From Escherichia coli (lineage in GTDB: Bacteria > Pseudomonadota > Gammaproteobacteria > Enterobacterales > Enterobacteriaceae), in the NCBI RefSeq assembly GCF_050320075.1, contig NZ_CP190018.1: DNA of 64,000 nucleotides; one strand, written 5' to 3'. This document shows, in pieces, positions 1-64,000 of this stretch. Below the pieces are notes generated by a model. It saw nothing but the letters and a program-made list of their open reading frames with translations. It had not been told where the DNA came from and ran no database searches. Positions within the stretch are counted from its first letter, which is position 1; every line of letters begins with the position of its first letter. The position numbers and the translations under genes were made by a program.

Positions 1-575
1 GAATTGATTTTAGAACTCGCAGGATTCGCGCTATTACTGGCCTTGTGTGATGTTGTATTGTTCCCTTCGCCCGCTCCAGAATCTCCCCAGGTGGAGAAGA
101 CTAAAAAAGTCTTCTCTGTCAGCAACTTAAACAGTTACCTATTTAATTTGCTTAGGAGTTCTACCATTGTGATCCGCCCTTAGTAACTGTCACGTTAAGT
201 TACACGGTGAGATGACAGTATAACCTAACGTTGGCGGCAGTTGCACCTCTCACACCGCGATAGCACAACGTGAAGATAAAGCCCATCCTGGCATTGTAAT
301 GTCATCGACAGACTGAACACACGCATTTAAGCCCGATGTGCGGCCTTGTGGCTGCGTAAACAGGTTTATGGTGATATTGGTCCTTGCAAACCATATGCAA
401 GCTCTATCAGCGTTTCAGCCACGCTCCCAACGGGTACACGGTTATCCTGATAAGGTGTGATCTTTCTGACAATCTGATGAAGTCGCTACGCTCCCGCTTG
501 TTGCTGTATCACCAACGGGGCTTTATGGTTTCTATTGTCTATAATAATCTCACAATTCCCCTGCATGAGGTTGAT

Positions 576-782
576 ATGACTGTTAGCTACAAGATTACTT
601 ATGAGCATAGAGACGGTGATCAAATTAGAATGGAAGAGGTTTTATTCCATTCAGAGCATGAACCAACAAAAGATGAAATTCATGATGCAGTAAGAAAAGA
701 TACTGTGAGATTTAATTCTCCATCTAATGGAGTAACGGCTGTTTCAGGGTTTAAAGTGATTTCGGTTGTCCCTGTTCCATGA
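576..782 (+). CDS. Hypothetical small protein (68 aa)
   Basis: ATG at 576 is preceded by GAGG at 567-570. The longer track ORF from 384 starts in compositionally different sequence with no SD. No motif recognised. Confidence 0.4.
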   Translation: MTVSYKITYEHRDGDQIRMEEVLFHSEHEPTKDEIHDAVRKDTVRFNSPSNGVTAVSGFKVISVVPVP

Positions 783-793
783 ATGGTTATAGA

Positions 794-810
794 AGGGGCT
801 GGAAGCCCCT
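794..810. terminator. Hairpin between convergent genes (AGGGGC-tggaa-GCCCCT)
   Basis: Perfect 6 bp stem lying between the stop at 782 and the stop at 816. There is no strong T-run, so it is weak as an intrinsic terminator. Confidence 0.35.
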
Positions 811-815
811 AATTA

Positions 816-1136
816 TTACTTCTTAATATCGCCAGTGCATTGATATTCGATAGTCACAAGTGTTTGCATACAACCAGATGAAGAAGGTTGTGAACATTGA
901 GAAGTGAATCCACCAAAAGGCTCGGCTCCTGAATATCCCCAAGCGGCACAACGCGCTTTGGCTGCATTCATGCCTTGTTGTGGATCTACAACAGGGCTTT
1001 CAAACATACCGTAAGAATAACTCATCCTAACTGTGCCGTCTGATTTGCTTCCACCAGTTGGAACGAGTTGTTTTTTTGTTGCACATCCAGAAATAATCAA
1101 TGTTGAAGCAAGTAACAGCATTAAACTTTTGCGCAT
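816..1136 (-). CDS. Lipoprotein, possibly YecR-like
   Basis: Signal peptide plus lipobox LIISGC near the N-terminus. Four further Cys in the mature part. The GGSKSDGTV / WGY / FGG pattern resembles my recollection of the YecR family. Confidence 0.75.
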   Translation of the reverse strand: MRKSLMLLLASTLIISGCATKKQLVPTGGSKSDGTVRMSYSYGMFESPVVDPQQGMNAAKARCAAWGYSGAEPFGGFTSQCSQPSSSGCMQTLVTIEYQCTGDIKK

Positions 1137-1280
1137 GTAAATAATCCCAAGAGATAATGGTTATGTATTGATTTAAAGCGTTTTTAGATTAATGCATTAA
1201 CTTAGCAAAATTAAGTCTTTTCTGATTGTTTGCAGAGTAAAAATGAGTTGCTTTCGAAATTATTTCGGATGTTTATTGTA

Positions 1281-1448
1281 TTACGGTTTTTCAAACCGTC
1301 TAACTATTGTCGCTATTGAATGGGCAATAATAGCAAGAGGATTCATTTCGTCATTGGAGGCAACAAAAAGTCGGTAACTAATAGCCACAACGAATGCAGC
1401 AATAACGAGAAAGCGGATAGTGCTAAGATGTTTTGAAGATAAATGCAT
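1281..1448 (-). CDS. Small hydrophobic protein (55 aa, MHLSSKHLSTIRFLVIAAFVVAISYRLF...), candidate membrane peptide
   Basis: Below the track cutoff; translated by hand. SD AGGGGG sits 4 nt upstream of the ATG and can pair with CCCCCT in the 5' UTR. One predicted TM segment. Confidence 0.35.
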   Translation of the reverse strand: MHLSSKHLSTIRFLVIAAFVVAISYRLFVASNDEMNPLAIIAHSIATIVRRFEKP

Positions 1449-1524
1449 AACGCCCCCTAAATGAATGTGAGGGGGATTAAATCATGCAAATTTGTTATGT
1501 GCAATACTGGTAATTTATCCTAAT

Positions 1525-1571
1525 AGTCTACTATTCACCTCAATCTACGTCAACCAATATTTGATGTAGAT
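1525..1571 (-). promoter_or_regulatory. Sigma70-like promoter (TTGACG-17-TAGACT on the minus strand) overlapped by a 29 bp palindrome
   Basis: Minus-strand -35 is at 1548-1553 and -10 at 1525-1530. ATCTACGTCAA-N7-TTGATGTAGAT spans 1543-1571 with one mismatch per 11 bp arm. Confidence 0.4.
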
Positions 1572-1788
1572 TTAATTTTCTTTTAAAAACAATATGTTGC
1601 AATTTGTTGGATTTTTGGGTTAGGTTGTTTTTTGAACGTTTCCATCAAGTGTAAAGATACGTTTAGCCTTCATAGTGAGTTCAGTTACTGTCTTTTTATC
1701 TGAAATCGGCGCAAACGTGATCATCGCTTAACGAGAAGATCAGCGCCGTCAGGTCCACGCGGCGACAACTCTGAAATATCAGGAGGCA

Positions 1789-2346
1789 TTACGCTTCCTG
1801 CTCTTTCTTGATACGTTGCACCGTCTGTGTGCTGACACTGAAATCTTTTGCTACGCTCCGAATTGATCCACCATTCGCGAGAGCGGCAGCAATTCCTGCT
1901 CGATCAATTGCTTTTCCATTACCACGTTTTGCTATACGTCCAGCGGCCTTAGCTGCGGCGATCCCTTCACGTTGACGCTCAAGCATCATTTCACGTTCCA
2001 TTTGTGCCACTGCTGCAAGCACTGTGAGCATCATATTCCCTGCGGGAGAGTTCTTCCCTGTCTTAAAGTCTTCTTTATGGAAATGCACAGACACGCCGCG
2101 CTCTGTTAATTGCTCAACCGTTGCCAGTAGGTCGGCTGTATTACGGCAAAGTCGATCAATGCTGTGAACATGCAAAACATCACCTTCCCGCACATAGTTC
2201 ATCATTGCCTCAAACTGTGGGCGCTGGGTATTTTTGCCTGACGCTTTATCTTCAAAGACTTTATCAAGAGTTACTCCAGCTAATTGACGGTCTGTGTTTT
2301 GTTGGACAGTCGATACCCTAATGTATCCAATATTAGCCATTTTCAT
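1789..2346 (-). CDS. Serine recombinase (resolvase/invertase family) with C-terminal HTH
   Basis: N-terminal IGYIRVSTxxQ catalytic-serine motif, DRLCR motif and C-terminal HTH (IRSVAKDFSVSTQTVQRI). The second ATG at 2340 has better SD spacing. Confidence 0.9.
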   Translation of the reverse strand: MKMANIGYIRVSTVQQNTDRQLAGVTLDKVFEDKASGKNTQRPQFEAMMNYVREGDVLHVHSIDRLCRNTADLLATVEQLTERGVSVHFHKEDFKTGKNSPAGNMMLTVLAAVAQMEREMMLERQREGIAAAKAAGRIAKRGNGKAIDRAGIAAALANGGSIRSVAKDFSVSTQTVQRIKKEQEA

Positions 2347-2365
2347 TTTCCTTCTGTGTTGATTT

Positions 2366-2472
2366 GTGTGTAGTGATTATTGATCGTGTTGATTAGGTGT
2401 GTAAAGGACTTTTTTCACTACGAAATTCGAAGGTTTTTAGTGTGGTGATTTAGCCTGCTTTATCACTACACG
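2366..2472. promoter_or_regulatory. Recombinase upstream control region with inverted GTGTAGTGAT / ATCACTACAC arms and further CACTAC-like half sites. Possible res or operator site.
   Basis: 10 bp perfect inverted repeat at 2368-2377 and 2462-2471. Related motifs TTCACTAC and TAGTGTGGTGA lie in between. Confidence 0.3.
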
Positions 2473-3260
2473 TCTTGCATGAGAATCATGTAGTTACATT
2501 TTGGTAAAATTAGCAAGCTATTAAATAGTGTGTTTATTTTGAAAAAATAATTTTTTGTTGCATTAAAGGAAACTTGTTCAATAAATGATAGAACGTTTAT
2601 TGAGCAACAATTTTGCAGTGATGCGCTATATGCCGCATTACATAAGGCTTTGCTGATGATAATGTAAAAGTGAAGAAAGCTAACATTGCTCTTTTAAGCT
2701 ACTTTTCATTGAATTTTTAGTATGGAATTACATAGGGATAAACTATGAATATTCTATGATTTACACGAGATATTCTTGCTGTTTAATTCCGGCTTTGGAG
2801 ATCAGGCATTCGCAAGAATACGCTAACGCGTTGCCTGAAAAGCCATTGCACATAATAGAGGTGAGCGTATAGCGAACTATCAATGTGATCATTGCACGAA
2901 TGATAATGAGTGGATATAGATTCTATATATCGTTAGATTGTAGTTTGATAGTTAATGTGTAATGTAGATTGTATGAGCGTATAGCGAATGTTAGTTAGAT
3001 CAACAACAAACTAACCTTTAAATCTCTTTTATCTTCTCATAGATATGGCTATGCGTAGCAACCGAAGGTTAGCCAATCATCTCTATGCAGCCGTAAGGCT
3101 GTTTTGCATGTAATAGTTGTTTGTTGTTGTTAGACAGTTACCAATTTATAGATCAGAGATAGATGTGAGCGTTGAGCGATACACTAATCATAACAACATC
3201 TTCTTACTTTTTAGTTAGTTGTTAGTAGGTTATTGTTATGCGCGCTATTAGCGCATGTAT

Positions 3261-3371
3261 AAAGGTATCATTTTTATCTAAAGGGCTTTAGACATTTTTG
3301 ATACCTTTTTCATCTCTAAAAAAGTGTAATTTTTATCTAAAGGGGCTTTAGACATTTTTTACACCTTTTTC
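3261..3371. repeat. Two adjacent near-palindromes of about 48 bp, arranged as a 59 bp direct repeat. Each is centred on TCTAAAG-GG(G)-CTTTAGA.
   Basis: Palindrome cores at 3277-3292 and 3336-3352. Outer arms are AAAGGTATC/GATACCTTT and AAAGTGTAA/TTACACCTTT. Extra TCTAAAG half sites occur near 3411 and 3488. Confidence 0.7.
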
Positions 3372-3515
3372 TGTGCAAGACACTTACCAGTGTGCACAAT
3401 ACTTATGCTTTTCTAAAGCCGGGAATTTTTAAGTTTGATTGATCAATTGTTAACTTTAAAAGTTACTTTTAACAATCACTTAGACGATCTAAAGCCGCAA
3501 TTAACATAATATAAG

Positions 3516-3545
3516 TTGACATGCAAGCACTTTTTACCGTATAGT
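3516..3545 (+). promoter_or_regulatory. Near-consensus sigma70 promoter (TTGACA-18-TATAGT)
   Basis: Hexamers read directly at 3516-3521 and 3540-3545. AT-rich sequence lies upstream. Confidence 0.55.
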
Positions 3546-3551
3546 GCGGGT

Positions 3552-3605
3552 TTCCTACCTACCCAGGAAATGAGTTCCTACCTACCCAGGAAATGAGTTC
3601 CTACA
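3552..3605 (+). repeat. Tandem 23 bp repeat, about 2.3 copies, each unit a hairpin or operator (TTCCT-N8-AGGAA)
   Basis: TTCCTACCTACCCAGGAAATGAG at 3552-3574 is repeated exactly at 3575-3597, with a partial third copy at 3598-3605. The repeat starts at the predicted +1 of the 3516 promoter. Confidence 0.9.
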
Positions 3606-4556
3606 ATACTATAATTAAACTACAATTAAACTATCTTTTATAAATTCTTTTATCTTTTAAAGAATAATTATAGGGATACCCGTTAGGGAGTCTTCGACTA
3701 TCCCTTAATCTATTGGCATTCGCCAGAACCTTGCACAAGTTAGACTGATGCTTGTCATAACAGATAGTTTTTGTTTTTTGTTAGTAGTTAGCTGATCTAT
3801 GTTCGCTTTCCGCTCACAACGAATATGTAATCTACTATGTGCAAATAGCCTACGGCTTGCGTATGGCTAATAGTCTTGCGCTGTGCGCAGAACGATAATT
3901 AACTAACTACCATCTAACGATTGAAATTTACTTGTGCAATAACCTGAGCATAAGCGAATGGTTGTTAGTGTCTATGCGCTGTGCGCTTCAATAGTTCCAT
4001 TGATGAGGCTTACGCCAATCTAACGATCATCAATCTATTTAAGAGAAAATCTATTGTGCAATACTCTGACGAGTGCAATAACCTTGTGTGCTACGCGTTA
4101 GCGATGTTAGCACATAGACACAGACAACAACCAACAACAAACAAAAAAGAAAGAATGGTTTTAGTAGTTGAAGGTTAAATAAGTTTCTACCGCTTAAATC
4201 AAGCCGTAGGCGAGCTAAACGTATATAAGGTAGGGAAACACTTAGCGGTAATAGATTAGCTCGTTATAGAGCTTCTGAGGAGCTTTACAGGTATTTTATA
4301 AGATGTCTGAAATCAGAGTTTATCTATCCACCATCTTTCCATCATCTGATAAATCAAAAATAAGCCCCTTAAATAAGCCTCTGACGAGATAAACAACCTC
4401 TACATAAGGGAATGTATTGTTTTTATCAAAACCCCCGTCAGAGTGCGATTGAGAGCGTTTTAGACAACAGGGAAGAATTGTACCAGAGTAGGCAGCACAA
4501 AAAGCTAAGAAAAATTATAAGAAATTGAAAATGATCAAGTTTTTTATAAAAGAGGG

Positions 4557-4585
4557 TTGACAAAGCCGCCGTTATGTAGTATTGT
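4557..4585 (+). promoter_or_regulatory. Sigma70 promoter of the early operon (TTGACA-17-TATTGT) with an A/T-rich UP-like region
   Basis: Hexamers at 4557-4562 and 4580-4585. The first gene with a strong SD follows about 110 nt later. Confidence 0.6.
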
Positions 4586-4701
4586 AAGTAGGGAGGGGAG
4601 AAACATCTCTCTCCATCTAAATAATCAAATCACAGAACACTGCACTTTGAGCCGTCAGGCTGCAAGGTGTGTTTTTCTTTTATCTAAATAAGGAGTTTTT
4701 T

Positions 4702-4884
4702 ATGAAATGGTATACACCGGAACACGTCGTAGAGGCATTTAAAAAAGGTGAGCTAACACGACATCAAGTAAGGATGAACAGGAACACAGCGCGGCGCTGT
4801 GGTTATCCAGAGCGTGAAAAATGCTTTGACGATGCACTAAAAATTATTGATGAACTGCGTAAGGCAGAAGCAGAGAAAGAATAA
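4702..4884 (+). CDS. Hypothetical protein (60 aa)
   Basis: ATG at 4702 is preceded by AAGGAG. The track ORF start at 4669 is an upstream alternative codon without an SD. Confidence 0.6.
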   Translation: MKWYTPEHVVEAFKKGELTRHQVRMNRNTARRCGYPEREKCFDDALKIIDELRKAEAEKE

Positions 4885-4907
4885 TAACAGGAGAAGGAGA
4901 AAACCAA

Positions 4908-5084
4908 ATGAATATTAATTTTGATTCTGCAACTTATAACGCGTTGTTAAATCGTGCAAAGGCAGAAGGGAAATCAATTCCAAAACTTGTTAATGAATTA
5001 CTAATTACAGTCCTTACAAAGGAGGAACTAAATGAACCAAAACACCAAAACAATTGCCGAAGCAAAAGCGCAATGCCTCAATAA
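4908..5084 (+). CDS. Ribbon-helix-helix (CopG/Arc-like) DNA-binding protein (58 aa)
   Basis: Hand-translated: MNINFDSATYNALLNRAKAEGKSIPKLVNELL..., a beta-strand/helix/helix pattern. AGGAGAAGGAG lies upstream. The 3' end overlaps the next gene. Confidence 0.5.
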   Translation: MNINFDSATYNALLNRAKAEGKSIPKLVNELLITVLTKEELNEPKHQNNCRSKSAMPQ

Positions 5085-5697
5085 GAAAGATAGTAAACAA
5101 ACATATGTAGTAGTTGAACAATGGCTGAAGATGTTTAAAAAGTGGTTCTCACCGTCAGGTAAGGAATACACCGCGACACTTCCAGCCGTTGAAATCTACA
5201 GTTACGTAGCTGGGTTCAATGAACAAGGGCAAGAATGTTACGCCAATCAAAAAACATTAGCTAATATTGGAATGGTTAGTGATCGTCAGGTGCGTAATAT
5301 TATAAATATGTTTATTGATATGGGTGTTCTTTCTGTAGAGGCACGGGACGGGCAAACATCACTCTATAAAGCATTACCCTTTACAGATGCACACATCACA
5401 CCACCGGAAGACGTAAAAACCTCTGTAAACGTAGAACAGCCTGCACCTGAAACACAGGAACCGTTAGAAGCGACACACTCTATTGAGCAGGAAACACAGG
5501 CAGAAATCACGGAACAATCTGATCTTTTTACATGGCTTATTTCCATAGACAGCCAAAAGCCTATGCAAGAAGAAACAGAAAATTTTATAAAACGTGCACT
5601 GACCTCGAAGAGGATAATTCTTGAAGATGATGCTTTTAATGCACTGATGATAGCCCTGAGAAAAGAAAGTGAAATCTATGACTCAATACCATTTTAA
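5032..5697 (+). CDS. Winged-helix protein resembling RepA_N/DnaD-type replication initiators, with an acidic C-terminal half
   Basis: Strong SD AAGGAGG. The segment LPAVEIYSYVAGF...ECYANQKTLANIGMVSDRQVRNIINMFIDMGVLSVEARDGQTSLY fits the initiator wHTH pattern as I recall it. Confidence 0.7.
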   Translation: MNQNTKTIAEAKAQCLNKKDSKQTYVVVEQWLKMFKKWFSPSGKEYTATLPAVEIYSYVAGFNEQGQECYANQKTLANIGMVSDRQVRNIINMFIDMGVLSVEARDGQTSLYKALPFTDAHITPPEDVKTSVNVEQPAPETQEPLEATHSIEQETQAEITEQSDLFTWLISIDSQKPMQEETENFIKRALTSKRIILEDDAFNALMIALRKESEIYDSIPF

Positions 5698-5709
5698 GGA
5701 GAATAAAAA

Positions 5710-5967
5710 ATGAAATACAACCTGACATTAAACAAACGAACATTCGAAATTACAGAAAGCGGCTACACACTGGCAAAACAGCTTGCTGATAGCAATTATG
5801 AGCTACCCGCGATTATCAGCTTTCAGGAGTTACCTCATAGTAAAGAACACACACAGCACTGGTTAAATCACCTGAGCCATTTTGGGGTAATTAAGTATGA
5901 GGCTGTGAATAGTCAGACGTTCCGTTTGCTTGAGATAAGCCCTTTCGAATTGTGGGTGGCGCTGTGA
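5710..5967 (+). CDS. Hypothetical protein (85 aa), possibly winged-helix
   Basis: ORF with SD, lying in the operon. Confidence 0.65.
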   Translation: MKYNLTLNKRTFEITESGYTLAKQLADSNYELPAIISFQELPHSKEHTQHWLNHLSHFGVIKYEAVNSQTFRLLEISPFELWVAL

Positions 5968-6170
5968 CCATATTCGATAGCGAATTTTCACAAGAAACCT
6001 TTCTGCAATATTTACGGGAAAGAACGGGAATGATTCTGTTTGATTCTGAGTTTTCCGGTGTGGTAGGTGAGCAATTTTTATATGCTCTTCTCGATAGCCT
6101 AAGTAAACAAGGATTATTGCAGTATACCAAAACTCATATGAAAGCATTCAGAATCGACTCTGTAGCTTAA
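5964..6170 (+). CDS. Hypothetical protein (about 68 aa) with an internal tandem (I/L)FDSEFS repeat
   Basis: GTG at 5964 overlaps the upstream stop as GTGA, suggesting translational coupling. The track ORF begins at 5952. Confidence 0.55.
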   Translation: MTIFDSEFSQETFLQYLRERTGMILFDSEFSGVVGEQFLYALLDSLSKQGLLQYTKTHMKAFRIDSVA

Positions 6171-6206
6171 AACAAACAACTATCAAACATCTTGAAGGGT
6201 GAAACA

Positions 6207-6347
6207 ATGGAAAGCTTAATATTTTTCTTAGTATTTATGATCGCTTCCTTTTTTAACACTGCAACAAGAAAAACAAAACGAAGGGGAAGCAATGAGCAAG
6301 AAAAAAGGCAAGAAAAACGTAATAACAACTATTGGCGAAGCATGTGA
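6207..6347 (+). CDS. Possible small membrane peptide (46 aa, MESLIFFLVFMIASFF... with a basic tail)
   Basis: Hand-translated. Weak SD AAGGG. Overlaps the next gene out of frame. Confidence 0.2.
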   Translation: MESLIFFLVFMIASFFNTATRKTKRRGSNEQEKRQEKRNNNYWRSM

Positions 6348-6672
6348 TCAGTATGCGTTAAACAATCCTCGCAAATATAATTATGAGCATGATGCACAAC
6401 CAGGCGAGGAATTGATCTTTATACTTGAAGAACCAAGCCCAGAATTAACAGACGAAGAATTATCACTCATTCAAAGTATGGACGGTGTTTACTTTAATCC
6501 GCGCCCACGCAAAACAACGGTTATAGATTCCAGTCTTCTGAAAAGATGGCAGTGTTTGGGTTTTCAGGATATGCACCACTTTAGGGGGTATATGGCTCTT
6601 AACAGTCTGCAATATGCAGGGGTGAGAGAAACCGAATTACTTCTGCTTGATAAAATAAAAATCGACGATTAA
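6292..6672 (+). CDS. Hypothetical protein (126 aa), basic N-terminus
   Basis: ORF with SD (AAGGGGA). No motif recognised. Confidence 0.7.
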   Translation: MSKKKGKKNVITTIGEACDQYALNNPRKYNYEHDAQPGEELIFILEEPSPELTDEELSLIQSMDGVYFNPRPRKTTVIDSSLLKRWQCLGFQDMHHFRGYMALNSLQYAGVRETELLLLDKIKIDD

Positions 6673-6713
6673 CAGCGTTTGCTGAATATAACCCTTAACA
6701 AAAGGAAAATAAA

Positions 6714-6935
6714 ATGATTAACAAAGCAATTTTAGAGACAACCACTTTTCACGATCTTAAACTTCTTTCTGAATGCTTCATAAGCCTGATTGAACGTGCA
6801 CAGGAAGAAAACGATCTCGGTTTACTCGATGATATTATAGACAACATTGCAACTTATAAAATCCCGCTCACTATTGCTATGAAGAAAGCTCGTGAAGCAC
6901 AACAACAATTAGAACAATCAGAGGAAGTGGCATAA
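6714..6935 (+). CDS. Hypothetical acidic helical protein (73 aa)
   Basis: ORF with SD. The stop overlaps the next start as TAATG. Confidence 0.7.
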   Translation: MINKAILETTTFHDLKLLSECFISLIERAQEENDLGLLDDIIDNIATYKIPLTIAMKKAREAQQQLEQSEEVA

Positions 6936-7243
6936 TGAGCGAAGTACACAACGTAACTATTGAAATGATGGATCTGGTTATTGATTTACAGAAAGCAGTA
7001 AACGCGGCTCTGACTTTTCCAAGCGAGCTAACCATCACACAGGCGGTTATTAATCTGGAATCGACGCGGGAAGCACTGCAACTACTTATTGCAGCGTGCG
7101 AAGAGAGCGAAGGTGCACAGATTGAAGCTGATGACCTTTCTAATCTGATCATCGTCATTCATGACACCACTGAAATCATGAAAGAAGCGGTAGCAGATCT
7201 GCAACCCCTCATTAATGAATTAATCGATAAGGCTAACAACTAA
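6935..7243 (+). CDS. Hypothetical strongly acidic helical protein (102 aa)
   Basis: By my count about 19 D/E against 4 K/R. TAATG overlaps at both ends. Confidence 0.7.
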   Translation: MSEVHNVTIEMMDLVIDLQKAVNAALTFPSELTITQAVINLESTREALQLLIAACEESEGAQIEADDLSNLIIVIHDTTEIMKEAVADLQPLINELIDKANN

Positions 7244-7452
7244 TGTCAAAAACTAAACGTGTGCGCCTTCTGGCGCTCACAGAAGAAGGGAAAGCGGGTA
7301 ATTGTTTCACAGTAGGTAAAGTGTATACCGGCTTACTCGACACTTACACCCGCCTGATGCACGTAACCGATGATAACGGTAACGATCAAACAATCGTTTT
7401 AGATGGTAATTGCGTATTTGGTGAGTGGGAACTGACAACCGAAAAAAGTTGA
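7243..7452 (+). CDS. Hypothetical protein (69 aa)
   Basis: Translationally coupled ORF and the last gene of the early operon. Confidence 0.7.
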   Translation: MSKTKRVRLLALTEEGKAGNCFTVGKVYTGLLDTYTRLMHVTDDNGNDQTIVLDGNCVFGEWELTTEKS

Positions 7453-7471
7453 AAATAATTGCATTTACCTA

Positions 7472-7500
7472 TTGACTTTTACTAACAGAAATGTTAGAAT
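7472..7500 (+). promoter_or_regulatory. Sigma70-like promoter (TTGACT-17-TAGAAT)
   Basis: Hexamers at 7472-7477 and 7495-7500, 20 nt after the early-operon stop. Confidence 0.5.
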
Positions 7501-7506
7501 AATAAA

Positions 7507-7749
7507 TGTTGGGTTTGGAATCGAAAATAGGTGTTAGCTGGCGTTAATCCTTCTCCCGATTCTAATCCTACACGAAAGCGGGGTAGACCTCAAGGGGTCG
7601 CGCCCTATCTAACCTATCCCGCTTTCCCTTTACAGTGATTTTTTAGAAATTGTTTCCCTCGTTAATAGTTTCATTTTATTTTCCTTATTGCTTTATCAAA
7701 ATTGTGTCTTAAGAATGCAGGGGCTACGGATTTGGCCCCTCATCTTTTT
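7507..7749 (+). ncRNA. Candidate structured leader or ncRNA 1
   Basis: No ORF longer than 20 codons. A 13 bp stem (7574-7586 with 7614-7626) encloses the AGGG-gtcgcg-CCCT hairpin. Ends at the terminator-like hairpin at 7719-7749. Confidence 0.3.
7719..7749 (+). terminator. Intrinsic terminator-like hairpin (AGGGGC...GCCCCT followed by T5)
   Basis: 6 bp GC stem at 7719-7724 and 7735-7740, with a T-run at 7745-7749. Confidence 0.5.
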
Positions 7750-7869
7750 AACCAACTGCGAAGCATGAAACACTTTCTAAAAACACTGTTTACAGTGTCT
7801 ATAAACCCCGTATAAACAAATAACGGTGTATATCTGTTTCTTGACAACAGTTTTCTACTAAGCTTAAAG

Positions 7870-8290
7870 CTGAATATGTTTTTGTTTGTTGGTGTTTATT
7901 AAGGTGCCAATCTTAGAACGCGAAAGCGTGGATGATCCCCGAAATCATCTCGGCACCGCCTCCTATTAAAATGAGAATCCAAAAGGTTTGAAAGTTAATA
8001 GGTGATTCCTGAAAGTCTGATCGATGCATCCACATTGTGAAAGACAGCGATTAGCCGTCGCACGAATAACAGGTTTATAGATTCCTCTCCAAAGGGGGCG
8101 ACCTCCTAAGCGCCTACTCCCTGTAAGCCTGTTATTCACCCCTCAAGGGTATATAACAATAAGCAATCTTATTCTTATATGTCCTCCTCTTTAAGTTCAT
8201 ATAAACTGCGATTTAGTAACACTCTATAACATCCTTCAAATGTTGTATTCATAAAGCCGGAAGCTTTCCCCTTCCGGTTTTATTTTTATC
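7870..8290 (+). ncRNA. Candidate long structured RNA 2 (about 420 nt). The 5' end is uncertain.
   Basis: A possible promoter is TTGACA at 7841-7846 with a weak -10 TTAAAG. A three-way junction is formed by GGTGCC 7903-7908 with GGCACC 7952-7957, the GNRA hairpin ACGC-GAAA-GCGT at 7918-7929, and GATGAT/ATCATC at 7931-7949. An 8 bp stem pairs 7962-7969 with 7995-8002, and a 10 bp stem pairs 8064-8073 with 8128-8137. A strong terminator sits at 8253-8290. No ORF longer than 20 codons. Confidence 0.4.
8253..8290 (+). terminator. Intrinsic terminator (CCGGAAG-ctttccc-CTTCCGG followed by a T-rich tail)
   Basis: 7 bp GC-rich stem extended by A-U/G-U pairs, then TTTTATTTTTAT. It lies about 40 nt before the first head-module gene. 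Confidence 0.7.
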
Positions 8291-8330
8291 AGCACTAAAC
8301 AAGACTGTTAGGAATAAAGGTAAAGCAATA

Positions 8331-8546
8331 ATGCAAAATCTCATTCTAAAGAATGGTAACGAAGAATTGGTTATCACTGATGAAACATTCAATGCTACGG
8401 CTTATATGCTGGGGATCACTCCCACAGAATTGAAAAAACATTGTGATAAGCTTTTTAAGTCTGCTGATGAACAGAAACCTACTATGCAGGATCTGATTAA
8501 AGCAAAAGCAGAACAAATCAAACAATCCAAAAAAGGAAACTATTAA
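8331..8546 (+). CDS. Hypothetical protein (71 aa), first gene of the head module
   Basis: ORF with SD. No motif recognised. Confidence 0.7.
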   Translation: MQNLILKNGNEELVITDETFNATAYMLGITPTELKKHCDKLFKSADEQKPTMQDLIKAKAEQIKQSKKGNY

Positions 8547-8548
8547 TT

Positions 8549-8920
8549 ATGGCTATTATTAATATGAGCGATCTGTTTCCAGTTCGCAAATCATTTACCG
8601 ATATCGTTTCATATGCAACTGATGAGTTCGGTTGTGTGCAATCTTTTACCGTTGATCTGGCGGTTGATGTTGAATGCGGCGATCTGATTACCAGTGACGG
8701 CGCTGAATATGTAAGCGGCGGCGATGTTCTTGTAGTTGTGTCTGATGCGGTATCCGCTGGCGACGCTAAAACCGTTAACGTGCTGCGTAGCAATGCCGGA
8801 CTGGTTTGCATCAAGTCCGATGCTCTGAATGTTGAAGGCGCTGTGAAAGAAGCTGCTATTGCTGCCCTGGCTGCAAAAGGTTTCCAGATGGCTGGTTTTA
8901 ACACTGTATTCACATCTTAA
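8549..8920 (+). CDS. Head decoration / capsid-cement-like protein (gpD / DUF2190-like)
   Basis: 123 aa, Gly/Ala/Val-rich beta-type protein immediately upstream of the capsid gene. The size, position and G..V......G.....V pattern are typical of decoration proteins. The assignment rests on pattern, not on an alignment. Confidence 0.6.
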   Translation: MAIINMSDLFPVRKSFTDIVSYATDEFGCVQSFTVDLAVDVECGDLITSDGAEYVSGGDVLVVVSDAVSAGDAKTVNVLRSNAGLVCIKSDALNVEGAVKEAAIAALAAKGFQMAGFNTVFTS

Positions 8921-8938
8921 TATAAAGGAATAAAAATA

Positions 8939-9967
8939 ATGATTATTGGTAATGAATCCGTCGATCTGGCTCCGCTGTTTAGTCTGCACGACTCTCGCAA
9001 CTTCCTGTTAACTTCTCTCGACTTTACTGATCCGGTAGGTGTGAGTTCTCATAAAGTGGCTGTTAGCCAACTGGTGGAAACTAACGAATCTCTGTTCAAC
9101 AAAGAAACCTCTCGTTTCTCTTCTGAACATAACGTGACTAAACGTGAACAGGGTAAAGAATTTTTAGTAGAGATCCCCTACTTCCTGCGTGAAGATATGA
9201 TTAAGCCGCAAGACGTGCAAGGCAAACGTAAACCAGGCGCTACCGTTGAAGAAACTCTGACAGATATCTACGCGGAATATGTTGCTAAGCACCACATTGC
9301 TTTCCAGCGTACTAAAGAAAGCGTGCTGGCTGCTTCCCTGTTCTCTGGTCGCACTTACACCCCTAAAACTGATGATGTGCTGATCCAGTGGGGCGATCTG
9401 TTTAGTGTTGTTCCGATGACTGCAACCATCGACGCATCAAGCACCACGCCTTCTATGGTGTTCCAGCAATTCGATCAGATGCATACAGACGTTATTACTA
9501 AAGCACAAAGCCAGGCGGCTGCTGTAGAACGTATCGTTGTATTCTGTAAACCTGCTGCTTTCAACGCTATCCGTTACAGTGCTGGCATGGTTAACGCGTT
9601 CCAGTATGCAAGCCCTACCGATGACGCAAACATCGTTTATAGCGTGCGCTCCCTGCTGCCAGGTGTGACTACCTTCACTATTCCTGGGACTAACATCGAT
9701 ATCGTTAAAGTTACTGATCCGCTGCTGCTGGCTCATATGACTTCTGATGCGGTTGCTGTTCCGAAGTTCGCTAAAGGCTCTAACGTCTATCAGAACATTT
9801 TCAGCGCTCCTTCTTCAACGTTCGACCTGCTGAATTCTGGCGCGGCTGAATATTACAGCTATGCGTTTAGCCCAGCACGTAACGACGCTGTAAACGTAGT
9901 TACTGAGAATAGCCAGATGGTTGTAAACCACGGCGTAGGCTTCACTGTACAGATCACAGTAGCGTAA
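8939..9967 (+). CDS. Major capsid protein, lambda gpE-like family
   Basis: 342 aa, close to the size I recall for gpE (about 341 aa). The IKPQDVQGKRKPG segment resembles the conserved P.D.QG.R..G region of the capsid E family. It follows a decoration-like gene as in lambda D-E. Confidence 0.75.
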   Translation: MIIGNESVDLAPLFSLHDSRNFLLTSLDFTDPVGVSSHKVAVSQLVETNESLFNKETSRFSSEHNVTKREQGKEFLVEIPYFLREDMIKPQDVQGKRKPGATVEETLTDIYAEYVAKHHIAFQRTKESVLAASLFSGRTYTPKTDDVLIQWGDLFSVVPMTATIDASSTTPSMVFQQFDQMHTDVITKAQSQAAAVERIVVFCKPAAFNAIRYSAGMVNAFQYASPTDDANIVYSVRSLLPGVTTFTIPGTNIDIVKVTDPLLLAHMTSDAVAVPKFAKGSNVYQNIFSAPSSTFDLLNSGAAEYYSYAFSPARNDAVNVVTENSQMVVNHGVGFTVQITVA

Positions 9968-10017
9968 TAAAGCGTTAATAGTCGTTTCCTGTGCGACTGG
10001 AAATAAAACAGGCAATA

Positions 10018-10081
10018 AGGGCAAAAGGGATTATTAAACCTGTAGCGCAAATACAGTAAACAATCTCTTTTGCCCTTTTTT
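10018..10081 (+). terminator. Long-stem terminator-like structure after the capsid gene
   Basis: AGGGCAAAAG at 10018-10027 pairs with CTTTTGCCCT at 10067-10076, followed by T5. An inner hairpin lies at 10040-10056. Confidence 0.45.
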
Positions 10082-10120
10082 CGTTTATACCGTCTATTAA
10101 AATATTGTGAGAGAAAAATC

Positions 10121-10312
10121 ATGAGCGAACAAAACAACAATCCAGTTGAGATCCTGAAAGCTGTTTCCACCTTACCGGAAGATATTCTGAATATCTCTCA
10201 AGTGTGTAAGTTTTTAGGGATCTCTAATACTGCTGTACGTCAAAGAATCTTCACTACTGGCTGCTCAGCTATGGAAGCAGTGCAATACTACGTAACAAAA
10301 CAAAACAAATAA
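10121..10312 (+). CDS. Small HTH DNA-binding protein (63 aa). Could be an excisionase/AlpA-like or small-terminase-like recognition protein.
   Basis: The ISQVCKFLGISNTAVRQRI helix-turn-helix. The track ORF start at 10070 lies inside the terminator, so the ATG at 10121 is preferred. Confidence 0.6.
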   Translation: MSEQNNNPVEILKAVSTLPEDILNISQVCKFLGISNTAVRQRIFTTGCSAMEAVQYYVTKQNK

Positions 10313-10330
10313 AAGGTAAAGGAAAATATT

Positions 10331-12172
10331 ATGGATTTAAACATCTCAACCTTAACAAACAAGGTTGTATTTAAAGTTGATTTTGCATCATTACAGAAAG
10401 CAAGGGACGCAGGGAAGAAATTTCAGAAAGAAATGGAAAACCTAACCAATCCAACATTGAAAGGGAAGAAGGCTAAACGAGCTATAGACGAGGCTCATGA
10501 TCTGGTAAAGGCTCGTAAAGCTGCACAGGCTAAAACTGATGCCAAAGCGTCAGACAAGCAAGCTCAAACCGATAAGAAGAACGCTGATAAGGTGGCAAAG
10601 GCAGAAGCTAAAGCGAAGGCTAAAGCCGCTATAGCTGCCGATAAACAGATCCGCGCTAAAGCGACAATAGCAGAGAAAGCAGAGATTAAGCGCCAGCAAG
10701 CTTTCAGACAGCTTGAAGGGATTAAGAAAGGGCGTATGGGCGACGGTATGGACTCCGCCCAATACTACAAAACGTTGCAATACATCAAAGCACAAACGGC
10801 AGCGTATGAGAAAGGCGCTATTAGTCAGGCTAAGATGAATCACCTGATCCGTGATCGTATCACGTTAGAACGCCGTGCGGCTGCTGTAAAAGCTCGCCAG
10901 GTGGCGGCTGATGGCGGTAAATATCCACATATGGCTAAACAGCTTAAAGGCGGTCATATAGGCGGTGGTGTAGGTGCAATGGTGGGCGGTGCCGCTCTCA
11001 CTGCTGCCACTCTCGGCGGTGCTGCGATATTCAATACCGTAACCGATCAGGCAAGCAAGATCACAGACACTAACCGCAAGGCAAAGGCTGTCAACGTAAA
11101 CACTAACGCCCTGTTAGCACTTAATCAGTACGGCTTAGAACACGGTGTCGATAGTTCCGTAGACCAACGTCAAGACAACCTTAAAGACGTTCAAGAGCGT
11201 TTAGGTGAATCCGTAGGGAATACCAAATGGGACGCTAAGAAAGGTCGCTGGGCTGGCGGTAATGGTGCCGTCGATAACATCCTTAATAAATATGGTTGGA
11301 GTCCTGAACAGATTAAAGGTTTCCAGACTGATCCATTAGGTTTCCTGGGCGCTGTAGTGAAAGAAGGAGAACGCCGTGGACTCTCTGATCAGGAGCAGGG
11401 TCACATCCTTGAAGACCTTGGAAATGATTTACAATATTTCCGTGGTGCTTTCAGTCGTAACGGTGAAGAGCTAAATAAAACCATCGTTAAGATGCAAAAA
11501 GCCAATGCCACCTATGCGCAAGCGGATCTTGACGCTGCTGAACGTCTGCAAGCTGTACAGGCTAATATGAATATGGCCTGGGAAGGTAGTAAGAAAGCTA
11601 TCATGACGGGATTCGGTGAAGAGTTCGACGCTCAGGCTGGTGAAGAGTGGGCGCAAATGTTGAAAGATCTCAATCCTCTGTTTAAAGAACTTGGAAGCTC
11701 AACGGCTGAAATGATGAGCGCCTTTGCTGGTGCTGTATCGTGGCTTACTGCTGCATACCAGAATATAAATCCAGAGAACAAACATGAAAACCTTGATTCG
11801 TCCGGTATGTATTATAAGGATTCGTTTGTAGGCGGCATGGTTGATTGGGGTCGTAGTGCTTTAGGCTTATCGCCTATCCCTGGCACGGAAGACAAGCCAA
11901 CGACTGGCGGAACTGCAATTCAGAACTATTCAAGCCCGTCCGATAACGTGCAATCCCTGAAAGAGAACGTTAGCCGTGATCTGAACACTACCCCATCTAT
12001 GACGTATGCGCCAAGCATTGTCGTAAACGTGCCAGAAAGTAAGGTTGATGTGAATATCGCTCCTGATGGTAGTCAGCTTGGATCATACCTCGATTACAAA
12101 GTGGGAAGTATCCAACAAGATTTTGAACGTAGTTTCACGTTGGCGGCTCTGTCTGGGCAAGCACCAAGTTAA
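10331..12172 (+). CDS. Large structural protein, tape-measure-like (Lys/Ala coiled coil plus glycine-zipper hydrophobic segment)
   Basis: 613 aa. The N-terminal KAEAKAKAKAA-type repeats and GGHIGGGVGAMVGGAALTAATLGGAAIF are typical of tape-measure or DNA-pilot proteins. Confidence 0.6.
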   Translation: MDLNISTLTNKVVFKVDFASLQKARDAGKKFQKEMENLTNPTLKGKKAKRAIDEAHDLVKARKAAQAKTDAKASDKQAQTDKKNADKVAKAEAKAKAKAAIAADKQIRAKATIAEKAEIKRQQAFRQLEGIKKGRMGDGMDSAQYYKTLQYIKAQTAAYEKGAISQAKMNHLIRDRITLERRAAAVKARQVAADGGKYPHMAKQLKGGHIGGGVGAMVGGAALTAATLGGAAIFNTVTDQASKITDTNRKAKAVNVNTNALLALNQYGLEHGVDSSVDQRQDNLKDVQERLGESVGNTKWDAKKGRWAGGNGAVDNILNKYGWSPEQIKGFQTDPLGFLGAVVKEGERRGLSDQEQGHILEDLGNDLQYFRGAFSRNGEELNKTIVKMQKANATYAQADLDAAERLQAVQANMNMAWEGSKKAIMTGFGEEFDAQAGEEWAQMLKDLNPLFKELGSSTAEMMSAFAGAVSWLTAAYQNINPENKHENLDSSGMYYKDSFVGGMVDWGRSALGLSPIPGTEDKPTTGGTAIQNYSSPSDNVQSLKENVSRDLNTTPSMTYAPSIVVNVPESKVDVNIAPDGSQLGSYLDYKVGSIQQDFERSFTLAALSGQAPS

Positions 12173-12230
12173 TGATAAAGAGAATGTTTAATCACCATTT
12201 AAAACACTCTTATAAGGAATTAAGCATATA

Positions 12231-12257
12231 AGAGGCTCCCATTACAAGGAAGCCTCT
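12231..12257. terminator. Hairpin between convergent genes (AGAGGCT...AGCCTCT)
   Basis: 7 bp stem followed by TTATT. It sits between the stop at 12172 and the integrase stop at 12280. Confidence 0.45.
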
Positions 12258-12279
12258 TTATTGCGCCTATGGCGTTGTT

Positions 12280-13455
12280 TTAAGCCTTAAAATCAATATT
12301 TAATTCATATCTTACTAATTCTACATATTCAGCTAATTCTGGAATGCTTGCCCCTTGTGAGTAGGTGCGAAAGGCTTCTGTTTTAGCTCTCTGCTCTGTA
12401 TGTCCGGTAATGGCACCGATCCGCTGTTCAGGCACTCCGGCACGATCAAGACAAGTGATAAACATCCCGCGCAAGCTGTGAAAGCATTGTCTATTTGTAG
12501 CGATTGGCAAGACGCTACGACGTAAACGTGAGAACGCTTGAGAATAGAACGGGCCTTTCTTACCGTCGATTCTTTTTACTTTGTTCGAGTGAGGGAACAA
12601 ATATTCACCATAATTATGATTTAAATATTCATCGACAATAATCGATAGTCTCGAATGTATCGGAACGTGCCTGATCCCTGCTTTAGTCTTACTTTTGCTG
12701 ATATAAAAACAGCGTATTCCTTCCACAGTTACAACCTCTGACTTTTTCAGACTTGCCAGTTCGTCTAATCTGCATCCTGAAAACAAGCCCATTAAAATAA
12801 TATTTCTGATCTCCGGCTCCGCTGCATCAAGTAGCTTTTGCATTTGTTCAGGTGTAAACGGTTGATAACTCTCGATTGTGCGACGTGCTTCGAGATTATG
12901 ACCGTGAAAAGGGTTACTGTCTGGTATTCCGTCATAACGGCGTTTAGCAAATTCATAGAGCGATCCTAAGCATGTAAGCCAGTTTTGACGAGATTGATCG
13001 GCTGCTCCTCGTTGCTTCTGGTCATCTAAGAATACTGTTACAAGCCGTCTGCCTATTTTCTCAATATGAATATCATCTTTCTGAATGCTTTGTAAAAATA
13101 GCTCAACGGCCCTTGCTGATTTCTGTAGTGTTGAGTATGAACGACGCTCTCTGTAGCATTCGGCGTATTCGTCACGTATTAAGCATAGGGAAGGCGATGC
13201 ATAACCGCGTTTTACGGCTCTTTGCGTGTTTTTATTGGCCCTTGCCTCTGAATGTAAGGATTCAATAGCTTGTTGTAACCTCCTTTCGGGGTTATCAGGA
13301 TTATGTTTCCGCTTTAGTTCCTCCCATTCTAATAATAGATGGTTTCTGAATCTTCTCGCCTCATTCAGATCTCGTGTAGATGTGCTTTTTCTCCACAACT
13401 TGTAAGGGTAAAGATGACGTAAGTATTTAGGAACAAAAATCGGTGATGCTGCCAA
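12280..13455 (-). CDS. int: Tyrosine recombinase/integrase, 5'-truncated. The first about 5 codons of the open frame are IS1 end sequence.
   Basis: The C-terminal catalytic motifs HSLRG, GH and RTY are present. The N-terminal arm motif (VPKYL...KSTSTRDLNEARRF) begins abruptly. The ORF start (TTG at 13453-13455) lies inside the IS1 IRL, which begins at 13442. Confidence 0.85.
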   Translation of the reverse strand: MAASPIFVPKYLRHLYPYKLWRKSTSTRDLNEARRFRNHLLLEWEELKRKHNPDNPERRLQQAIESLHSEARANKNTQRAVKRGYASPSLCLIRDEYAECYRERRSYSTLQKSARAVELFLQSIQKDDIHIEKIGRRLVTVFLDDQKQRGAADQSRQNWLTCLGSLYEFAKRRYDGIPDSNPFHGHNLEARRTIESYQPFTPEQMQKLLDAAEPEIRNIILMGLFSGCRLDELASLKKSEVVTVEGIRCFYISKSKTKAGIRHVPIHSRLSIIVDEYLNHNYGEYLFPHSNKVKRIDGKKGPFYSQAFSRLRRSVLPIATNRQCFHSLRGMFITCLDRAGVPEQRIGAITGHTEQRAKTEAFRTYSQGASIPELAEYVELVRYELNIDFKA

Positions 13456-13496
13456 CTTACTGATTTAGTGTATGATGGTGTTTTTGAGGTGCTCCA

Positions 13497-13772
13497 GTGG
13501 CTTCTGTTTCTATCAGCTGTCCCTCCTGTTCAGCTACTGACGGGGTGGTGCGTAACGGCAAAAGCACCGCCGGACATCAGCGCTATCTCTGCTCTCACTG
13601 CCGTAAAACATGGCAACTGCAGTTCACTTACACCGCTTCTCAACCCGGTACGCACCAGAAAATCATTGATATGGCCATGAATGGCGTTGGATGCCGGGCA
13701 ACCGCCCGCATTATGGGCGTTGGCCTCAACACGATTTTCCGCCATTTAAAAAACTCAGGCCGCAGTCGGTAA
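13497..13772 (+). CDS. insA: IS1 InsA
   Basis: 91 aa, [40 protein letters not shown]..., recognised. Confidence 0.95.
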
Positions 13773-14194
13773 CCTCGCGCATACAGCCGGGCAGTGACGT
13801 CATCGTCTGCGCGGAAATGGACGAACAGTGGGGATACGTCGGGGCTAAATCGCGCCAGCGCTGGCTGTTTTACGCGTATGACAGGCTCCGGAAGACGGTT
13901 GTTGCGCACGTATTCGGTGAACGCACTATGGCGACGCTGGGGCGTCTTATGAGCCTGCTGTCACCCTTTGACGTGGTGATATGGATGACGGATGGCTGGC
14001 CGCTGTATGAATCCCGCCTGAAGGGAAAGCTGCACGTAATCAGCAAGCGATATACGCAGCGAATTGAGCGGCATAACCTGAATCTGAGGCAGCACCTGGC
14101 ACGGCTGGGACGGAAGTCGCTGTCGTTCTCAAAATCGGTGGAGCTGCATGACAAAGTCATCGGGCATTATCTGAACATAAAACACTATCAATAA
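13691..14194 (+). CDS. insB: IS1 InsB' frame, expressed as the InsAB' transposase by -1 frameshifting
   Basis: 167 aa frame overlapping insA. The slippery TTAAAAAAC motif lies at 13746-13754. Confidence 0.9.
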
Positions 14195-14478
14195 GTTGGA
14201 GTCATTACCCTTTGGCTATGAATAATTCTGATTTGACGAATCCAGAGGACTTATAGATCACTGTCTCCGGTTTAATAACTTGAATATAATCTAATTCTAA
14301 TATTTTAAACGCCTAATGATTTTTCAACACGGGTGTTATTCTGCTTACGCAAAAATTTTATTTTTAATTATATTTCATTATTATTTCATCAATGTATTCT
14401 TTGGATTTTGCTTATAATAATAATGGAAGGGATGATTATAAATGAATGCGTTATTGCATTTACACTCAGGATGAATAT

Positions 14479-15111
14479 ATGGGAAAGATTAAAATTGTAG
14501 TTTCAGATCAGCAGCCGTTTATGATTGATGGGATAATTGGATTTCTCGGACATTATCCCGATTTATATGAGGTTGTTGGGGGCTATAAAGATCTGAAGAA
14601 AGCTATCGCGGAGTGTAACAAATCTGCAGCCCAAATATTTATTTTAGGAGAATTTGCAGGTGGAATGATGGGGTCCGAACTCATAAAATGGGTTAAATCG
14701 CATAAAATAGATGCTCATATTATTACATTTGTAGCAAAAATGCCGTATATTGATTCAATAAAATTGCTTGAAGCCGGTGCGAAAGGATGCGTATGGAAAA
14801 CCAGTCATCCGGCGAAACTAAATCGCGCTATTGATTCGATTAGTAATGGTTACACTTATTTTGATAGTGTACATATGGATTGTGAAAAAATATCTTCAAG
14901 ATATTCCTCTGATAATCAACTTACAAATCGTGAGTCTGAAATACTACAACTCATAGCTGATGGGAAAACAAACAAAGAAATCGCTAATTTCTTGCAGTTA
15001 AGCAGGAAAACAGTCGAAACTCATAGACTCAATATCATGAAGAAATTAGATGTTCACAGTGGTATCGAGTTGATCAAAACAGCTTTACGTATGGGTGTTT
15101 GCACTATATAA
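14479..15111 (+). CDS. ygeK: LuxR/NarL-type response regulator
   Basis: Receiver-like N-terminus plus a C-terminal LuxR HTH ([22 protein letters not shown]). 210 aa from the ATG at 14479. Confidence 0.85.
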
Positions 15112-15129
15112 AAAAAAGAGGCTTTAGGT

Positions 15130-15633
15130 TTATTTTGCTAAAGCCTTACGCTTGTCTATTTCATTAAGTCTGGTATATACAACATATATTTTTTTTGCAT
15201 ATTGCAGCCTCTTTTTTTTGTTTTCCATTGCAAAACCCGCGTTATATGTCCCCAGACATTGCCACGTTACCCCACAACGTGAAAAATGATTATATAAAAT
15301 CTCGGTCCCTATTTTAATGTTCAGACAGGGGTTATCTAACAAATCTCGTCCATCTTTTATTATTCCACGTTTTTTTAACATGGGAATGTGCATCTGGTTT
15401 ATCTGCATTAAACCATAATCAACACTCTTTATATTGTTTTTCTTATCCCTGTTTTTGCCGATGCTATCATTTTTTAAATTACTTTCAACAAGAGCGATAG
15501 CTTTGATCAAATTTGGTTCGATTCTGAAAATTGATCCTGCTTCATTAAAGCAAGCGCTACTGGCGAAAGACATTTTTGTAATTAATATAGAAAACATGAA
15601 GATGGATAAGATTTTAACTTTGGGTAAGCGCAT
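15130..15633 (-). CDS. pbl: IagB/IpgF-like lytic transglycosylase
   Basis: Signal peptide plus the SLT motifs LVESN, YGLMQIN and TYNAG. Confidence 0.85.
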   Translation of the reverse strand: MRLPKVKILSIFMFSILITKMSFASSACFNEAGSIFRIEPNLIKAIALVESNLKNDSIGKNRDKKNNIKSVDYGLMQINQMHIPMLKKRGIIKDGRDLLDNPCLNIKIGTEILYNHFSRCGVTWQCLGTYNAGFAMENKKKRLQYAKKIYVVYTRLNEIDKRKALAK

Positions 15634-15716
15634 ATATTTTTATGTGTAGGATTGAAGGAAAGGAACGAGATACTAATATATTCAGTATCTCGTTAATCAT
15701 TTAAGTGGTCAATTAT

Positions 15717-15935
15717 CTACCATTCCAGTTCATAGTAAGGAGAGATAGGATTATCTTTCGAATACATATCATTTTGAAAAGATGCCATCCATGTTGAAAC
15801 TATAAATGCTTGTATTTGATCTGTATCAGTAGTACTGGTGGTGATGTGTTTATCTAATGAAACGACTTCATCACCCGTTGCGGTTGCTATATTTAAACTT
15901 TGAGAAAAATTATTCATATTGATTGGATTAGTCAT
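15717..15935 (-). CDS. ygeI: Small ETT2 protein
   Basis: 72 aa from MTNPINMNNF. The position matches K-12 ygeI. Confidence 0.7.
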   Translation of the reverse strand: MTNPINMNNFSQSLNIATATGDEVVSLDKHITTSTTDTDQIQAFIVSTWMASFQNDMYSKDNPISPYYELEW

Positions 15936-16102
15936 AAAATTCCCTTTTTTATTTGTCCAGGCCAATAGCCTATACACAATACTTTTTAATCTAGAGTATT
16001 TGATATATATTGCAATAAGGTAATTATCTTAGATGTTTTCATCTCTGTTGTTGACATAACCAGTTGCATACATCTAAACAATAAAATTGCGACAATAAAG
16101 AT

Positions 16103-17479
16103 TTATCGCATACAAATTCTCGTCAGTTGCTTTAGTTTCAAAATGTTGTCAATTATAACTCGATGGCTTTCACTCGAAGTTTCTTTATAGTAGAGTTTCA
16201 TGTTGCTTTTGAGCGGGTTAGGCACATACATATCTACACACTCTTTTATCACAACTGCTTTTCGTCTTCTGGGTTCGAGTTGTAGTGATTTGTCTATACA
16301 AATCCTTGCCTCTTCAATTCTTTCATTATGAAAATTGACAAGTGCTCTATAGTAGTAGAGAGAGGCTATATCAGTTGTGTGTATCTTAGCCTGTTCAAAT
16401 AAGATATGAGATACTTTTGCTTGTCCAGACAGACCAGTTATCAGTCCCATAATAGCTAAAATTTTTCCATCGACATTGGTTATGTCTGATACATAATGTA
16501 AAAGCTCTAATGCTTTTTGAGCAGCAAGTTCAAGTTCATACTTTCCATGAAGTGCCAAAGACATATGGCATTCCGCTAGCAGACAATAACATTCTATTTT
16601 TAGCGTCTGTATATCACTTTTATTTTGTAATCCATCAAATATAGCCATAGCCCTGTAAATGCTTTCAGGAGTAAACTCGTAAAGTTCTTTCTTACCAGCC
16701 AACAGTTCATCTGATAAATAATGATTCTTATAACCTTGGTCCGGTTTAGCTAATCTTACAGAACGCTCTGGATTATGTACCGTTTGAAGGATATTATCTA
16801 TAATAAATTGTGATGTGTTATGTAGTTCATCAACAGGAAGATGATTACTGGCGATGAGGAAAAGATTTTTAGCGTCGATCAGTTCAATGTATAAAGTTTT
16901 CACCGCGTTATTCTGGTTTATTCTTCCTGTAACGAAATAATCTGGCTTGAATCTTCTCAAAAATGAATTTTGCGATATGTGATCATTACAAAAATTTGTC
17001 GCAGCCATCGGATAGGTATAAAGGCCATCGATTTTTTTATTCGAAATGTTTTGCACTAATTCCTGATTAAGTATTAATGGATCCAGAGTATTCAATGAAG
17101 TGGTGAAAGGAAATATAGCTATGGAATAGTCTGAAGTGTTATCTTCATTTATTTTAGTTTTGAAAACCTGTCCACTGAAACGATAACCTTTCCGGTAGAT
17201 TGTTTCTATGCAACGATCATAGCCAATTTTTTCAAAAATGCAGCGCAAAGAATAGATACATCTTGTCAGGGACTCGTCACTTACAATAATATTTTTCCAT
17301 ACTGATTCGATGATCATATCTTTCAGGACAACATGACCAGCGGATTCAAGTAATACGATCAATACTCCTAACTCTTTCGGTGGAATATAAATCTGCTCAT
17401 TTCCTTGAGTAAGAATTCCATCTTCCGTGAGCGTTAATCCCTCGAGAAAATGATATGAGAATTTATTTTCTAAGTCCAT
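16103..17479 (-). CDS. ygeH: HilA-like transcriptional regulator (OmpR-type wHTH plus TPR)
   Basis: 458 aa. N-terminal winged helix ([10 protein letters not shown]...YRKGYRF) and a helical-repeat C-terminus. Confidence 0.9.
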
Positions 17480-17813
17480 TAGTTATCCTCTATGAAAAAA
17501 TTGGTTTCTTGCATCCTGCATAAGCAATAGAAATTGTGGCTATTCATATTTATGTGTCATTAATGCTACAGGAGTTTACATTCGACATATCTATGATTGT
17601 GTTCACTAATTTATCTTAGGAATTCAGTGATGTAATCTGAAATAGCCTTATTCAATTTTGATAAAATAGATTGTTCTCTAACGCGTTGAAAAATAGTAAT
17701 TTATAGTGTGTTCTTAACTGTTTTAAGATGTTGATTTAAGAAAACATAAGAGAAGCTGGTCATAGTGGTTAACTGCACTATAACCAGCAATTTTTACCAA
17801 ATGCTTGTAATGC

Positions 17814-18305
17814 TTAGCCATTATCTTCTGAATTATCGGTTAAGAGTTCAATATATGCCTGCGCTTTGCTCTTAACACTTTCATCCTCACAATTGTTAAT
17901 AATATGATAGAAACATTGCATTGCGTTATCGATATTTTTAGCCCCAATTTGACATTGACCCATACGATAAATAACTGAATAGTCATCATACGGGGAGTAA
18001 TTGTAACTTAGTTTGTAAAGGTCATATGCTTGTTGATATTTCTTTTTTGACTGGCATACTGATGCAAAACCTTTTAGATATTCATGATTTTCGAACGCAT
18101 AAATGCACAGAAATTTATAATAAATTTCTGCGTCCGTTATATTACCTTTTTCATGGTAGTCGAATGCATATGCATATATTCTATCAAGGATATCAGGAGT
18201 CAATCCATGTAGTAATGCCAGATTTTCTCCTTGTGATAATGCGTGTTTTAGTTGACTTGCCCATTCATCACTGTTATTGAATATTTCAAGTGTATCTGTG
18301 CTCAT
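17814..18305 (-). CDS. ygeG: SicA/LcrH-class type III secretion chaperone (TPR)
   Basis: 163 aa from MSTDTLEIFN with TPR-like repeats. The track ORF extends upstream to 18428. Confidence 0.85.
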   Translation of the reverse strand: MSTDTLEIFNNSDEWASQLKHALSQGENLALLHGLTPDILDRIYAYAFDYHEKGNITDAEIYYKFLCIYAFENHEYLKGFASVCQSKKKYQQAYDLYKLSYNYSPYDDYSVIYRMGQCQIGAKNIDNAMQCFYHIINNCEDESVKSKAQAYIELLTDNSEDNG

Positions 18306-18528
18306 AATATTCCTCTGTGATGTGTTTCGTGATGCTAAATTATTATTAATTGACTCATTATTTTTTGCATTTATCTTTTTTGAATTATGAGTTTTAAGCT
18401 TGCATTGCTTAAGGGTATATTGGTTCATTATTAGTAAAAATACTGACCACTATAAACCAATAATGTCATTAGTTTTTTTCTAATATTCACCTTATTAGTT
18501 ATCTTATTTACGACATTTCATAAATGCC

Positions 18529-19020
18529 TTAATATGCATGACCTTGATTCATATTATCAATTTCCCTTTTTTCGATGAAAATTAAAAAGGGGATTTTTGC
18601 GAAGGGTAGTAAGTCGTCTAGTTTTTTTTCTTTATTATGTCTGGTGACGAGGGGGGATAGAACGTCGGTGCATATAGTAGAGAATTTATTCAGGTCTAAA
18701 TTATTCTCTATTTTGGCCAGTTTTATGAGTTCATTTGTAGCCATACTCATTAAATCATCTGTTATCGGAAATTTATATATGCTCATAGCCGATAATATTG
18801 CTTGCTGAATTATTTCTTCAGAAATATCCGCTATCTTTATTGACAAATCATGTGTTAGATATTTTCCTCCAAGAGATTCTTGTTCAATATAATTTAAACC
18901 AGACCTCATCGTAATTTTAACTGGATTCACGTATTTCTCTTCATTTTTCTTATTTTTGTTCTCCTGATCAGGAACTAATGGTTGCAGTGGTAGGCTATTA
19001 TTAATATTTCGTGGCTTCAT
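18529..19020 (-). CDS. ygeF: ETT2 hypothetical protein
   Basis: 163 aa ORF in the conserved position. Confidence 0.7.
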   Translation of the reverse strand: MKPRNINNSLPLQPLVPDQENKNKKNEEKYVNPVKITMRSGLNYIEQESLGGKYLTHDLSIKIADISEEIIQQAILSAMSIYKFPITDDLMSMATNELIKLAKIENNLDLNKFSTICTDVLSPLVTRHNKEKKLDDLLPFAKIPFLIFIEKREIDNMNQGHAY

Positions 19021-19449
19021 TTTACATTTCTCTCATTTGATTAGAGCAAAATCCGAATTCGCAGCTTCTGATAATGTCAAATATCACCTTTTCTCATGCT
19101 TTATTCTATCAAAAATCGCTCATTTTTACTTTTTTTACCATAATGTTACTTAGTGGCATCGGCAATTTACATAACTTACATGTTGTTTTTTATATCCTGA
19201 AAAAACAGATAGATAGTGTGCACACTCGAAATGATATTGGTAACATAAATAGCTTTATTCGTGACAAACATCTCAAAAGATTTCCTTTATTATTTTCGAA
19301 ATTCATTTGATCAAGGTTATCACCTTATGGAGACGTTACGTAGAATGACTATATTTGTTATCGGCACATTAGGGGTATTAAATTTAGTATTGATGGAAGG
19401 TGATTATTGAACAGTAACATCGAGTCACGGTCAAAATGTGAGGTATATA

Positions 19450-19875
19450 ATGGACATTGAGTTTTCGCAGATTCATGAAATGGTCTATATGCATGATATT
19501 GTAAATTCGGACTCGAAAAAGAAACCAAGGATTCCGTTAAAAAAATTCCTTAATGCTGAGAAAGTTCTCACGCAAACAACATCATGGGTACTAAATTCAA
19601 GATATGTGAATGTTAATTCTGTCAGTAAAGTCAACGTAAAGAGTAAAGTTAAAAACAGTTATATCTCACGATCTGTCAATGATGAGTTTAGTTTAACAGA
19701 TGATGAAATCAATTCTTTTAAAGAAACGTTAGTCCTTTCCTCTATTGATTCTCTAAGTAAACTGGTTCTTAATAATCCTCTTTCTGTATTGTTTACATCG
19801 ACTGTACGAAGGAATAATAATAGAGCTAAGATGAATGTTGAGTTCGACTCATGGATTTGCACCAGATGTTGTTGA
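19450..19875 (+). CDS. yqeK: ETT2 hypothetical protein
   Basis: 141 aa from [10 protein letters not shown] in the conserved position. Confidence 0.65.
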
Positions 19876-20023
19876 TACATGATATTTTGCATTGCAAGGT
19901 GATATCTAAAATGAAAGATGTTGATCAAAACTTTGATGCTTTATACTGGCATATACTACAAGCATATTTAATTTTATTGTTTTATGATTAACGAGGTTCC
20001 ATCTTTTTATTATCTATTTAAGT

Positions 20024-20506
20024 TTACCTTGCACAATGCATTATTGCTCTGTTACCAATACTCAAAATAAAAGCATGCTTACCTTGCTTTAGTATATTAT
20101 AGCTTACACTTTTTTCTGGAAAGACATAAAAATCAGGAATAAGTTCTGCAAGTCTATCATCATCGACTTGATCCATGATCTCAAATTTATTAACTTTCTT
20201 TGATGTTAAATGGGCTGTGTCATAGTTTTCAATCCATGTGTATTCAATATTTCGCCGTATTGACTTACTTTCTCTGTTACCTTGTTGCCAGGTTCCGCTC
20301 AACGCAACAGTTCCTGTTTTATTTTTTTGGTTATACATAAAGTCGATGGTAAGATTTGCTCGCCCCTTGTCATTAAAAATTACCCAATTTGCAGTGCATG
20401 TTTCATTATATATCATTTTTTCTGCAGTATAAGAGTAAACAATGAAGAGAATAAACCCACTGATAAAAACTAAAATAAATAATAAGTTTTTTTTATAATC
20501 AATCAC
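20024..20506 (-). CDS. yqeJ: Small single-pass membrane/periplasmic protein
   Basis: N-terminal TM (LLFILVFISGFILFIVYSY). A GTG start at 20506 or 20518 overlaps the end of yqeI. Confidence 0.75.
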   Translation of the reverse strand: MIDYKKNLLFILVFISGFILFIVYSYTAEKMIYNETCTANWVIFNDKGRANLTIDFMYNQKNKTGTVALSGTWQQGNRESKSIRRNIEYTWIENYDTAHLTSKKVNKFEIMDQVDDDRLAELIPDFYVFPEKSVSYNILKQGKHAFILSIGNRAIMHCAR

Positions 20507-21308
20507 GATTAACCTCACGGTAAGACAGGGTTAAACAGCCTGCCACTTCATGTTGGTTATAGTTTTTATTGCATGCCATAACAATCATCCCTGGTGAGGA
20601 TTTTGCAAGAGGGAAGTATAACCACGGATATTTTTTACAGTTAATCCCCGAATCCAGTATCCGTGTCTTATATTTATCGAACTCTTTCAACCCATCAATT
20701 GTATCTTCTGTCACATTAAAATGGCAGCCATTAATTTCCGCAACAGTCTTGTAATCCTTGAAGAATGGCTTCGGTTGATTATTATTCCATAGCCAATGTG
20801 CAGAATATACGCCTATAGCAAATATGCTCAACATAATTAGATAACTTTTTATATGTTTGAGGATTTTGTTATTGAAATTGTTTGCGCCACCAATGCTCTC
20901 TTTGTACCCCGCATTACCTTTTATGGCAGGTGGGGCATTGTGTGTATGTGCGTCTGTTGAAGAGTTTATTACATGATTTTGTATGTTAATGTCATTATGA
21001 ATCTTGAATCCTCTTCTCGGCACGGTTGCAATAAGCGAGTGGGTGGTATCACCAACAGCGCGAAATCCGCGTCTGATAATGGATATGTTCTGATATAACG
21101 TGTTAGTTGGCACACGCATACCTTCTTCTTCCCAGACTCTGGTGAAAAAATCTTGTTGTGCAACCACATCAGGAAAAGCTTCAAGTAGAAGTGATAAACA
21201 ACGACTGGCTGGCGTTGTCAGAACGACGTTAAGATCGGCGTTATGTACCGATATTAATTTTCGGTGCTCAGGCCAGAACTCGATATTATCGTTAATAATC
21301 CAGTACAT
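20499..21308 (-). CDS. yqeI: ToxR/CadC-like membrane-anchored transcriptional regulator
   Basis: N-terminal OmpR-type wHTH (TVPRRGFKI), a central TM (IMLSIFAIGVYSAHWLW) and a periplasmic C-terminus. Confidence 0.85.
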   Translation of the reverse strand: MYWIINDNIEFWPEHRKLISVHNADLNVVLTTPASRCLSLLLEAFPDVVAQQDFFTRVWEEEGMRVPTNTLYQNISIIRRGFRAVGDTTHSLIATVPRRGFKIHNDINIQNHVINSSTDAHTHNAPPAIKGNAGYKESIGGANNFNNKILKHIKSYLIMLSIFAIGVYSAHWLWNNNQPKPFFKDYKTVAEINGCHFNVTEDTIDGLKEFDKYKTRILDSGINCKKYPWLYFPLAKSSPGMIVMACNKNYNQHEVAGCLTLSYREVNRD

Positions 21309-21641
21309 ACGTCAATAGACACTAAATCAATCAAAATGGAAATCACATAGTTTGCTAAGTATATTGGTATTTACGGCATAAATATATATTAATTTTATAT
21401 TTATCATAATGATTGAAATGAGGCTTTAATGTCGCAACGTAAAACTTTACGTAAATTAACATGATTAACATTTATGCCACTATTGTTTGTAAATTCATAT
21501 TTCGTAATGCTTCTGAATTTTTCGTGTGATGGTTTTAAATACCATGTTGTTTACTCTTGGGGTTACTGCTTATTTGTAAAATACGGGCATTTCAATAGAT
21601 GCCCGTATAAGCAGAGTATGATTCTGGCAGATTATTTAGTA

Positions 21642-22274
21642 TCAATGTTGGACCGAATGTGAACGAATAAATAACTCGTTTATTTTACCACCCATTCTCT
21701 TTTCGATTCGTTGCTTGTACGCGTAGATGCTACGGATATCCATATCCAGAACTTCAGCAATCTGATATGGATTATAACCAGAAACCATATATCCCATTAT
21801 GGTGAATTCCATCTGAGTTAATGTATTCCCTCTGGTAAATGATAAATAACGACCAATAAATAGTTGTCTGATCTTTTCATTGGCAACATCAAGACCATCA
21901 TCATTATATATGACAGCAGATATTGCAGAGTTGTGTTTTCGCCAGTAGTTAGCTAACGATTGCATATTGCGGTCGCTGACTAAAACAATCCCCATGTCAG
22001 TACTTGCAAGATAGTCAATCCAGTCTTTTTCAAGGAATAGACGTAAAAAACTTACTGAAAAATCGACAAAAATATATCCGCTTAATCTCGCATTGTGGTT
22101 TTTTGTTAAAATACCTTCCACCACACCACGATTAAAATATGAACTTTCTTCGGGCCACATACAAAAACACGAGTTTGCGCAATACTGCAAACGCGGTGAC
22201 TCTTCTGGCATTATTTGGCAATGCATTGAGCAACTATTGCATGTAAGACTTTTATAACGACTACAAAGCCCCAT
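21642..22274 (-). CDS. yqeH: LuxR-type HTH regulator
   Basis: C-terminal LTQMEFTIMGYMVSGYNPYQIAEVLDMDIRSIYAYKQRI. 210 aa from the internal ATG. Confidence 0.8.
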   Translation of the reverse strand: MGLCSRYKSLTCNSCSMHCQIMPEESPRLQYCANSCFCMWPEESSYFNRGVVEGILTKNHNARLSGYIFVDFSVSFLRLFLEKDWIDYLASTDMGIVLVSDRNMQSLANYWRKHNSAISAVIYNDDGLDVANEKIRQLFIGRYLSFTRGNTLTQMEFTIMGYMVSGYNPYQIAEVLDMDIRSIYAYKQRIEKRMGGKINELFIRSHSVQH

Positions 22275-22733
22275 GTTAAGAACCTCCCTATCCGTATATA
22301 ATTGCATAATTTCATTGGTTATTGATGATGTCAATACACCATGATTTTGTAAATTTGCTGGGAAAAATTGCGATTAATCTGAATTTGCTATAATTCTGAG
22401 TAAAGCATTTAAAAATGCATTTCTCGTTATTAAATATGATTATGTTTCACTGATTTAATCTTACCTGGTTGATGGTGGTTCAGATAACTATCTCATGGTA
22501 TGAGAATATCTATATCGCAAATTGTTTTTGAATGACCAGAAGATATCTTGCGAATCTAAGTTATGCATCTTAAATAGTCTTATTTAAGATGTTCAGATCT
22601 CTTTGTGTGTTTAACTAACTGATAATACTAGGATATGACGAGAGAAGTGATAGAGCGGAGTTATAACAAATGAACATTATGAAAACTGGAATGGTTCAAA
22701 ATTGTAGCAATTTTGAACCATTCACAATGGATA

Positions 22734-23963
22734 TTAGCTAAAGAACATTACCGATACGCACAGGATACCCACGATCAGCGTAATCAGATTTCCGATGGAA
22801 CGCCAGGGTTTAAGCGCCGGGATGAGATACGTTGACAGCGTAGGCATGATGAAAAGTATCATGGCAATGAGCGGGCCGCTGATCGCGTAAATCATCGAAA
22901 TCGCGTTCGGGTTAATGCAACAAACAATGAAGGTAATCAGCGATACCAACATAATTGATAGTGCGCGGTTAAATGCACGACTTTTCTTTACACCAACCTG
23001 CTGTAGTGTTGTTTTGACGACCTCTGTGGCACCTTCAATAACGCCAAAGTACGTACCCAGGAATGATTTCGACATCGCAACTACTGCGACAATAATCCCG
23101 GAAATTGACAACCATGCTGGGGCGTTCGGCAGCATAGAAAGCGCCGATAAAATGGTAACCCCTTCTTCTTTAGCCGCTTCAATATACGAAGGTGGAATAG
23201 AAAGCAGGCAGCTAAAGACAAAGAACAGTACACTTATGCAGATGATGAGATAAGCGACTTTCATAATTTTTTTGCATTTATCCATAGCATGTTCGCCATA
23301 TTTTTCACGTCTGTCTATGGCAAACGTAGAAATAATGGGCGTATGGCTAAAGGCGAAAACCATCACGGGAATCGATATCCATATCTGGTGAAGGGTATTC
23401 TGATTGAACTCTACCTGGGTAGTTAATAGATCAGGTTGCCAACTACCGACCAGGTAAATAGAAAGAAATAAGAAATAGGCAATCAATGGGAATACCAAAA
23501 ATCCCATTACCCGAATAGTGGCATGGCGTCCCATCAGAAAAATGAGATTCAGGATTAATACAACACCCAGACTCACCAACATACGGATGCGAAGATCAAT
23601 AACCATATGCTTTGCCAGCTGTTCCGTAAGTGAGTTGGTAATTGCCACGGCATATATCAACACGACGACAAAAAAGGCGATGAAGTACAGCGTGGTAATC
23701 AGATTACCAATCTTCTTGCCATAGTAGTGTGTTACCGCGCCCGTTATCCCTTCACCTGCTGATGTTTTTGATGAGAGGATGAACTGGCATAAGGCTTTAT
23801 GTGGCCAATATGTTAAAGGCCAGGCGACCAGAGCAGTAATAAACAGGACCACAGCCCCTGCCGAACCTAACTGAATAGGAAGGAAGAGCGTGCCTGCACC
23901 AACGGCTGTGCCGTAGAGCGCGAAACTCCACAGAGTTTCTTCTTTTGACCAAATATTAGACAT
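22734..23963 (-). CDS. yqeG: HAAAP-family (SdaC/TdcC-like) amino-acid transporter
   Basis: 409 aa polytopic membrane protein, recognised. Confidence 0.9.
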   Translation of the reverse strand: MSNIWSKEETLWSFALYGTAVGAGTLFLPIQLGSAGAVVLFITALVAWPLTYWPHKALCQFILSSKTSAGEGITGAVTHYYGKKIGNLITTLYFIAFFVVVLIYAVAITNSLTEQLAKHMVIDLRIRMLVSLGVVLILNLIFLMGRHATIRVMGFLVFPLIAYFLFLSIYLVGSWQPDLLTTQVEFNQNTLHQIWISIPVMVFAFSHTPIISTFAIDRREKYGEHAMDKCKKIMKVAYLIICISVLFFVFSCLLSIPPSYIEAAKEEGVTILSALSMLPNAPAWLSISGIIVAVVAMSKSFLGTYFGVIEGATEVVKTTLQQVGVKKSRAFNRALSIMLVSLITFIVCCINPNAISMIYAISGPLIAMILFIMPTLSTYLIPALKPWRSIGNLITLIVGILCVSVMFFS

Positions 23964-24217
23964 TATCTGAACGTATCATCTACAAATTAAACAAAATGGA
24001 GGGCAATTTACCATAAACCAGGTTAAGTATGGGAGATTAACGCCCTTTCTACCTCTCTATTGGTGGGTTAGTGGTTGCAAACCTTACGTGCCAGTTATGT
24101 CTCTGACTGCTGGTCAGGCGTATTTCCTTTGTGATAAAAATCACTTTTTTTAAACAATTAAGATAACTGTAATTAACAATCATTTACTATTGCACTGTTA
24201 ATTGGTGCGAGGTTGTG

Positions 24218-25399
24218 ATGAAAGACGTTGTGATTGTCGGGGCGTTACGGACACCTATCGGCTGCTTTCGTGGTGCGTTAGCGGGTCATTCCGCCGTGGA
24301 ACTTGGCAGCCTGGTCGTGAAAGCATTAATAGAACGTACCGGTGTTTCTGCATATGCGGTGGATGAAGTGATTCTTGGTCAGGTGTTGACTGCAGGGGCA
24401 GGGCAGAATCCGGCAAGGCAATCGGCTATTAAAGGTGGTCTTCCTAATAGCGTTTCTGCAATCACGATTAATGACGTTTGCGGTTCCGGGCTTAAAGCAC
24501 TGCATCTGGCTACTCAGGCGATACAGTGTGGCGAGGCTGATATTGTCATCGCCGGTGGTCAGGAAAACATGAGTCGCGCACCACATGTTCTGACTGATAG
24601 CCGCACCGGTGCACAGCTTGGCAATAGCCAGTTGGTTGACAGTCTTGTGCACGATGGGTTGTGGGATGCCTTCAATGATTATCATATTGGTGTCACCGCC
24701 GAAAATCTGGCTCGCGAATATGGCATCAGCCGTCAGTTGCAGGATGCTTACGCACTTAGCTCGCAACAAAAAGCGCGAGCGGCGATTGACGCCGGACGAT
24801 TTAAAGATGAGATCGTCCCGGTAATGACCCAAAGTAACGGTCAGACGTTGGTTGTTGATACCGATGAACAGCCACGCACTGACGCCAGTGCAGAAGGCTT
24901 AGCCCGTTTAAATCCTTCATTTGATAGTCTCGGCTCTGTGACAGCGGGTAATGCATCATCCATAAACGATGGCGCAGCTGCAGTAATGATGATGAGCGAA
25001 GCCAAAGCACGAGCGTTGAATTTACCCGTGCTGGCCCGCATCCGCGCATTTGCCAGTGTTGGTGTAGATCCGGCATTGATGGGAATTGCGCCGGTGTATG
25101 CGACCCGCCGTTGCCTGGAGCGTGTTGGCTGGCAGTTGGCTGATGTCGATCTTATCGAGGCTAATGAAGCGTTTGCTGCACAGGCGCTTTCGGTTGGCAA
25201 GATGCTTGAATGGGATGAGCGTCGGGTCAATGTCAATGGTGGCGCGATCGCACTCGGTCACCCAATAGGCGCTTCCGGTTGCCGAATCCTCGTTTCTCTG
25301 GTTCATGAAATGGTGAAACGTAATGCCCGCAAAGGACTGGCTACGCTTTGTATCGGCGGGGGCCAGGGCGTGGCATTGACCATTGAACGTGACGAATAG
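24218..25399 (+). CDS. yqeF: Acetyl-CoA acetyltransferase (thiolase II)
   Basis: Thiolase motifs (INDVCGSGLKA, GGGQGVA). 393 aa from the ATG at 24218. Confidence 0.9.
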   Translation: MKDVVIVGALRTPIGCFRGALAGHSAVELGSLVVKALIERTGVSAYAVDEVILGQVLTAGAGQNPARQSAIKGGLPNSVSAITINDVCGSGLKALHLATQAIQCGEADIVIAGGQENMSRAPHVLTDSRTGAQLGNSQLVDSLVHDGLWDAFNDYHIGVTAENLAREYGISRQLQDAYALSSQQKARAAIDAGRFKDEIVPVMTQSNGQTLVVDTDEQPRTDASAEGLARLNPSFDSLGSVTAGNASSINDGAAAVMMMSEAKARALNLPVLARIRAFASVGVDPALMGIAPVYATRRCLERVGWQLADVDLIEANEAFAAQALSVGKMLEWDERRVNVNGGAIALGHPIGASGCRILVSLVHEMVKRNARKGLATLCIGGGQGVALTIERDE

Positions 25400-25554
25400 C
25401 TCTGCATTTCCTCCTTACCGATAAATATCAGCCGTCATTAATCTGTTGAATAATGGTGGCTGGCGAGTCGACATACATTTTCAGGGCTCCCTGATTTTTC
25501 CATTCTCATGACATATTCGTGATCGACACTGCACTTTTTTCAGTCCTTAACTTA

Positions 25555-25641
25555 AAAATGAAACATTGTTTTATTTTTAATTGAAAACCCTATCCCGTGG
25601 GCATATCATCCCCTTATAGAGAAAACGAAACAGCGTTTCAC
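25555..25641. promoter_or_regulatory. kduI control region with two KdgR-box-like palindromes
   Basis: AAAATGAAACATTGTTTTATTTTT at 25555-25578 and GAAAACGAAACAGCGTTTCAC at 25621-25641 resemble the KdgR operator consensus as I recall it. Confidence 0.5.
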
Positions 25642-25685
25642 TATCGTTTTCTATTTTCACGCTTCACTGATTATCGGAGGTTGAT

Positions 25686-26522
25686 GTGGACGTAAGACAG
25701 AGCATCCACAGTGCGCATGCAAAAACGCTGGATACCCAGGGGCTGCGCAATGAATTTTTGGTTGAAAAGGTATTTGTCGCCGATGAGTACACCATGGTTT
25801 ACAGCCACATTGACCGTATAATTGTTGGCGGCATTATGCCGGTAACTAAAACGGTTTCCGTTGGCGGGGAAGTTGGTAAACAACTCGGCGTAAGCTATTT
25901 CCTGGAACGTCGCGAGTTAGGTGTTATCAATATTGGCGGTGCCGGTACGATTACTGTCGATGGTCAATGCTATGAAATCGGTCACCGCGACGCCCTGTAT
26001 GTTGGTAAAGGTGCAAAAGAAGTTGTCTTTGCCAGTATTGATACCGCCACTCCGGCGAAGTTTTATTACAATTGCGCACCCGCGCATACGACGTATCCCA
26101 CCAAAAAAGTCACACCGGACGAAGTATCTCCAGTCACGTTAGGCGATAACCTCACCAGTAACCGTCGCACGATTAACAAATATTTTGTCCCGGATGTACT
26201 GGAAACCTGCCAATTGAGTATGGGGCTGACGGAGCTGGCTCCGGGTAACTTGTGGAACACCATGCCGTGTCACACCCACGAGCGCCGGATGGAAGTTTAT
26301 TTCTATTTCAATATGGATGATGACGCCTGCGTTTTCCACATGATGGGGCAGCCGCAAGAAACGCGTCATATTGTGATGCATAACGAGCAGGCGGTGATCT
26401 CCCCGAGCTGGTCGATCCATTCCGGTGTCGGAACCAAAGCTTATACCTTTATCTGGGGCATGGTCGGTGAAAACCAGGTCTTTGATGATATGGACCATGT
26501 GGCCGTTAAAGATTTGCGCTAG
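25686..26522 (+). CDS. kduI: 5-dehydro-4-deoxy-D-glucuronate isomerase
   Basis: 278 aa, sequence recognised. GTG start. Confidence 0.95.
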
Positions 26523-26551
26523 TTGTGGGCATAAACGAATAAGGTATTGTT

Positions 26552-27313
26552 ATGATTTTAAGTGCATTTTCTCTCGAAGGTAAAGTTGCGGTCGTCACTG
26601 GTTGTGATACTGGACTGGGTCAGGGGATGGCGTTGGGGCTGGCGCAAGCGGGCTGTGACATTGTTGGCATTAACATCGTTGAACCGACTGAAACCATCAA
26701 GCAGGTCACGGCGCTGGGGCGTCGTTTTTTAAGCCTGACCGCCGATCTGCGAAAGATTGATGGCATTCCAGCACTGCTGGATCGCGCGGTAGCTGAGTTT
26801 GGTCATATTGATATCCTGGTGAATAACGCCGGATTGATTCGGCGCGAAGATGCTCTCGAGTTCAGCGAAAAAGACTGGGACGATGTCATGAACCTGAATA
26901 TCAAGAGCGTATTCTTCATGTCTCAGGCAGCGGCGAAACACTTTATCGCGCAAGGCAATGGCGGCAAGATTATCAATATCGCGTCAATGCTCTCCTTCCA
27001 GGGCGGGATCCGTGTGCCTTCTTATACCGCATCAAAAAGCGGCGTGATGGGCGTGACGCGATTGATGGCGAATGAATGGGCTAAACACAACATTAATGTT
27101 AATGCGATAGCTCCGGGTTACATGGCAACCAACAATACTCAACAACTACGGGCAGATGAACAACGTAGCGCGGAAATTCTCGACCGCATTCCAGCTGGCC
27201 GTTGGGGACTGCCGAGTGACCTGATGGGGCCGGTAGTGTTCCTTGCCTCCAGCGCTTCAGATTATGTGAATGGTTATACCATTGCCGTGGATGGCGGTTG
27301 GCTGGCTCGTTAA
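26552..27313 (+). CDS. kduD: 2-dehydro-3-deoxy-D-gluconate 5-dehydrogenase (SDR)
   Basis: 253 aa with the TGCDTGLG Rossmann motif and YxxxK. Recognised. Confidence 0.95.
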   Translation: MILSAFSLEGKVAVVTGCDTGLGQGMALGLAQAGCDIVGINIVEPTETIKQVTALGRRFLSLTADLRKIDGIPALLDRAVAEFGHIDILVNNAGLIRREDALEFSEKDWDDVMNLNIKSVFFMSQAAAKHFIAQGNGGKIINIASMLSFQGGIRVPSYTASKSGVMGVTRLMANEWAKHNINVNAIAPGYMATNNTQQLRADEQRSAEILDRIPAGRWGLPSDLMGPVVFLASSASDYVNGYTIAVDGGWLAR

Positions 27314-27335
27314 TTCATTTCTCTTACTTTTATGA

Positions 27336-27359
27336 CCCTGCCGCATGGCAGGGTTTTTT
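27336..27359 (+). terminator. kduD intrinsic terminator
   Basis: CCCTGCC-gcat-GGCAGGG followed by T6. Confidence 0.85.
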
Positions 27360-27627
27360 ATACCTGTAGATCATCATAATCCATATCATGGTTATGAAAT
27401 AATCCATATCAATTATCAATTAATGAACTTTATGAATTTTATCTGCTTTAAAATTAGGTGGTTAATAATAATCTCAATTATTCAACTTAATTTGAAAATT
27501 GGAATATCCATCACATAACGACATGTCGTAGCAATTTAATCCATATTTATGCTATTTCCGACCTGACACCTGTGTGAATTGTTCACGTATTTTTTCACTA
27601 TGTCTTACTCTCTGCTGGCAGGAAAAA

Positions 27628-29046
27628 ATGGTTACTATCAATACGGAATCTGCTTTAACGCCACGTCCTCTGCGGGATACGCGGCGTATGAATATGTTTG
27701 TTTCGGTAGCTGCTGCGGTCGCAGGATTGTTATTTGGTCTTGATATCGGCGTAATCGCCGGAGCGTTGCCGTTCATTACCGATCACTTTGTGCTGACCAG
27801 CCGTTTGCAGGAATGGGTGGTCAGTAGCATGATGCTCGGCGCGGCAATTGGTGCGCTGTTTAATGGTTGGCTGTCGTTCCGCCTGGGGCGTAAATACAGC
27901 CTGATGGCGGGGGCCATCCTGTTTGTGCTCGGCTCGATAGGGTCCGCTTTTGCGACCAGCGTAGAGATGTTAATCGCCGCTCGTGTGGTGCTGGGCATTG
28001 CTGTCGGGATCGCGTCTTACACCGCTCCTCTGTATCTTTCTGAAATGGCCAGTGAAAACGTTCGCGGTAAGATGATCAGTATGTACCAGTTGATGGTCAC
28101 ACTCGGCATCGTGCTGGCGTTTTTATCCGATACAGCGTTCAGTTATAGCGGTAACTGGCGCGCAATGTTGGGGGTTCTTGCTTTACCAGCAGTCCTGCTG
28201 ATTATTCTGGTTGTCTTCCTGCCAAATAGCCCGCGCTGGCTGGCGGAAAAAGGGCGTCATATTGAGGCGGAAGAAGTATTGCGTATGCTGCGCGATACGT
28301 CGGAAAAAGCGCGAGAAGAACTCAACGAAATTCGTGAAAGCCTGAAGTTAAAACAGGGCGGTTGGGCACTGTTTAAGATCAACCGTAACGTCCGTCGTGC
28401 TGTATTTCTCGGTATGTTGTTGCAGGCGATGCAGCAGTTTACCGGTATGAACATCATCATGTACTACGCGCCGCGTATCTTCAAAATGGCGGGCTTTACG
28501 ACCACAGAACAACAGATGATTGCGACTCTGGTCGTGGGGCTGACCTTTATGTTCGCCACCTTCATTGCGGTCTTTACGGTAGATAAAGCAGGGCGTAAGC
28601 CGGCTCTGAAAATTGGTTTCAGCGTGATGGCGTTAGGCACTCTGGTGCTGGGTTACTGCCTGATGCAGTTTGATAACGGTACGGCTTCCAGTGGCTTGTC
28701 CTGGCTCTCTGTTGGCATGACGATGATGTGTATTGCCGGTTATGCGATGAGCGCCGCGCCAGTGGTGTGGATCTTGTGCTCTGAAATTCAGCCGCTGAAA
28801 TGCCGCGATTTTGGCATCACCTGCTCAACGACGACAAACTGGGTGTCGAATATGATTATCGGCGCGACCTTCCTGACACTGCTTGATAGCATTGGCGCTG
28901 CCGGTACATTCTGGCTCTACACTGCGCTGAACATTGCGTTTGTGGGCATCACTTTCTGGCTCATTCCGGAAACCAAAAATGTCACCCTGGAACATATCGA
29001 ACGCAAACTGATGGCAGGCGAGAAGTTGAGAAATATCGGCGTCTGA
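27628..29046 (+). CDS. araE: Arabinose:H+ symporter (MFS)
   Basis: 472 aa from [12 protein letters not shown]. Recognised. Confidence 0.95.
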
Positions 29047-29052
29047 TTTCAC

Positions 29053-29085
29053 GGGCCGGATGTGCTGTACATCCGGCCCTTTTTT
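29053..29085 (+). terminator. araE intrinsic terminator
   Basis: GGGCCGGATGT...ACATCCGGCCC followed by T6. Confidence 0.8.
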
Positions 29086-29795
29086 GTGCACAGAAAACCC
29101 CCAGCTAGGCTGGGGGTTCCGGAAAGCTTTCAGCTTTGAGCCAGTTATTCAAACCCCTTTTGATTTGTTAAAACACCTTGCGGTCTGGCAACTGCAAGTG
29201 TCAAACAAGAAATCAAAAGGGGGTCCCAATGGGGGACGAAAAGAGCTTAGCGCACACCCGCTGGAACTGTAAATATCACATAGTTTTTGCGCCGAAATAC
29301 CGAAGACTGGCGTTTTACGGAGAGAAGCGTAGGGCGATAGGCAGTATTTTGAGAAAGCTGTGTGAGTGGAAAAGCGTACGGATTCTGGAAGCAGAGTGCC
29401 GCGCAGATCATATCCATATGCTTGTGGAAATCCCACCCAAAATGAGCGTATCCGGCTTTATGGGATATCTGAAAGGGAAAAGCAGTCTGATGCTTTACGA
29501 GCAGTTTGGGGATTTGAAATTCAAATACAGAAACAGGGAGTTCTGGTGCCGAGGGTACTATGTCGATACGGTGGGTAAGAACACGGCGAAGATACAGGAC
29601 TACATAAAGCACCAGCTTGAAGAGGATAAAATGGGGGAGCAGTTATCGATTCCATATCCGGGCAGCCCGTTTACGGGCCGTAAGTAACGAAGTTGAATGC
29701 AAATGTCAGATCGTATGCGCCTGTTAGGGCGCGGCTGGTAACAGAGCCTTACAGGCGCATTTGAAAAACCTCCGGCTATGCCGGAGGATATTTAT
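29086..29795 (+). mobile_element. IS200: IS200-type element (IS200/IS605 family). The ends are approximate.
   Basis: Left-end perfect hairpin at 29096-29118. A long stem occludes the tnpA RBS (CCCCTTTTGATTT...AAATCAAAAGGGG). A 152 aa Y1 transposase is present, and right-end hairpins lie at about 29718-29790. Confidence 0.8.
29229..29687 (+). CDS. tnpA: IS200 TnpA (Y1/HUH transposase)
   Basis: MGDEKSLAHTRWNCKYHIVFAPKYRR..., HIHMLV (the HUH motif) and GYYVDTVG. 152 aa. Confidence 0.9.
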   Translation: MGDEKSLAHTRWNCKYHIVFAPKYRRLAFYGEKRRAIGSILRKLCEWKSVRILEAECRADHIHMLVEIPPKMSVSGFMGYLKGKSSLMLYEQFGDLKFKYRNREFWCRGYYVDTVGKNTAKIQDYIKHQLEEDKMGEQLSIPYPGSPFTGRK

Positions 29796-29885
29796 TCGTT
29801 AATAGAGATTGGGCACCTGGCCGTTGAGGCGTTTGTCTCGTTCCTTATTCAGCCTTGTTGCGGTAACACACATCAGGAGAGAGGA

Positions 29886-30578
29886 ATGAAAACAATTGGT
29901 TTGCTGGGAGGAATGAGTTGGGAATCCACTATTCCTTATTATCGTCTGATTAATGAAGGTATTAAACAGCGGCTTGGTGGGCTTCACTCTGCGCAAGTGC
30001 TGCTACATAGCGTCGATTTTCATGAAATAGAAGAGTGCCAGCGTCGCGGCGAGTGGGACAAAACCGGGGACATTTTGGCTGAGGCGGCGCTTGGCTTACA
30101 GCGGGCGGGCGCAGAAGGCATTGTGTTATGTACCAATACGATGCACAAAGTGGCGGATGCCATTGAGTCTCGTTGCTCTCTGCCTTTCTTACACATTGCG
30201 GATGCCACCGGACGTGCAATTACCGGGGCCGGGATGACTCGTGTGGCGCTGCTGGGTACGCGTTACACCATGGAACAGGATTTTTATCGCGGGCGGCTGA
30301 CGGAACAATTTTCCATCAACTGTCTCATTCCTGAAGCGGATGAACGGGCGAAAATTAATCAGATTATTTTTGAAGAACTGTGTCTGGGGCAATTTACCGA
30401 AGCGTCACGCACTTATTATGCGCAAGTGATTGCTCGCCTTGCAGAACAGGGCGCACAGGGCGTCATTTTTGGCTGTACGGAAATTGGTTTACTGGTGCCA
30501 GAAGAGCGCAGTGTTCTGCCTGTGTTTGATACCGCGGCGATCCATGCCGAGGATGCTGTCGCTTTTATGCTGTCGTAG
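29886..30578 (+). CDS. ygeA: Asp/Glu racemase-family amino-acid racemase
   Basis: 230 aa from [15 protein letters not shown]. Recognised. Confidence 0.9.
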
Positions 30579-31500
30579 CTGACGACAAAATAGCGTCAAG
30601 AGAAGTGACCAGTTTCGGTAATCCCGCTTGTAAATGCTCACTAAACGCCTGAACCAGCGCTGATGACGGGCGGTGCAGGGGGCGGATCAGGCTGACGGTG
30701 AACGGAACCGCAATACTGAACCGCCGCACCACTAAACCGCTTGCCGCATAATCCAGTGCGGTGAGCGGGTTAACCACCGAAACACCTACCCCCGCCCGTA
30801 CCATTGCGCAGACTGACGCGGCGCTGTGGGTTTCTACGATCATGCGTCGTTTAACCTGATGTTCAGTAAACAATTGATCCAGCAACTGGCGATAGCTGTC
30901 AGTACGGGAAAGGCTGATGTAGTTCTCACTGTGAAAATCTTCTGGCGTTAATATCTCTTTTGCCGCCAGCGGATGACCCGGAGGTAACACACACACTTCA
31001 TCTAAAGAGAGTAATTCGGTACGTTCTGTTCCCGCAGGCGTATGGAGCGTCTCAGTGAGCCCTAAATCATGACGCTGGGCCGAGAGCCACTCTTCAAGTA
31101 GAGGTGATTCCTGGGGCACGATATTTAAGCTGACATCGGGATAACGTGCCAGAAAGGGTTGCAGGAGCTGCGGTAAAAAAGATTGCGAAAAGACCGGCAG
31201 GCAGGCTATAGACAGTTCTCCCTGGCGAAACTCGCGCAGACTTTCTGCGGCGCTGACAATGCGATCCAGTCCGTACCAGGATCGTTGCACTTCTTCAAAC
31301 AGACGCAGTCCTTGCACGGTAGGATGTAATCGTCCACGTACGCGCTCAAACAATTTCAGCCCGATCACCTTCTCAAAGCGCGCCAGTTCGCGGCTGACTG
31401 TTGGCTGTGAGGTGTGTAGCAGGTGTGCCGCCTCAGTCAGGCTTCCGGCGGTCATTACCGCATGAAAAATTTCAATATGACGTAAGTTAACGGCGGCCAT
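30565..31500 (-). CDS. lysR: LysR transcriptional activator of lysA
   Basis: 311 aa LTTR, divergent from lysA. Confidence 0.95.
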
Positions 31501-31621
31501 TAGCGCTCTCTCGCAATCCGGTAATCCATATCATTTTTGCATAGACTCAACATAAATCGATATTTTTTATTCTTTTTATGATGTGGCGTAATCATAAAAA
31601 AGCACTTATCTGGAGTTTGTT

Positions 31622-32884
31622 ATGCCACATTCACTGTTCAGCACCGATACCGACCTCACCGCCGAAAATCTGCTGCGTTTGCCCGCAGAATTTGGCTGCC
31701 CGGTGTGGGCCTACGATGCGCAAATTATTCGTCGGCAGATTGCAGCGCTGAAACAGTTTGATGTGGTGCGCTTCGCACAGAAAGCCTGTTCCAATATTCA
31801 TATTTTGCGCTTAATGCGTGAGCAGGGCGTGAAAGTGGATTCCGTCTCGTTAGGCGAAATAGAGCGTGCGTTGGCGGCGGGTTACAATCCGCAAACGCAC
31901 CCCGATGATATTGTTTTTACGGCAGATGTTATCGATCAGGCGACGCTTGAACGCGTCAGTGAATTGCAAATTCCGGTGAATGCGGGTTCTGTTGATATGC
32001 TCGACCAACTGGGTCAGGTTTCGCCAGGGCATCGGGTATGGCTGCGTGTTAATCCGGGGTTTGGTCACGGGCATAGCCAAAAAACCAATACTGGTGGCGA
32101 AAACAGCAAGCACGGTATCTGGTACACCGATCTGCCCGCCGCACTGGACGTGATACAACGTCATCATCTACAGCTGGTCGGCATTCACATGCACATTGGT
32201 TCTGGCGTTGATTATGCCCATCTGGAACAGGTATGTGGTGCTATGGTGCGTCTGGTCCTCGAATTCGGTCAGGATTTACAGGCTATTTCTGCGGGTGGTG
32301 GGCTTTCTATTCCTTATCAACAGGGTGAAGAGGCGGTTGATACCGAACATTATTATGGTCTGTGGAATGCCGCGCGTGAGCAAATCGCCCGCCATTTGGG
32401 CCACCCTGTGAAACTGGAAATTGAACCGGGTCGCTTCCTGGTAGCGCAGTCTGGCGTGTTAATTACTCAGGTGCGGAGCGTCAAACAAATGGGTAGCCGC
32501 CACTTTGTGCTGGTTGATGCCGGGTTTAACGATCTGATGCGCCCGGCAATGTACGGTAGTTACCACCATATCAGTGCCCTGGCAGCTGATGGTCGTTCTC
32601 TGGAACACGCACCAACGGTGGAAACCGTCGTCGCCGGGCCGTTATGTGAATCGGGCGATGTCTTTACCCAGCAGGAAGGGGGAAATGTTGAAACCCGCGC
32701 CTTGCCGGAAGTGAAGGCGGGTGATTATCTGGTATTGCATGATACGGGGGCATATGGCGCATCAATGTCATCCAACTACAATAGCCGTCCGCTGTTACCA
32801 GAAGTTCTGTTTGATAATGGTCAGGCGCGGTTAATTCGCCGTCGCCAGACCATCGAAGAATTACTGGCACTGGAATTGCTTTAA
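31622..32884 (+). CDS. lysA: Diaminopimelate decarboxylase
   Basis: 420 aa, recognised. Confidence 0.95.
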   Translation: MPHSLFSTDTDLTAENLLRLPAEFGCPVWAYDAQIIRRQIAALKQFDVVRFAQKACSNIHILRLMREQGVKVDSVSLGEIERALAAGYNPQTHPDDIVFTADVIDQATLERVSELQIPVNAGSVDMLDQLGQVSPGHRVWLRVNPGFGHGHSQKTNTGGENSKHGIWYTDLPAALDVIQRHHLQLVGIHMHIGSGVDYAHLEQVCGAMVRLVLEFGQDLQAISAGGGLSIPYQQGEEAVDTEHYYGLWNAAREQIARHLGHPVKLEIEPGRFLVAQSGVLITQVRSVKQMGSRHFVLVDAGFNDLMRPAMYGSYHHISALAADGRSLEHAPTVETVVAGPLCESGDVFTQQEGGNVETRALPEVKAGDYLVLHDTGAYGASMSSNYNSRPLLPEVLFDNGQARLIRRRQTIEELLALELL

Positions 32885-32890
32885 CTGCGG

Positions 32891-33922
32891 TTAGTCGCTG
32901 GTTGCATGATGACTTGCCTCCAGCGACGGAGTTGACACTGAATGGCGACGTACCAGCGTCGGACTAAAGACATTAGTGATTTCCGGGAGAGGGCGATTAT
33001 CCGCCAGTGCCAAAGCCAGTTCGGCAGCCTGCGTCGCCATCGTCACGATTGGGTAACGCACGGTGGTCAGGCGCGGACGCACATAGCGTGACACCAGCAC
33101 ATCATCAAAGCCAATTAACGAAATCTCACCCGGTACATCAATACCATTATCATTGAGAACGCCCATCGCACCCGCCGCCATTGAATCGTTATAACAGGCT
33201 ACCGCAGTGAAATTTCTGCCTCGTCCCAAAAGCTCGGTCATTGCCTGTTCGCCGCCGCTTTCGTCTGGTTCGCCAAATGTCACCAGCCGGTCATTGGCCG
33301 CAATACCACTTTCAGCAAGGGCATCGTAATACCCTTGCAGACGATCTTCGGCGTCAGAAATAGAGTGGTTAGAACACAGATAACCAATGCGGGTATGACC
33401 TTGCTGAATTAAATGACGCGTTGCCAGCCAGGCACCGTAACGATCGTCCAGAGCAATACAACGGTTTTCAAAGCCAGGCAGGATACGGTTGATCAGCACC
33501 ATACCGGGCATTTGTTTCATTAATGAGGCTAAATCGGCATCCGGTATCATTTTGGCATGGACGACCAACGCAGCACAGCGATGGCGGATCAGTTGCTCAA
33601 TAGCCTGACGCTCTTTTTGTTCGTTGTGGTAACCGTTGCCAATCAATAAAAAATTACCAGTGTGATAAGCCACCTGTTCGACCGCTTTCACCATTGCACC
33701 GAAAAACGGATCGGAAACATCACCAACGACCAGACCGACCGTTTCAGTGGTCTGCTGCGCCAGCGCACGGGCGTTGGCGTTCGGGTGATAGCTAAGAGAC
33801 TCCATTGCACTATGCACAGCAAGCCGGGAAGCTTCGCTGGCTTTGGGTGAATTATTAATGACGCGGGAAACGGTGGCGACTGAAACGCCTGCCAGTCGGG
33901 CTACATCCTTTATGGTCGCCAT
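32891..33922 (-). CDS. galR: Galactose repressor (LacI family)
   Basis: 343 aa, MATIKDVARLAGVSVATVSRV. Confidence 0.95.
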   Translation of the reverse strand: MATIKDVARLAGVSVATVSRVINNSPKASEASRLAVHSAMESLSYHPNANARALAQQTTETVGLVVGDVSDPFFGAMVKAVEQVAYHTGNFLLIGNGYHNEQKERQAIEQLIRHRCAALVVHAKMIPDADLASLMKQMPGMVLINRILPGFENRCIALDDRYGAWLATRHLIQQGHTRIGYLCSNHSISDAEDRLQGYYDALAESGIAANDRLVTFGEPDESGGEQAMTELLGRGRNFTAVACYNDSMAAGAMGVLNDNGIDVPGEISLIGFDDVLVSRYVRPRLTTVRYPIVTMATQAAELALALADNRPLPEITNVFSPTLVRRHSVSTPSLEASHHATSD

Positions 33923-34135
33923 GAAAATACCTTAGTGGGTAAACGCTTACATTCTTTCAGTGTTACGGAAAACGCCCGTTGGTTCAAGGGGTGGCGTGTT
34001 TTCATCGTGGGAATGTGAGCCAAACGCAAATAAGTAAGACAAAAAAAGAGATTGCAAACCTTTGGTTACACTTTGCGAAACGCTGTTGCGATTGACCGCT
34101 GGTGGCGTTTGGCTTCAGGTTGCTAAAGTGGTGAT

Positions 34136-34218
34136 CCCAGAGGTATTGATAGGTGAAGTCAACTTCGGGTTGAGCACATGAATTACACCAGCCTGCGCAG
34201 ATGCGCAGGTTTTTTTTT
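34136..34218 (+). ncRNA. omrB: OmrB small RNA
   Basis: Starts CCCAGAGGTATTGATAGGTGAAGTC and ends with the GCCTGCGCAGATGCGCAGG-T9 terminator. It matches my recollection of OmrB, and it lies between galR and aas. Confidence 0.9.
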
Positions 34219-34332
34219 GCCGGTCATCAATCTGTAACAGTAACCGACAATTTACACACCTCGTTGCATTTCCCTTCATTCCTTTGCGTTTTCTCACTGG
34301 CGAAGAGTCGTCGTGCAGACCACAATCAAGAT

Positions 34333-34420
34333 CCCAGAGGTATTGATTGGTGAGATTATTCGGTACGCTCTTCGTACCCTGTCTCTTGCACCAACCTGCG
34401 CGGATGCGCAGGTTTTTTTT
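34333..34420 (+). ncRNA. omrA: OmrA small RNA
   Basis: Starts CCCAGAGGTATTGATTGGTGAGATTATTCGG and ends with the CCTGCGCGGATGCGCAGG-T8 terminator. 88 nt. Confidence 0.9.
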
Positions 34421-34486
34421 CGCACCTAATTTACTGTCGCTCGCGTTCTTTATCTCGTGTAATCTCCCTCCATTCGCTTTTACTGA

Positions 34487-37853
<3,367 letters not shown>

Positions 37854-37884
37854 TATTTAACGCCGGTTTTAACCGGCGTTAATC

Positions 37885-38925
37885 TTATGGTGCCGGATAA
37901 GTATAAACCTGATGTACCGCTTCAATTTCAGCTAATACGTCTTCGCTTAACTCCAGATGCAAACTTTCGACGTTAGTTTTCAGCTGCTCCATCGTGGTTG
38001 CGCCCAGCAGAGTGCTGGCAACAAACGGTTGACGGCGTACAAAAGCGAGCGCCATCTGAGCAGGATCCAGGCCATGACGTCTGGCGATATCAACATACGC
38101 CGCGACGGCTTTTTGCGTTTGCTCACCGCTATAGCGGGTGAAGCGACTAAAGAGCGTATTACGTGCGCCAGCGGGTTTTGCACCATTGAGATATTTCCCG
38201 GTCAGTGTGCCGAAACCCAGGCACGAATAGGCCAGCAGTTCGACCCCTTCATACTGGCTGACTTCTGCCAGACCTACTTCAAAACTGCGGTTTAACAGGC
38301 TGTAGGGGTTCTGAATGGTGACAATACGCGGCAGATCGTGTTTGTCCGCCAGATGCAGGTAGCGCATTACGCCAAATGCAGTTTCGTTCGACACGCCGAT
38401 ATAACGAATTTTTCCCGCGCGTTGGTACTCTGCCAGTGCGTCCAGCGTATCCAGCAGCGAAACCGCAGGCGCAGAATCTGTCCAGCTATAACCGAGTTTG
38501 CCGAAGCAGTTGGTTGGGCGCTGCGGCCAGTGCACCTGATAGAGATCGAGGTAATCAGTCTGCAGACGCTTGAGGCTGTCATGCAGCGCTTCGCGGATAT
38601 TCTTCCGATCCAGCGCCTGATCCGGGCGGATGCCCTTGTCATTATTGCGCGACGGTCCGCTCACTTTGGAGGCGATAATTAACTTTTCGCGGCTGCCATG
38701 TTTCGCCAGCCAGTTGCCGACGTAGGTTTCAGTCAACCCTTGCGTTTCGGGGCGCGGAGGTACTGGGTACATTTCGGCAACGTCGATAAGGTTAATGCCC
38801 TGAGCGACGGCATAGTCGAGTTGTGCGTGGGCGTCGGCTTCGCTGTTCTGTTCACCAAACGTCATCGTGCCAAGCCCCAGCGTGCTGACTTCCAGCGAAC
38901 TGTGGGGTATACGGTGATATTGCAT
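37885..38925 (-). CDS. tas: Aldo-keto reductase Tas
   Basis: 346 aa, recognised. Confidence 0.95.
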   Translation of the reverse strand: MQYHRIPHSSLEVSTLGLGTMTFGEQNSEADAHAQLDYAVAQGINLIDVAEMYPVPPRPETQGLTETYVGNWLAKHGSREKLIIASKVSGPSRNNDKGIRPDQALDRKNIREALHDSLKRLQTDYLDLYQVHWPQRPTNCFGKLGYSWTDSAPAVSLLDTLDALAEYQRAGKIRYIGVSNETAFGVMRYLHLADKHDLPRIVTIQNPYSLLNRSFEVGLAEVSQYEGVELLAYSCLGFGTLTGKYLNGAKPAGARNTLFSRFTRYSGEQTQKAVAAYVDIARRHGLDPAQMALAFVRRQPFVASTLLGATTMEQLKTNVESLHLELSEDVLAEIEAVHQVYTYPAP

Positions 38926-39032
38926 AGCCGTTTCCTTTTTATAATCACGACATAAGGAATATAAAAATGGCAGAGGGAAGGGAAAAGGGAAAGAGAAAAA
39001 TCTTAAGGCCAGCCGGATGCTGACCTTATTAG

Positions 39033-39251
39033 TTAACGTTCAATAATTTGCGAAACATCATCACGGTTAATTTGCATCGCGTTACCTTGCTGATCGTGAT
39101 AACTCACCAGCCCGGTATCATCATCAATTTCAGGTTTTCCATCGGTCAAAATCATACGGCCATCTTTGGTCGCCATGACGTAATCACTGGAACACCCGGA
39201 AACAGCAAACGCCAGTCCGACTGCAGAAATTATTACTGCCCATTTTTTCAT
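39033..39251 (-). CDS. ygdR: Small lipoprotein
   Basis: 72 aa with the lipobox FAVSGC. Confidence 0.9.
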
Positions 39252-39388
39252 CCGGTTATCCTCATTTGGCCCACCTATGATAATAGTCTGTTTATAAACC
39301 GACGTTATATATCTTGAAAGCAGGAAAATCTTAAACTGTGAGGGGAACAGGAGTGAGTACGCCCTCCCGCAGGAGAGCGTACGGAGTA

Positions 39389-40102
39389 TCAGAGCGGGTT
39401 CTTTTTGTTGCGAATAAGGTTGAGGCTTTCAACCGCAATAGAGAAGAACATCGCGAAGTAGATGTAACCTTTCGGTACGTGGATGTCGAAACTTTCCAGA
39501 ATCAGGGTAAAGCCCACCAGAATCAGGAAAGAGAGCGCCAGCATTTTTACCGAAGGATGGCGCTCGACAAAATCACCAATCGAACGCGCAGCGAACATCA
39601 TCACGCCTACGGCAATTACCACGGCTGCCATCATAATAAACAGGTGATCTGACAGACCCACAGCGGTAATCACTGAATCGAGGCTGAAGATAATATCCAG
39701 CAGCATAATCTGCACGATAGCGCCGAGGAATGATGAAACGCGTGTTTTCAGCCCTTCTTCTTCACCTTCGATGGATTCGTGGATTTCCTTGCTGGCTTTC
39801 CAGATAAGGAACAAGCCACCCAGAAGCAGAATCAAATCACGGGCGGAAATTTCCTGACTGAATATTGTAAAAAGCGGATTCGTCAGGCGCGTAACCCAGG
39901 CGATGGATGCCAGCAGCGCCAGACGCATAACCATGGCTCCCGCCAACCCCAGACGGCGCGCATGAGCACGTTGTGCTGTGGGAAGCTTTGCCACCACCAG
40001 AGAAAGGAAAATAATATTGTCGATCCCAAGAACGATCTCCAGCAGCGTCAGCGTACCGAGCGCAAGCCAGGCGTTAGGATCGGTTATCCATGCAAATAAC
40101 AT
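39389..40102 (-). CDS. ygdQ: TerC-family membrane protein
   Basis: 237 aa polytopic protein. Confidence 0.9.
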
Positions 40103-40170
40103 CTAAAAAGCCCTGCCAAAAAAATGAAGCGGTAATTATATGCCCGGAAAGCGGCAGGTCAAAGCGATGG

Positions 40171-40860
40171 CTACTGGATCAGAAAATGACGGGCCAGTAG
40201 TGCACTGGTGAAATTCTTCTTCAAATAAAAGCCGCGTGGCAGCGTCAGAATCCGTTCGCCCCGGGCACCAATGGCTTCGGTAAGTGCTTTCGCATTCGCT
40301 GCTTTCGGTCGTATCTGTAAATATTCCCCGTGACGAGCGGTAATCCGCTCAACCTGACCGAGAACAATCATATCCATTAATTCTTCCCAGTCTTCGCGTA
40401 GCTGTCGGTCTTCCTCTTCATTCGGGCTCCACAGTAACGGTGATCCTACGCGACGCTGCGCCAGCGGGATGCTGCGCTCGCCTTCAACCGGTATCCACAG
40501 TACGCGTTTGAGCTTGTGGCGTACGTGGCTGGTTTCCCAGGTCACCCCGCTATTACCCGTTAACGGGGCAACACAAACGAATGTTGTTTCCAGCGGACGA
40601 CCAAGACTATCCACAGGGATAGTTTTAAGTTCCACGCCCAGGGCAGCAAAATCTTGCTCAGGTTTACTTCCTGCGCTGGCACCTAGCCAGATCTCCAGTA
40701 ACACGCCAATCCAGCCCTTATCGCGTTTTAAATTCTCTGGTGTAACCAGCCCGGCAAGTGCCGCCAGTTCTCCCAATGTATAACCAGAAAGTTGCTGTGC
40801 TTGCGCTAACAACTGTTCTTCAGTTTCGGGAGGAGAGAGCAGTGGGCGAGGTTGGGACAT
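40171..40860 (-). CDS. mutH: Mismatch-repair endonuclease MutH
   Basis: 229 aa, recognised. Confidence 0.95.
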
Positions 40861-41045
40861 GTCACGATACCTTGGTTAAAAAATAAACAGCAATTATGTG
40901 CCGAATATTCGTAGTGTAACTTTTTCCACATGCGTTGTTCAATTCTCTGATTTATATTGCTTTTTAGGCTTCCTGTAATCGAGTTGCGCAACACTGCAAC
41001 GGGTTTTCCAAATCTGGTCACTGAAAATAAACAGGATCTTACACC

Positions 41046-41192
41046 ATGTTATCCACAGAAAGCTGGGATAACTGTGAAAAACCTCCACTACTGTTTCCAT
41101 TTACAGCCTTGACGTGCGACGAAACTCCAGTTTTTAGTGGTTCAGTGCTTAACTTAGTGGCACATTCTGTGGATAAATACCGCATTGGTTGA
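41046..41192 (+). CDS. ygdT: Small protein YgdT (48 aa)
   Basis: Hand-translated as MLSTESWDNCEKPPLLFPFTALTCDETPVF.... The position between mutH and rppH is as in K-12. Confidence 0.55.
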   Translation: MLSTESWDNCEKPPLLFPFTALTCDETPVFSGSVLNLVAHSVDKYRIG

Positions 41193-41544
41193 TCTTTCGC
41201 CAACCCGTAAATGAGAGGTGTGACCTGGGTCACGAATTACTCTTTTTTATTACTAAAATTACATGTAATGCATTGACTGATAATGAATATTTTAAAATGT
41301 CTATATCGGGCTTATTCAGAATGCTCCGGGTTTTCCCGTAGTAATTCCGTAGTTCTTCACAACTCTATCCACAGAAAAGGTGAATAAAAACGGCTATCCA
41401 CCCCTTCCTCTGTTTATAACTCTGCACATAACTGTGAGTTATTCAATTGTTATTAGTGTGTAATGCCCTGCAGAGAGTGGTTTACCGTCTTCCTGGAGTA
41501 TGAAACAATCATTCGTATATAAAGCTTTATTTTGAGGTAGTCCG

Positions 41545-42075
41545 GTGATTGATGACGATGGCTACCGCCCAAACGTAGGTATCGTGATTTGTAATCGCCA
41601 GGGGCAGGTAATGTGGGCCCGGCGATTTGGTCAGCACTCCTGGCAATTTCCGCAAGGCGGAATCAACCCCGGAGAATCCGCAGAGCAGGCGATGTACCGT
41701 GAATTGTTTGAAGAAGTAGGATTAAGCCGTAAAGACGTTCGAATCCTTGCTTCAACGCGTAACTGGTTGCGCTACAAATTACCGAAACGTTTGGTGCGTT
41801 GGGACACGAAGCCGGTTTGTATCGGCCAAAAACAAAAATGGTTTCTCTTGCAGCTGGTGAGCGGCGATGCAGAAATCAATATGCAAACCAGCAGTACACC
41901 AGAGTTTGACGGCTGGCGATGGGTAAGTTACTGGTATCCGGTCAGACAGGTGGTGTCATTTAAACGTGATGTCTACCGTAGGGTAATGAAAGAGTTCGCG
42001 AGTGTGGTGATGTCACTGCAGGAAAATACGCCAAAACCACAAAACGCATCTGCTTATCGACGTAAAAGAGGTTAA
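41545..42075 (+). CDS. rppH: RNA pyrophosphohydrolase (Nudix)
   Basis: 176 aa with the Nudix box [25 protein letters not shown] start. Confidence 0.95.
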
Positions 42076-42087
42076 GTCACGCCAATT

Positions 42088-44334
42088 ATGCTCACTCGCC
42101 TGCGCGAAATAGTCGAAAAGGTAGCCAGCGCACCACGCCTGAATGAGGCGTTAAATATTCTGGTTACCGACATCTGTCTTGCGATGGATACCGAGGTCTG
42201 TTCGGTTTACCTTGCCGATCATGATCGACGTTGTTACTACCTGATGGCGACCCGGGGGCTGAAAAAACCACGCGGTCGCACTGTAACGCTCGCGTTTGAT
42301 GAAGGGATCGTCGGCCTGGTTGGCAGGCTGGCGGAACCGATAAACCTTGCAGATGCGCAAAAGCACCCCAGCTTCAAATACATCCCCTCCGTAAAAGAAG
42401 AACGTTTCCGCGCGTTTTTAGGCGTACCAATTATTCAACGTCGCCAGTTGCTTGGTGTACTGGTGGTACAGCAACGAGAGTTGCGCCAGTATGACGAAAG
42501 TGAAGAATCCTTCCTGGTGACGCTTGCCACTCAGATGGCAGCTATTCTTTCTCAGTCGCAGTTGACTGCCTTGTTTGGACAATATCGCCAGACGCGAATC
42601 CGTGCATTACCGGCAGCGCCTGGTGTGGCGATTGCCGAAGGCTGGCAGGATGCCACGTTACCTTTAATGGAACAGGTGTATCAGGCATCAACGCTGGATC
42701 CGGCTCTGGAACGCGAACGACTGACCGGGGCGCTGGAAGAAGCGGCAAACGAGTTTCGCCGCTACAGCAAACGCTTTGCCGCCGGTGCACAAAAAGAAAC
42801 GGCGGCTATTTTCGATCTTTACTCGCACCTGCTTTCGGACACCCGGCTGCGGCGCGAATTGTTTGCCGAGGTTGATAAAGGCTCGGTGGCAGAGTGGGCG
42901 GTAAAAACGGTCATTGAAAAATTTGCCGAACAGTTTGCCGCGCTAAGCGATAACTATCTCAAAGAGCGGGCTGGCGATTTACGTGCGCTGGGGCAGCGAT
43001 TGCTGTTTCATCTTGATGACGCTAATCAAGGGCCGAACGCCTGGCCGGAACGTTTCATTCTGGTGGCAGATGAACTGTCAGCGACAACGCTTGCTGAGCT
43101 GCCCCAGGATCGCTTAGTCGGTGTTGTCGTACGCGATGGCGCAGCCAACTCCCATGCTGCGATCATGGTACGTGCGCTGGGGATCCCTACCGTGATGGGC
43201 GCGGATATTCAGCCTTCGGTGCTGCATCGTCGGACGCTGATTGTCGATGGTTATCGCGGTGAATTGCTGGTCGATCCGGAGCCGGTACTGCTGCAAGAAT
43301 ATCAGCGGCTAATTAGTGAAGAGATTGAGCTTAGCCGTCTGGCGGAAGATGACGTCAATTTACCCGCGCAGTTAAAAAGTGGCGAGCGTATAAAAGTCAT
43401 GCTCAATGCCGGTTTAAGCCCGGAACATGAAGAAAAACTGGGCAGCCGTATTGATGGCATAGGACTTTATCGCACTGAAATCCCATTCATGCTGCAAAGT
43501 GGTTTTCCGTCGGAAGAAGAACAGGTGGCGCAGTATCAGGGGATGCTGCAAATGTTCAATGATAAACCCGTCACCTTGCGTACGCTGGATGTCGGAGCAG
43601 ATAAGCAGCTGCCTTACATGCCGATCAGCGAAGAGAATCCATGCCTGGGTTGGCGTGGGATTCGCATTACGCTCGATCAGCCGGAGATCTTCTTGATCCA
43701 GGTGCGGGCGATGCTGCGTGCTAATGCCGCTACGGGCAACCTGAATATTCTGTTGCCGATGGTCACCAGCCTCGATGAAGTTGACGAAGCACGCCGCCTG
43801 ATTGAACGTGCCGGACGTGAAGTCGAGGAGATGATCGGTTACGAAATTCCCAAACCACGTATCGGCATCATGCTGGAAGTGCCGTCAATGGTATTTATGC
43901 TGCCGCATCTGGCAAAGCGGGTCGATTTCATCTCTGTTGGCACCAACGATCTGACTCAATACATCCTGGCCGTTGATCGCAACAATACCCGGGTGGCGAA
44001 CATTTATGACAGTCTTCATCCTGCAATGTTACGAGCTCTGGCGATGATCGCCCGGGAAGCGGAAATACATGGTATCGATCTCCGTTTGTGCAGTGAAATG
44101 GCGGGCGATCCCATGTGCGTGGCAATCCTCATTGGGCTTGGGTATCGCCATCTGTCTATGAACGGACGTTCTGTAGCGCGCGTAAAATACCTACTGCGGC
44201 GCATTGATTATGCCGAAGCAGAAAATCTTGCGCAGCGTAGTCTGGAAGCGCAACTGGCGACCGAAGTTCGCCATCAGGTTGCAGCCTTTATGGAGCGTCG
44301 CGGCATGGGCGGGTTGATTCGCGGAGGGTTATAG
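42088..44334 (+). CDS. ptsP: PTS-Ntr enzyme I (GAF-EI)
   Basis: 748 aa, recognised. Confidence 0.95.
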   Translation: MLTRLREIVEKVASAPRLNEALNILVTDICLAMDTEVCSVYLADHDRRCYYLMATRGLKKPRGRTVTLAFDEGIVGLVGRLAEPINLADAQKHPSFKYIPSVKEERFRAFLGVPIIQRRQLLGVLVVQQRELRQYDESEESFLVTLATQMAAILSQSQLTALFGQYRQTRIRALPAAPGVAIAEGWQDATLPLMEQVYQASTLDPALERERLTGALEEAANEFRRYSKRFAAGAQKETAAIFDLYSHLLSDTRLRRELFAEVDKGSVAEWAVKTVIEKFAEQFAALSDNYLKERAGDLRALGQRLLFHLDDANQGPNAWPERFILVADELSATTLAELPQDRLVGVVVRDGAANSHAAIMVRALGIPTVMGADIQPSVLHRRTLIVDGYRGELLVDPEPVLLQEYQRLISEEIELSRLAEDDVNLPAQLKSGERIKVMLNAGLSPEHEEKLGSRIDGIGLYRTEIPFMLQSGFPSEEEQVAQYQGMLQMFNDKPVTLRTLDVGADKQLPYMPISEENPCLGWRGIRITLDQPEIFLIQVRAMLRANAATGNLNILLPMVTSLDEVDEARRLIERAGREVEEMIGYEIPKPRIGIMLEVPSMVFMLPHLAKRVDFISVGTNDLTQYILAVDRNNTRVANIYDSLHPAMLRALAMIAREAEIHGIDLRLCSEMAGDPMCVAILIGLGYRHLSMNGRSVARVKYLLRRIDYAEAENLAQRSLEAQLATEVRHQVAAFMERRGMGGLIRGGL

Positions 44335-44484
44335 CGCGGATCATATACATATCTTTTAACGGTATCCGGCAACCAGCCAGGTCCCCTTGTGCTATTATTC
44401 GCACCTTTGGAGCGCCTGAAACCTGCGGCGCGCATTTCAATCGCTGTTCTCTTTCAGCGAAATAACAAGAACTTGTGGTGACAG

Positions 44485-45360
44485 ATGACCAGTAGCTATC
44501 TGCATTTTCCGGAGTTTGATCCGGTCATTTTCTCAATAGGACCCGTAGCGCTTCACTGGTACGGCCTGATGTATCTGGTGGGTTTCATTTTTGCAATGTG
44601 GCTGGCAACACGTCGGGCGAATCGTCCGGGCAGCGGCTGGACCAAAAATGAAGTTGAAAACTTACTCTATGCGGGCTTCCTCGGCGTCTTCCTCGGTGGA
44701 CGTATTGGTTATGTTCTGTTCTACAATTTCCCGCAGTTTATGGCCGATCCGCTGTATCTGTTCCGTGTCTGGGACGGCGGCATGTCTTTCCACGGTGGCC
44801 TGATTGGCGTTATCGTGGTGATGATTATCTTCGCCCGCCGTACTAAACGTTCCTTCTTCCAGGTCTCTGATTTTATCGCACCACTCATTCCGTTTGGTCT
44901 TGGCGCCGGGCGTCTGGGCAATTTTATTAACGGTGAATTGTGGGGCCGCGTTGACCCGAACTTCCCGTTTGCCATGCTGTTCCCTGGCTCCCGTACAGAA
45001 GATATTTTGCTGCTGCAAACCAACCCGCAGTGGCAATCCATTTTCGACACTTACGGTGTGCTGCCGCGCCACCCATCACAGCTTTACGAGCTGCTGCTGG
45101 AAGGTGTGGTGCTGTTTATTATCCTCAACCTGTATATTCGTAAACCGCGCCCAATGGGAGCAGTCTCAGGCTTGTTCCTGATTGGCTACGGCGCGTTTCG
45201 CATCATTGTTGAGTTTTTCCGCCAGCCCGACGCGCAGTTTACCGGTGCCTGGGTGCAGTACATCAGCATGGGGCAAATTCTTTCCATCCCGATGATTGTC
45301 GCGGGTGTGATCATGATGGTCTGGGCATATCGTCGCAGCCCACAGCAACACGTTTCCTGA
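44485..45360 (+). CDS. lgt: Prolipoprotein diacylglyceryl transferase
   Basis: 291 aa, recognised. Confidence 0.95.
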
Positions 45361-45366
45361 GGAACC

Positions 45367-46161
45367 ATGAAACAGTATTTAGAACTGATGCAAAAAGTGC
45401 TCGACGAAGGCACACAGAAAAACGACCGTACCGGAACCGGAACGCTTTCCATTTTTGGTCATCAGATGCGTTTTAACCTGCAGGATGGATTCCCGCTGGT
45501 GACAACTAAACGTTGCCACCTGCGTTCCATCATCCATGAACTGCTGTGGTTTCTGCAGGGCGACACTAACATTGCTTATCTACACGAAAACAATGTCACC
45601 ATCTGGGACGAATGGGCCGATGAAAACGGCGACCTCGGGCCAGTGTATGGTAAACAGTGGCGCGCCTGGCCAACGCCAGATGGTCGTCATATTGACCAGA
45701 TCACTACGGTACTGAACCAGCTGAAAAACGACCCGGATTCGCGCCGCATTATTGTTTCAGCGTGGAACGTAGGCGAACTGGATAAAATGGCGCTGGCACC
45801 GTGCCATGCATTCTTCCAGTTCTATGTGGCAGACGGCAAACTCTCTTGCCAGCTTTATCAGCGCTCCTGTGACGTCTTCCTCGGCCTGCCGTTCAACATT
45901 GCCAGCTACGCGTTACTGGTGCATATGATGGCGCAGCAGTGCGATCTGGAAGTGGGTGATTTTGTCTGGACCGGTGGCGACACGCACCTGTACAGCAATC
46001 ATATGGATCAAACTCATCTGCAATTAAGCCGCGAACCGCGTCCGCTGCCGAAGTTGATTATCAAACGTAAACCCGAATCCATCTTCGACTACCGTTTCGA
46101 AGACTTTGAGATTGAAGGATACGATCCACATCCGGGCATTAAAGCGCCGGTGGCTATCTAA
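45367..46161 (+). CDS. thyA: Thymidylate synthase
   Basis: 264 aa, recognised, including the catalytic PCH motif ([12 protein letters not shown]). Confidence 0.97.
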
Positions 46162-46182
46162 TTACGAAACATCCTGCCAGAG

Positions 46183-46210
46183 CCGACGCCAGTGTGCGTC
46201 GGTTTTTTTT
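46183..46210 (+). terminator. thyA intrinsic terminator
   Basis: CCGACGC-cagtgt-GCGTCGG followed by T8. Confidence 0.8.
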
Positions 46211-46345
46211 ACCCTCCGTTAAATTCTTCGAGACGCCTTCCCGAAATTTTGCAACCTCCTGCAACGGCGTAAATAGTCCGGAAGATGCGCCGAAGAAATA
46301 GAAACTGGCCCTCGTCTTTTTTTCTCCTCGCTCCATACTGCCGGC

Positions 46346-46816
46346 ATGAAAACACAACGTGGTTATACGCTGATTGAAACGCTGGTCGCGATGCTGATTC
46401 TGGTCATGCTAAGCGCAAGTGGACTCTATGGCTGGCAATACTGGCAGCAGTCGCAACGGCTATGGCAAACCGCCAGCCAGGCGCGGGACTATTTGCTCTA
46501 TTTACGTGAAGATGCCAACTGGCATAACCGCGACCACAGTATCAGTGTTATCAGGGAGGGGACGTTATGGTGCCTTGTGAGTTCCGCTGCTGGGGCCAAT
46601 ACCTGCCATGGCAGTTCACCATTGGTCTTTGTGCCACGCTGGCCCGAAGTCGAAATGAGCGACCTGACACCTTCGCTTGCTTTCTTTGGCCTACGCAATA
46701 CCGCATGGGCCGGGCATATTCGCTTCAAAAACTCAACGGGCGAGTGGTGGCTGGTGGTTTCGCCGTGGGGAAGACTCCGGCTTTGTCAGCAAGGAGAAAC
46801 AGAAGGATGCCTGTAA
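46346..46816 (+). CDS. ppdA: Prepilin-type N-terminal-cleavage protein
   Basis: 156 aa with the [12 protein letters not shown] class III signal. Confidence 0.9.
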
Positions 46817-47370
46817 AAGAGCTAGGTTTTTCTCTGCTGGAAGTGTTGATTGCTATGGCGATCAGTAGCGTATTGTTGCTGGGGGCAGCACGCTTTCTGC
46901 CTGCGTTACAGCGTGAAAGTTTAACGAGCACCCGTAAGCTGGCGCTGGAAGATGAAATCTGGCTGCGGGTATTTACCGTTGCGAAGCATCTCCAGAGGGC
47001 GGGTTATTGTCATGGCAGCTGTACCGGCGAAGGGCTGGAAATTGTCGGACAGGGTGACTGTGTCATTGTGCAGTGGGATGCGAACAGTAACGGTATCTGG
47101 GATCGCGAACCGGTAAAAGAGTCCGACCAGATTGGATTTCGTCTGAAGGAGCATGTGCTGGAAACGCTACGCGGTGCGACATCCTGTGAAGGTAAGGGCT
47201 GGGATAAAGTCACTAATCCGGATGCCATCATTATCGACACTTTTCAGGTCGTACGTCAGGATGTCAGCGGCTTCTCGCCGGTGTTGACGGTTAATATGCG
47301 TGCTGCCAGTAAGTCTGAACCGCAAACCGTGGTGGATGCCAGCTATAGCGTGACAGGATTCAACCTGTGA
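46807..47370 (+). CDS. ppdB: Prepilin-type protein
   Basis: 187 aa from [17 protein letters not shown]. The track ORF extends upstream. Confidence 0.9.
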
Positions 47371-47774
47371 ACCGCGAAAAGGGTGTTTCGTCACTGGCTC
47401 TGGTCCTGATGCTGCTGGTTTTGGGTAGCTTGCTATTACAAGGAATGAGTCAGCAGGATCGCAGTTTTGCCTCTCGCGTGAGCATGGAAAGTCAGTCATT
47501 GCGCCGCCAGGCCATTGTTCAGTCGGCGCTGGAGTGGGGAAAAATGCACTCCTGGCAGACGCAGCCCGCAGTTCAGTGCTTACTGTACGCTGCCACCGGT
47601 GCCCGGGTTTGTCTGCGTTTATTGGCAGATAATGAGGCCTTATTGATTGCCGGTTATGAAGGCGTTTCGTTGTGGCGAACAGGCGAAGTCATCGATGGAA
47701 ACATTGTTTTTTCGCCACGCGGCTGGAGCGATTTTTGTCCGCTGAAAGAGAGGGCGTTATGTCAGCTTCCTTGA
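47367..47774 (+). CDS. ygdB: Pseudopilin-like protein
   Basis: 135 aa. Overlaps the ppdB stop. Confidence 0.85.
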
Positions 47775-48082
47775 AGAATCAACAAGGCTTTAGCCTCCCG
47801 GAGGTGATGTTGGCAATGGTGCTGATGGTGATGATTGTCACTGCGTTATCGGGTTTCCAGCGAACATTAATGAACAGTCTTGCCAGTAGAAACCAGTACC
47901 AACAGCTCTGGCGGCATGGCTGGCAGCAAACGCAACTGCGTGCGATTTCGCCACCTGCCCACTGGCAGGTCAACCGAATGCAGACATCGCAAGCGGGATG
48001 TGTCAGCATCAGCGTTACGCTAGTTTCACCCGGGGGCAGAGAAGGCGAGATGACCCGCCTGCATTGCCCGAATCGTCAGTAG
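47759..48082 (+). CDS. ppdC: Prepilin-type protein
   Basis: 107 aa from [20 protein letters not shown]. Confidence 0.85.
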
Positions 48083-48094
48083 TCAGGAGCCGCT

Positions 48095-51000
48095 ATGTTA
48101 AGGGTCTACCATTCCAATCGTCTGGACGTGCTGGAAGCGTTGATGGAGTTTATTGTCGAACGCGAACGGCTGGACGATCCTTTCGAACCAGAGATGATTC
48201 TGGTGCAAAGTACCGGTATGGCGCAGTGGCTGCAAATGACCCTGTCGCAAAAGTTTGGTATTGCGGCAAATATTGATTTTCCGCTGCCAGCGAGCTTTAT
48301 ATGGGATATGTTCGTCCGGGTGTTACCGGAGATCCCCAAAGAGAGTGCCTTTAACAAACAGAGCATGAGCTGGAAACTGATGACTCTGCTGCCGCAACTG
48401 TTGGAGCGCGAAGACTTTACCCTGTTGCGGCATTATCTGACTGACGATAGCGACAAGCGAAAACTGTTCCAGCTTTCTTCAAAAGCGGCGGACCTGTTTG
48501 ACCAGTATCTGGTCTATCGTCCGGACTGGCTGGCACAGTGGGAAACAGGACATTTGGTTGAAGGGCTGGGAGAAGCACAGGCTTGGCAAGCGCCGTTGTG
48601 GAAGGCGTTGGTGGAATATACCCATCAACTCGGGCAACCGCGCTGGCACCGCGCCAATCTCTATCAGCGCTTTATCGAAACGCTGGAGTCCGCGACGACC
48701 TGCCCCCCGGGGCTACCTTCGCGCGTCTTTATATGCGGTATTTCCGCGTTACCGCCTGTTTATCTCCAGGCGCTACAGGCGCTGGGTAAACATATTGAAA
48801 TCCATCTCCTGTTTACCAACCCCTGCCGTTATTACTGGGGCGACATTAAAGATCCTGCTTATCTGGCGAAACTGCTGACTCGTCAGCGTCGACACAGTTT
48901 TGAAGATCGCGAATTACCGCTATTTCGCGACAGCGAAAATGCCGGGCAGCTCTTTAACAGCGATGGTGAACAGGATGTCGGCAACCCGCTGCTGGCCTCA
49001 TGGGGCAAGCTTGGGCGCGACTACATTTATCTCCTTTCTGATCTGGAGGGCAGCCAGGAGCTGGACGCCTTTGTCGATGTCACGCCAGATAACCTGCTGC
49101 ATAACATTCAGTCTGACATTCTGGAACTTGAAAACTGCGCTGTTGCGGGTGTGAATATCGAAGAGTTTTCCCGTAGCGATAACAAACGCCTGCTTGATCC
49201 ACTGGATAACAGTATCACCTTCCACGTTTGCCATAGCCCGCAGCGTGAAGTTGAAGTTTTACACGATCGCCTGCTGGCAATGCTGGAGGAAGACCCGACA
49301 TTGACTCCGCGCGACATCATCGTGATGGTGGCCGACATCGACAGCTACAGTCCGTTTATTCAGGCAGTGTTTGGTAGCGCACCTGCGGATCGTTACCTAC
49401 CTTACGCCATTTCCGACCGTCGGGCGCGGCAGTCGCATCCTGTACTTGAAGCGTTTATCAGCCTGTTATCGTTGCCAGACAGCCGCTTTGTGTCGGAGGA
49501 CGTTCTGGCATTACTGGATGTGCCGGTGCTGGCGGCGCGGTTTGACATCACCGAAGAAGGGCTGCGTTATTTACGCCAGTGGGTCAACGAATCCGGCATT
49601 CGTTGGGGGATAGATGACGACAACGTTCGCGAGCTGGAACTCCCCGCTACCGGTCAACACACCTGGCGGTTTGGCCTGACGCGCATGTTGCTGGGCTACG
49701 CGATGGAGAGTGCGCAGGGCGAGTGGCAATCGGTTCTACCTTATGATGAATCGAGCGGCTTAATTGCAGAACTGGTGGGGCATCTGGCTTCACTGCTAAT
49801 GCAGCTAAACATCTGGCGTCGCGGGCTGGCGCAGGAGCGTCCGCTGGAAGAGTGGTTGCCGGTTTGTCGCGATATGCTCAACGCCTTCTTCCTGCCGGAT
49901 GCGGAAACCGAAGCGGCGATGACGCTGATCGAACAACAATGGCAGGCGATTATCGCCGAAGGTTTAGGTGCGCAGTATGGCGACGCGGTGCCGCTGTCAC
50001 TATTGCGTGATGAACTGGCACAGCGCCTGGATCAGGAACGTATCAGCCAGCGTTTTCTCGCCGGGCCGGTTAACATTTGTACTCTGATGCCAATGCGTTC
50101 CATCCCATTCAAAGTGGTTTGCCTGCTGGGAATGAACGACGGCGTTTATCCACGCCAGCTTGCGCCATTGGGCTTTGACCTGATGAGCCAGAAACCGAAG
50201 CGTGGCGACCGTAGTCGTCGCGATGACGACCGCTATCTGTTCCTGGAAGCGTTAATTTCCGCGCAGCAAAAACTCTATATCAGCTATATCGGGCGTTCTA
50301 TTAAGGATAACAGTGAACGTTTCCCGTCGGTACTGGTGCAGGAACTGATCGACTACATCGGGCAAAGCCATTATCTACCGGGCGATGAAGCGCTCAACTG
50401 TGATGAAAGCGAGGCAAGGGTAAAAGCGCATCTTACTTGCCTCCATACCCGGATGCCGTTTGATCCGCAAAACTACCAGCCAGGCGAACGACAAAGCTAT
50501 GCTCGTGAATGGCTACCTGCGGCCAGCCAGGCTGGTAAAGCACATTCTGAATTTGTTCAGCCGCTGCCGTTTACCTTACCGGAAACCGTGCCGCTGGAAA
50601 CGCTACAACGATTCTGGGCACATCCGGTACGGGCGTTCTTCCAGATGCGTTTGCAGGTGAACTTCCGTACTGAAGACAGCGAAATCCCCGACACCGAGCC
50701 ATTTATTCTGGAAGGGCTTAGCCGTTATCAAATCAATCAGCAGTTATTGAATGCACTGGTTGAGCAGGATGATGCCGAACGCTTGTTCCGCCGCTTCCGG
50801 GCGGCAGGGGATTTACCGTATGGCGCTTTTGGTGAAATTTTCTGGGAAACACAGTGCCAGGAGATGCAGCAGCTTGCCGACAGAGTTATTGCCTGTCGCC
50901 AGCCGGGGCAGAGTATGGAAATTGATCTCGCCTGCAACGGTGTGCAGATAACTGGCTGGTTGCCGCAGGTGCAGCCGGATGGCCTGTTGCGCTGGCGTCC

Positions 51001-51463
51001 CTCTTTATTAAGTGTGGCGCAGGGAATGCAACTTTGGCTGGAACACCTTGTCTACTGTGCCAGCGGTGGTAATGGTGAAAGTCGCCTTTTTCTACGCAAA
51101 GACGGCGAGTGGCGTTTTCCGCCGCTTGCAGCCGAACAGGCTTTGCATTACCTCTCACAACTGATTGAGGGGTATCGTGAAGGAATGTCCGCGCCATTGC
51201 TGGTGTTACCTGAAAGTGGCGGCGCGTGGCTAAAAACCTGTTATGACGCGCAAAACGATGCCATGCTGGATGACGATTCCACGTTACAAAAAGCCCGTAC
51301 GAAATTCCTTCAGGCTTACGAAGGCAACATGATGGTGCGTGGCGAAGGTGATGATATCTGGTATCAACGGCTCTGGCGGCAATTAACACCAGAGACAATG
51401 GAGGCCATCGTTGAACAGTCGCAACGTTTCCTGTTACCGCTGTTTCGCTTTAATCAGTCATGA
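48095..51463 (+). CDS. recC: Exodeoxyribonuclease V gamma subunit
   Basis: 1122 aa, recognised. Confidence 0.97.
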   Translation: MLRVYHSNRLDVLEALMEFIVERERLDDPFEPEMILVQSTGMAQWLQMTLSQKFGIAANIDFPLPASFIWDMFVRVLPEIPKESAFNKQSMSWKLMTLLPQLLEREDFTLLRHYLTDDSDKRKLFQLSSKAADLFDQYLVYRPDWLAQWETGHLVEGLGEAQAWQAPLWKALVEYTHQLGQPRWHRANLYQRFIETLESATTCPPGLPSRVFICGISALPPVYLQALQALGKHIEIHLLFTNPCRYYWGDIKDPAYLAKLLTRQRRHSFEDRELPLFRDSENAGQLFNSDGEQDVGNPLLASWGKLGRDYIYLLSDLEGSQELDAFVDVTPDNLLHNIQSDILELENCAVAGVNIEEFSRSDNKRLLDPLDNSITFHVCHSPQREVEVLHDRLLAMLEEDPTLTPRDIIVMVADIDSYSPFIQAVFGSAPADRYLPYAISDRRARQSHPVLEAFISLLSLPDSRFVSEDVLALLDVPVLAARFDITEEGLRYLRQWVNESGIRWGIDDDNVRELELPATGQHTWRFGLTRMLLGYAMESAQGEWQSVLPYDESSGLIAELVGHLASLLMQLNIWRRGLAQERPLEEWLPVCRDMLNAFFLPDAETEAAMTLIEQQWQAIIAEGLGAQYGDAVPLSLLRDELAQRLDQERISQRFLAGPVNICTLMPMRSIPFKVVCLLGMNDGVYPRQLAPLGFDLMSQKPKRGDRSRRDDDRYLFLEALISAQQKLYISYIGRSIKDNSERFPSVLVQELIDYIGQSHYLPGDEALNCDESEARVKAHLTCLHTRMPFDPQNYQPGERQSYAREWLPAASQAGKAHSEFVQPLPFTLPETVPLETLQRFWAHPVRAFFQMRLQVNFRTEDSEIPDTEPFILEGLSRYQINQQLLNALVEQDDAERLFRRFRAAGDLPYGAFGEIFWETQCQEMQQLADRVIACRQPGQSMEIDLACNGVQITGWLPQVQPDGLLRWRPSLLSVAQGMQLWLEHLVYCASGGNGESRLFLRKDGEWRFPPLAAEQALHYLSQLIEGYREGMSAPLLVLPESGGAWLKTCYDAQNDAMLDDDSTLQKARTKFLQAYEGNMMVRGEGDDIWYQRLWRQLTPETMEAIVEQSQRFLLPLFRFNQS

Positions 51464-51638
51464 GTGCTGTATAAAAATTGCGCAATATATCTGCTTGCTT
51501 TATGATGCGCACCAGTCACGGACTGATGGATATATAGACATAGGCTGACTCGTGCAGCACAAGATTAAATTCTGGCAGATGATTTGCGTTAACCTGTTGA
51601 ATCTGGCCAGAAAATAAAGTTGATTATGAGGTCCGTGA

Positions 51639-54527
51639 ATGCCCCGCAGCACCTGGTTCAAAGCATTATTGTTGTTTGTTGCCCTTTGGGCACCCTTAAG
51701 TCAGGCAGAAACGGGATGGCAGCCGATTCAGGAAACCATCCGTAAAAGTGATAAAGATAACCGCCAGTATCAGGCTATACGTCTGGATAACGGTATGGTG
51801 GTCTTGCTGGTTTCTGATCCGCAGGCGGTTAAATCGCTCTCGGCGCTGGTAGTGCCCGTTGGGTCGCTGGAAGATCCCGAGGCGTACCAGGGGCTGGCAC
51901 ATTACCTTGAACATATGAGTCTGATGGGGTCGAAAAAGTACCCGCAGGCTGACAGTCTGGCCGAATATCTCAAAATGCACGGCGGCAGTCACAATGCCAG
52001 CACGGCACCGTATCGCACGGCTTTCTATCTGGAAGTTGAGAACGACGCCTTGCCCGGTGCGGTAGACCGCCTGGCGGACGCTATTGCAGAACCCTTGCTC
52101 GACAAGAAATACGCCGAACGTGAACGTAATGCAGTGAATGCCGAATTAACCATGGCGCGTACGCGTGACGGGATGCGCATGGCACAGGTCAGCGCAGAAA
52201 CCATTAACCCGGCACACCCCGGTTCAAAGTTTTCTGGTGGTAACCTCGAAACTTTAAGCGACAAACCCGGAAATCCGGTACAGCAGGCGCTGAAAGATTT
52301 CCACGAGAAGTACTATTCCGCCAATCTGATGAAGGCGGTTATTTACAGCAATAAACCGCTGCCGGAGTTGGCAAAAATGGCGGCGGACACCTTTGGTCGC
52401 GTGCCGAACAAAGAGAGCAAAAAACCGGAAATCACCGTGCCGGTAGTCACCGACGCGCAAAAGGGCATTATCATTCATTACGTCCCGGCGCTGCCGCGTA
52501 AAGTTCTGCGCGTTGAGTTTCGCATCGATAACAATTCAGCGAAGTTCCGTAGTAAAACGGATGAATTGATTACCTATCTGATCGGTAATCGCAGCCCAGG
52601 TACACTTTCTGACTGGCTGCAAAAGCAGGGATTAGTTGAGGGCATTAGCGCCAATTCCGATCCTATCGTCAACGGCAACAGCGGCGTATTAGCGATCTCT
52701 GCGTCTTTAACCGATAAAGGTCTGGCGAATCGCGATCAGGTTGTGGCGGCCATTTTTAGCTACCTCAATCTGTTACGCGAAAAAGGGATTGATAAACAAT
52801 ACTTCGATGAACTGGCGAATGTGCTGGATATCGACTTCCGTTATCCGTCAATCACCCGTGATATGGATTACGTCGAATGGCTGGCAGATACCATGATTCG
52901 CGTTCCTGTTGAGCATACGCTGGATGCAGTCAATATTGCCGATCGGTACGACGCTAAAGCAGTAAAAGAACGCCTGGCGATGATGACGCCGCAGAATGCG
53001 CGTATCTGGTATATCAGCCCGAAAGAGCCGCACAACAAAACGGCTTACTTTGTCGATGCGCCGTATCAGGTCGATAAAATTAGCGCACAAACTTTCGCTG
53101 ACTGGCAGAAAAAAGCCGCCGACATTGCGCTCTCTTTGCCAGAGCTTAACCCCTATATTCCTGACGATTTCTCGCTGATTAAGTCAGAGAAGAAATATGA
53201 CCATCCAGAGCTGATTGTTGATGAGTCGAATCTGCGTGTGGTGTATGCGCCAAGCCGTTATTTTTCCAGCGAACCCAAAGCTGATGTCAGCCTGATTTTG
53301 CGTAACCCGAAAGCCATGGACAGCGCCCGCAATCAGGTGATGTTTGCGCTCAATGATTATCTCGCAGGGCTGGCGCTTGATCAGTTAAGCAACCAGGCGT
53401 CGGTTGGTGGCATAAGTTTTTCCACCAATGCTAACAACGGCCTTATGGTTAATGCCAATGGTTACACCCAGCGCCTGCCGCAGCTGTTCCAGGCATTGCT
53501 CGAGGGGTACTTTAGCTATACCGCTACGGAAGATCAGCTTGAGCAGGCGAAGTCCTGGTATAACCAGATGATGGATTCTGCAGAAAAGGGCAAAGCGTTC
53601 GAGCAGGCGATTATGCCCGCCCAGATGCTCTCGCAAGTGCCGTACTTCTCGCGAGATGAACGGCGCAAAATTTTGCCCTCCATTACTTTGAAAGAGGTGC
53701 TGGCCTATCGCGACGCCTTAAAATCAGGGGCTCGACCAGAGTTTATGGTTATTGGCAACATGACCGAAGCCCAGGCAACAACGCTGGCACGCGATGTGCA
53801 AAAACAGTTGGGCGCTGATGGTTCGGAGTGGTGTCGTAACAAAGATGTCGTGGTCGATAAAAAACAATCCGTCATCTTTGAAAAAGCCGGTAACAGCACC
53901 GACTCCGCACTGGCAGCGGTATTTGTACCGACTGGCTACGATGAATACACCAGCTCAGCCTATAGCTCTCTGTTGGGGCAGATCGTACAGCCGTGGTTCT
54001 ACAATCAGTTGCGTACCGAAGAACAGTTGGGCTATGCCGTGTTTGCGTTTCCAATGAGCGTGGGGCGTCAGTGGGGCATGGGCTTCCTGTTGCAAAGCAA
54101 TGATAAACAGCCTTCATTCTTGTGGGAGCGTTACAAGGCGTTTTTCCCAACCGCAGAGGCAAAATTGCGGACGATGAAGCCAGAAGAGTTTGCGCAAATC
54201 CAGCAGGCGGTAATAACCCAGATGCTGCAGGCACCGCAAACGCTCGGCGAAGAAGCATCGAAGTTAAGTAAAGATTTCGATCGCGGCAATATGCGCTTCG
54301 ATTCGCGTGATAAAATCGTGGCCCAGATAAAACTGCTGACGCCGCAAAAACTTGCTGATTTCTTCCATCAGGCGGTGGTCGAGCCGCAAGGCATGGCTAT
54401 TCTGTCGCAGATTTCTGGCAGCCAGAACGGGAAAGCCGAATATGTGCATCCTGAAGGCTGGAAAGTGTGGGAGAACGTCAGCGCGTTGCAGCAAACAATG
54501 CCCCTGATGAGTGAAAAGAATGAGTGA
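51639..54527 (+). CDS. ptrA: Protease III (pitrilysin)
   Basis: 962 aa with a signal peptide and the inverted zinc motif HYLEH. Confidence 0.97.
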   Translation: MPRSTWFKALLLFVALWAPLSQAETGWQPIQETIRKSDKDNRQYQAIRLDNGMVVLLVSDPQAVKSLSALVVPVGSLEDPEAYQGLAHYLEHMSLMGSKKYPQADSLAEYLKMHGGSHNASTAPYRTAFYLEVENDALPGAVDRLADAIAEPLLDKKYAERERNAVNAELTMARTRDGMRMAQVSAETINPAHPGSKFSGGNLETLSDKPGNPVQQALKDFHEKYYSANLMKAVIYSNKPLPELAKMAADTFGRVPNKESKKPEITVPVVTDAQKGIIIHYVPALPRKVLRVEFRIDNNSAKFRSKTDELITYLIGNRSPGTLSDWLQKQGLVEGISANSDPIVNGNSGVLAISASLTDKGLANRDQVVAAIFSYLNLLREKGIDKQYFDELANVLDIDFRYPSITRDMDYVEWLADTMIRVPVEHTLDAVNIADRYDAKAVKERLAMMTPQNARIWYISPKEPHNKTAYFVDAPYQVDKISAQTFADWQKKAADIALSLPELNPYIPDDFSLIKSEKKYDHPELIVDESNLRVVYAPSRYFSSEPKADVSLILRNPKAMDSARNQVMFALNDYLAGLALDQLSNQASVGGISFSTNANNGLMVNANGYTQRLPQLFQALLEGYFSYTATEDQLEQAKSWYNQMMDSAEKGKAFEQAIMPAQMLSQVPYFSRDERRKILPSITLKEVLAYRDALKSGARPEFMVIGNMTEAQATTLARDVQKQLGADGSEWCRNKDVVVDKKQSVIFEKAGNSTDSALAAVFVPTGYDEYTSSAYSSLLGQIVQPWFYNQLRTEEQLGYAVFAFPMSVGRQWGMGFLLQSNDKQPSFLWERYKAFFPTAEAKLRTMKPEEFAQIQQAVITQMLQAPQTLGEEASKLSKDFDRGNMRFDSRDKIVAQIKLLTPQKLADFFHQAVVEPQGMAILSQISGSQNGKAEYVHPEGWKVWENVSALQQTMPLMSEKNE

Positions 54528-57500
54528 TGTCGCCGAGACACTAGATCCTTTGCGCTTGCCCTTACAGGGCGAGCGCCTGATTGAAGCCTCTGCCGGCACA
54601 GGCAAAACCTTTACGATTGCGGCGCTCTATTTGCGCCTGTTACTTGGACTAGGCGGTTCTGCCGCCTTTCCCCGCCCGCTGACCGTTGAAGAACTGCTGG
54701 TGGTCACCTTTACCGAGGCTGCCACGGCAGAATTGCGCGGTCGTATCCGTAGCAATATCCATGAGTTGCGCATCGCCTGTCTGCGTGAAACCACCGACAA
54801 TCCACTGTACGAACGCCTGCTGGAAGAGATCGACGATAAAGCGCAAGCCGCGCAGTGGTTGTTGTTAGCCGAACGGCAGATGGATGAAGCGGCAGTCTTT
54901 ACTATTCACGGTTTTTGCCAGCGCATGCTCAACCTGAATGCCTTTGAATCCGGCATGCTGTTTGAGCAGCAGCTGATTGAAGATGAGTCTCTGCTACGCT
55001 ACCAGGCCTGCGCCGATTTCTGGCGTCGCCACTGCTACCCGCTGCCGCGTGAAATTGCCCAGGTGGTCTTTGAAACCTGGAAAGGGCCGCAGGCGTTGCT
55101 GCGCGATATTAATCGTTATCTGCAAGGCGAAGCACCGGTTATCAAAGCACCGCCGCCCGATGATGAAACGCTGGCTTCCCGCCACGCGCAAATTGTGGCG
55201 CGTATCGACGCCGTAAAACAGCAGTGGCGCGACGCGGTGGGTGAACTGGATGCGCTGATCGAATCTTCTGGTATTGATCGACGCAAGTTTAACCGTAGCA
55301 ATCAGGCTAAATGGATCGACAAGATCAGCGCCTGGGCAGAAGAAGAGACCAACAGTTATCAGTTACCGGAGTCGCTGGAAAAATTCTCTCAGCGTTTCTT
55401 AGAAGATCGCACGAAAGCCGGGGGGGAAACCCCGCGACATCCACTGTTTGAGGCGATCGATCAACTGCTTGCAGAACCATTGTCGATCCGCGATCTGCTG
55501 ATAACCCGCGCATTGGCTGAGATCCGCGAAACAGTAGCGCGTGAAAAACGCCGCCGTGGCGAATTGGGTTTTGATGACATGTTAAGTCGGCTCGATTCCG
55601 CGCTGCGTAGCGAAAGCGGCGAGGTGTTGGCAGCGGCGATCCGTACGCGATTCCCGGTGGCAATGATCGATGAATTTCAGGATACCGACCCCCAGCAGTA
55701 CCGAATTTTTCGCCGTATCTGGCACCATCAGCCGGAAACCGCATTGTTGCTGATTGGCGACCCGAAACAGGCCATATATGCATTCCGGGGTGCGGATATC
55801 TTCACTTATATGAAGGCGCGTAGCGAAGTTCACGCCCACTACACTTTAGATACCAACTGGCGCTCCGCACCAGGAATGGTGAACAGCGTGAATAAGCTTT
55901 TCAGTCAGACTGATGACGCGTTCATGTTTCGCGAAATTCCTTTTATTCCAGTGAAATCAGCCGGGAAAAATCAGGCGTTACGTTTTGTGTTTAAAGGTGA
56001 AACGCAGCCTGCGATGAAAATGTGGCTGATGGAAGGCGAAAGCTGCGGCGTTGGCGACTATCAAAGTACCATGGCGCAGGTATGTGCTGCGCAAATCCGC
56101 GACTGGCTACAAGCCGGACAGCGGGGCGAAGCGTTGCTGATGAACGGCGACGACGCGCGTCCGGTGCGTGCTTCGGACATCAGTGTGCTGGTGCGCAGCC
56201 GCCAGGAGGCCGCCCAGGTGCGCGACGCCTTAACGTTGCTGGAAATCCCTTCCGTTTACCTTTCGAACCGCGACAGTGTTTTTGAAACTCTGGAAGCGCA
56301 GGAAATGCTTTGGTTGTTGCAGGCGGTGATGACGCCCGAACGTGAGAACACCCTGCGTAGTGCGCTGGCAACGTCAATGATGGGGCTGAACGCGCTGGAT
56401 ATCGAAACGCTGAACAATGACGAACATGCGTGGGATGCGGTAGTCGAAGAGTTCGATGGTTATCGGCAAATCTGGCGCAAACGTGGCGTTATGCCGATGC
56501 TGCGGGCGCTGATGTCGGCGCGTAACATTGCTGAAAACTTGCTGGCAACGGCAGGCGGTGAGCGGCGTCTTACCGATATCTTGCATATCAGCGAACTGCT
56601 ACAAGAAGCCGGAACGCAGCTGGAAAGTGAACATGCGCTGGTACGCTGGTTATCGCAACATATCCTCGAGCCAGACAGTAATGCCTCCAGCCAACAAATG
56701 CGCCTCGAAAGTGATAAACATCTGGTGCAGATTGTCACGATCCATAAATCAAAAGGGCTGGAATATCCGCTGGTCTGGTTGCCATTTATTACCAATTTCC
56801 GCGTCCAGGATCAGGCGTTCTATCACGATCGCCACTCGTTTGAGGCTGTTCTGGATCTTAATGCTGCGCCAGAAAGCGTCGACCTCGCGGAGGCCGAACG
56901 TCTGGCGGAAGATCTGCGTTTGCTTTACGTGGCGCTGACGCGTTCGGTTTGGCATTGCAGTCTCGGCGTTGCACCGCTGGTGCGCCGTCGTGGCGATAAA
57001 AAAGGTGACACCGACGTCCACCAAAGTGCGCTCGGGCGTTTGCTGCAAAAAGGGGAACCGCAAGATGCGGCAGGGCTTCGCACCTGTATTGAAGCGTTAT
57101 GCGATGATGATATTGCCTGGCAAACGGCACAAACGGGTGATAACCAGCCCTGGCAGGTTAATGATGCTATAACTGCAGAACTGAATGCGAGGACACTACA
57201 ACGATTGCCCGGCGATAACTGGCGTGTCACCAGCTACTCCGGTTTGCAGCAGCGTGGTCACGGTATCGCTCAGGATCTGATGCCACGGCTGGATGTTGAT
57301 GCCGCAGGCGTGGTCAGCGTCGTTGAAGAACCGACGTTAACACCGCATCAGTTCCCGCGCGGTGCGTCACCGGGGACATTCTTGCACAGTTTGTTTGAAG
57401 ACCTCGATTTTACCCAGCCGGTTGACCCGAACTGGGTACAGGAAAAACTGGAACTCGGCGGCTTTGAATCGCAGTGGGAACCGGTGTTGACCGAGTGGAT

Positions 57501-58062
57501 CACGGCTGTCCTCCAGGCACCTCTCAATGAAACGGGTGTTAGCCTGAGTCAGCTTTCCGACCGCGATAAACAGGTGGAGATGGAGTTTTACCTGCCGATT
57601 AGTGAACCGCTCATCGCCAGCCAGCTTGATGCACTAATTCGCCAGTTTGATCCGCTATCCGCTGGCTGCCCGCCGCTGGAGTTCATGCAGGTACGCGGCA
57701 TGTTAAAAGGCTTTATCGACCTGGTATTCCGCCACGAAGGGCGTTATTACCTGCTCGACTATAAATCCAACTGGCTGGGTGAAGACAGTTCGGCTTACAC
57801 CCAACAGGCTATGGCAGCGGCGATGCAGGCACACCGCTATGATCTGCAATATCAGCTTTATACCCTGGCGCTGCACCGTTATCTGCGCCATCGCATTGCT
57901 GATTACGACTATGATCGTCACTTTGGCGGCGTTATCTATCTGTTCCTGCGTGGCGTTGATAAAGAACATCCGCAACAAGGGATTTACACAACCCGACCCA
58001 ACGCCGGGTTGATTGACCTGATGGATGAGATGTTTGCCGGTATGACCCTGGAGGAGGCGTAA
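54520..58062 (+). CDS. recB: Exodeoxyribonuclease V beta subunit
   Basis: 1180 aa from [10 protein letters not shown] with Walker A GTGKT. Overlaps the end of ptrA. Confidence 0.97.
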
Positions 58063-59888
58063 TGAAATTGCAAAAGCAATTACTGGAAGCTGTGGAGCAC
58101 AAACAGCTACGCCCGCTGGATGTGCAATTTGCCCTGACCGTGGCGGGAGATGAACATCCTGCCGTCACCCTCGCGGCAGCCCTGTTAAGCCACGACGCCG
58201 GAGAAGGGCATGTCTGTTTACCGCTCTCACGACTGGAAAATAACGAGGCGTCGCATCCGCTGTTGGCGACCTGTGTCAGTGAAATCGGTGAGTTACAAAA
58301 TTGGGAAGAATGCTTGCTGGCTTCACAAGCGGTCAGCCGGGGAGATGAACCAACGCCGATGATCCTCTGTGGCGATCGTCTTTATTTGAATCGCATGTGG
58401 TGTAACGAGCGCACAGTGGCACGCTTTTTCAACGAAGTGAATCATGCCATTGAGGTTGATGAAGCTCTACTGGCGCAAACCCTGGACAAACTTTTTCCAG
58501 TAAGCGATGAAATTAACTGGCAAAAAGTTGCGGCGGCAGTGGCGCTGACGCGGCGGATCTCGGTGATTTCCGGCGGCCCTGGCACCGGTAAAACGACCAC
58601 CGTAGCGAAGTTGCTGGCAGCGTTAATTCAAATGGCCGACGGCGAACGCTGCCGTATCCGTTTGGCTGCACCAACGGGTAAAGCTGCCGCGCGCTTAACC
58701 GAATCTCTCGGCAAGGCTTTGCGACAGTTACCGCTGACCGATGAACAAAAGAAACGCATTCCGGAAGATGCCAGTACTTTGCATCGATTGCTGGGTGCAC
58801 AGCCGGGTAGCCAGCGTTTACGTCATCATGCCGGTAACCCGCTGCATCTTGATGTGCTGGTGGTAGATGAAGCGTCAATGATCGATCTGCCTATGATGTC
58901 GAGACTGATCGACGCCTTGCCCGATCATGCGCGAGTGATCTTTCTCGGCGATCGTGATCAACTGGCCTCGGTTGAGGCTGGGGCTGTGCTGGGCGATATT
59001 TGTGCTTATGCCAATGCCGGCTTTACCGCCGAGCGTGCCGGGCAGCTAAGCCGCCTGACGGGAACTCACGTTCCGGCAGGAACTGGCACAGAAGCGGCAT
59101 CTTTGCGCGACAGTCTCTGCCTGCTGCAAAAAAGCTATCGTTTCGGCAGCGATTCTGGCATTGGTCAGTTAGCTGCGGCGATCAACCGTGGTGATAAAAC
59201 GGCAGTGAAAACCGTTTTTCAGCAGGATTTTTCTGATATCGAAAAACGGCTTTTACAGAGCGGCGAAGATTATATTGCGATGCTTGAGGAAGCTCTTGCG
59301 GGTTATGGACGTTATCTGGATCTGCTGCAAGCGCGTGCCGAGCCGGATTTAATCATTCAGGCGTTCAATGAGTACCAACTTTTGTGCGCCCTGCGGGAAG
59401 GGCCATTTGGCGTGGCTGGACTGAATGAGCGAATTGAGCAGTTTATGCAACAGAAGCGCAAAATTCATCGTAATCCGCACTCTCGTTGGTACGAAGGCCG
59501 ACCGGTGATGATTGCCCGTAATGACAGCGCGCTTGGGTTGTTTAATGGCGATATCGGTATCGCTCTGGATCGTGGGCAGGGGACGCGCGTCTGGTTTGCG
59601 ATGCCGGACGGCAATATTAAGTCTGTGCAACCGAGTCGCTTGCCAGAGCACGAAACTACGTGGGCGATGACGGTACATAAATCGCAGGGATCGGAGTTCG
59701 ACCATGCGGCGTTGATTTTACCGAGCCAACGCACGCCGGTAGTAACACGAGAGCTGGTTTACACTGCGGTAACCCGCGCGCGTCGACGTTTGTCGCTGTA
59801 TGCCGATGAGCGTATTTTGAGTGCGGCAATCGCCACGCGCACTGAGCGGCGCAGTGGTCTGGCGGCATTGTTTAGTTCGCGGGAATAA
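58062..59888 (+). CDS. recD: Exodeoxyribonuclease V alpha subunit
   Basis: 608 aa with Walker [10 protein letters not shown]. The start overlaps the recB stop. Confidence 0.97.
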
Positions 59889-59896
59889 ACGTAATT

Positions 59897-59937
59897 GCCG
59901 GATGCGACGCACGGGTGTTACGCATGTCGCATCCGGC
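59897..59937. repeat. REP/BIME-like inverted repeat serving as a bidirectional terminator between recD and argA
   Basis: GCCGGATGCGAC at 59897-59908 pairs with GTCGCATCCGGC at 59926-59937. Confidence 0.6.
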
Positions 59938-59949
59938 GATTTTCATCGC

Positions 59950-61281
59950 TTACCCCAAATCCGCCATCAACACTTTGGATTTACGCTGGTAGTTGTACAA
60001 CTGCTTTTTGCTCTCGGGCAGTAAATCAATATCCACTGGGGTAAATCCACGTTCCTGGAACCAGTGAATACTGCGCGTGGTCAGCACAAATAATTTGCTT
60101 AAGCCGCTCTGCTTCGCCTGAGCGGCAATGCGTTCCAGCAGAACCTCGCCCCGTGATGAACTGCGGTAATCCGGGTGAACTGCCACACAGGCCATTTCCC
60201 CAATCTTCTCTTCCGGGAACGGATAGAGCGCGGCGCAGGCAATAGTCGTGTTATCGCGCTGAATAATGGTGAATTTGTCGATTTCCATCTCCAGCTGCTC
60301 GCGAGAACGGCGCACCAGAATACCTTGCTGCTCCAGCGGGCGAATCAACTCCAGAATACCGCCAATATCGTTGATTGTTGCGCGACGAATCTGCTCGGCG
60401 CTTTCCATCACAATCTGCGTACCGATACCGTCGCGTGAGAACAACTCTTGCAACAGCGCGCCATCTTCCTGATAACTGATTAAATGACAGCGACGCACGC
60501 CGCTGCGGCAGGCTTTCACTGCGCCACGCAAAAAGCGCACCGTACCGGAGTTGTAATCACCTTTCTCTTCCTGGGCTTCTACCCGTGCTTGCGCTTCGTT
60601 AGGGAAAAGTTCGGAGACAATATCACCGTCGTCATTAGTGACGCCCTGGGAAGAGCAAAAACCAATCATCTTTTCAGCTTTCAGTTTGATGGCCAGTTGA
60701 GTGGCAATCTCTTCCGAGGTCAGATTAAAGCTCTCGCCAGTGACTGAAACAGCGACCGGCCCCATTAGCACTATTGCACCGCTGTCCAGTTGACGATGGA
60801 TCGCGTCTTCATCAATCCGCCGGATACGCCCGCTATGGCAGTAATCCACGCCGTCATCGACGCCCAGCGGCTGGGCAATAATAAAATTGCCACTAACGAC
60901 GTTGATATGCGCGCCCTGCAGCGGCGTGTTATTGAGACTCATCGACAGGCGAGCAGTAATATCCAGTTGCAATGTTCCCGCAGCCTGCTTCACCAGTTCC
61001 AATGTTTTGGCGTCGGTCACACGTATATTCTTGTGATACAGCGGTTCGTGGTGATGCGCAGCCAGATTTGCGTCGATCTGCGGACGTGCGCCATAGACTA
61101 CCACCAGACGGATGCCGAGGCTGTGCAACAACCCGATATCATTAACGATACTGGAGAAATTCTCATGCTCAATGGCTTCACCGCCGAGCATGATGACAAA
61201 CGTTTTTCCCCGGTGGGTATTGATATAGGGAACCGAATGGCGGAATCCCTCGACCAGCTCGGTTTTACGTTCCTTTACCAC
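59950..61281 (-). CDS. argA: N-acetylglutamate synthase
   Basis: 443 aa from a GTG ([31 protein letters not shown]). The track ORF extends 22 codons upstream. Confidence 0.95.
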
Positions 61282-61292
61282 GGCACACCTCT

Positions 61293-61333
61293 TTGCATGA
61301 TTATTCGAAATTAGTGTATTTTTATTCTGTTTT
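61293..61333 (-). promoter_or_regulatory. Tandem ARG boxes (ArgR operator) upstream of argA
   Basis: The minus strand reads AGAATAAAAATACACT-AAT-TTCGAATAATCATGCA, two 18 bp boxes resembling TGAAT-N8-ATTCA and 3 bp apart. Confidence 0.5.
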
Positions 61334-61512
61334 TTCGCAGGGTGCAAGTGTAAATTTTATGCGAGAGCGACTTTTTTATCAGTAATGCCGTGAATATAAA
61401 AAGAATGTTTACCGTTTATTAGATGACAGATTATGCGTCTTTCGCTAAAGTTTCCGGTCAAATTAGTCGTTTACTTGTTACACAGCTTAGATTTCTTTTG
61501 CTCGGGAGAGGC

Positions 61513-62766
61513 ATGTCAGGATCCAACACTGCAATCAGCCGTCGTCGTTTACTGCAAGGCGCGGGTGCCATGTGGCTATTGAGCGTAAGTCAGGTCAGTC
61601 TGGCTGCGGTCAGCCAGGTCGTGGCGGTGCGCGTCTGGCCTGCGTCCAGCTACACCCGCGTGACGGTAGAATCAAATCGTCAGCTGAAATATAAGCAGTT
61701 CGCGTTGAGTAACCCGGAACGCGTGGTGGTGGATATCGAAGATGTAAACCTGAACTCGGTACTCAAGGGGATGGCGGCACAAATTCGTGCAGACGACCCG
61801 TTCATCAAGTCGGCGCGCGTCGGGCAATTTGACCCGCAAACCGTACGCATGGTTTTTGAATTAAAGCAAAACGTAAAACCGCAGCTGTTTGCCCTTGCGC
61901 CGGTCGCCGGGTTTAAAGAGCGTCTGGTGATGGACCTCTATCCGGCCAATGCACAGGATATGCAGGACCCGCTGCTGGCGCTGCTGGAGGATTACAACAA
62001 AGGCGACCTCGAAAAGCAGGTGCCGCCAGCGCAAAGTGGTCCACAACCAGGTAAAGCAGGGCGCGATCGTCCGATTGTCATTATGCTTGACCCTGGCCAC
62101 GGTGGCGAAGACTCCGGTGCGGTGGGGAAATACAAAACGCGCGAAAAAGACGTGGTATTGCAAATAGCTCGCCGTTTGCGCTCTCTGATCGAGAAAGAGG
62201 GCAATATGAAGGTGTACATGACGCGCAATGAAGACATCTTCATTCCGTTGCAAGTGCGCGTAGCAAAAGCCCAGAAACAGCGTGCTGACCTGTTTGTCTC
62301 TATCCATGCCGACGCCTTTACCAGTCGTCAGCCGAGCGGTTCCTCTGTGTTTGCGCTCTCAACCAAAGGTGCAACCAGTACTGCGGCAAAATATCTGGCA
62401 CAAACCCAGAACGCCTCGGACTTGATTGGTGGCGTGAGCAAAAGCGGTGACCGCTATGTCGACCACACCATGTTCGATATGGTGCAGTCGCTGACCATTG
62501 CCGACAGCCTGAAGTTTGGTAAAGCGGTGCTGAATAAGCTCGGGAAAATCAACAAGCTGCATAAAAATCAAGTTGAACAGGCCGGGTTTGCCGTACTAAA
62601 GGCACCAGATATTCCCTCCATTCTGGTCGAAACGGCGTTTATCAGTAACGTTGAGGAAGAACGTAAACTGAAAACGGCGACTTTCCAGCAGGAAGTTGCG
62701 GAGTCTATTCTTGCGGGGATTAAAGCGTATTTTGCCGATGGGGCGACGCTGGCGAGAAGGGGATGA
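61513..62766 (+). CDS. amiC: N-acetylmuramoyl-L-alanine amidase AmiC (Tat-exported)
   Basis: 417 aa from [18 protein letters not shown], which carries the twin-arginine signal. Recognised. Confidence 0.95.
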
Positions 62767-62767
62767 T

Positions 62768-62794
62768 AAAAAGGCGCTGAATGGCGCTTTTTTT
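62768..62794 (+). terminator. amiC terminator
   Basis: AAAAAGGCGC-tgaatg-GCGCTTTTTTT. Confidence 0.65.
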
Positions 62795-62840
62795 ATAGGA
62801 GAACAGAAACAAAAAAACACCCGTTAGGGTGTTCAATAAT

Positions 62841-62917
<77 letters not shown>

Positions 62918-62949
62918 TCACCGTACTGCTTTATTTCATCAAATTTGAT

Positions 62950-63026
<77 letters not shown>

Positions 63027-63059
63027 TCACCGTACTGCTTTACTTCATCAAATTTTAAT

Positions 63060-63136
<77 letters not shown>

Positions 63137-63344
63137 TCCGTGGATGCGCACTATACTCCGCTCGCGTTTTCATGCAACCTTTTTTTTACCCCGATCACGG
63201 ATTCGGCATGATTTTGAACAAAAACAAATCACTAAAGCCTATTTTTTGTGCAAAATTTGCGTCAGGGAGAGGCTGCTCATTTCATTAAACGCGGCGGTTT
63301 GTTATCTTCGTTGCGCCTTATTTTTTAACCTGAAGAAGAGAACA

Positions 63345-64000
63345 ATGAAAGGACGTTGGGTAAAGTACCTTCTTATGGGCACGGTTGTGGCAATGCTTGC
63401 CGCCTGCTCTTCCAAACCAACCGATCGCGGACAGCAATATAAAGACGGGAAATTTACCCAGCCTTTCTCTCTGGTGAACCAGCCAGATGCCGTTGGCGCG
63501 CCGATTAACGCCGGTGATTTTGCCGAGCAAATTAACCATATCCGTAATTCGTCACCGCGTCTGTATGGCAACCAGAGTAATGTTTATAACGCGGTGCAAG
63601 AGTGGCTGCGCGCAGGCGGTGATACCCGCAATATGCGCCAGTTCGGCATTGATGCCTGGCAGATGGAAGGTGCCGACAACTATGGTAACGTGCAGTTTAC
63701 AGGCTATTACACGCCGGTAATTCAGGCGCGCCATACCCGCCAGGGCGAGTTCCAGTATCCTATTTACCGTATGCCGCCAAAACGTGGTCGTCTGCCGTCT
63801 CGTGCGGAGATCTACGCGGGGGCATTGAGCGATAAATACATCCTCGCTTACAGCAACTCCCTGATGGATAACTTCATTATGGATGTGCAGGGTAGCGGGT
63901 ATATTGACTTTGGTGATGGCAGTCCGCTTAACTTTTTCAGCTATGCAGGGAAAAACGGTCATGCATATCGCAGCATTGGTAAGGTGCTGATCGACCGTGG
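63345..64000 (+). CDS. mltA: Membrane-bound lytic murein transglycosylase A, 5' part (runs off the window)
   Basis: Hand-translated as MKGRWVKYLLMGTVVAMLAACSSKPTDRGQQYKDGKF..., with the lipobox LAAC. Absent from the track because there is no stop in the window. Confidence 0.9.
   Translation, partial: MKGRWVKYLLMGTVVAMLAACSSKPTDRGQQYKDGKFTQPFSLVNQPDAVGAPINAGDFAEQINHIRNSSPRLYGNQSNVYNAVQEWLRAGGDTRNMRQFGIDAWQMEGADNYGNVQFTGYYTPVIQARHTRQGEFQYPIYRMPPKRGRLPSRAEIYAGALSDKYILAYSNSLMDNFIMDVQGSGYIDFGDGSPLNFFSYAGKNGHAYRSIGKVLIDR

Follow-up and report, generated by a model that had tools for sequence, protein, structure and literature searches.

An apparently undescribed family of compact enterobacterial islands, probably phage satellites of a new kind with their own capsid and tape measure genes

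Among known phage satellites, cfPICIs are integrative elements of ~10-15 kb, common in Enterobacteriaceae, that encode their own major capsid protein (MCP) and obtain the remaining virion from a helper. Their head and packaging module is complete (portal, protease, head-tail adaptor, connector, terminase subunits, and HNH), and they lack tail genes, which the SatelliteFinder cfPICI model forbids. PLEs, known only from Vibrio, are chromosomal satellites of the virulent myovirus ICP1 in Vibrio cholerae. They feature a large serine integrase and RepA_N, encode no MCP, cement, or tape measure protein (TMP), and remodel the helper's coat protein through the scaffold TcaP. P4-like elements (~11-14 kb) integrate at tRNA genes, occur in an integrated or plasmid state, and possess a leader with regulatory RNA and a cargo hotspot; P4 encodes a primase-helicase (alpha) and no capsid or tail protein, and it redirects P2 capsid size by means of Sid and Psu. 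On the phage side, the closest described system is that of the virulent 148-kb myoviruses of the phi92/phAPEC8 type (Stephanstirmvirinae). Cryo-EM of phi92 resolved a T=13 head with cement trimers and showed that the central baseplate contains the TMP and the tube initiator (PMC13450770).

An island of 13.4 kb in Escherichia coli, at positions 61-13441 of the 64,000-nucleotide stretch of DNA analyzed here (the window), resembles each of these satellites in part. It shares with cfPICIs the integrative habit, size, host range, presumed dependence on a helper, and possession of an MCP. However, the head part of the island family consists of MCP and cement only, a tail part is present in the form of a TMP (with or without a tube initiator), there is no AlpA or primase module, some members are plasmids, and the phage links are to virulent 150-kb myoviruses. 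As with PLEs, the island is chromosomal and, it seems, linked to a large virulent myovirus whose MCP is of gpE type, a replication initiator and non-coding origin region of its own are presumed, and small capsids are expected. The size, tRNA-gene insertion, integrated or plasmid state, RNA-bearing leader, and cargo hotspot of P4-like elements recur as well, and one such element stands in tandem with the island, in which Pfam and PHROG profile searches found no P4 core genes. A first-pass annotation made from the sequence alone had reported a mismatch with P4-like, PICI, cfPICI, and PLE layouts, and the island indeed fails the defining features of each.

In other E. coli strains, the intact element measures 13.56 kb and lies at the tRNA-Gly gene glyU, with 22-bp direct repeats at both ends; in strain H3 (NZ_CP010167.1), the repeat TCGATTCCCTTCGCCCGCTCCA bounds it (L002 positions 14997 and 28556), and a 407-aa integrase is followed by attR. 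APEC strain E16002 (NZ_CP126944.1) likewise has a copy whose att sites are intact. The left attachment-site core in the window (61-78, + strand) duplicates 18 nt of the glyU 3ʹ end and also marks where the island meets the P4-like satellite lying upstream. In 45 other genomes, Megablast matches begin at position 61, and bases 1-60 are part of that satellite; the extent first proposed, 1-13441, was accurate on the right and began too early on the left. At the right end is a copy of IS1, with its ends at 13442 and 14209. Because IS1 occupies this end, the window copy is missing attR and the initial ~20 codons of its integrase, a DUF6538-type tyrosine integrase (12280-13441, − strand, in an ORF running to 13455; PF00589, E 1e-12) that had been recognized as such and is 5ʹ-truncated. 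The element integrates at the glyU 3ʹ end via this enzyme, and IS1 disables the window copy for excision.

Adjoining attL is a cargo region (525-1136) encoding an 85-aa hypothetical protein (525-782, +) and a YecR-family lipoprotein (816-1136, −; PF13992, E 1.8e-23). In relatives, the corresponding slot holds other genes, PD-T7-4 and a type IV restriction enzyme among them; a variable hotspot with defence genes by attL is in keeping with known satellites. Further inward lies an 83-nt non-coding element of unknown function (1703-1785) that is common to Phapecoctavirus genomes. It matches 64 of 50,697 phage records, all phAPEC8-like, at 77-78% identity in unannotated phage DNA, and no other non-coding DNA of the island had a match in this set. 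Within the family, it is confined to members with the adjacent serine recombinase (185 aa; 1789-2346, −), an enzyme of resolvase/invertase type, as initially proposed (PF00239, E 1e-38; phrog_125, E 2e-62), whose best PHROG is annotated "DNA invertase." Sister elements have a tyrosine recombinase of ~190-205 aa at its position.

The conserved field at 2347-4700 contains no ORF longer than 65 aa. It includes a palindrome-bearing tandem of 59-60 nt (3258-3371), a 23-nt tandem (3552-3597), three copies of TGAGCGTATAGCGAA, and promoter-like sites at 3516-3545 and 4557-4585. The earlier description of a 2.35-kb ORF-free repeat field is correct as to the lack of ORFs and overstated as to repeats, which reach only two to four copies; no classical iteron array was found. 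Of 5426 complete E. coli genomes, 713 contain the field, which is unannotated in every one of them (RefSeq) and was not seen inverted in any. Bases 2801-3200 are 94% identical to a circular episome (L043) and 99.5% identical to an element from APEC (L047). The field probably holds cis-acting sites, inferred to be an origin, a resolution site, and a packaging site.

Between 4702 and 7452 lie seven small conserved ORFs (60-126 aa) that evolve under purifying selection and correspond to the roughly seven tiny unknown proteins of the first-pass annotation. A 60-aa protein (4702-4884, +) and a 58-aa RHH-like protein (4908-5084, +) are conserved across family loci, and the sole profile match of this pair (4702-5084) is to phrog_36888 (E 3e-4). 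The RHH assignment remains plausible from sequence pattern and conservation, with no profile to confirm it. The following 221-aa winged-helix (wHTH) protein (5032-5697, +), identical in L047, had been taken for a RepA_N-like initiator, an identification that was not upheld: Pfam and PHROG profiles gave no RepA_N match, HTH_36 scored below the cut-off (E 1e-4), and only weak PHROG matches to replication initiator, O-like, or DnaD-like families were obtained (E 7e-6 to 4e-3). It is therefore best called initiator-like. Six ORFs of unknown function follow (5710-5967, 5964-6170, 6292-6672, 6714-6935, 6935-7243, and 7243-7452, all +), with 81-88% identity to the episome L043 and dN/dS of 0.09-0.22. 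Homologues of the 6292-6672 protein are encoded at all family loci examined, and the 7243-7452 protein matches phrog_27862 and is 43.5% identical to gp190 of phage ESCO13 (E 1e-13).

The structural cassette is headed by a non-coding leader of ~0.9 kb (7453-8330, +), in agreement with the 880 bp of structured sequence noted before. Sequence prediction places a strong sigma-70-like promoter at 7472-7500, and terminator-like hairpins at 7719-7740 and 8251-8283 represent two intrinsic terminators. Within the leader lies a structured, covarying RNA motif of 147 nt (7999-8145), which covariance model R1 detected in 10 loci, including L047, which had been left out when the model was built. Paired cells made up 98.4% of the motif, compared with 31-56% in slid controls, and 10 of 26 pairs showed compensatory changes; no Rfam family matched it.

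The cassette follows the order ~70-aa protein, cement, MCP, ~64-aa protein, TMP, and, in some members, tube initiator. Its first gene in all members (8331-8546, +), conserved in position in 13 loci, encodes the ~70-aa protein, which has an HTH-like segment, matches no protein-family profile, and is of unknown function. The next product (123 aa; 8549-8920, +), previously termed decoration-like, has a supported cement fold of the gpD/phi92 gp123 type. The MCP (342 aa; 8939-9967, +) belongs to the gpE/HK97-fold family (Phage_cap_E). Absence of capsid-fold support here would have refuted the initial interpretation, and the homology holds: PF03864 matches across the full length (E 2.5e-11), and the family profile matches Phi92_gp124 (E 1e-15). 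Identity to Stephanstirmvirinae MCPs is 24-26%, and dN/dS is 0.12-0.15. Between MCP and TMP, a ~63-aa protein (10121-10312, +) is kept in all members, and its earlier designation as an HTH protein finds only marginal matches in its favor. The tape measure assignment of the 613-aa TMP (10331-12172, +) is strongly supported (phrog_16051, E 2e-64; Phi92_gp134, E 1.3e-46); tblastn matched 134 phage records, predominantly of the Stephanstirmvirinae type, at ~30% identity, and dN/dS against L047 is 0.08. Across MCP, cement, TMP, and the small ORFs, dN/dS ranges from 0.08 to 0.25, from which the island genes are inferred to be functional. As the first annotation had stated, portal, terminase, protease, tube, and lysis genes are missing: Pfam, PHROG, and ESCO13 protein searches found no homologues of these or of sheath in the island. 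The largest unassigned ORF is 126 aa (the 221-aa ORF being the initiator-like protein), which leaves no room for a portal or terminase.

At least 13 loci in about ten enterobacterial genera share this compact layout (small recombinase, ORF-free field, initiator-like wHTH protein, tiny ORFs, leader, cassette, and integrase) at 40-80% protein identity. Hosts include E. coli, Klebsiella, Citrobacter, Buttiauxella, Kluyvera, Scandinavium, and Pantoea, and members also occur in metagenomes. Bounded copies measure 12.2-14.3 kb and have intact direct repeats at no fewer than five att sites. The episome L043 is a 13,752-bp circle (30-nt terminal overlap) without an integrase, 86.6% identical to the island across the small-ORF and leader module, and one Pantoea contig combines ParA with a small recombinase; both strengthen the earlier reading of plasmid-type parts. 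Many relatives add the tube initiator to the cassette. Sister elements carry a second type of head cassette and MCP with no clear phage relative and only marginal Aeromonas phage matches, and L042-type plasmids of 13.5 kb have a TMP weakly like that of rV5-type phages. No portal, terminase, sheath, or tube homologues occur within 10 kb of family loci. The IMG/VR matches come from isolate genomes, where they were called as prophages, and do not represent DNA from particles. No description of the family was found in the searchable literature, and this conserved group of 12-14 kb integrated or plasmid-like elements is apparently undescribed.

Cement, MCP, and TMP of the island and the relatives' tube initiator are homologues of phi92 gp123, gp124, gp134, and gp135, and the cement-MCP and TMP-initiator adjacencies are common to phage and island family. 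Among 29 packaging and structural proteins of ESCO13, three (MCP, TMP, and the tube initiator, equivalent to Dit) match 22 family loci. The initiator is 58-75% identical to phage counterparts and 72-75% to that of ESCO13, whereas the other protein identities are low. TMP, tube initiator, one small protein, and the 83-nt element most resemble Stephanstirmvirinae, the gp190 homologue and the 83-nt element being specific to Phapecoctavirus, and none of the 50,697 records was closer. Unlike these virulent phages with their T=13 heads, the island is integrative and 13.5 kb in its entirety, and it lacks at least 25 other structural and packaging genes.

The island family probably consists of helper-dependent satellites of Stephanstirmvirinae-like virulent myoviruses that supply their own small capsid shell and tail core, an inference that agrees with the earlier suggestion of a capsid-encoding satellite; compact conserved layout and capsid homology support it, and the helper-dependent life cycle is unproven. 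In the proposed cycle, helper infection would switch on the element, which would excise or already be episomal, replicate from the ORF-free field, and have its multimers resolved by the small recombinase. Read-through of the leader would turn on the cassette. With portal, scaffold, and protease taken from the helper, MCP and cement would then form a small shell with room for ~13 kb in place of the T=13 head of the helper; by a rough estimate, a T=3 shell scaled from the 148-kb T=13 head holds ~13-16 kb, matching element sizes. The TMP (± initiator) would serve as the core for assembly of the helper's hub, tube, sheath, and baseplate, and the helper would contribute terminase for packaging and lysis for release. 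That these proteins can assemble together with the portal, scaffold, and hub of a helper is only an assumption because identities to phage proteins are low (MCP, 24-26%; TMP, ~30%). Induction, excision, packaging, and transfer all lack experimental support, neither a packaging signal nor a TerS-like protein could be recognized, and a satellite's need for its own TMP is unexplained. Also against this satellite reading, many family members lack the 83-nt element, the MCP matches 123 Pseudomonas phage records at an identity similar to that for Stephanstirmvirinae, the second head-cassette type has no clear phage relative, the IMG/VR matches do not stem from particles, and the window copy itself is without attR and an intact integrase.

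These low identities, the second MCP type, and the weakly rV5-like TMP of the L042-type plasmids would also suit a satellite of the same kind whose helper is an unsequenced relative, such as a myovirus that is temperate or resides on a plasmid and has head and tail genes like those of phi92. This is possible, but the initiator's 72-75% identity to ESCO13, the Phapecoctavirus-specific matches, and the absence of a closer phage among the 50,697 records make it rather unlikely. Slightly less credit is given to an anti-phage interference island that spreads unpackaged by other means, its MCP, cement, TMP, and initiator homologues acting as dominant-negative decoys that poison phi92-like assembly. 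The homologues are exactly the components that nucleate or size head and tail, defence genes and a gene for superinfection immunity occur in relatives, and the locus is defence-rich with an adjoining P4-like satellite. However, unless packaging limits the size, it is difficult to see why elements with different att sites, cargo, and plasmid forms should stay within a tight range of 12.2-14.3 kb, and the co-evolution of cement and its MCP points to a shell that works, not to a poison; satellite transfer and interference are in any case not mutually exclusive.

A new kind of phage satellite is most likely, rather than a decayed prophage. That the island is merely what deletion left of an ordinary prophage or phage-plasmid could be argued from its phage-type genes without portal or terminase and from the loss of attR and the integrase 5ʹ end to IS1. 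This reading is the least credible and already largely refuted by the gene set and order kept across those genera with intact direct repeats and by dN/dS of 0.08-0.25. Homologues that were ordinary 35-50 kb prophages would have overturned the initial interpretation; bounded relatives measure 12.2-14.3 kb and share one layout, and database searches revealed no larger one. Moreover, neither an integrase nor a repressor is annotated in the ESCO13 genome; such phages are therefore not temperate, and the island is not a decayed prophage of that group. Scarcely more probable is a helper-free plasmid or integrative element with a non-viral shell, either an encapsulin-like compartment or a self-contained transfer particle. 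MCP and cement without a portal could close into a shell, and plasmid forms exist, but genes for tube, sheath, baseplate, terminase, or cargo loading are absent from the element, and the always-linked TMP, often joined by a tube initiator, makes no sense without a tail.

The DNA analyzed comes from the chromosome of E. coli YZLc1-3 (100% match), and 45 other complete E. coli genomes carry the 61-13441 block at ≥99% identity. The first-pass annotation placed the start of the island at position 1; instead, the left edge of the match falls at position 61 in each of the 45 genomes, and bases 1-60 are the end of a tandem P4-like satellite at glyU. In strain H3, which carries a copy with intact attachment sites, the element lies between the tRNA-Gly gene glyU and the ETT2 type III secretion island and is bounded by a perfect 22-bp direct repeat, TCGATTCCCTTCGCCCGCTCCA, that corresponds to the 3ʹ end of glyU. 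The two copies of this repeat are 13,559 bp apart, the second just outside the start of the integrase. In the window, an att core copy is found at 61-78, and at the other end a complete 768-bp IS1 (13442-14209) joins the truncated integrase directly to a ygeK-like LuxR gene. With the IS1 and a partial ETT2 deletion, attR and approximately 20 N-terminal integrase codons are gone. Because these parts are missing, the window copy probably can no longer excise; its remaining ORFs are 98-100% identical to those of the att-intact copy. The IS1 is also associated with loss, along with attR, of the T3SS structural half of ETT2, which H3 keeps.

The island is one member of a family found across enterobacteria. 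Homologues of its major capsid protein (MCP), 40-97% identical, occur in Escherichia, Klebsiella, Citrobacter, Enterobacter, Cronobacter, Kluyvera, Buttiauxella, Scandinavium, Dryocola, Pantoea and Serratia. Every neighborhood examined has a common compact order, which begins with a small recombinase (serine, or tyrosine of ~190-205 aa) and an ORF-free gap, followed by small ORFs with a wHTH protein, an ORF of the 126-aa type present in all members, and a non-coding leader. Next is a cassette encoding a ~70-aa protein, a cement (decoration) protein of ~120 aa, the MCP (~343 aa), a ~64-aa protein, a tape measure protein (TMP) of 608-638 aa and, with some members lacking it, a Dit-like tail-tube initiator of 218-237 aa; an inward-facing integrase ends the order. 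Elements bounded by direct repeats range from 12,194 to 14,279 bp and occupy at least five attachment sites, namely glyU, the LysR gene ygfI (52-bp repeat), another tRNA gene (41-44-bp repeats) and two more. Pairwise dN/dS is 0.12-0.15 for the MCP, 0.25 for the cement protein, 0.08-0.22 for the TMP and 0.09-0.22 for the small ORFs. The element is mobile, conserved, size-constrained and under purifying selection. In E. coli, the cement and MCP module is present in 396 of 5426 complete genomes (~7%), always on the chromosome and in up to three copies. Matches in IMG/VR are all prophage calls from isolate genomes and are uninformative on particles. A 9.4-kb contig labeled "MAG: Bacillota bacterium" (JAEWTL010000083.1) also has a family element, whose MCP shares 77% identity with the window MCP; contamination from Escherichia during binning is the probable explanation.

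Two relatives are plasmid-like. One E. coli contig of 13,782 bp (L043) has a 30-nt terminal overlap and is therefore circular; it contains neither an integrase nor any chromosomal gene. This episome is 86.6% identical in nucleotide sequence to the island over 5742-8344 and 84.5% identical over part of the ORF-free field. On a 14.1-kb Pantoea contig, the genes for cement, MCP, TMP and Dit proteins are accompanied by those for ParA and a small tyrosine recombinase. The virion gene set of these plasmid-like relatives is incomplete in the same way as that of integrated members. Other contigs of ~13.6 kb with family genes were considered as circles; several proved to be chromosomal fragments, and only L043 has a terminal overlap.

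Several protein assignments made from the sequence alone were confirmed by profile searches. The serine recombinase matches PF00239 (E 1e-38), with "DNA invertase" as its best PHROG; the gpE-like capsid protein is a full-length gpE-family MCP (PF03864, E 2.5e-11); the tape-measure-like protein is a TMP (phrog_16051, E 2e-64); and the tyrosine integrase combines PF00589 with DUF6538. A YecR lipoprotein was identified as cargo. The label "RepA_N-like" for the protein at 5032-5697 found no support: there was no RepA_N match, HTH_36 was sub-threshold and PHROG matches to O-like/DnaD-like initiators were weak; nor did this protein have a match in PDB or NCBIfam. With the 221-aa ORF taken as the initiator-like wHTH protein, the largest unassigned ORF encodes 126 aa (6292-6672), for which an AlphaFold model made with only near-identical sequences as input was unusable (pLDDT 43.6). 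Comparison of the cement protein with phage cement by hhalign gave no signal from small alignments, and the question was decided by structure, in favor of the cement fold. The ~70-aa and ~64-aa proteins had no hhalign match to the phage TerL-upstream protein, chaperone, gp263 or gp274.

The virion proteins point to one group of virulent phages, the Stephanstirmvirinae, which are myoviruses of ~145-155 kb. A tblastn search of 50,697 phage records with the island TMP matched 134 at ~30% identity, predominantly of Phapecoctavirus/Justusliebigvirus type within this subfamily; among them is phage FKP3, whose TMP is exactly 613 aa. In the commonest E. coli sister element, the TMP matches the same 134-record group and the Dit-like protein is 58-61% identical to the Stephanstirmvirinae tube initiator. 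Identity to the tube initiator of ESCO13 reaches 72-75% in Citrobacter, Buttiauxella and metagenome elements. Over its full length, the MCP shares 24-26% identity with its Stephanstirmvirinae counterparts; Pseudomonas myoviruses are matched too. Profiles also match solved phi92 proteins: the MCP family matches Phi92_gp124 (E 1e-15), the TMP Phi92_gp134 (E 1e-46) and the sister-element Dit Phi92_gp135 (E 2e-78). In the phi92 cryo-EM structure, 775 copies of MCP gp124 form a T=13 head with 260 trimers of cement gp123, TMP gp134 is a trimer, and tube initiator gp135 forms a hexamer within the central baseplate (PMC13450770).

A comparison of 29 ESCO13 packaging and structural proteins with 22 family loci, flanks included, found homologues of the MCP, TMP and Dit alone; tblastn with TerL, portal, gp274 and neck proteins from ESCO13 gave no match in those loci. 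As judged by homology, the element carries exactly the shell and tail-core proteins of one virulent phage group. A search against the whole ESCO13 genome further found the protein at 7243-7452 to be 43.5% identical to gp190. Among all non-coding DNA of the island, the sole phage match is an 83-nt element at 1703-1785, present at 77-78% identity in unannotated DNA of 64 Phapecoctavirus-like records, among them ESCO13 (NC_047770.1, 1129-1209) and phAPEC8 (NC_020079.1, 6685-6765). In ESCO13 it lies within a gene-free region of ~1.5 kb, and it is near the record start in several other records. A packaging, origin or regulatory site are candidates for its function; no convincing covariation was found for an RNA structure. 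Neither an integrase nor a repressor is annotated in the ESCO13 genome. Its structural genes have ordinary strong sigma-70-like promoters, so there is no diagnostic late-promoter motif to seek in the island. In sister elements, a ~70-aa protein beside the tyrosine recombinase (L047 11691-11906; L007 2768-2971) is 32% identical (E 4e-5) to ESCO13 gp106 (46831-47040), a further connection through a small protein to this phage group.

Exchange within the family is evident at the same attachment site. The glyU element of APEC O1:K1:H7 (L047, NZ_CP126944.1 1066231-1080134) is 13,882 bp with perfect repeats, and relative to the window island its initiator-like protein is identical, its TMP 96% identical and its integrase 99.5% identical. 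Its recombinase is of the tyrosine type in place of the serine type, and its head cassette, encoding proteins of 65, 127 and 343 aa, is of a different deep type from that at window 8331-9967; the L047 MCP has no BLAST similarity to the window MCP and no Pfam match. Between elements, TMPs are far more divergent (25-31% identity) than MCPs (53-80%). Given this swap and this difference in divergence, head and tail cassettes are inferred to be exchanged as modules between elements.

Two non-coding regions of the island were analyzed. The field at 2347-4700, described in the first-pass annotation as a 2.35 kb ORF-free repeat field, is indeed ORF-free and is without annotation in all RefSeq genomes, but it holds only a few repeats of two to four copies and no classical iteron array. 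These include two tandem copies of a palindrome-bearing 59-60-nt unit (3258-3371) and a 23-nt tandem (3552-3597); iterons and DnaA boxes were sought in the field and none was convincing. The field, as defined for a wider group, is present in 713 of 5426 complete E. coli genomes (~13%). Copy number of both units differs among otherwise near-identical elements (window, H3 and L047), and O26-type copies are ~55-60 nt shorter around these tandems. The best PHROG of the serine recombinase and the FimB-sized tyrosine recombinases of sister elements suggested that the small recombinase flips an ORF-free switch. No inversion polymorphism was seen among the 713 genomes, which does not exclude inversion; multimer resolution is a simpler role, because plasmid-form relatives exist.

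The second region, the non-coding leader, spans 0.9 kb from the small-ORF block to the head cassette. A near-consensus extended -10 promoter lies at 7472-7500, intrinsic terminators at 7719-7740 and 8251-8283, and a 147-nt three-helix RNA motif with covariation at 7999-8145. A covariance model trained on six sequences recovers the L047 copy, which was not among them. Over seven distinct sequences, 98.4% of cells pair, with compensatory changes in 10 of 26 pairs, whereas pairing falls to 31-56% in slid-partner controls. Rfam had no match at E ≤ 1 anywhere in the island, this motif included. The motif is missing from several more distant members, and it is also found in the circular episome L043. 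That read-through of the leader gates the structural cassette is inferred, without proof.

As had been proposed from the sequence alone, the island fits none of the P4-like, PICI, cfPICI and PLE classes; it lacks the set of features that defines each of them. Like the island, cfPICIs encode an HK97-fold MCP of their own (the island protein matches PF03864, and its profile matches solved MCPs). However, they also encode their own portal, prohead protease, head-tail adaptor/connector and terL/terS, none of which was found among all island ORFs with Pfam, PHROGs and NCBIfam. In the SatelliteFinder cfPICI model, terL, portal and adaptors are mandatory and tail genes are a forbidden component (PMC10085698), whereas in the island family a TMP is found in all members and a Dit-like tube initiator in many. 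PICIs follow the order int, alpA/stl regulator, primase/replicase, with packaging-redirection genes (terS, ppi, rpp or cpm); the island has only the integrase, and AlpA, primase, helicase and TerS had no match among its ORFs. Of the P4-like core, psu, delta, sid, alpA, epsilon and the alpha primase-helicase were not detected in the island; the element to its left is a genuine, distinct P4-like one with a DUF927 primase and an Icd-like protein. PLEs have a large serine integrase, a RepA_N initiator, capR/nixI/lidI/tcaP-type genes and a Vibrio host; the island has a tyrosine integrase, no RepA_N match and an E. coli host.

Were the island a temperate prophage, intact or remnant, its relatives would be expected to span 35-50 kb and to include portal, terminase, tail and lysis modules. 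All relatives examined are instead 12.2-14.3 kb and have none of these modules. A phage-plasmid is an autonomous plasmid and a complete phage in one, whereas the plasmid-like relatives carry an incomplete virion set. One part of the general definition of a phage satellite, a mobile element with a partial virion gene set, does describe the island, with att repeats intact in relatives and three to four virion genes; for the other part, induction, packaging and transfer by a helper phage, the links are genomic and indirect only. With so little DNA and so few genes, the element could not be autonomous.

On the most economical reading, the island is a helper-dependent satellite that produces a small capsid shell and a tail core of its own, although helper dependence has not been shown and the genomic links to Stephanstirmvirinae are indirect. 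The helper would supply portal, scaffold, protease, terminase, neck, tube, sheath, baseplate, fibers and lysis. In support, our own rough scaling (volume ∝ T^1.5, minus ~20%, a reduction as in P4/P2 and SaPI/80α) from the T=13 head, which holds 148 kb, gives ~13 kb for a T=3 shell, within the observed sizes. We lean, by a narrow margin, toward a fuller proposal: an unrecognized, widespread class of enterobacterial satellites, integrated or plasmid-borne, that parasitizes large virulent T=13 myoviruses of the phi92/phAPEC8 group, builds miniature heads from its own MCP and cement, provides its own tail core (TMP with or without tube initiator) unlike any described satellite, swaps head and tail cassettes as modules, and gates the cassette through a novel structured leader RNA. 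The role of a satellite TMP is unexplained; small-head compatibility, escape from TMP-targeting exclusion and interference with helper tails are possibilities. In full-text literature, subscription-only papers excluded, no description was found of satellites of Phapecoctavirus, Stephanstirmvirinae or phAPEC8, of TMP-encoding satellites, or of the glyU island family beyond the generic label "glyU-associated island".

If this proposal is true, a satellite family invisible to current detectors is common in E. coli and its relatives. Phage-therapy work on APEC, K1 and Klebsiella strains makes wide use of the phi92/phAPEC8 group, whose yield, resistance and gene transfer the family would affect. 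It would offer a tractable E. coli counterpart of the Vibrio PLE-ICP1 system and a natural case of an HK97-family MCP lineage specialized for small shells beside a T=13 helper. It would also be the first satellite to encode a TMP and tube initiator, raising the question of why the tail core is replaced. Finally, small "non-mobilizable" plasmids of 13-14 kb could be satellite-like, an open possibility raised in a 2025 review, according to which just one plasmid satellite, of an inovirus, is known (PMC12282955).

A second, very distant family has the same design in a different lineage. Its members are circular E. coli "non-mobilizable plasmids" of 13.2-13.7 kb (NZ_CP020521.1, 13,689 bp; CP134895.1; NZ_CP035869.1; CP148565.1) that encode a cement-like protein, an MCP (24% identity), a Dit-like protein, a 706-aa TMP that is weakly rV5-type-like, and a wHTH protein. 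The P4-like satellite immediately left of the island at glyU (NZ_CP123240.1 1066605-1084604, L001 1-18000) encodes an integrase as well as the Icd-like protein and DUF927 primase, and has three large hypothetical genes of 2.1-2.8 kb that resemble a defense hotspot. In relatives of the island, a cargo slot beside attL or its equivalent holds PD-T7-4 (E 5e-95; L051 406-1041), a type IV methyl-directed restriction enzyme (L010 1654-2379) or a superinfection-immunity (Imm) protein (L043 11042-11329); in the window, this slot is occupied instead by the YecR lipoprotein and an unknown protein of 85 aa.

Follow-up and report, generated by a model that had tools for sequence, protein, structure and literature searches.

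What does a small genomic island of Escherichia coli do with 2.35 kb of DNA that holds no genes, placed between its recombinase and its early operon? The window analyzed here, a stretch of 64,000 nucleotides from contig NZ_CP190018.1, contains such a region at positions 2347-4701. A preliminary description had called this region free of open reading frames, and this was borne out: the only ORF of at least 60 aa lies at 3981-4178 (65 aa, GTG start), the remaining ones are 41-44 aa long, and RefSeq places no annotation under these positions in the identical genome NZ_CP123240.1. The region as a whole is 65% AT. A gap of 1.7-2.9 kb occupies the same position in every relative examined from E. coli genomes, IMG/VR and metagenomes. 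Our reading is that 2347-4701 is likely a non-coding replication-origin and control region of the iteron type with an unusual, extended architecture.

The host of this region is an uncharacterized family of small (~12-13 kb), tRNA-integrated E. coli islands which carry a capsid gene and are integrative and phage-satellite-like. At least part of the region was detected in 713 of 5426 complete E. coli genomes (~13%), with all full-length E. coli matches collinear with the window. Nearly all island genes are named "hypothetical" in RefSeq, and a literature search returned no publications on the family. The phage collection contained no DNA match to the region and the plasmid collection just two matching records, both from E. 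coli, while a scan of species-representative genomes with the capsid protein yielded one Escherichia locus and none in other genera. An identification of the family with Sp1 of O157 Sakai (CP-933H of EDL933) at thrW was rejected, Sp1 being a lambda-like remnant.

The region is a mosaic of modules (Table 1). Its hairpin-rich module, M4, exists in two sequence types, and alignments of type I against type II loci are collinear over their full length.

Table 1. Coordinates of the modules, elements and flanking genes in the window
Feature	Position	Strand	Remark
Serine recombinase gene (DNA invertase/resolvase-like), bordering the region	1789-2346	-	Pfam Resolvase E=1e-38; PHROG DNA invertase E=2e-62
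M1, recombinase-proximal block	2347-2565	.	
Promoter-like site in M1	2405-2376	-	
10-bp inverted repeats in M1	2368-2377; 2462-2471		GTGTAGTGAT; ATCACTACAC
M2	2566-2766	+	conserved ATTRCACA box array
Imported block	2767-3548	+	lineage-specific
ATTGCAC boxes in imported block	2846, 2892		
TGAGCG-N3-AGCGAA units in imported block	2862-2876, 2974-2988, 3166-3180		
Hairpin with T-run in imported block	3088-3108		
M3	3552-3597	+	two exact tandem 23-bp iterons
AT-rich stretch	3598-3672	.	85% AT; candidate DNA-unwinding element
M4 (type I)	3673-4320	.	hairpin- and repeat-rich block
Three-way-junction-like element in M4	3673-3704		
Inverted arms in M4	3715-3739 and 4054-4076		
Inverted TGAGCG unit in M4	3802-3816		
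Oriented boxes in M4	3838, 3933, 4055	-	
Repeat TGCGCTGTGCGC in M4	3877 and 3975		
Nested hairpin in M4	4088-4113		
Terminator-like hairpin in M4	4267-4297		
M5, early-operon control block	4321-4701	+	
GCGTTTTAGA-type repeats in M5	within 4321-4701		
Early promoter in M5	4557-4585	+	TTGACA-17-TATTGT
Leader hairpin with T-run in M5	4642-4681		promoter-proximal terminator
Ribosome-binding site in M5	ahead of CDS at 4702		
First early gene	4702-4884	+	60 aa; conserved family-wide; 77% amino-acid identity, window vs type II locus L051
Initiator-like protein	5032-5697	+	221 aa; HTH_36 winged-helix N-terminal part; variable-length C-terminal part ending ...YDSIPF

The evidence for an origin centers on M3 and the stretch that follows it. 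The iteron, TTCCTACCTACCCAGGAAATGAG, contains GGAA-N5-TTCC in each copy, and its two exact tandem copies compare with an expectation of 0. A pair is few, which weighs against the origin call: in relatives the copies number 3-6, all of one type out of four, and in every type an AT-rich stretch comes after the last iteron set. When each locus was scored by the dominant iteron type within 230 nt next to M4, 43 of the 45 distinct sequences had an iteron type in agreement with the N-terminal type of the initiator (12/12 for A, 11/12 for B, 12/13 for C and 8/8 for D), a count which does not represent independent events since the loci are kin. The true support for the origin call is that the pattern persists through module reassortment: iterons and initiators stay matched while the two types of M4 change partners among the initiator types. 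Because the iteron type next to the AT stretch tracks the initiator type, we place the working origin, with good though not full confidence, at 3552-3672, with M3 as the proposed binding site of the 5032-5697 protein and the adjacent 3598-3672 as the proposed unwinding element. The preliminary description had seen an iteron and AT-rich origin with a downstream initiator. That layout is present, but its parts were misassigned, as the units that track the initiator are the 23-bp repeats and not the TGAGCG units proposed there. The iterons and AT stretch at 3552-3672 had been missed in that description.

The initiator-like protein occurs with four N-terminal types, all of which match a PHROG replication-initiator family and Pfam HTH_36. 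For the protein in the window, the HTH_36 match (E=1e-4, 22.3 bits) falls under the curated cutoff of 25 bits and the best match to the PHROG replication-initiation families (O-like, DnaD-like) has E=7e-6, so that its assignment as an initiator rests on weak profile matches; the other three types match the same PHROGs at E=1e-7 to 5e-10. A RepA_N label, given earlier to this protein, was not upheld, since Pfam scans of all four types returned HTH_36 and related HTH families only. Searches of PDB sequences and NCBIfam with the window initiator gave zero matches, and a single-sequence AlphaFold model was poor (pLDDT 53) and unfit for a fold search. All initiator types end in D/S-IPF with an invariant IPF tip. 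By one account, the C-terminal hexapeptide of SSB, DDDIPF, binds DnaG and other partners (PMC5872125); the initiator C-terminus resembles this tip over a span of four to six residues. In the mechanism that we propose, the initiator-like protein would bind its own iterons, the neighboring AT stretch would then open, and the initiator would recruit host replication proteins, possibly by its SSB-tip-like C-terminus.

The block upstream of the iterons has a different history. Only 75 of the 5426 E. coli genomes have it; most family members, L002-L014 among them, lack it. Window positions 1708-3561 are 92% identical to a different element type, L113, in which the same promoter precedes small ORFs and then a DEAD/DEAH helicase gene. 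By this comparison, 2767-3548 in the window lineage is evidently a ~0.8 kb control block recombined in from a related helicase-encoding element type and, if it is an origin at all, probably an orphan in this island. Several motifs of the preliminary description fall here and were recovered as described: twin 48-bp palindromes (3261-3308 and 3321-3368, 60 bp apart), an AT-rich stretch at 3420-3480 (75% AT, with a GATC at 3441) and a near-consensus promoter, TTGACA-18-TATAGT, at 3516-3545 (11/12 positions). The 10-mer ATCGTTAGAT likewise occurs once in direct orientation (2929) and twice inverted (3912 and 4018), with 0.10 occurrences expected. The GCGC-N3-GCGC palindromes exist, exactly two of them (3878 and 3976), but at chance level (2.3 expected); both sit in a 12-nt exact repeat conserved also in the other M4 type. 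The claim of at least six TGAGCG-N3-AGCGAA units came down to five, namely four copies with at most one mismatch (2862, 2974, 3166 and, inverted, 3802-3816) and an N2 variant at 3945-3958. With up to two mismatches the unit is found 8 times window-wide against 6.1 expected, which is chance.

We consider it quite improbable that these units are the working iterons and that the 5032-5697 protein serves an origin in the 3250-3550 core. The units are clustered, with all four matches of at most one mismatch in the 64 kb falling within one ~1 kb stretch (2862-3816), the 3420-3480 stretch holds nested inverted repeats, and the L113-type element, which has the DEAD/DEAH helicase as its replication gene, may use the block as its native origin. 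However, the block is missing in most members with the same kind of initiator, the TGAGCG unit is constant across initiator types where the 3552-3597-type repeats vary with them, the likely cognate helicase is not encoded in the island, and the folding energy of the block is not significant (z -0.9 and -1.5). What the imported block brings into this lineage is the set of TGAGCG units, the pair of palindromes and a strong promoter now predicted to read into the iterons.

A second conserved feature is a short box with a fixed polarity. M2 is kept in all family members at 76-94% identity, and its ATTRCACA boxes are in plus orientation. The box TT[AG]CAC[AG] has 7-14 matches per region against 0.7-1.5 in dinucleotide shuffles. 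Over 54 distinct sequences, 196 boxes to the left of M4 are on the plus and 4 on the minus strand, and inside M4 23 are on the plus and 177 on the minus strand; the boxes face inward from both sides in 54/54 of these sequences, which again are related loci and not independent events. The box agrees with the DnaA consensus (TTWTNCACA) at 7-8 of 9 positions, and no perfect DnaA box occurs in the region. DnaA-like matches with at most one mismatch are at expectation window-wide (137 against 140.5) and locally dense at 3355-4063. We propose that a single conserved factor probably recognizes both of the inward-pointing arrays flanking the core, M2 with the imported block on the left and M4 on the right. 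This factor could be a host protein, for example DnaA, or else the 60-aa early protein, and it would build or regulate the initiation complex. The 60-aa protein has no family match and is a candidate binder on inference only. M2 was also considered as a structured RNA on account of its plus-strand z of -2.6 to -3.2 and was rejected, as RNAalifold on 49 distinct M2 sequences gave a consensus of -0.8 kcal/mol and no fold.

An origin of ~120 bp leaves the ORF-free state of ~2 kb unexplained, a point against the origin reading. In both types of M4, short conserved cores, CCGCTCACA and TTGCGCTGTGCGCAG, surround a hairpin of differing sequence, and insertions and deletions are located between the repeated motifs. 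Some M4 helices are maintained by compensatory changes. In a haplotype swap at 4046-4119, 9/9 tested pairs stay paired, as compared with 22-50% in slid controls; two pairs change on both sides and one goes from A-U to G-U. Three short helices are retained between the two haplotypes, and by eye one more outer helix, of 6 bp, reads GTGCTA/TAGCAC in one and GCGTTA/TAACGC in the other. In type II, 10 of 282 paired columns are variable as against 64 of 383 unpaired columns. In type I RNAalifold counted 3 compensatory pairs, in type II none. Searching metagenomes with the M4 core pattern brought up 55 loci, but these had only the same two types with a few loop changes and added little covariation power. 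M4 conservation (~95%) is uninformative, as it is no higher than that of neighboring coding genes (93-98%).

One explanation of these helices is a long structured ncRNA gene at 3673-4320, an alternative also raised in the preliminary description. In this lineage the RNA could extend from 3552 to ~4297, starting from the 3516-3545 promoter and ending at the 4267-4297 hairpin and T-run, and it would act in the satellite life cycle. This reading, which is compatible with an origin, seems to us possible but unlikely. M4 folds better than its shuffles on both strands (z -3.0 on the plus and -3.8 on the minus strand), many of its short stems carry GNRA- or UNCG-like loops with a nested-hairpin "grammar" that by eye is common to both types, and the shared cores, the paired swap with its outer helix and the placement of type II variable sites mostly outside predicted stems all point the same way. 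On the other hand, local z-scores are weak (mostly -1 to -2.5), the covariation derives from essentially two haplotypes and so amounts to one event, and G-U against A-C counts have no strand asymmetry. Rfam 15, including GOLLD, ROOL, OLE and group I/II introns, gave no match in the window at the gathering threshold and, at E<=10, two chance-level matches in 2200-4800 and none in the type II locus L051. A family-wide promoter for M4 is absent, the strong one being lineage-specific. Natural variants lose pieces of 100-180 nt via recombination between repeats, and the oriented, protein-type boxes often lie within stems.

The hairpins may instead act as single-stranded DNA signals after the AT stretch opens, as primosome-assembly or priming sites, which we regard as improbable. 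Such signals would fit an initiator with an SSB-tip-like tail, whose possible partners include PriA, DnaG and the chi subunit of the clamp loader, and all initiator types share this ending. Moreover, M4 adjoins the AT-rich stretch in every type, its helices are conserved without strand preference, and no helicase or primase gene was recognized among the island ORFs scanned. The reading is, however, entirely inferential, the C-terminal likeness is short, and known single-strand initiation sites measure ~70-120 nt, far shorter than the 650 of M4. It is equally improbable, but would explain why ~2 kb is kept gene-free, that 3673-4320 represents a kind of structured nucleic-acid element new to science, typical of the phage-satellite-like islands of E. 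coli and existing in at least two sequence types with conserved helices and cores. It could exist as a long folded RNA or as single-strand DNA hairpins extruded on origin opening, and might work with the SSB-tip-mimic initiator to load host priming machinery or to sense a helper phage; the block in the equivalent place of the L113-type elements, which in the window is found at 2767-3250, would be another such element. In the iteron-origin reading that we prefer, M4 would carry the right-hand box array and additionally retain hairpin-forming potential.

The outer modules have more conventional predicted roles. In M5, the early promoter and the promoter-proximal terminator, conserved in both M4 types, would gate expression of the initiator operon. 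M1 probably contains the promoter and binding sites of the recombinase, which it would serve, and its sequence switches along with recombinase type across loci. The recombinase, a "recombinase family protein" in RefSeq, is Hin/Mpi-like. Its position beside the region, the several long inverted repeats and the arrays flanking a core with a promoter could suggest an invertible switch, or a partition (centromere) or packaging site. We hold all three to be very improbable. The invertible switch was rejected: hix/gix-like sites are not enriched (43 against 33.7 expected) and none lies beside the recombinase, the segment between the M1 inverted repeats was inverted in 0 of 24 loci, both the full-length E. 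coli matches and the type I/II alignments are collinear, and the ORF-free region is retained in family members where an unrelated gene replaces the recombinase. A centromere, the other alternative raised in the preliminary description, found no support, as no ParA/ParM/TubZ-type or centromere-binding families were detected among the island ORFs scanned with Pfam and PHROGs. As for packaging, a lambda-cosN-like sequence lies elsewhere, at 8093-8104, and a cos site within the region was rejected since no lambda or P2/P4 cos match occurs there.

Among known systems, a close functional precedent that supports the origin reading is found in Vibrio cholerae, in the satellites called PLE. Their non-coding region is large and holds repeats of several types, one of them an iteron set, and the DNA-binding domain of their initiator varies together with the origin, the two being swapped as a module (PMC7145576, PMC8263062). 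The island, satellite-like as well, is similar in its large non-coding region, in its several repeat families of which only one consists of iterons, and in its swapped initiator/origin module. However, the PLE initiator is RepA_N whereas the present one matches HTH_36 and O/DnaD-like profiles, the hosts and helper phages are different, and the island region additionally has box arrays with a fixed polarity and a hairpin-rich block of 0.65 kb. Phage lambda is similar in the winged-helix-type N-terminal DNA-binding part of its initiator, reflected in the O-like PHROG matches, and in having an AT-rich stretch after tandem iterons that are partly palindromic; ori-lambda has a palindrome beside that stretch. 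The lambda iterons lie inside the O gene, whereas here they are ~1.4 kb upstream of the initiator gene, with M4, M5 and two small genes between, and a P-like helicase loader was not recognized. Iteron plasmids such as pSC101, P1, F and RK2 (general reviews: PMC4980987, PMC4081077) likewise combine direct repeats with an unwinding element rich in AT, encode their initiator in cis and have additional short boxes in the vicinity. In contrast to these, the island's DnaA-like boxes are non-consensus and form two long opposed arrays over >1 kb, and the island is integrated and carries a capsid gene. SaPI origins, studied by Ubeda et al., reportedly work with their own initiator only and have an AT-rich stretch bordered on either side by short repeats, and in both respects SaPI/PICI resemble the island. 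They are ~0.3 kb long and located just 3' of pri-rep genes with a helicase-type Rep. The island has a small initiator of the HTH type, and its flanking arrays are shared across the family, not initiator-specific. M4 itself is similar to GOLLD and ROOL in its length class (~0.6-0.8 kb), its location in a mobile phage-related element and its many short stems with stable tetraloop-like loops, but lacks a relevant Rfam match, a conserved promoter and a strand signal, and has minimal covariation.

The origin, the four swappable initiator/iteron specificities, the early promoter and the attenuator make the activity of these islands as phage satellites testable, while novelty, if there is any, could sit in the inward-facing box arrays and in the unexplained block rich in hairpins. 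Several iteron types also occur in rows within single loci, as if fossil. Such rows may be traces of replicons swapped more than once, much like what happens in the arms race between phage and PLE, and hint at selection by origin-targeting factors of helpers or competitors.

The ORF-free stretch 2347-4701 is real, and its best reading is as an origin plus control region in an uncharacterised family of satellite-like islands. The island that carries it, on the E. coli chromosome, measures about 12-13 kb; the stretch itself is 100% identical to a stretch of NZ_CP123240.1 under which that record carries no annotation. Related islands sit beside tRNA genes (thrW, glyU, leuX and a tRNA-Ser) or elsewhere; all share one gene order, in which a gap of 1.7-2.9 kb without annotation occupies the same position. 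Of 5426 complete E. coli genomes, 713 have at least a portion of the region and only 38 have most of it. An iteron origin with a modular initiator, well supported by the comparative evidence, is the ordinary part of this region; the unusual parts are its size, its inward-pointing box arrays and its hairpin-rich block M4.

An all-against-all comparison, first of 14 E. coli loci and afterwards of IMG/VR and metagenome loci, shows the region to be, in terms of sequence, a mosaic of modules. No inversion of M1 was seen among 24 loci, and M2 gave no consensus fold. At the first M2 box, one relative's locus (L099) reads GCCTTGTGTAATGAGGC rather than GCCGCATTACACAAGGC: the box has been inverted in situ, a small event bounded by short stretches of complementary bases.

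Features of the island and modules of its ORF-free region (window positions)
Feature	Position	Strand	Remark
Serine recombinase gene	1789-2346	-	island part
M1	2347-2565		varies in step with recombinase type
Promoter-like site	M1	-	
10-bp inverted repeats	M1		
M2	2566-2766		in all members, 76-94% identity
Extra block	2767-3548		782 bp, between M2 and M3
M3			hypervariable; tandem repeats, then AT-rich stretch
Repeat type CCTAGGAAATGAGTTCC-like	M3		window's type
Repeat type GGTAGGTCAYWGTGA-like	M3		
Repeat type CCACAGAAWWCTGTTA-like	M3		
Repeat type CCCTATCAA..TGATA-like	M3		
M4	3673-4320		two types, largely unalignable; type I includes the window, type II every IMG/VR capsid-search locus
M5	4321-4701		common to members at about 75%
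Promoter	4557-4585		conserved in both types
Hairpin and T-run	4642-4681		conserved in both types
Small gene run	3' of ORF-free stretch	+	island part
HTH_36 protein	5032-5697		island part
Major capsid protein	8939-9967		island part
613-aa protein			island part; matches PHROG family annotated tape-measure protein
Tyrosine integrase	12280-13455	-	island part

The protein encoded after two small early genes, labelled RepA_N-like in the preliminary description, has four N-terminal types, all of which instead match Pfam HTH_36 and the PHROG replication-initiator, O-like and DnaD-like families (E 7e-6 to 5e-10). In the 230 nt adjoining M4, the dominant repeat type corresponds to the initiator type in 43 of 45 distinct M3 sequences, and this match persists despite reassortment of the 1.1-1.5 kb that separates the repeats from the gene: both M4 types are seen with initiator type A, and both with type C. 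Upstream of the matching set, many loci retain single copies belonging to other repeat types; some hold two complete repeat-plus-AT cassettes. In the PLE satellites of Vibrio cholerae, the initiator DNA-binding domain and the origin are an experimentally established swappable module; the non-coding region that contains it is large and has several families of repeats (PMC7145576, PMC8263062). The apparent swap pattern in the present family, known from sequence comparison, is likewise of this kind. Because iteron type tracks initiator type despite reassortment, and because the PLE pattern is the same, we place the putative origin core at 3552-3672. Two exact tandem 23-bp repeats (3552-3597) lie there, followed by an 85% AT stretch.

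The preliminary description had neither of these elements in its list. Its proposal of an iteron origin was right in kind, but the repeats it assigned to that role were not the right ones. Nearly all of its motifs were found where it had put them; the TGAGCG unit does repeat, in five recognisable copies rather than six or more, and the GCGC-N3-GCGC palindromes are present, but at a count expected by chance. In the repeat units of type I, which read roughly TGTGCAATAA-CCTGAGCGTAAGCGAATGG-TTGTTAG, the TGAGCG unit is the sequence that adjoins the ATTRCACA box.

Several loci (L006, L045, L052, L066 and L078) carry leftovers of two to four iteron types in series within a single M3, of which the set nearest M4 alone matches the resident initiator; these mixtures look like a fossil record of past replicon swaps. 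Another (L081) has two inserted copies of a fifth repeat type, GATGACCGGGGGGGTCGGTCAC; they follow a duplication of the beginning of the three-way-junction element (GGGATACCCGTT), which suggests that this motif is a recombination junction. All four initiator types (window 5677-5697; L003, L005, L006, L051) end in ...YD(D)(F)(D/S)IPF, resembling the conserved C-terminal hexapeptide of SSB, DDDIPF, which PMC5872125 describes as binding DnaG and other partners and as a docking site of many replication and repair proteins. The initiator C-terminus may be an SSB-tail mimic, a likeness which suggests that the protein may recruit SSB-interacting host proteins.

The extra block is found in only 75 of 5426 genomes and is absent from all other type I and II loci examined. 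The locus of strain BA92 (L113) matches window 1708-3561 at 92% identity, and the match stops just past a promoter at 3516-3545, downstream of which L113 has about 180 bp, then two small ORFs and then a gene for a DEAD/DEAH helicase. Because the match ends there while L113 continues into its helicase operon, the window's region is, on this alignment, a chimera: an L113-type left part (recombinase, M1, M2, TGAGCG units, twin palindromes, the AT stretch at 3420-3480 and the promoter) fused with the M3-M5 modules of an element that has an O-like initiator. The origin core of the preliminary description, if an origin at all, would belong to the L113-type replicon, whose helicase gene is absent from the window's island. 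L113 itself (2076-3405 and 3787-5271) is a related but different element type, with recombinase, M1, M2 and TGAGCG/twin-palindrome block in common with the window and with the small ORFs and helicase gene directly following that block, in the place of the O-like initiator module.

The 7-mer TT[AG]CAC[AG] is over-represented 6-12 times per region (7-14 matches against 0.7-1.5 in shuffles); its fuller form is ATTRCACA, and on the left side GGG often comes next. Over 54 distinct sequences, which are related and not independent observations, the boxes left of M4 number 196 on the + strand versus 4 on the - strand, and those within M4 23 versus 177. This polarity is kept in both M4 types despite their otherwise different sequence. 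The box agrees with the DnaA box at 7-8 of 9 positions, and DnaA-like matches show no enrichment across the whole window. Since the boxes are constant family-wide while initiator, recombinase and integrase types vary, their binder should presumably either come from the host or be an element protein that is itself conserved, for example the product of the first early gene (60 aa, 77% identity between types).

M4 folds better than shuffled sequence on both strands (z -3.0 and -3.8), with mostly modest scores in local windows. Nested hairpins with stable-looking loops occur in both types, and the short cores CCGCTCACA and TTGCGCTGTGCGCAG, common to both, enclose a hairpin whose sequence differs between them. 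Three short helices persist in type I through the swap of a haplotype block (4046-4119): 9 of 9 tested pairs are still paired (two of them changed on both sides, one from A-U to G-U), against 22-50% in slid controls. By eye, an outer helix is shifted as well (GTGCTA/TAGCAC versus GCGTTA/TAACGC). All these changes amount in effect to a single evolutionary event. M4 may be a structured RNA, as its folding and the helices kept through the swap would allow. However, the compensatory pairs that RNAalifold reports number just 3 for type I and 0 for type II, G-U counts have no strand bias, no family-wide conserved promoter was found for M4 and an Rfam search returned nothing for it. Furthermore, natural variants drop 100-180 nt pieces of M4 through recombination between repeated TGCGCTGTGCGC, ATCTAACGAT and CTTAAAT motifs, and its conservation about equals that of neighbouring genes. 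It is the hairpin-forming potential that seems to be maintained, and this may act as RNA, as single-stranded DNA at the opened origin or as paired protein sites.

In M5, the hairpin and T-run lie downstream of the promoter and ahead of the first CDS, which starts at 4702, and a promoter-proximal terminator is their natural reading. Except on read-through, it would yield a short leader RNA, about 90 nt long.

Four relatives (L007-L010, about 2844-3395 in each) have an unrelated 183-aa + strand ORF, without a Pfam match, in the place of the recombinase gene, and keep the non-coding region. The same genome has, in tandem and upstream of the window (L001, 1-16400), a P4-like island with DUF927 primase-like, Icd-like, SSB and ProQ/FinO genes and three large genes for hypothetical proteins (2.5, 2.1 and 2.8 kb), a possible defence cargo. 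Elsewhere the window holds ETT2-remnant genes (ygeH, ygeG, yqeH-K) at about 14-24 kb and the chromosomal RNA genes STnc490 (29096-29219), OmrA and OmrB (34136-34420) and three tRNA-Met (62841-63136). Upstream of the capsid gene cluster, another ORF-poor stretch (7452-8330, about 0.9 kb) contains GC-rich hairpins, a strong terminator-like hairpin near 8255-8290 and AGGGGGCGACCT at 8093-8104, which shares 10 of 12 positions with lambda cosN; the stretch is a possible candidate for a cos/packaging region.

Follow-up and report, generated by a model that had tools for sequence, protein, structure and literature searches.

The window, a stretch of 64,000 nucleotides, belongs to an Escherichia coli chromosome and is 100% identical to strain YZLc1-3, and its positions 1 to ~13,500 make up a low-GC island beside IS1 and the ETT2 region. 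The island is ~13 kb long and tRNA-integrated, and its relatives in other E. coli genomes and in IMG/VR contigs were located at tRNA-Thr or tRNA-Gly. A serine recombinase gene (1789-2346, minus strand) is followed by an unannotated, ORF-free gap of ~2.35 kb (2347-4701), for which the RefSeq annotation is blank. Beyond the gap lies a plus-strand operon consisting of the small genes g1 (4702-4884) and g2 (4908-5084), the gene of a putative replication initiator of ~220 aa named Rep (5032-5697, plus strand), whose start is overlapped by g2, and other small genes. A promoter with the sequence TTGACA-17-TATTGT (4557-4585, plus strand) was found upstream of g1, g2 and rep, and an equivalent was present in all 19 of the 19 family loci scanned. 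The further genes of the island encode, in order, a decoration-like protein, a gpE-type major capsid protein, a 613-aa tape-measure-like protein and a tyrosine integrase; no portal or terminase was recognised in the island. The island possesses an integrase, a predicted replication module of its own and an incomplete set of virion genes related to those of candidate helpers, a combination expected of a phage satellite of the PLE-like or capsid-forming kind.

The virion proteins indicate which phages could be related to the island. The phage relatives of the tape-measure-like protein were nearly all from Stephanstirmvirinae of ~145-152 kb, with identities of 27-32% and E-values down to 1e-43, and the full-length phage relatives of the capsid protein were Stephanstirmvirinae capsids as well. 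At the DNA level, positions 2400-4700 had no match among 50,697 phage records, whether near or distant similarity was sought. The 401-bp stretch at 3380-3780 had matches in ~490 of 5,426 complete genomes, including those of the O104:H4, O26 and O111 lineages, and scanning the genome contigs for the capsid protein revealed only one locus. The gene content and distribution point to an island family that is widespread in E. coli and has the typical features of a satellite whose helpers are virulent coliphages of the type used in therapy. The involvement of a helper phage, which a first-pass annotation of the repeats had guessed from the letters alone, would fit this context.

Repeat array, AT-rich stretch and promoter module

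The first-pass annotation described a TTGACA-18-TATAGT promoter followed by a perfect 23-bp tandem in the gap, and both were found, at 3516-3545 and 3552-3604, respectively. The tandem consists of 2.3 copies of the unit TTCCTACCTACCCAGGAAATGAG with 100% matches (TRF score of 106), which is far outside chance expectation, and its start at 3552 is six bases past the -10 hexamer (3540-3545). The motif TTCCT-N8-AGGAA, proposed as a hairpin unit, is indeed present in every 23-bp unit. However, its N8 part differs in both sequence and length among relatives, and the dyad conserved across all arrays of this type (type A, see below) is AGGAA-N5-TTCCT, which lies in a different register. In the window, two complete 15-bp dyad sites (AGGAAATGAGTTCCT), one per unit, are located at 3565-3579 and 3588-3602 and phased at 23 bp, i.e., about two helical turns. 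The right half-site TTCCT at 3552-3556 is the remnant of a third dyad site, the left half of which has been swapped out where the array meets the module next to it.

Homologous A arrays of four sites each, with spacings of 35, 23 and 22-23 bp, are present in L002, L003, L010 and L014, and these four-site arrays are the ancestral form. The first-pass annotation had suggested comparing the copy number between strains, and sister strains were found to differ: the 23-bp unit is present in 2.3 copies in 52 genomes at ≥99% identity, and the near-identical islands of UTME-10 and strain 20.1 have 1.3 and 3.3 copies, respectively. The perfect identity of the copies is therefore due to recent slippage or duplication, as had been surmised, and the window array is a truncated array that has recently been re-expanded. 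Only two complete dyad sites are left in the window and one in L020, whereas most characterised origins have more.

The GC content reaches its regional minimum of 16.7% (~83% AT) at 3600-3659, directly 3' of the array. An 11-mer (ACTACAATTAA) is repeated 2.4 times at 3608-3633 according to TRF, inside the AT-rich stretch, and in L014 this stretch contains a 13-mer repeated five times. Every A-type array continues straight into the same CAATACTATAATTA start of AT-rich DNA. With its GC minimum, its 11-mer repeat and a start common to the A-type arrays, the stretch at 3605-3672 is a putative DNA-unwinding element. DnaA boxes were sought in the ORF-free gap, and none was found.

On the other side of the array, positions 2766-3551 form a hairpin-rich mosaic module that occurs only in window-type and L004-type islands. 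Toward its end are two 60-bp units, each of which is a 23+23-bp palindrome (3258-3370), then a second AT-rich stretch (3420-3515), and finally the sigma-70-like promoter match on the plus strand, in which TTGACA (3516-3521), an 18-nt spacer and TATAGT (3540-3545) agree with 11 of the 12 consensus positions and the hexamer spacing is within the 16-18 bp of sigma-70 promoters. The promoter module and the repeat module meet at about 3546-3551, just upstream of the repeats, and relatives cease to be homologous to the window between 3549 and 3561. L004 has the same promoter and no array; another replicon, made up of g1, g2 and a DEAD-box helicase, follows the promoter there, as does a second promoter, and a search for this helicase-type replicon in IMG/VR gave no match. 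Upstream of the A-type arrays of L002, L003, L010 and L014, a promoter of this kind is absent. In L019 and L020, a 147-bp deletion (window positions 3393-3539) takes out the -35 hexamer and the spacer, and the repeats are retained; the Rep gene is intact in L019 and cut short by an IS2 insertion in L020. Judged from these sequence junctions, the 3516 promoter is a neighbour that recombination with the left module has set beside the array and is not a conserved part of the predicted origin. Its own conservation is uninformative since all its carriers in E. coli genomes are 95-100% identical. It may nevertheless well be a real promoter, in which case it might direct transcripts into the origin, like pR at the lambda ori, or bound Rep might occlude it.

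Two further features of the gap were considered. The region 2800-3250 looked like an inverted copy of 3700-4150, and local BLAST produced only short matches in both orientations (E ≥ 0.001), which indicates a shared sequence style and no true inverted duplication. The repeats and the 60-bp palindromes were also compared by eye with the half-site geometry of crossover sites of serine invertases (hix/gix-like), which they did not fit; moreover, the recombinase stays the same among loci in which the arrays vary, and several of the loci have no recombinase.

Rep and its pairing with array types

Rep has an N-terminal winged-helix domain of A type at aa ~30-125 and a C-terminal part of the 'W' backbone type, which ends in IPF. 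The alignment of Rep sequences showed that the protein is modular, with an N-terminal part of ~120 aa that exists in five types, mutually 18-47% identical, and a C-terminal part that exists in two types. The Rep proteins of L014 and the window, for example, share 90% identity that is limited to the N-terminal half. All Rep types had matches to PHROGs of phage replication initiators (E-values between 1e-6 and 1e-10) and to HTH_36, for which the window Rep scored 22.3 bits with a Pfam cut-off of 25; the lambda-O-like PHROG matches were weak. Among curated HMMs, neither RepA_N nor Phage_rep_O was above threshold for the window Rep and NCBIfam returned nothing, and a sequence search of the PDB gave no match. 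The AlphaFold model of Rep had a pLDDT of ~90 over aa 31-120. Its top Foldseek matches were the RepA_N N-domains 4pql, 4ro3, 4pt7 and 5kbj, which were weak (E of ~0.01-0.08, TM-scores of 0.3-0.5) and stood among generic wHTH regulators.

We compared the gap among the loci of the island family, i.e., E. coli islands and IMG/VR contigs having the capsid gene in common. All relatives keep an ORF-free gap of ~2.3 kb, in which only the blocks corresponding to window positions 2544-2766 and 4280-4904 are conserved family-wide and the middle is mosaic. In all the fetched relatives with a Rep of this kind, the same place is occupied by a tandem array of two to five units, each 22-24 bp long and containing a dyad, and AT-rich DNA comes immediately after these arrays. 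L004, the sole relative with a helicase replicon in place of Rep, does not have such an array. Five clear unit types could be distinguished, namely A (TTCCTACCTACCYAGGAAATGAG), B (TAGGTCACTGTGAACTAGGGGG), C (GATACCCCTATCAAAACT), D (ACAGAATTCTGTTAGACACCCCC) and E (TGTAACG-N3-5-GTTACA), or seven when A' and B' are included, and each of them is paired with one type of Rep N-domain. The array nearest the last AT-rich stretch agrees with the N-type of Rep in all loci examined: both are of type A in the window, L002, L014, L018, L019 and L020, of type B in L003, L008-L013 and L016, of type C in L005, of type D in L015, L017 and L022, and of type E in L007 and L021. L003 and L010 additionally have an A array and no A-type Rep, which shows that arrays can persist as orphans.

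The A' and B' Reps were picked from a protein search, and the DNA upstream of them was inspected only afterwards. The A' Rep, the N-domain of which is 63% identical to that of type A, is preceded by four GGCAATGATTGCC-like sites with a spacing of exactly 23 bp, and compared with the A sites (GGAAATGAGTTCC), the dyad arms are altered symmetrically. The B' Rep, with an N-domain 87% identical to that of type B, has 4.3 copies of GATGACCGGGGGGGTCGGTCAC upstream.

The markers that lie between the array and the Rep N-domain, or beyond it, do not follow this pairing. A spacer of ~600-900 bp separates the array from the operon and is of type W or M, and the spacer type, g1, the g2 type and the type of the Rep C-domain all assort independently of the array; array types A, D and E were each found on both backbones. 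The one partial exception is g2 type 1, which co-occurs with the array in type A alone because g2 extends into the beginning of rep; for array types B to E, the g2 types show no such agreement. A linkage that persists although all the intervening markers have recombined is the hallmark of a DNA site paired with the protein that binds it. The sample amounts to roughly seven types, three of them on two backbones, and many of the loci are closely related, so that the independent covariation events are fewer than the loci counted.

Iteron origins are recognised by at least two direct repeats of ~17-30 bp at helical phasing, an adjoining AT-rich unwinding stretch and a cognate initiator encoded by the element itself. 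The window has 2.3 direct repeats of 23 bp, an AT-rich stretch adjoins them here and in all Rep-carrying relatives, and the one-to-one pairing of the seven array types with as many Rep N-types would identify Rep as the cognate initiator. Since the array and the AT-rich module are found together in all Rep-bearing relatives and the array type tracks the Rep N-domain, the 23-bp tandem is probably an array of iterons, i.e., predicted initiator sites, in the replication origin of the tRNA-integrated island of ~13 kb, and not a pair of RNA hairpins. With similarly good confidence, we place the core of this origin at 3552-3672. Several points weigh against this reading: the evidence is comparative throughout, many loci are close kin, g2 type 1 goes with the array in type A, few complete sites are left in the window and L020, the fold-search E-values of Rep are weak and its scores with curated families are below threshold, the gap has no DnaA box, and A arrays persist as orphans in L003 and L010. 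A Rep dimer would bind the dyad sites via its N-domain, oligomerise along the array and open the AT-rich stretch. The C-domain, which is separately exchangeable, could then recruit a helicase in the manner of lambda O, the Reps of iteron plasmids and PLE RepA. The alternative of a protein operator, raised in the first-pass annotation, thus holds insofar as the repeats read as protein-binding sites, but the protein predicted from the covariation is a replication initiator and not a repressor. The iteron-origin call fills a stretch where the RefSeq annotation is blank.

Operator, transcript and scar readings of the repeats

If the promoter at 3516 is active, the repeats, covering +1 to +53, could be operators for a repressor of the rightward transcript, either g2 or an autorepressing Rep. 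The site is the best sigma-70 match in positions 1-9000 of the window, the repeats begin 6 nt past its -10 hexamer, g2 type 1 is found together with A arrays, and Rep sitting on the repeats would be expected to block transcription sterically. Among dinucleotide shuffles of the gap (2.35 kb), however, 9.4% contained a match of at least 11 of 12 positions, and shuffles of the 14-kb island contained a mean of 0.43 such matches. The promoter and the repeats are on separable modules, with other A arrays having no promoter and with L019 and L020 keeping the repeats after losing the -35 hexamer and the spacer. The operon already has its conserved promoter 1 kb downstream in all the loci scanned, and the failure of g2 types to track array types B to E also speaks against this reading. 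We consider the operator function improbable. The reading of the locus as a promoter firing into hairpins, i.e., as the source of a non-coding, primer or regulatory RNA, fared worse. It would entail a transcript from ~3552 with two identical 5' stem-loops and a structured RNA of ~740 nt that ends near a terminator-like hairpin at 4267-4287 and acts as a replication primer or regulator, for which we see very little probability. The absence of ORFs for ~1.1 kb agrees with such an RNA, and the earlier observation that no ORF follows for over 1 kb is accurate: the first annotated or conserved gene downstream begins at 4702, and the only ORFs before it are two that are not conserved, at 3981-4178 (65 aa) and 4557-4691 (44 aa). 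The spacer at 3660-4300, between the origin and the operon promoter, is hairpin-rich (z = -4.4 on the plus strand), its hairpins are fully compensated between the window and L028, both W-type members, and a weak terminator-like site is present. On the other hand, the minus strand of the spacer folds equally well or better (z = -5.2), no GU strand asymmetry was detected in it, and no consensus RNA structure emerged across the W, M and L027 spacer types (-10 kcal/mol, a weak value from a poor alignment). The spacer may act as an RNA, as a signal in single-stranded DNA or as a set of protein sites. The RNA of the repeats themselves (3552-3610) folds no better than shuffles (z = -0.96), and the conserved dyad GGAA-N5-TTCC is in another register than the proposed stem-loop. 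An Rfam scan of positions 1-15000 at E ≤ 1 gave no match, and the 3516 promoter is missing from most family members, other A-type arrays among them. For the repeats, neither folding beyond chance nor a known family nor strand-specific covariation was found.

The tandem could also have no function at all, being a product of neutral slippage or a scar of site-specific recombination, such as an att-like site or a crossover site of a recombinase, which would account for the mosaic breakpoints. The variation between 1.3, 2.3 and 3.3 copies among near-identical islands, the clustering of homology breakpoints at 3549-3614 and the serine recombinase gene 1.2 kb away are in line with this idea. It is nonetheless highly unlikely, given that homologous arrays with diverged copies in distant relatives retain both the spacing and the dyad, and that the array type follows Rep. 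It does not follow the recombinase, which hardly varies and is missing from several array-bearing loci. The phages described below have, in addition, captured the matching DNA-binding domains. An iteron array is the reading we retain in what follows.

Phage proteins with Rep domains and comparison with known systems

Close copies of the Rep N-domain were found inside proteins of muut, inny, BI-EHEC and Mt1B1_P17, which are virulent Stephanstirmvirinae of ~146-151 kb. The muut protein muut_154 (P0019, 332 aa) contains a C-type and an A-type Rep DNA-binding domain followed by a C-terminal domain of ~120 aa; its aa 1-133 are 89% identical to the C-type Rep of L005, and its aa 123-214 are 91% identical to the A-type Rep of L014 and 75% identical to that of the window. 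P0022, from a contig of ~150 kb, has a D-type and an A-type domain on the same C-terminus, and its aa 1-128 are 88% identical to a D-type Rep. The C-terminal domain of the two proteins scored 22.5-25.0 bits with MUG113, barely above the cut-off of 22.3, and 15-17.7 bits with T5orf172, below the cut-off of 20; we take MUG113 to belong to the same GIY-YIG clan. It also matched phrog_681, annotated as 'endonuclease', with an E of 2e-19, and its relatives in tblastn bear annotations as homing or GIY-YIG endonucleases. The single-sequence AlphaFold model of muut_154 had a pLDDT of 36 and was unusable. The muut genome (146,307 bp) is free of motifs A, B, D and E with up to 2 mismatches allowed, it has no genuine match to motif C, and no other DNA similarity was found in this phage. 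The domain composition suggests that some virulent coliphages attack such island origins by means of fusions of Rep domains with a nuclease-like domain.

A comparable strategy has been described for the phage ICP1, the Odn protein of which consists of a domain like that of PLE RepA and a T5orf172 nuclease and cuts the iterons of PLE (PMC8263062). The iterons of the PLE origin are semi-palindromic, lie in a non-coding region rich in repeats and are served by RepA, an initiator of the RepA_N type (PMC7145576, PMC8263062). The island resembles PLE in that the predicted origin is situated in a long non-coding region together with several families of repeats, the directly repeated iterons contain inverted sub-repeats, and the N-terminal DNA-binding domain of Rep covaries with the iterons, the C-domain being exchangeable or conserved. 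The top structural matches of the Rep model, all of them weak, include 4ro3, the N-domain of PLE RepA (PMC7145576). P0019 and P0022 have a DNA-binding domain derived from a satellite initiator, as Odn does, and, going by their sequences, virulent phages here also appear to encode a chimera of a satellite Rep domain and a nuclease like those of the T5orf172/GIY-YIG group. There are differences as well. The host is E. coli, the candidate helpers are Stephanstirmvirinae of ~146-151 kb, and no sequence homology of the island to PLE proteins was detectable. At least seven iteron/Rep types exist here, as opposed to two in PLE, and genes for a capsid protein, a decoration-like protein and a tape-measure-like protein are part of the island itself. 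Unlike Odn, the phage chimeras have two different Rep domains in tandem, and these are 88-91% identical to island Reps compared to 42% for Odn.

The repeat by itself would be an ordinary iteron origin, and the potentially novel part is its setting between satellite and phage. The island family may be a PLE-like satellite, not previously described, of the ~146-151-kb Stephanstirmvirinae (the phAPEC8/phi92 group), with the origin as the battleground of an arms race in which a GIY-YIG-like phage nuclease cuts the iterons; we give this proposal an even chance of being right. Pressure from such a nuclease would explain the seven or more interchangeable iteron/Rep types and the stacks of orphan arrays, as well as the truncated and re-expanded arrays, and the 2.3 copies in the window could be an escape or repair variant. 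In the literature searched, we found no paper linking Stephanstirmvirinae phages with satellites or describing an E. coli analogue of Odn. If confirmed, the island and its phages would represent a second, independent case of the strategy seen with ICP1 Odn and PLE, in a tractable model organism, with a bearing on the host range in phage therapy, and the Rep-iteron pairs would be a natural orthogonal set.

The arrangement can also be compared with other iteron origins. The lambda ori has about four iterons of ~19-23 bp with internal dyad symmetry and an adjoining AT-rich stretch, an arrangement that the origins proposed for the island family resemble. In lambda O, the N-domain determines which ori is recognised, and contact with the helicase loader is made by the C-domain. 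Transcription from a nearby promoter activates the lambda ori, which suggests a possible role for the promoter at 3516. In contrast to lambda, the island origin lies ~1.4 kb upstream of rep and not within it, and no P-like loader was identified in the island. Pfam Phage_rep_O was below threshold for P0022 and gave no match with the window Rep.

SaPI and other PICI are integrated satellites with their own initiators and cognate type-specific iterons flanking an AT-rich region, and the island shares with them its integrated state, a putative initiator of its own and predicted type-specific iterons. The Rep of SaPI is a helicase with a primase, and the SaPI ori is just downstream of rep. The island Rep, a winged-helix protein of ~220 aa, has no helicase domain, and the gene content of the island differs from that of SaPI. 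Iteron plasmids differ from the island, which has no DnaA boxes, is chromosomally integrated and belongs to no curated Pfam Rep family. However, directly repeated Rep sites phased at ~22 bp next to an AT-rich unwinding element are found in pSC101, R6K, RK2 and pPS10, as well as in the RepA_N plasmids pSK41 and pTZ2162, and are predicted in the island, and the RepA_N plasmid initiators 4pql, 4pt7 and 5kbj were among the top, though weak, Foldseek matches of the Rep model.

Stacked array modules and phage proteins with Rep domains

Two or three different modules, each composed of an iteron array plus AT-rich DNA, occurred in series in some islands of the family, in the order C -> A -> B of the lettered array types (5930-6250 in L003, 1950-2300 in L010 and 5270-5540 in L011). 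Only the last array type in these stacked islands agreed with the resident Rep, the putative replication initiator. Most family members carried single vestigial copies of other array types upstream.

The Rep DNA-binding domains of the island family were also encoded by virulent phages of the Stephanstirmvirinae (MN850573 81258-82256, corresponding to 4635-5633 in L023; MN850601; OL505078; and MT496970). Two such proteins, P0019 (muut_154 of phage muut) and the database protein P0022, contained two Rep DNA-binding domains each, of types C and A or D and A, which showed 88-91% identity to the island Reps and were fused with a putative MUG113/T5orf172-like nuclease domain. No iteron sites matching the Rep domains were found in the muut genome. 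Phage proteins of this type look like an E. coli counterpart of ICP1 Odn, the origin-directed nuclease of a Vibrio phage that acts against the satellite PLE.

Gene content and spread of the island

The Stephanstirmvirinae were the nearest phage relatives of three island products, namely a decoration-like protein (8549-8920), a gpE-type capsid protein (8939-9967) and a 613-aa tape-measure-like protein (10331-12172). Neither a portal nor a terminase was recognised in the island. The island, which spans window positions ~1-13500, may represent an undescribed satellite family. The 401-bp segment 3380-3780 had matches in ~490 of 5,426 complete E. coli genomes.

Upstream of the window in the same genome (L001 1-16000), a second, P4/PICI-like element was present in tandem, with genes for an Icd-like protein, a DUF927 primase-like protein, SSB and ProQ/FinO as well as large hypothetical genes. 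The locus is thus a composite island.

Non-coding regions of the island

Left of the promoter, two 60-bp units at 3258-3370 each formed a 23+23-bp palindrome (AAAGGTATCATTTTTATCTAAAG GG CTTTAGACATTTTTGATACCTTT). Another AT-rich stretch, the second in this region, came after them at 3420-3515. The related loci L004, L019 and L020 had one such unit each, as opposed to two in the window. One possible reading is that they represent an operator of the helicase-type replicon or an origin orphaned from it. A recurrent 147-bp deletion (3393-3539), observed in L019 and L020 as well as in no fewer than ten further genomes, removed the second AT-rich stretch together with the promoter's -35 hexamer and spacer but left the TATAGT hexamer and the iterons in place.

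Folding of the left module (2766-3260) yielded -112.6 kcal/mol for the plus strand versus -87.4 kcal/mol for the minus strand, with 22 and 7 G-U pairs, respectively. These values hint at a plus-strand RNA from this module, in contrast to the spacer right of the origin. Where family members lacked the serine recombinase, the non-coding region carried at its left edge a strong promoter-like site, TTGACT-16-TATAAT (11/12), directed rightward to the arrays (L003 5190, L007 4865, L012 4866, L015 917 and L017 4925).

The ORF-free spacer at 3660-4300 was rich in hairpins, had no Rfam match, and folded much more stably than shuffled sequences on both strands. The hairpins at 3674-3706 and 4088-4118 were fully compensated relative to L028/L029, and entire hairpin blocks were gained or lost between strains. 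A (TTTTTTG)n microsatellite at 3768-3782 had ~2 copies in the window, ~3 in L018/L019 and ~6 in L020. Another ORF-free gap of ~0.9 kb in the island (7453-8330), likewise without RefSeq annotation, contained two terminator-like hairpins, at 7719-7740 and 8251-8283.

Observations elsewhere in the window

Seven of the 18 DnaA-box-like matches in the whole window clustered at 40491-41373, including two perfect TTATCCACA; from its map position, we take this cluster to be probably the known DARS2 locus. At 62837-63138, three tRNA-Met(CAT) genes are arranged in tandem in a 109-bp repeat, and this trio is an ordinary E. coli metZWV-type array.

Follow-up and report, generated by a model that had tools for sequence, protein, structure and literature searches.

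A candidate helicase-less replication and control operon in a satellite-like integrative island of Escherichia coli

Positions 4557–7452 of the window, the 64,000-nt stretch of Escherichia coli DNA analysed here, probably represent the early operon, for replication and control, of an integrative island of 13.4 kb with satellite-like behaviour toward virulent Stephanstirmvirinae (phi92/phAPEC8-like phages; Table 1). The best reading of its sequence is a helicase-less replication and control module from a so far undescribed satellite family. In the proposed mechanism, g3 would act as the initiator: its RepA_N-like winged helix would bind the semi-palindromic iterons at 3552–3597, its C-terminal half would bring in the replisome, and its exchangeable C-domain would make contact with one more factor, of host or helper origin. 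The small serine recombinase encoded upstream would resolve multimers. The operon is proposed to be held low by leader termination and/or autoregulation by the ribbon-helix-helix (RHH) protein g2, and to be turned on upon helper infection.

Table 1 Features of the island, in window coordinates.
Feature	Position	Strand	Basis or description
tRNA-Gly 3′ end (attL core, island left edge)	61–78	+	Identical to L001 6001–6018, within annotated tRNA-Gly
Small serine recombinase (resolvase/invertase type)	1789–2346	-	phrog_125 DNA invertase, E 1.9e-62
Two tandem 23-nt iterons	3552–3597	+	TTCCTACCTACCCAGGAAATGAG; each with semi-palindrome AGGAA-ATGAG-TTCC
ORF-free AT-rich stretch, iterons to promoter	3598–4556	+	About 1 kb; 82–97% conserved between islands
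Early promoter, sigma-70-like	4557–4585	+	TTGACA, 17 nt, TATTGT; 10/12
Leader hairpin, terminator-like or attenuator-like	4642–4682	+	GCACUUUGAGCC-GUCA-GGCUGCAAGGUGU, then U-run
g1, 60 aa, basic	4702–4884	+	77–89% aa identity in relatives; third-position bias
g2, 58 aa, RHH DNA-binding protein	4908–5084	+	Profile match to AvtR
g3, 221 aa, proposed iteron-binding replication initiator	5032–5697	+	
g4, 85 aa, family-core orphan	5710–5967	+	46% aa identity in L004–L007; third-position bias
g5, 68 aa, accessory orphan	5964–6170	+	GTG start in GTGA overlap; third-position bias
Ultra-conserved non-coding spacer 5′ of g7	6171–6291	+	2–3 substitutions/121 nt vs about 15% in flanks
g7, 126 aa, family-core orphan	6292–6672	+	48–54% aa identity in L004–L007
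g8, 73 aa, acidic helical orphan	6714–6935	+	Third-position bias; 57% identity, L006 only
g9, 102 aa, acidic helical orphan	6935–7243	+	Same-size slot, diverged sequence in relatives; third-position bias
g10, 69 aa	7243–7452	+	phrog_27862, E 1.9e-14; third-position bias
Late/structural module, same island	8331–12172	+	phrog_29 and phrog_16051
Tyrosine integrase	12280–13440	-	phrog_1

The 5′ part of the tRNA-Gly at the left edge of the island is absent in this strain, and ARAGORN calls no tRNA-Gly at 61–78. At the opposite end, the 5′ end of the integrase gene has been removed by an IS1 element, recognised by its end sequence, that starts at 13441 (391 aa here, 406 aa in locus L001). With its integrase truncated and its tRNA broken, this island copy may no longer be mobile. 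In other strains, the same island is found at tRNA-Gly and related islands at tRNA-Thr. Of 5426 complete E. coli genomes, 744 match some of the region 4400–7600 and 60 match at least 80% of it, so its presence here is not due to chance. The conserved module comprises the recombinase, ORF-free DNA and g1-g2-g3, is >80% conserved at the nucleotide level across islands, and is found in Erwinia too. The ORF-free stretch, which has no match in Rfam or in phages, is shared by islands whose structural genes can no longer be matched by blastn.

The late module encodes 71-aa and 123-aa proteins, a major capsid protein (8939–9967), a 63-aa protein and a tape-measure protein (10331–12172). Over its full length, the capsid protein shares ~25% identity with its counterparts in Stephanstirmvirinae and, at a similar level, in Pseudomonas and Klebsiella myophages, and the tape-measure protein is ~30% identical to tape-measure proteins almost exclusively from Stephanstirmvirinae. 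These are lytic coliphages of about 150 kb. Phage homologues of g2, the g3 winged helix and g10 also occur almost only in this group, those of g10 including a few records listed under Klebsiella, Acinetobacter, Campylobacter, Shigella, Pseudomonas and Dompiswa hosts. The satellite context raised in the initial annotation is thus borne out by capsid and tape-measure homology mainly or only to Stephanstirmvirinae. Likewise, family searches across the whole island (Pfam, PHROG, NCBIfam and PADLOC for the operon, PHROG only for the other island ORFs) detected no helicase, primase or polymerase, in agreement with the helicase-less replication module described there. Like PICIs, cfPICIs and P4-like satellites (SatelliteFinder, PMC10085698), the island falls in the 7–15 kb size range and has an integrase at an att site and a rightward early operon followed by morphogenesis genes; like the island, cfPICIs code for a capsid protein. 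In contrast to PICIs and P4, it has a tape-measure gene, lacks AlpA, Stl, primase, Rep helicase, TerS, portal, protease, Psu, Sid and Delta, and has as candidate helpers virulent 150-kb myophages rather than temperate lambdoid or P2-like phages.

It is unlikely that the element is instead an autonomous plasmid-like or defective-prophage replicon, whose operon would serve plasmid maintenance (Rep, RHH copy-number or partition regulator, resolvase) and whose structural genes would be decaying. Relatives do occur as element-sized contigs, one 13,944 bp long whose ends overlap by k-1, others circularly permuted, which suggests plasmid-like autonomy over strict helper dependence. In addition, the resolvase-type recombinase adjoins the iterons, RHH proteins include the well-known plasmid regulators ParG and CopG, the Foldseek matches include the centromere binders TubR and the pNOB8 protein, and the integrase is truncated both here and in the circular relatives. 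However, 850 of the 851 matching places are chromosomal and one is on a plasmid, and in most genomes the islands occupy tRNA att sites and retain an intact integrase. Relatives keep unbroken ORFs for the capsid and tape-measure proteins, the island has no partition ATPase, and its very recent DNA exchange with virulent phages, described below, also argues against autonomy.

Turning to the operon itself, the initial annotation held that a promoter at 4557 drives ten coupled genes. The promoter is present and its −35 hexamer is invariant in an alignment of six diverged islands, but an invariant terminator-like hairpin intervenes before g1. This hairpin, with a 12–13-bp stem, is shaped like an intrinsic terminator. 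Six loci preserve all 13 pairs while differing in the loops; because the stem never varies, the hairpin has no covariation support. In 6/6 loci, it ends 8 nt before the Shine–Dalgarno sequence of g1 and 20 nt before its ATG. Control of an early operon by premature termination in its leader is known from P4. The small same-strand ORFs with Shine–Dalgarno sequences and the overlaps (GTGA at 5964, TAATG at 6935 and 7243) are present in the sequence as described. Relative to relatives that are 80–88% identical, substitutions concentrate at third codon positions in g1, g3, g4, g5, g7, g8, g9 and g10 (by codon position, 13/6/37 in g7 and 5/4/22 in g10), so these genes are coding.

The assignment of g2 as an RHH protein stands: the profile of its family matches the RHH regulator AvtR (4HV0, E 3.5e-6) and, weakly, ParG and HP0222. 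Its sequence is 91% identical at the amino acid level to protein bas60_0101 of phage PaulScherrer. Although it overlaps g3 by 53 nt and has no PGAP annotation, g2 is a real gene and is found, unannotated, in loci L004, L006 and L008. The trio g1-g2-g3 recurs in every relative. The most conserved gene of the family is g1, which stands first in the trio also where the replication protein differs; an alternative module is headed by a distant 78-aa g1 homologue. Searches of Pfam, PHROG, NCBIfam and the PDB gave no family or structure match for g1.

The third member of the trio, g3, consists of a winged helix (about residues 30–120), a disordered acidic linker (128–161), a three-helix C-domain (162–212) and a tip ending in YDSIPF. 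The AF2 model likewise shows the winged helix with confidence, leaves the linker and the tip disordered, and places a small helical domain between them. The earlier label of a RepA_N-like initiator is upheld by structure, in that the best match of the winged helix is the N-domain of RepA from the Vibrio satellite PLE (4RO3), and by the co-variation with iterons described below, but not by a sequence match to Pfam RepA_N (PF06970). In this respect, g3 differs from the RepA_N plasmid initiators of pSK41 and pTZ2162, in whose family an acidic disordered linker with an ..IPF tip is undescribed. PHROG families of replication initiators match g3 and, more strongly, the same domains in a phage chimera (phrog_270, 6.8e-6 and 4.7e-17), and for g3 itself HTH_36 falls below its cut-off (22.3 vs 25 bits). 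Weak profile matches of the winged helix (PHROG "replication initiation O-like", HTH_36, DnaD_N) also liken g3 to lambda O-type and DnaD-like initiators, whose two-part design, with an N-domain on repeats and a C-part that recruits the loader, it would share. Unlike in the lambda O type, the iterons lie outside the gene and a P-like or DnaC-like partner gene is missing, and the g3 matches are below curated cut-offs.

The iterons at 3552–3597, for which 0 chance matches are expected, are proposed as the candidate g3 binding site and origin core. In seven loci, iteron type co-varies with the winged-helix type of g3 at the same map position, in keeping with an initiator role for g3: type A is paired with AGGAAATGAGTTCC, type B with CACAGAAAACTGTTA and type X with CCCCTATCAAnnnTGATA. 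All three are semi-palindromes about an A-rich spacer, as are RepA_N iterons (PMC7145576).

An operator role would also fit the location of the iterons, ~1 kb upstream of the operon and directly 3′ of a strong promoter-like site (TTGACA-18-TATAGT, 3516–3545). By extension, g3 could be a repressor or activator, with the repeats as operators, the operon as a regulatory or cargo cassette, any replication passive, and the phage chimera a homing endonuclease that shares a common DNA-binding domain. PGAP labels g3 alleles "transcriptional regulator" or "LexA family", and T5orf172 is a typical domain of homing endonucleases in phages (PMC8263062). Several observations make this account improbable. 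The promoter-like site is not conserved in L004 and L006, whose iterons are; the alleles labelled "LexA family" lack a peptidase domain and have the same C-domain and tip as g3; and the PHROG matches are to replication initiators. In circular relatives, g1-like and RHH-like genes accompany a 495-aa Walker-A, helicase-like protein in the position of g3, which marks this as a replication slot. Finally, repressors are not known to make use of a disordered acidic linker capped by a conserved SSB-tail-like tip.

The initiator reading is also consistent with this tip. The C-domain of g3 is variable, and its [IL]PF C-terminus resembles the SSB tail DDDIPF, a documented motif (SSB-Ct, PMC5872125). The ending, or a close variant, is found in 27/36 g3 homologues on at least three unrelated C-domains, Erwinia included, and some homologues have an additional internal DLDDIPF; those without it are fragments, one fusion and three phage nucleases. 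The class-1 tip present here, YDSIPF, is less acidic than DDDIPF. Since the island has no replisome enzymes of its own, g3 would have to recruit them, and its acidic tip may do so by mimicking the SSB tail to attract SSB-binding proteins such as PriA, DnaG or the pol III chi subunit. Host SSB is the proposed model for this mimicry because phage muut, which encodes a primase/helicase and a DNA polymerase, has no protein with an SSB-like tail in its whole genome. The plasmid RK2 initiator TrfA binds the beta clamp via a QLSLF motif. Similarly, g3 is proposed to be an enzymatically inactive initiator in which a short linear motif pulls in a host replisome component, but the motif copied would be the C-terminal tip of SSB, not one that binds the clamp.

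In a chimeric gene of some Justusliebigvirus phages, two island-type winged helices, 91–100% identical in nucleotide sequence to island alleles, are joined to a T5orf172/GIY-YIG-type endonuclease. In muut_154, nt 1–369 are 97.6–100% identical to type-X island alleles, nt 372–632 reach 97.7% identity to type-A alleles, and nt 633–999 have no E. coli match. The C-terminus matches the phrog_681 endonuclease (2.2e-18), Pfam MUG113 (22.5 bits, cut-off 22.3) and, weakly, T5orf172. Such recent exchange indicates that the island and virulent phages replicate in the same cells. Because the chimeric gene is present in about 6 of >100 related phage records and the island alleles in hundreds of genomes, transfer is taken to have run from island to phage. 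This apparent copying of the g3 DNA-binding head into a phage nuclease gene suggests an arms race like that between cholera bacteria and ICP1, whose nuclease Odn combines a satellite-type DNA-binding domain with a T5orf172-type nuclease and cuts the PLE origin (PMC8263062). By analogy, the chimera is predicted to cut the island iterons, and the RHH copy in other phages may serve the same counter-attack.

Helper blocking is common in satellites, and PLE replication itself interferes with ICP1 (PMC7145576). The operon could thus be mainly an anti-phage weapon, with g3 using captured phage DNA-binding domains to bind phage DNA and poison replication by attracting or titrating SSB-binding enzymes, and island replication secondary. 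Winged helices are indeed common to island and phage early genes, and a mimic of the SSB tail could draw clients away from SSB. This explanation is highly improbable given that the cognate iterons lie in the islands: none of the 50,697 phage records contains the 3552–3597 iterons, and type-A and type-X iterons number 0 in the whole muut genome. The island-to-phage direction of transfer also opposes it, as does PADLOC, which returned two weak sub-threshold matches on the operon and no defence model above noise.

The proposed replication system most resembles PLE in several respects. Both would have an initiator-only replication module, lacking helicase and primase, in a satellite whose virulent phage has its own replisome, a RepA-type N-domain fold, semi-palindromic iterons in a long non-coding region (PMC7145576, PMC8263062), and a DNA-binding domain swapped with its iterons between elements as a module. 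The phage-borne chimera parallels Odn, but contains two tandem island-derived domains at 91–100% nucleotide identity, compared with one at 42% amino acid identity. The island genes have no sequence homology to PLE genes. A tyrosine integrase acting at a tRNA gene takes the place of a large serine integrase, capsid and tape-measure proteins are encoded by the island itself, and an SSB-tail-like tip is unreported for PLE RepA.

The six small proteins g4, g5 and g7–g10 are true orphans, and helper interference, anti-defence or late-gene control are guesses at their roles. No nin-region or other characterised prophage family, the outcome named in the initial annotation as contrary to its reading, is found among the operon genes (Pfam, PHROG, NCBIfam, PADLOC). 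These searches gave no match for g4; g5, which is absent from L004–L008, has as its sole match a weak PADLOC one to BrxA (E 6e-4). For g7, just 19 homologue clusters exist among 1.84e9 protein representatives, and its AF2 model has a pLDDT of 43. The homologues of g10 are small conserved Phapecoctavirus proteins (43.5% amino acid identity to phAPEC8-like phages). The remaining ORF (6207–6347, 46 aa), one of the ten genes originally counted, has no third-position bias and is broken in relatives by a 1-nt deletion (L011 and L012) or a stop codon (L009 and L013), so nine genes remain. Most of this ORF lies within the conserved spacer 6171–6291. The RNA fold of the spacer is not significant (z −1.2), and the spacer could pair with the g7 Shine–Dalgarno sequence.

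In the E. coli chromosome of the window, which is 100% identical in strain YZLc1-3, the early operon lies within a 13.4-kb island (61-13,440) at tRNA-Gly. It is read here as an operon for replication and control that works through iterons and without a helicase, in a so far undescribed family of E. coli satellites of virulent Stephanstirmvirinae phages, an interpretation that we consider fairly probable. In other strains, the same island has tRNA-Gly on one side and the ETT2 type III secretion remnant on the other. Searches of Pfam, PHROG and NCBIfam with the operon, and of PHROG with the rest of the island, detected no helicase, primase or polymerase, and a scan of 1-14000 against Rfam gave zero matches. 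In this strain, only the last 18 nt of tRNA-Gly are left (61-78), and the IS1 end removes the integrase start together with attR (13441-13520 and 1-78 were examined); based on these two losses, this island copy looks immobilized. Bases 1-24,000 have a higher AT content than the remainder of the window. The region 13691-64000 is presumably ordinary E. coli DNA, as judged by position and ORF sizes on the K-12 map, with ETT2 remnants and yqeG/yqeF followed by ptsP, lgt, thyA, recC, ptrA, recB, recD and argA. Three tRNA-Met genes are predicted by ARAGORN in the rest of the window.

Features of the island, from left to right, in window coordinates
Feature	Coordinates	Strand	Position or remark
YecR-like lipoprotein gene			Leftmost in island
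Small serine recombinase	1789-2346	minus	
ORF-free DNA, 2.2 kb			Between serine recombinase and operon
Operon	4557-7452		Right of the 2.2-kb ORF-free DNA
ORF-free DNA, about 0.9 kb			Between operon and late genes
Two small genes			After the 0.9-kb ORF-free DNA, before capsid gene
Major capsid protein	8939-9967		
One small gene			Between capsid and tape-measure genes
Tape-measure protein	10331-12172		
Tyrosine integrase			Rightmost in island; 5' end cut by IS1 at 13441

The initial annotation described this operon as ten tightly coupled small genes, an observation that is real once corrected to nine genes and a putative leader terminator. The sequence contains the claimed overlaps, GTGA at 5964 and TAATG at 6935 and at 7243, along with the Shine-Dalgarno sequences. 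The promoter-like site at 4557 scores 10/12, and its TTGACA hexamer is unchanged in six diverged islands. Between this site and the first gene, g1, an invariant leader hairpin of 12-13 bp followed by a U-run (4642-4682) has the predicted shape of an intrinsic terminator; because the stem never varies, covariation cannot confirm it. Relative to relatives that are 80-88% identical, substitutions gather at the third codon positions of g1, g3, g4, g5, g7, g8, g9 and g10, which indicates that these genes are under protein-level selection. The sixth slot is different. The 46-aa ORF proposed there (6207-6347) is frameshifted in two relatives, stopped in two more and free of third-position bias, and the stretch 6171-6291 has just 2-3 changes over 121 nt, far below the divergence of the coding DNA around it. 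On these grounds, 6171-6291 is conserved non-coding DNA rather than a gene. Its GCUUCCUUUUU segment could pair with the Shine-Dalgarno region of g7, and its overall fold is not significant. Directly after g10, a further promoter-like site, of the extended -10 kind (TTGACT, 17 nt, TAGAAT), precedes about 140 nt of strongly structured sequence closed by a U-run (MFE -50.4 kcal/mol, z -3.98; 0/200 shuffles as stable). This region, 7472-7650, which separates the early module from the late one, may encode a small RNA, and it has no Rfam match.

The proposed initiator, g3 (221 aa, 5032-5697, plus strand), belongs to a modular family. At least four types of N-terminal winged helix (A, B, C and X) are joined through a conserved junction, ALPFTDAHITPP, and an acidic linker to at least three unrelated C-terminal domains. 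The AF2 model of g3 (mean pLDDT 70) shows a confident winged helix at residues ~30-120, disorder at 128-161 and again at the tip (217-221), and between these disordered parts a three-helix domain. The protein does not match PF06970 (RepA_N) at E<=1, and its only Pfam match, to HTH_36, scores 22.3 bits, below the cut-off of 25. The initial proposal of a RepA_N-like initiator and an RHH regulator in the reduced replication module of a satellite is largely borne out.

Repeats of the kind expected for a RepA_N initiator, namely putatively cognate semi-palindromic iterons near the gene, accompany g3. In every island, a short semi-palindromic repeat array lies just upstream of a conserved 1-kb non-coding stretch, and across seven loci the repeat sequence changes with the winged-helix type while its position stays the same. 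Islands with the type A winged helix carry the repeat AGGAAATGAGTTCC, present in the window at 3552-3597 as two copies of TTCCTACCTACCCAGGAAATGAG and found also in the related islands L004 and L006. Type B islands (L005 and L007) carry 4-5 copies of CACAGAAAACTGTTA, and the type X island (L014) carries 4 copies of CCCCTATCAAnnnTGATA. The iterons consist of inverted half-sites flanking an A-rich spacer, the same form as that described for RepA_N iterons (PMC7145576). This co-variation is the strongest computational evidence concerning g3 binding, and it is on this basis that g3 is predicted to bind the repeats. It is possible that g3 is instead purely a transcription factor. The idea that the g3 alleles annotated as 'LexA family' are true LexA-like repressors, was rejected, as the peptidase domain is absent and the C-terminal domain and tip are the same as in other alleles. 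Iterons placed within the gene, in the style of lambda O, were also sought, and no repeat family was found in g3.

The ORF-free DNA to the left of the iterons has features of its own. Within 2347-3550, two direct repeats of 59-60 nt, each a long AT-rich palindrome, occupy 3258-3371, and the motif TGAGCG-N4-AGCGAA recurs at 2862, 2974 and 3166. A strong promoter-like site (11/12) at 3516-3545 adjoins the iterons. The segment 2782-3547 is common to the window and the circular relatives described below and is missing in L004. An invertible promoter segment, bounded by inverted repeats beside the invertase gene, was considered and set aside, as the inverted matches in a self-comparison are short and marginal (E >= 0.005) and L004 lacks the left half.

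At its extreme C-terminus, behind the disordered linker, g3 carries acidic residues followed by I/L-P-F. An acidic ending with [IL]PF or a close variant is found in 27/36 g3 homologues (..YDSIPF, ..EEDDFDIPF, ..YEDFDIPF, ..FDDFDIPF, ..LEFEIPF, ..DDFDIPF and ..EDFDIPF); the exceptions are fragments, one fusion and three phage proteins. The homologue from Erwinia typographi ends in ..EEDFDSIPF. The C-terminal hexapeptide of SSB, DDDIPF, is the docking site of many replication and repair proteins (PMC5872125). Judged from the sequence and the predicted model, the g3 tail matches this hexapeptide, and the logic of a disordered linker plus tip would be the same as that of SSB. We tentatively propose that this SSB-tail mimic serves as the recruiting device. 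How RepA_N-type initiators, which have neither helicase nor primase activity, load the replisome is an open question (PMC7145576), to which an SSB-tail mimic tethered to iterons would, if true, be a concrete answer. A phage SSB was rejected as the model for the tip because no ORF of phage muut, discussed below, encodes such a tail; the muut genome also lacks type-A and type-X iterons.

The gene preceding g3, g2 (58 aa, 4908-5084), overlaps it by 53 nt and is left unannotated by PGAP, and it is conserved in relatives and in one phage. The g2-family profile reaches the RHH protein AvtR (4HV0) at E 3.5e-6, in agreement with the RHH regulator initially named here; ParG and HP0222 follow at about 0.2. 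In addition, a 52-aa homologue from a relative matches a PHROG 'Arc-like repressor' family (E 0.0018), and Pfam gives only FitA-like_RHH at E 0.19. g2 is probably the operon regulator. Its coding DNA at 4908-5031 shows zero substitutions in 124 nt relative to L004 and L006, whereas divergence in the same comparison is about 10-20% for g1 and about 9% for the g3 winged helix. A recent sweep or exchange might explain this invariance, as might a second role of the DNA or RNA. A near-identical copy of g2 is present in phage PaulScherrer.

The remaining proteins are largely orphans. g1 is a basic, conserved protein of 60 aa with no detectable relatives found outside Escherichia. Both g4 and g7 are orphans of the family core, and g5, g8, g9 and g10 are accessory. 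Among 1.84 billion representative proteins, g7 has 19 homologue clusters; AF2 models it too poorly (pLDDT 43) for a fold search. Searches of Pfam, PHROG, NCBIfam and PADLOC with all ten ORFs returned nothing useful except for g2, g3 and g10, and PDB sequence searches with g1, g3, g4, g10 and the g7 family profile gave no matches. New phage-interference functions may lie with the orphans g1, g4 and g7-g10, and it is possible that the operon serves defense first, a reading to be weighed against these PADLOC results.

Part of 4400-7600 is matched by 744/5426 complete E. coli genomes, nearly always on the chromosome, so that the family is detectable in up to about 14% of them. Annotated relatives sit at tRNA-Gly and tRNA-Thr (thrW) and share a common plan: serine recombinase, ORF-free DNA, g1, a small RHH gene, the g3 slot and small genes, then ORF-free DNA, capsid, tape measure, a Dit-like baseplate protein and integrase. 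The left module, from recombinase to g3, retains 80-97% nucleotide identity among islands whose structural genes blastn no longer matches. It also occurs in two islands that have neither capsid nor tape-measure genes: L008 of E. coli EC17GD31, 7.6 kb long and inserted at the thiM TPP riboswitch, and L027, from Erwinia typographi. In a second set of relatives, g4-g10 and the flanking non-coding DNA are 80-88% identical to the window, but the place of g1-g3 is taken by distant g1 and RHH homologues and a 495-aa Walker A protein with a C-terminal helix-turn-helix. Because these relatives share g4-g10 but carry the Walker A module instead, the g1-RHH-g3 slot is, by this sequence comparison, a putative exchangeable replication module. 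The second set consists of element-sized contigs; the 30-nt terminal overlap of one (13,944 bp; L011, SRR4054721) and the circular permutation of the others point to circular molecules. In L009 and L011-L013, the integrase is truncated or missing and the serine recombinase is absent, and these may be plasmid-like forms of the island family. That the island itself is an autonomous plasmid-like element is a possible reading, to be considered together with these forms and with the nearly always chromosomal location of the matches. One circular relative carries an Imm_superinfect gene. At the capsid slot, the window protein (342 aa) and that of the thrW islands (343 aa; L004 14206-15237) occupy the same position; tblastn at E<=1e-3 finds zero similarity between the window and L004 capsid proteins, and the adjacent tape-measure proteins are 25-30% identical.

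Compared with known satellites, the island is distinct. PICIs and cfPICIs share only an integrase and a capsid protein with it; AlpA/Stl, primase and Rep helicase, TerS and, as expected of cfPICIs, portal, protease and head-tail connectors are absent by Pfam, PHROG and NCBIfam for the operon and PHROG elsewhere. The Alpha primase-helicase, Psu/Sid/Delta and Ogr-type activator of P4-like satellites are likewise unmatched. PLE, the satellite of the Vibrio/ICP1 system, has a large serine integrase in place of the tyrosine integrase of this E. coli island; no sequence homology to PLE genes was found, and the N-terminal domain of g3 may resemble PLE RepA, at the fold level only. No described satellite of the Stephanstirmvirinae was found in the literature outside subscription-only papers.

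The links to these phages begin with the structural genes. Over its full length, the capsid protein shares ~25% identity with capsids of Stephanstirmvirinae and, besides these, with those of Pseudomonas and Klebsiella myophages, and the C-terminal two-thirds of the tape measure is ~30% identical to tape measures almost exclusively of Stephanstirmvirinae. An IMG/VR scan with the capsid protein found prophage-type regions of isolate genomes only and is uninformative on packaging. At the DNA level, phages PaulScherrer and VEcB match 4894-5060 (g2) at 95.8% identity, and phages muut, inny, Mt1B1_P17 and BI-EHEC match the g3 winged helix (5127-5387) at 90.8%. Phapecoctavirus phages hold g10 homologues (43.5% identical).

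The muut gene concerned, muut_154 (332 aa), is 75% identical to g3 across 114 residues. Its family, present in only a handful of related phage records, combines tandem winged helices (X+A or B+A) with a C-terminal domain; a 173-aa fragment has a type C winged helix and the start of A. Nucleotides 1-369 of muut_154 match type-X g3 alleles of E. coli islands at 97.6-100% identity, and nucleotides 372-632 match type-A alleles at up to 97.7%; for the nuclease part, no E. coli match was found. This C-terminus matches phrog_681 'endonuclease' (E 2.2e-18) and Pfam MUG113 (22.5 bits, cut-off 22.3), with T5orf172 below its cut-off (15.3 bits, 20). A DNA-binding domain homologous to that of the proposed satellite initiator is joined to a nuclease domain of the T5orf172/GIY-YIG superfamily. 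Phage ICP1 cleaves the PLE origin with Odn, in which a T5orf172 nuclease is fused to a DNA-binding domain copied from PLE RepA (PMC8263062), and muut_154, known here from its sequence, has the same architecture and would follow the same logic. By analogy, the most economical reading is that phages stole the island DNA-binding domains to destroy the predicted island origin. Such theft would imply that the island harms or exploits those phages, and the Odn-like nuclease would be a counter-measure. The fuller scenario, which we regard as conceivable but still doubtful, is of widespread undescribed E. coli satellites of virulent Stephanstirmvirinae whose helicase-less initiator offers a host SSB-tail mimic at sequence-specific iterons, in a PLE/ICP1-style arms race. 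In it, phages would steal not only the RHH gene but also the DNA-binding domains of the initiators, from which they would assemble 'double-headed' nucleases directed at the origin. If true, E. coli, the most tractable host, would gain its own counterpart of the Vibrio PLE-ICP1 system and a satellite of the virulent phi92/phAPEC8-like phages used in phage therapy; an origin-directed nuclease would have evolved independently by domain theft, with visibly recent DNA exchange (up to 100% nucleotide identity). Island carriage could also account for strain-to-strain variation in susceptibility to these phages. Phage muut encodes its own primase/helicase and DNA polymerase. Finally, muut, as a candidate helper, carries a tRNA cluster (8243-11279, L030) that includes tRNA-Gly and tRNA-Thr, the two types of host tRNA gene used by the islands, an overlap that may be coincidence.

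Follow-up and report, generated by a model that had tools for sequence, protein, structure and literature searches.

Within the window, by which we mean the whole 64,000-nucleotide stretch of Escherichia coli DNA analysed here, a run of early open reading frames (ORFs) ends at position 7452 and the next ORF, of 71 amino acids (aa), starts at 8331. What occupies the 880 bp between them (7453 to 8330), in which the RefSeq annotation places no feature? An earlier note, made from the sequence alone, had described this block as noncoding and highly structured, and had proposed either structured noncoding RNAs or a late-gene leader, with control resembling that by Q and 6S RNA or by put-type RNA. 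Our comparative analysis indicates that the structured block is real and beyond chance. The structured RNA and the leader-like layout of that proposal held up, and the links to Q, 6S and put did not.

The element and its ORF-free block

The block sits in an integrative element of about 12 kb on the E. coli chromosome, and the window matches strain YZLc1-3 at 100% identity. The element begins with a repeat-rich stretch, followed by the early operon, the block, three head genes, the gene for a tape-measure-like protein of 613 aa and that for a tyrosine integrase. The parts that flank the block and matter below are as follows.

2346-4669: repeat-rich ORF-free stretch, the first part of the element, upstream of the early operon
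8331-9967, plus strand: head operon, comprising the 71-aa ORF, a 123-aa ORF and a gpE-like major capsid protein

The early operon encodes an HTH/O-like initiator. Related elements are located at tRNA-Gly or tRNA-Thr, and some also encode a Dit-like protein. The element has no terminase gene, and a packaging signal must therefore sit somewhere within it. The major capsid protein matched the Pfam family Phage_cap_E, the lambda gpE family (2.5e-11). The nearest phage homologues of the capsid and tape-measure-like proteins, at 25-31% identity, were found in virulent myoviruses of about 150 kb (Phapecoctavirus and Pakpunavirus). The gene order of the element parallels that of these myoviruses by position, a decoration gene lying beside the capsid gene and the next tail gene coming after the tape measure. 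The 123-aa head protein is not recognisably similar in sequence to the decoration protein of the phages. Comparison of the DNA with phage and plasmid records revealed no similarity, and searches of Pfam and PHROGs found no antiterminator domain in the ten element proteins. From these relationships we infer that the element is satellite-like, with a helper of the Phapecoctavirus kind rather than a lambdoid one. The literature that we searched held no description of the element or its RNA, and it is apparently an undescribed, small, widespread, phage-satellite-like island of E. coli.

The conservation of the block might be explained by a decayed gene or by at least one small protein, and ORFs of 18-57 aa do occur on both of its strands (the longest being 37 aa on the plus strand and 57 aa on the minus strand). 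However, every ORF of at least 18 aa was broken by a frameshift, a stop or loss of the start in at least one of five relatives at 88-99% identity, and the conserved blocks carry scattered indels of lengths not divisible by three. The gap before the head genes was also ORF-free in every genus compared. We consider a coding explanation barely credible, and the description of the block as lacking coding content stands, with no ORF conserved across relatives.

The distribution of the family was examined with three block-type queries against 5,426 complete E. coli genomes, in which the sets of matches may overlap. The window-type block had matches in 63 genomes, a divergent type of about 990 nt in 331 (mostly partial matches) and a short type of about 340 nt in 307. 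Among O26:H11 strains, H19 and 97-3250 carry the window-type element and 11368 the short type. Homologues of the capsid protein were found in Citrobacter, Enterobacter, Klebsiella, Cronobacter, Dryocola and Serratia. We fetched 125 loci, sampling diversity from metagenome and viral contigs via protein alignment, and delimited 92 distinct gaps, which fell into eight sequence clusters that are mostly unalignable with one another. Intact gaps measured approximately 330-1006 nt, shorter delimited lengths stemming from spurious ORFs. The layout of promoter, ORF-free RNA, terminator and head genes was present in all eight types (from Escherichia, Citrobacter, Enterobacter and Klebsiella), with an ORF-free RNA of 330-1000 nt. 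The commonest and simplest relatives consist of a promoter, a single RNA unit of about 235 nt, a terminator and the head genes. Two motifs recur directly in the two halves of the block, as had been noted before, the second copy of each lying one base from where it had been placed.

7581 and 8094: direct motif pair, GGGGTAGACCTC and GGGGGCGACCTC
7588 and 8141: direct motif pair, CCTCAAGGG at both sites

This recurrence fits a partial duplication of a basic unit; the commonest relatives possess only one unit, of about 235 nt.

Promoter, terminators and folded domains

Promoter and terminator scans, and inspection of the spacer before the head genes, gave the following features.

7472-7500, plus strand: promoter P1 (-35 TTGACT, 17-nt spacer, extended -10 TGT-TAGAAT; scan match)
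7719-7749, plus strand: T1, predicted intrinsic terminator or attenuator (hairpin 7719-7740 with an 8-bp GC-rich stem, plus CAUCUUUUU; scan)
8251-8290, plus strand: T2, predicted strong intrinsic terminator (13-bp stem, 7-nt loop, U-run; scan)
8291-8330, plus strand: spacer with the ribosome-binding site of head ORF1 and an imperfect inverted repeat, CTAAACA..TGTTAG

P1 is predicted to be a near-consensus sigma70 promoter, with 10 of 12 hexamer positions matched and an added TG. Its earlier designation as a good promoter was upheld by the scan and by conservation, since a TTGACA-17/18-(TGT)TAnnAT arrangement opens the gap in seven of the eight clusters. In the same seven clusters, (A/U)GGGG(U) follows the -10 element by 6-8 nt and pairs with a C-run approximately 55 nt downstream, and this conserved G-run is probably the 5' end of the RNA. 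The A/T-rich hexamers before the conserved GGGG overlap the expected start site and are not downstream of the start. The G-run fits an RNA 5' end better than it fits a sigma-dependent pause model. The P1 spacer motif TAACAGAAATGT is identical in window-type and Citrobacter-type elements, and its retention where the RNAs no longer align suggests that it is a protein-binding site at the promoter. The scan of the block found no promoter match downstream of 7500. TTGACA is present at 7841-7846, where a possible second promoter had been suggested; we rejected this candidate, as no -10 element there passed the scan and the -35 element is lost in close relatives.

Both previously proposed terminators were recovered by the scan, the second, placed before at 8253-8290, as 8251-8290. 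The T2 hairpin (8251-8283) is followed by a T run, and T2 as a whole ends 40 nt upstream of the first head gene. A hairpin with a U-run lies 35-90 nt upstream of head ORF1 in every cluster, and the NMBU and H22 types carry, at the place equivalent to T1, a hairpin and U-run of unrelated sequence. The numbers of promoters and terminators in the block did not exceed shuffled expectation; their significance comes from conservation in relatives, not from counts. Between T2 and the head genes the scan found no sigma70-like promoter, and a small inverted repeat, particular to each family type, lies between the terminator and head ORF1. We found no alternative pairing that would compete with T1 or T2 as an antiterminator.

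Folding of positions 7507-8290 gave -231 kcal/mol (z = -7.6) for the plus strand and z = -4.1 for the minus strand. Over 200-nt windows, the mean z was -3.3 in the block versus -0.23 +/- 1.35 in flanking genes. The predicted fold includes the following domains.

7508-7573, plus strand: SL1, three-tier 5'-terminal stem-loop (MFE fold)
7574-7626, plus strand: HP1, 13-bp hairpin with stem 7574-7586/7614-7626 (inverted repeat)
7903-7957, plus strand: three-way junction (MFE fold)
7958-8150, plus strand: module 2, a four-helix domain
7962-7969/7995-8002, plus strand: helix H-a of module 2, 8-bp stem
8015-8018/8042-8045 plus 8022-8026/8033-8037, plus strand: helix H-b, loop CAUCCA
8047-8051/8057-8061, plus strand: helix H-c, loop UAGCC
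8064-8080/8121-8137, plus strand: helix H-d, 17 bp
8004-8010 (GAUUCCU) and 8135-8141 (UUCACCC), plus strand: single-stranded segments of module 2

In SL1, the putative G-rich 5' end of the RNA pairs with the C-rich segment 7565-7573 and encloses AGGUGUUAGCUGGCGUUAAUCCUUCUCC (7528-7557), which is invariant between types that are 72% diverged. The same architecture recurred when window-, NMBU- and H22-type sequences were folded separately. The 13-bp stem that had been proposed for HP1 was confirmed as an inverted repeat and by two-sided changes in the NMBU type, whose stem AUGGAAGGUGAUA/UAUUACCUUCCAU keeps all 13 pairs with 10 of the 13 changed on both sides and one G.U. HP1 contains the internal-loop motifs ACCUCAAGG and UCUAAC and is absent from the H22 type. 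The three-way junction had been described with a GNRA tetraloop. The junction itself is present in the MFE fold and is 93-100% identical among window-type variants, with changes confined to the hairpin loop; the GAAA loop is not conserved, reading UUUC, GAAAA or GAAAU in relatives. Alignment did not find this junction in the other types.

Module 2 includes the two stems to which lengths of 8 and 10 bp had been assigned; the former is H-a, and the latter proved to be the 17-bp H-d. Each of four sequence types, with stems that are different at most positions, independently folds into the same four helices. We assessed covariation in a covariance-model alignment of 17 sequences representing about four independent lineages. 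In this alignment, which was fitted to the model, 97% of cells were paired and double changes were present in 22 of 50 pairs. The covariation score was 0.44, compared with 0.19 for shuffled alignments (0/500) and 0.03-0.12 when partners were slid. The alignment contained 70 G.U versus 5 A.C pairs, and the helices would pair only 88.6% on the minus strand; this asymmetry points to a plus-strand RNA fold. The earlier note had called for covariation analysis of homologous loci, and on this evidence, with its roughly four lineages and model-fitted alignment, the stems are supported. Among window-type variants module 2 is 96-98% identical; at third codon positions the same variants show lower identity in the capsid gene (about 90%) and the tape-measure-like gene (about 85%), and the early ORFs range over 65-97% there. 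The module-2 model had no convincing match outside the long-type elements of E. coli or in Phapecoctavirus DNA. Approximately 100 poorly structured nt separate module 2 from T2. By eye, we also spotted that the H-b loop CAUCCAC is complementary to GUGGAUG at 7926, in the window type only.

The covariation, the G.U asymmetry and the absence of a conserved ORF together support the view that the block specifies a dedicated structured plus-strand RNA rather than decayed coding DNA; the z-scores also bear out its description as highly structured. The search for known RNA families that the earlier note had recommended found no Rfam 15 family in the block at the gathering threshold. At E <= 10, positions 7300-8500 yielded nothing beyond three chance-level matches, and six related loci yielded only tRNAs. 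The block RNA is a candidate new structured RNA family.

The signature motif and possible functions

A single-stranded motif, CCUCCUAAG or CCUCCUUAA, is the signature of the family and the sole sequence common to all eight types. TCCTAAG was the top shared 7-mer, occurring in six clusters, and the other two clusters carry CCTCCTTAA. Of 47 distinct contexts, 44 were predicted to leave the motif unpaired, mostly within a hairpin loop. The 16S rRNA of E. coli has CCUCCUUA at its 3' end, which makes the loop an anti-Shine-Dalgarno (anti-SD) look-alike. The window carries two such sites.

8096-8115, plus strand: apical hairpin of H-d, whose loop (8101-8110), ACCUCCUAAG, is the signature motif
8183-8197, plus strand: second anti-SD-like motif, CCUCCUCUUUAAG, preceded by AUUCUUA (8171-8177)

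The H22 and NMBU types retain the second motif as CCUCCUCAAAG, and in the Citrobacter type it forms the hairpin loop CCUCCUUAAU after AUUCUUAAC. The RNA contains CCTCCT three times, compared with an expected 0.35 (P = 0.0065). The ribosome-binding site of the head-decoration gene of Phapecoctavirus anhysbys, AUCUUAGGAGAU, contains CUUAGGAG; it is complementary to the Enterobacter-type loop over 12 nt without a mismatch and to the loop in the window over 8 nt. Since an unrelated phage gene also has the 8-mer CUUAGGAG at its ribosome-binding site (about 0.4 chance matches being expected per 25 kb), we treat this complementarity as a lead and not as evidence. No CUUAGGAG target was found on the plus strand within the element, the nearest exact copy (at 151) being outside it.

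As the head genes have no other promoter upstream of them, the RNA can be read as the leader of the head (late) operon. We favour a terminator-gated structured leader, to which we give about an even chance, because P1 is the nearest upstream promoter, T1 and T2 lie between it and the head genes, and short relatives keep the same minimal layout. Host sigma70 RNA polymerase would start at P1, probably at about 7507, and produce a plus-strand RNA of up to approximately 780 nt. This RNA would present, in order, SL1 locking the 5' end, HP1, T1, the type-specific junction, module 2 exposing CCUCCUAAG, and T2. The two terminators would keep the capsid genes silent, and capsid expression would need read-through, induced by a factor that targets either the conserved RNA domains or the spacer TAACAGAAATGT and is probably present only upon infection by a helper phage. 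The terminated RNA would accumulate as a by-product or have a second, trans-acting function. A counterpoint to such a leader is that no antiterminator protein was recognised among the ten element proteins.

Alternatively, the 40-90 nt that follow T2 may contain a promoter specific to the helper, in which case the RNA would be an independent gene. On this reading, the main rival to the leader and possible though somewhat doubtful, a stand-alone constitutive regulatory RNA acts in trans, T2 insulates head genes that have their own helper-dependent promoter, and the anti-SD-like loops pair with helper or satellite ribosome-binding sites or bind a ribosomal component. Stable bacterial small RNAs are characterised by a strong sigma70 promoter, a Rho-independent terminator and a paired 5' end, as predicted for the block, and the inverted repeat that each type carries after T2 might serve a separate promoter as its operator. 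The universality of the loop motif, the enrichment of CCUCCU and the complementarity to the P. anhysbys decoration gene are in keeping with action in trans, for which OLE RNA, a large noncoding RNA whose mimic of the 16S 3' tail binds bS21, offers a precedent (PMC12054373). In contrast, an RNA of 240-950 nt is far above the size of seed-type small RNAs, the complementarity to CUUAGGAG is close to that of any SD-like target, the element contains no plus-strand target, and no promoter is recognisable after T2. As in satellite P4, whose leader yields CI RNA, the leader and trans-acting readings are compatible with each other. It is improbable, but conceivable, that they are joined in one large riboregulator, whose 16S-mimic loops capture the ribosome-binding sites of helper late mRNAs (for example that of the Phapecoctavirus head-decoration/capsid operon) or a ribosomal component and so shut down helper capsid synthesis while the element's own capsid genes are read through. 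One molecule would then be both sensor/leader and weapon.

Two further explanations relate the block to lambda. Under lambdoid late control, P1 would be a pR'/qut-like promoter for a 6S-like RNA ending at a tR'-like terminator that yields to the Q protein of the helper, or the RNA would be of the nut/put type. The succession of promoter, short terminated RNA and late genes resembles the pR'-6S-tR' layout, the conserved spacer motif lies where lambda Q binds, and the capsid protein belongs to the gpE Pfam family. However, we regard this connection, which the earlier note had drawn to Q/6S, N and put, as very unlikely. The structural proteins are nearest to those of the virulent Phapecoctavirus and Pakpunavirus, the ten element proteins include no Q- or N-like domain, though a helper could still encode a Q, and no boxA (CGCTCTTA or TGCTCTTTAACAA) is present in 7507-8290. 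Moreover, the G-run begins at the expected start and so is unlikely to be a downstream -10-like pause element, and the DNA resembles no phage record. The block might also act as DNA, as a cos/pac packaging site or a replication origin, given that a terminase-less element must carry a packaging signal somewhere, that the element encodes an O-like initiator, and that GGGGGCGACCT at 8093-8104 matches the lambda cohesive end GGGCGGCGACCT (cosN) at 10 of 12 positions. We rejected GGGGGCGACCT as a lambda-like cos site, since a match with two mismatches is at chance level and is not kept in other types. The conservation of the block tracks base pairing on one strand with G.U wobbles, unlike that of DNA sites, and the block has short two-copy repeats and no iterons, unlike the stretch 2346-4669, which is full of direct, iteron-like repeats. 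A DNA-level site is accordingly a most improbable account of the block.

The RNA is unannotated and absent from Rfam even though E. coli is the best-annotated bacterium, and relatives of the block match several hundred of the 5,426 complete genomes (overlap between queries being possible). Its length reaches up to about 780-950 nt, and its covariation is clear. The element at whose switch point it lies is small, encodes a capsid and looks like a satellite of virulent myoviruses, a class that, to our knowledge, has until now been described mostly from Vibrio (PLE, PICMI). Should the RNA gate capsid expression, it would provide a compact, testable model of helper sensing by a satellite. If the anti-SD-like loops act in trans, they would represent a new route by which a mobile element interferes with translation.

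Comparison with known systems

The pR'-6S-tR' region of lambda consists of a strong promoter and a short terminated RNA followed by the late genes, which are expressed through Q-dependent read-through. The block likewise places a strong promoter and a terminated RNA directly upstream of head genes, whereas the satellite has no Q gene, recognisable pause element or sequence similarity to lambda. Its RNA is four times longer, with two terminators and conserved multi-helix domains, and its likely helper is not lambdoid. The put sites of HK022 are two stem-loops of about 70 nt that work independently of other factors, and they share with the block a cis-acting structured RNA between promoter and terminators. 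With regard to riboswitches and attenuators, in which the 3' strand of a conserved aptamer competes with the terminator, the block has a conserved multi-helix domain ahead of a terminator, but we found no alternative pairing and no match to a known class. The PLE leader of satellite P4 is an untranslated, structured RNA that contains terminators and is transcribed from a constitutive promoter; its processing yields CI RNA, which controls downstream genes. P4 is likewise an E. coli satellite with a promoter feeding an untranslated structured leader. The two differ in that the repeats of the block are direct and not complementary seqA/B/C-type boxes, and in that P4 controls replication genes and the element capsid genes; the C4 family RF01695 (P4 CI / P1 C4) had no Rfam match in the block.

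Capsid-forming PICIs and PLE, which are satellites that carry structural genes or depend on virulent phages, resemble the element in being small and integrated, with an integrase, a replication initiator, some virion genes and probable helper dependence, whereas the structural genes here are limited to capsid, tape-measure-like and Dit-like genes, accompanied by long noncoding regions. OLE RNA is similarly a large structured noncoding RNA with a CCUCCU identical to the 16S rRNA 3' tail, but its mimic is paired with an SD-like strand, whereas those of the satellite RNA are predicted to be exposed in loops (PMC12054373). OLE also occurs in Bacillota and shares no homology with the satellite RNA. 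The arrangement of promoter, leader, terminator and late genes was already known, in contrast to this RNA with its particular size, domains and anti-SD-like signature.

The element that carries the structured block

The ORF-free block at 7453-8330, which is predicted to encode the structured RNA, lies within an integrative element of about 12 kb. Its gene content comprises a serine recombinase, an O-like initiator, a gpE-like capsid protein, a tape-measure-like protein and a tyrosine integrase; a terminase and a portal are absent from the element. The structural proteins are 25 to 31% identical to their counterparts in the virulent Phapecoctavirus myoviruses. The element looks like one of a satellite family that has not been described, common both in E. 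coli and in further Enterobacterales. The element also contains a second ORF-free stretch, rich in direct repeats, in which TGAGCGTATAGCGAA occurs in three copies. Relatives keep part of this stretch, which may be an origin or a regulatory region.

Features of the window
~1789-13455: integrative element, ~12 kb, including the block
2346-4669: second ORF-free stretch, 2.3 kb, with many direct repeats
3258-3371: 60-bp repeat units within this stretch
3552-3597: 23-bp tandem repeat within this stretch
29096-29219: STnc490, an ordinary chromosomal RNA gene
34136-34420: OmrA and OmrB, ordinary chromosomal RNA genes
62844-63136: three tandem tRNAs, ordinary chromosomal RNA genes

A further spot that folds strongly, with a z-score of about -4.2, is at 9900-10200, in the intergenic region directly 3' of the capsid gene; it could be a terminator or attenuator inside the late operon. 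High-GC ORFs immediately follow the integrase (13468-14194), at a place where RefSeq annotates an IS1B transposase in the identical strain (YZLc1-3).

Loop sequences of the satellite RNAs

The anti-SD-like loops, which resemble the 16S rRNA 3' end, were compared with a ribosome-binding site in the Phapecoctavirus anhysbys locus (L126):

L126 4431-4442 (NC_052656 118027-118038): ribosome-binding site of the head-decoration gene, AUCUUAGGAGAU

This site is the perfect complement of AUCUCCUAAGAU, the loop of the Enterobacter-type satellite RNA (L016), and 8 nt of the window loop (8101-8110) are complementary to it. The short-type RNAs are nearly invariant apart from the anti-SD-like tract, which differs among loci by whole CCU units (CUCCUCCUUAAG versus CUCCUCCUCCUUAAG; for example, L011 9150-9165). 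In one relative (L021, ~2485-2497, corresponding to window 7920-7929), a GAAA hairpin loop is replaced by its complement UUUC with the stem intact, a change that looks like loop inversion at a DNA palindrome.

Promoter spacer and phage promoter design

The sequence TAAC(A/G)GAAATGT is found in the -35/-10 spacer of the window promoter (7478-7494) and of the promoters of related elements L006, L060 and L013, and it is kept although the RNAs of these element types are otherwise unalignable. This spacer may be a protein-binding site. The structural-region promoters of Phapecoctavirus (L126 13177-13302 and 1073-1173) are consensus sigma70 promoters with an extended -10 (TTGACA-17-TGTTACAAT), and are followed by a 5' hairpin beginning at AUGGG. 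The phage promoter and 5' hairpin share the design of the satellite promoter and SL1, the predicted 5'-terminal stem-loop of the block RNA (7508-7573).
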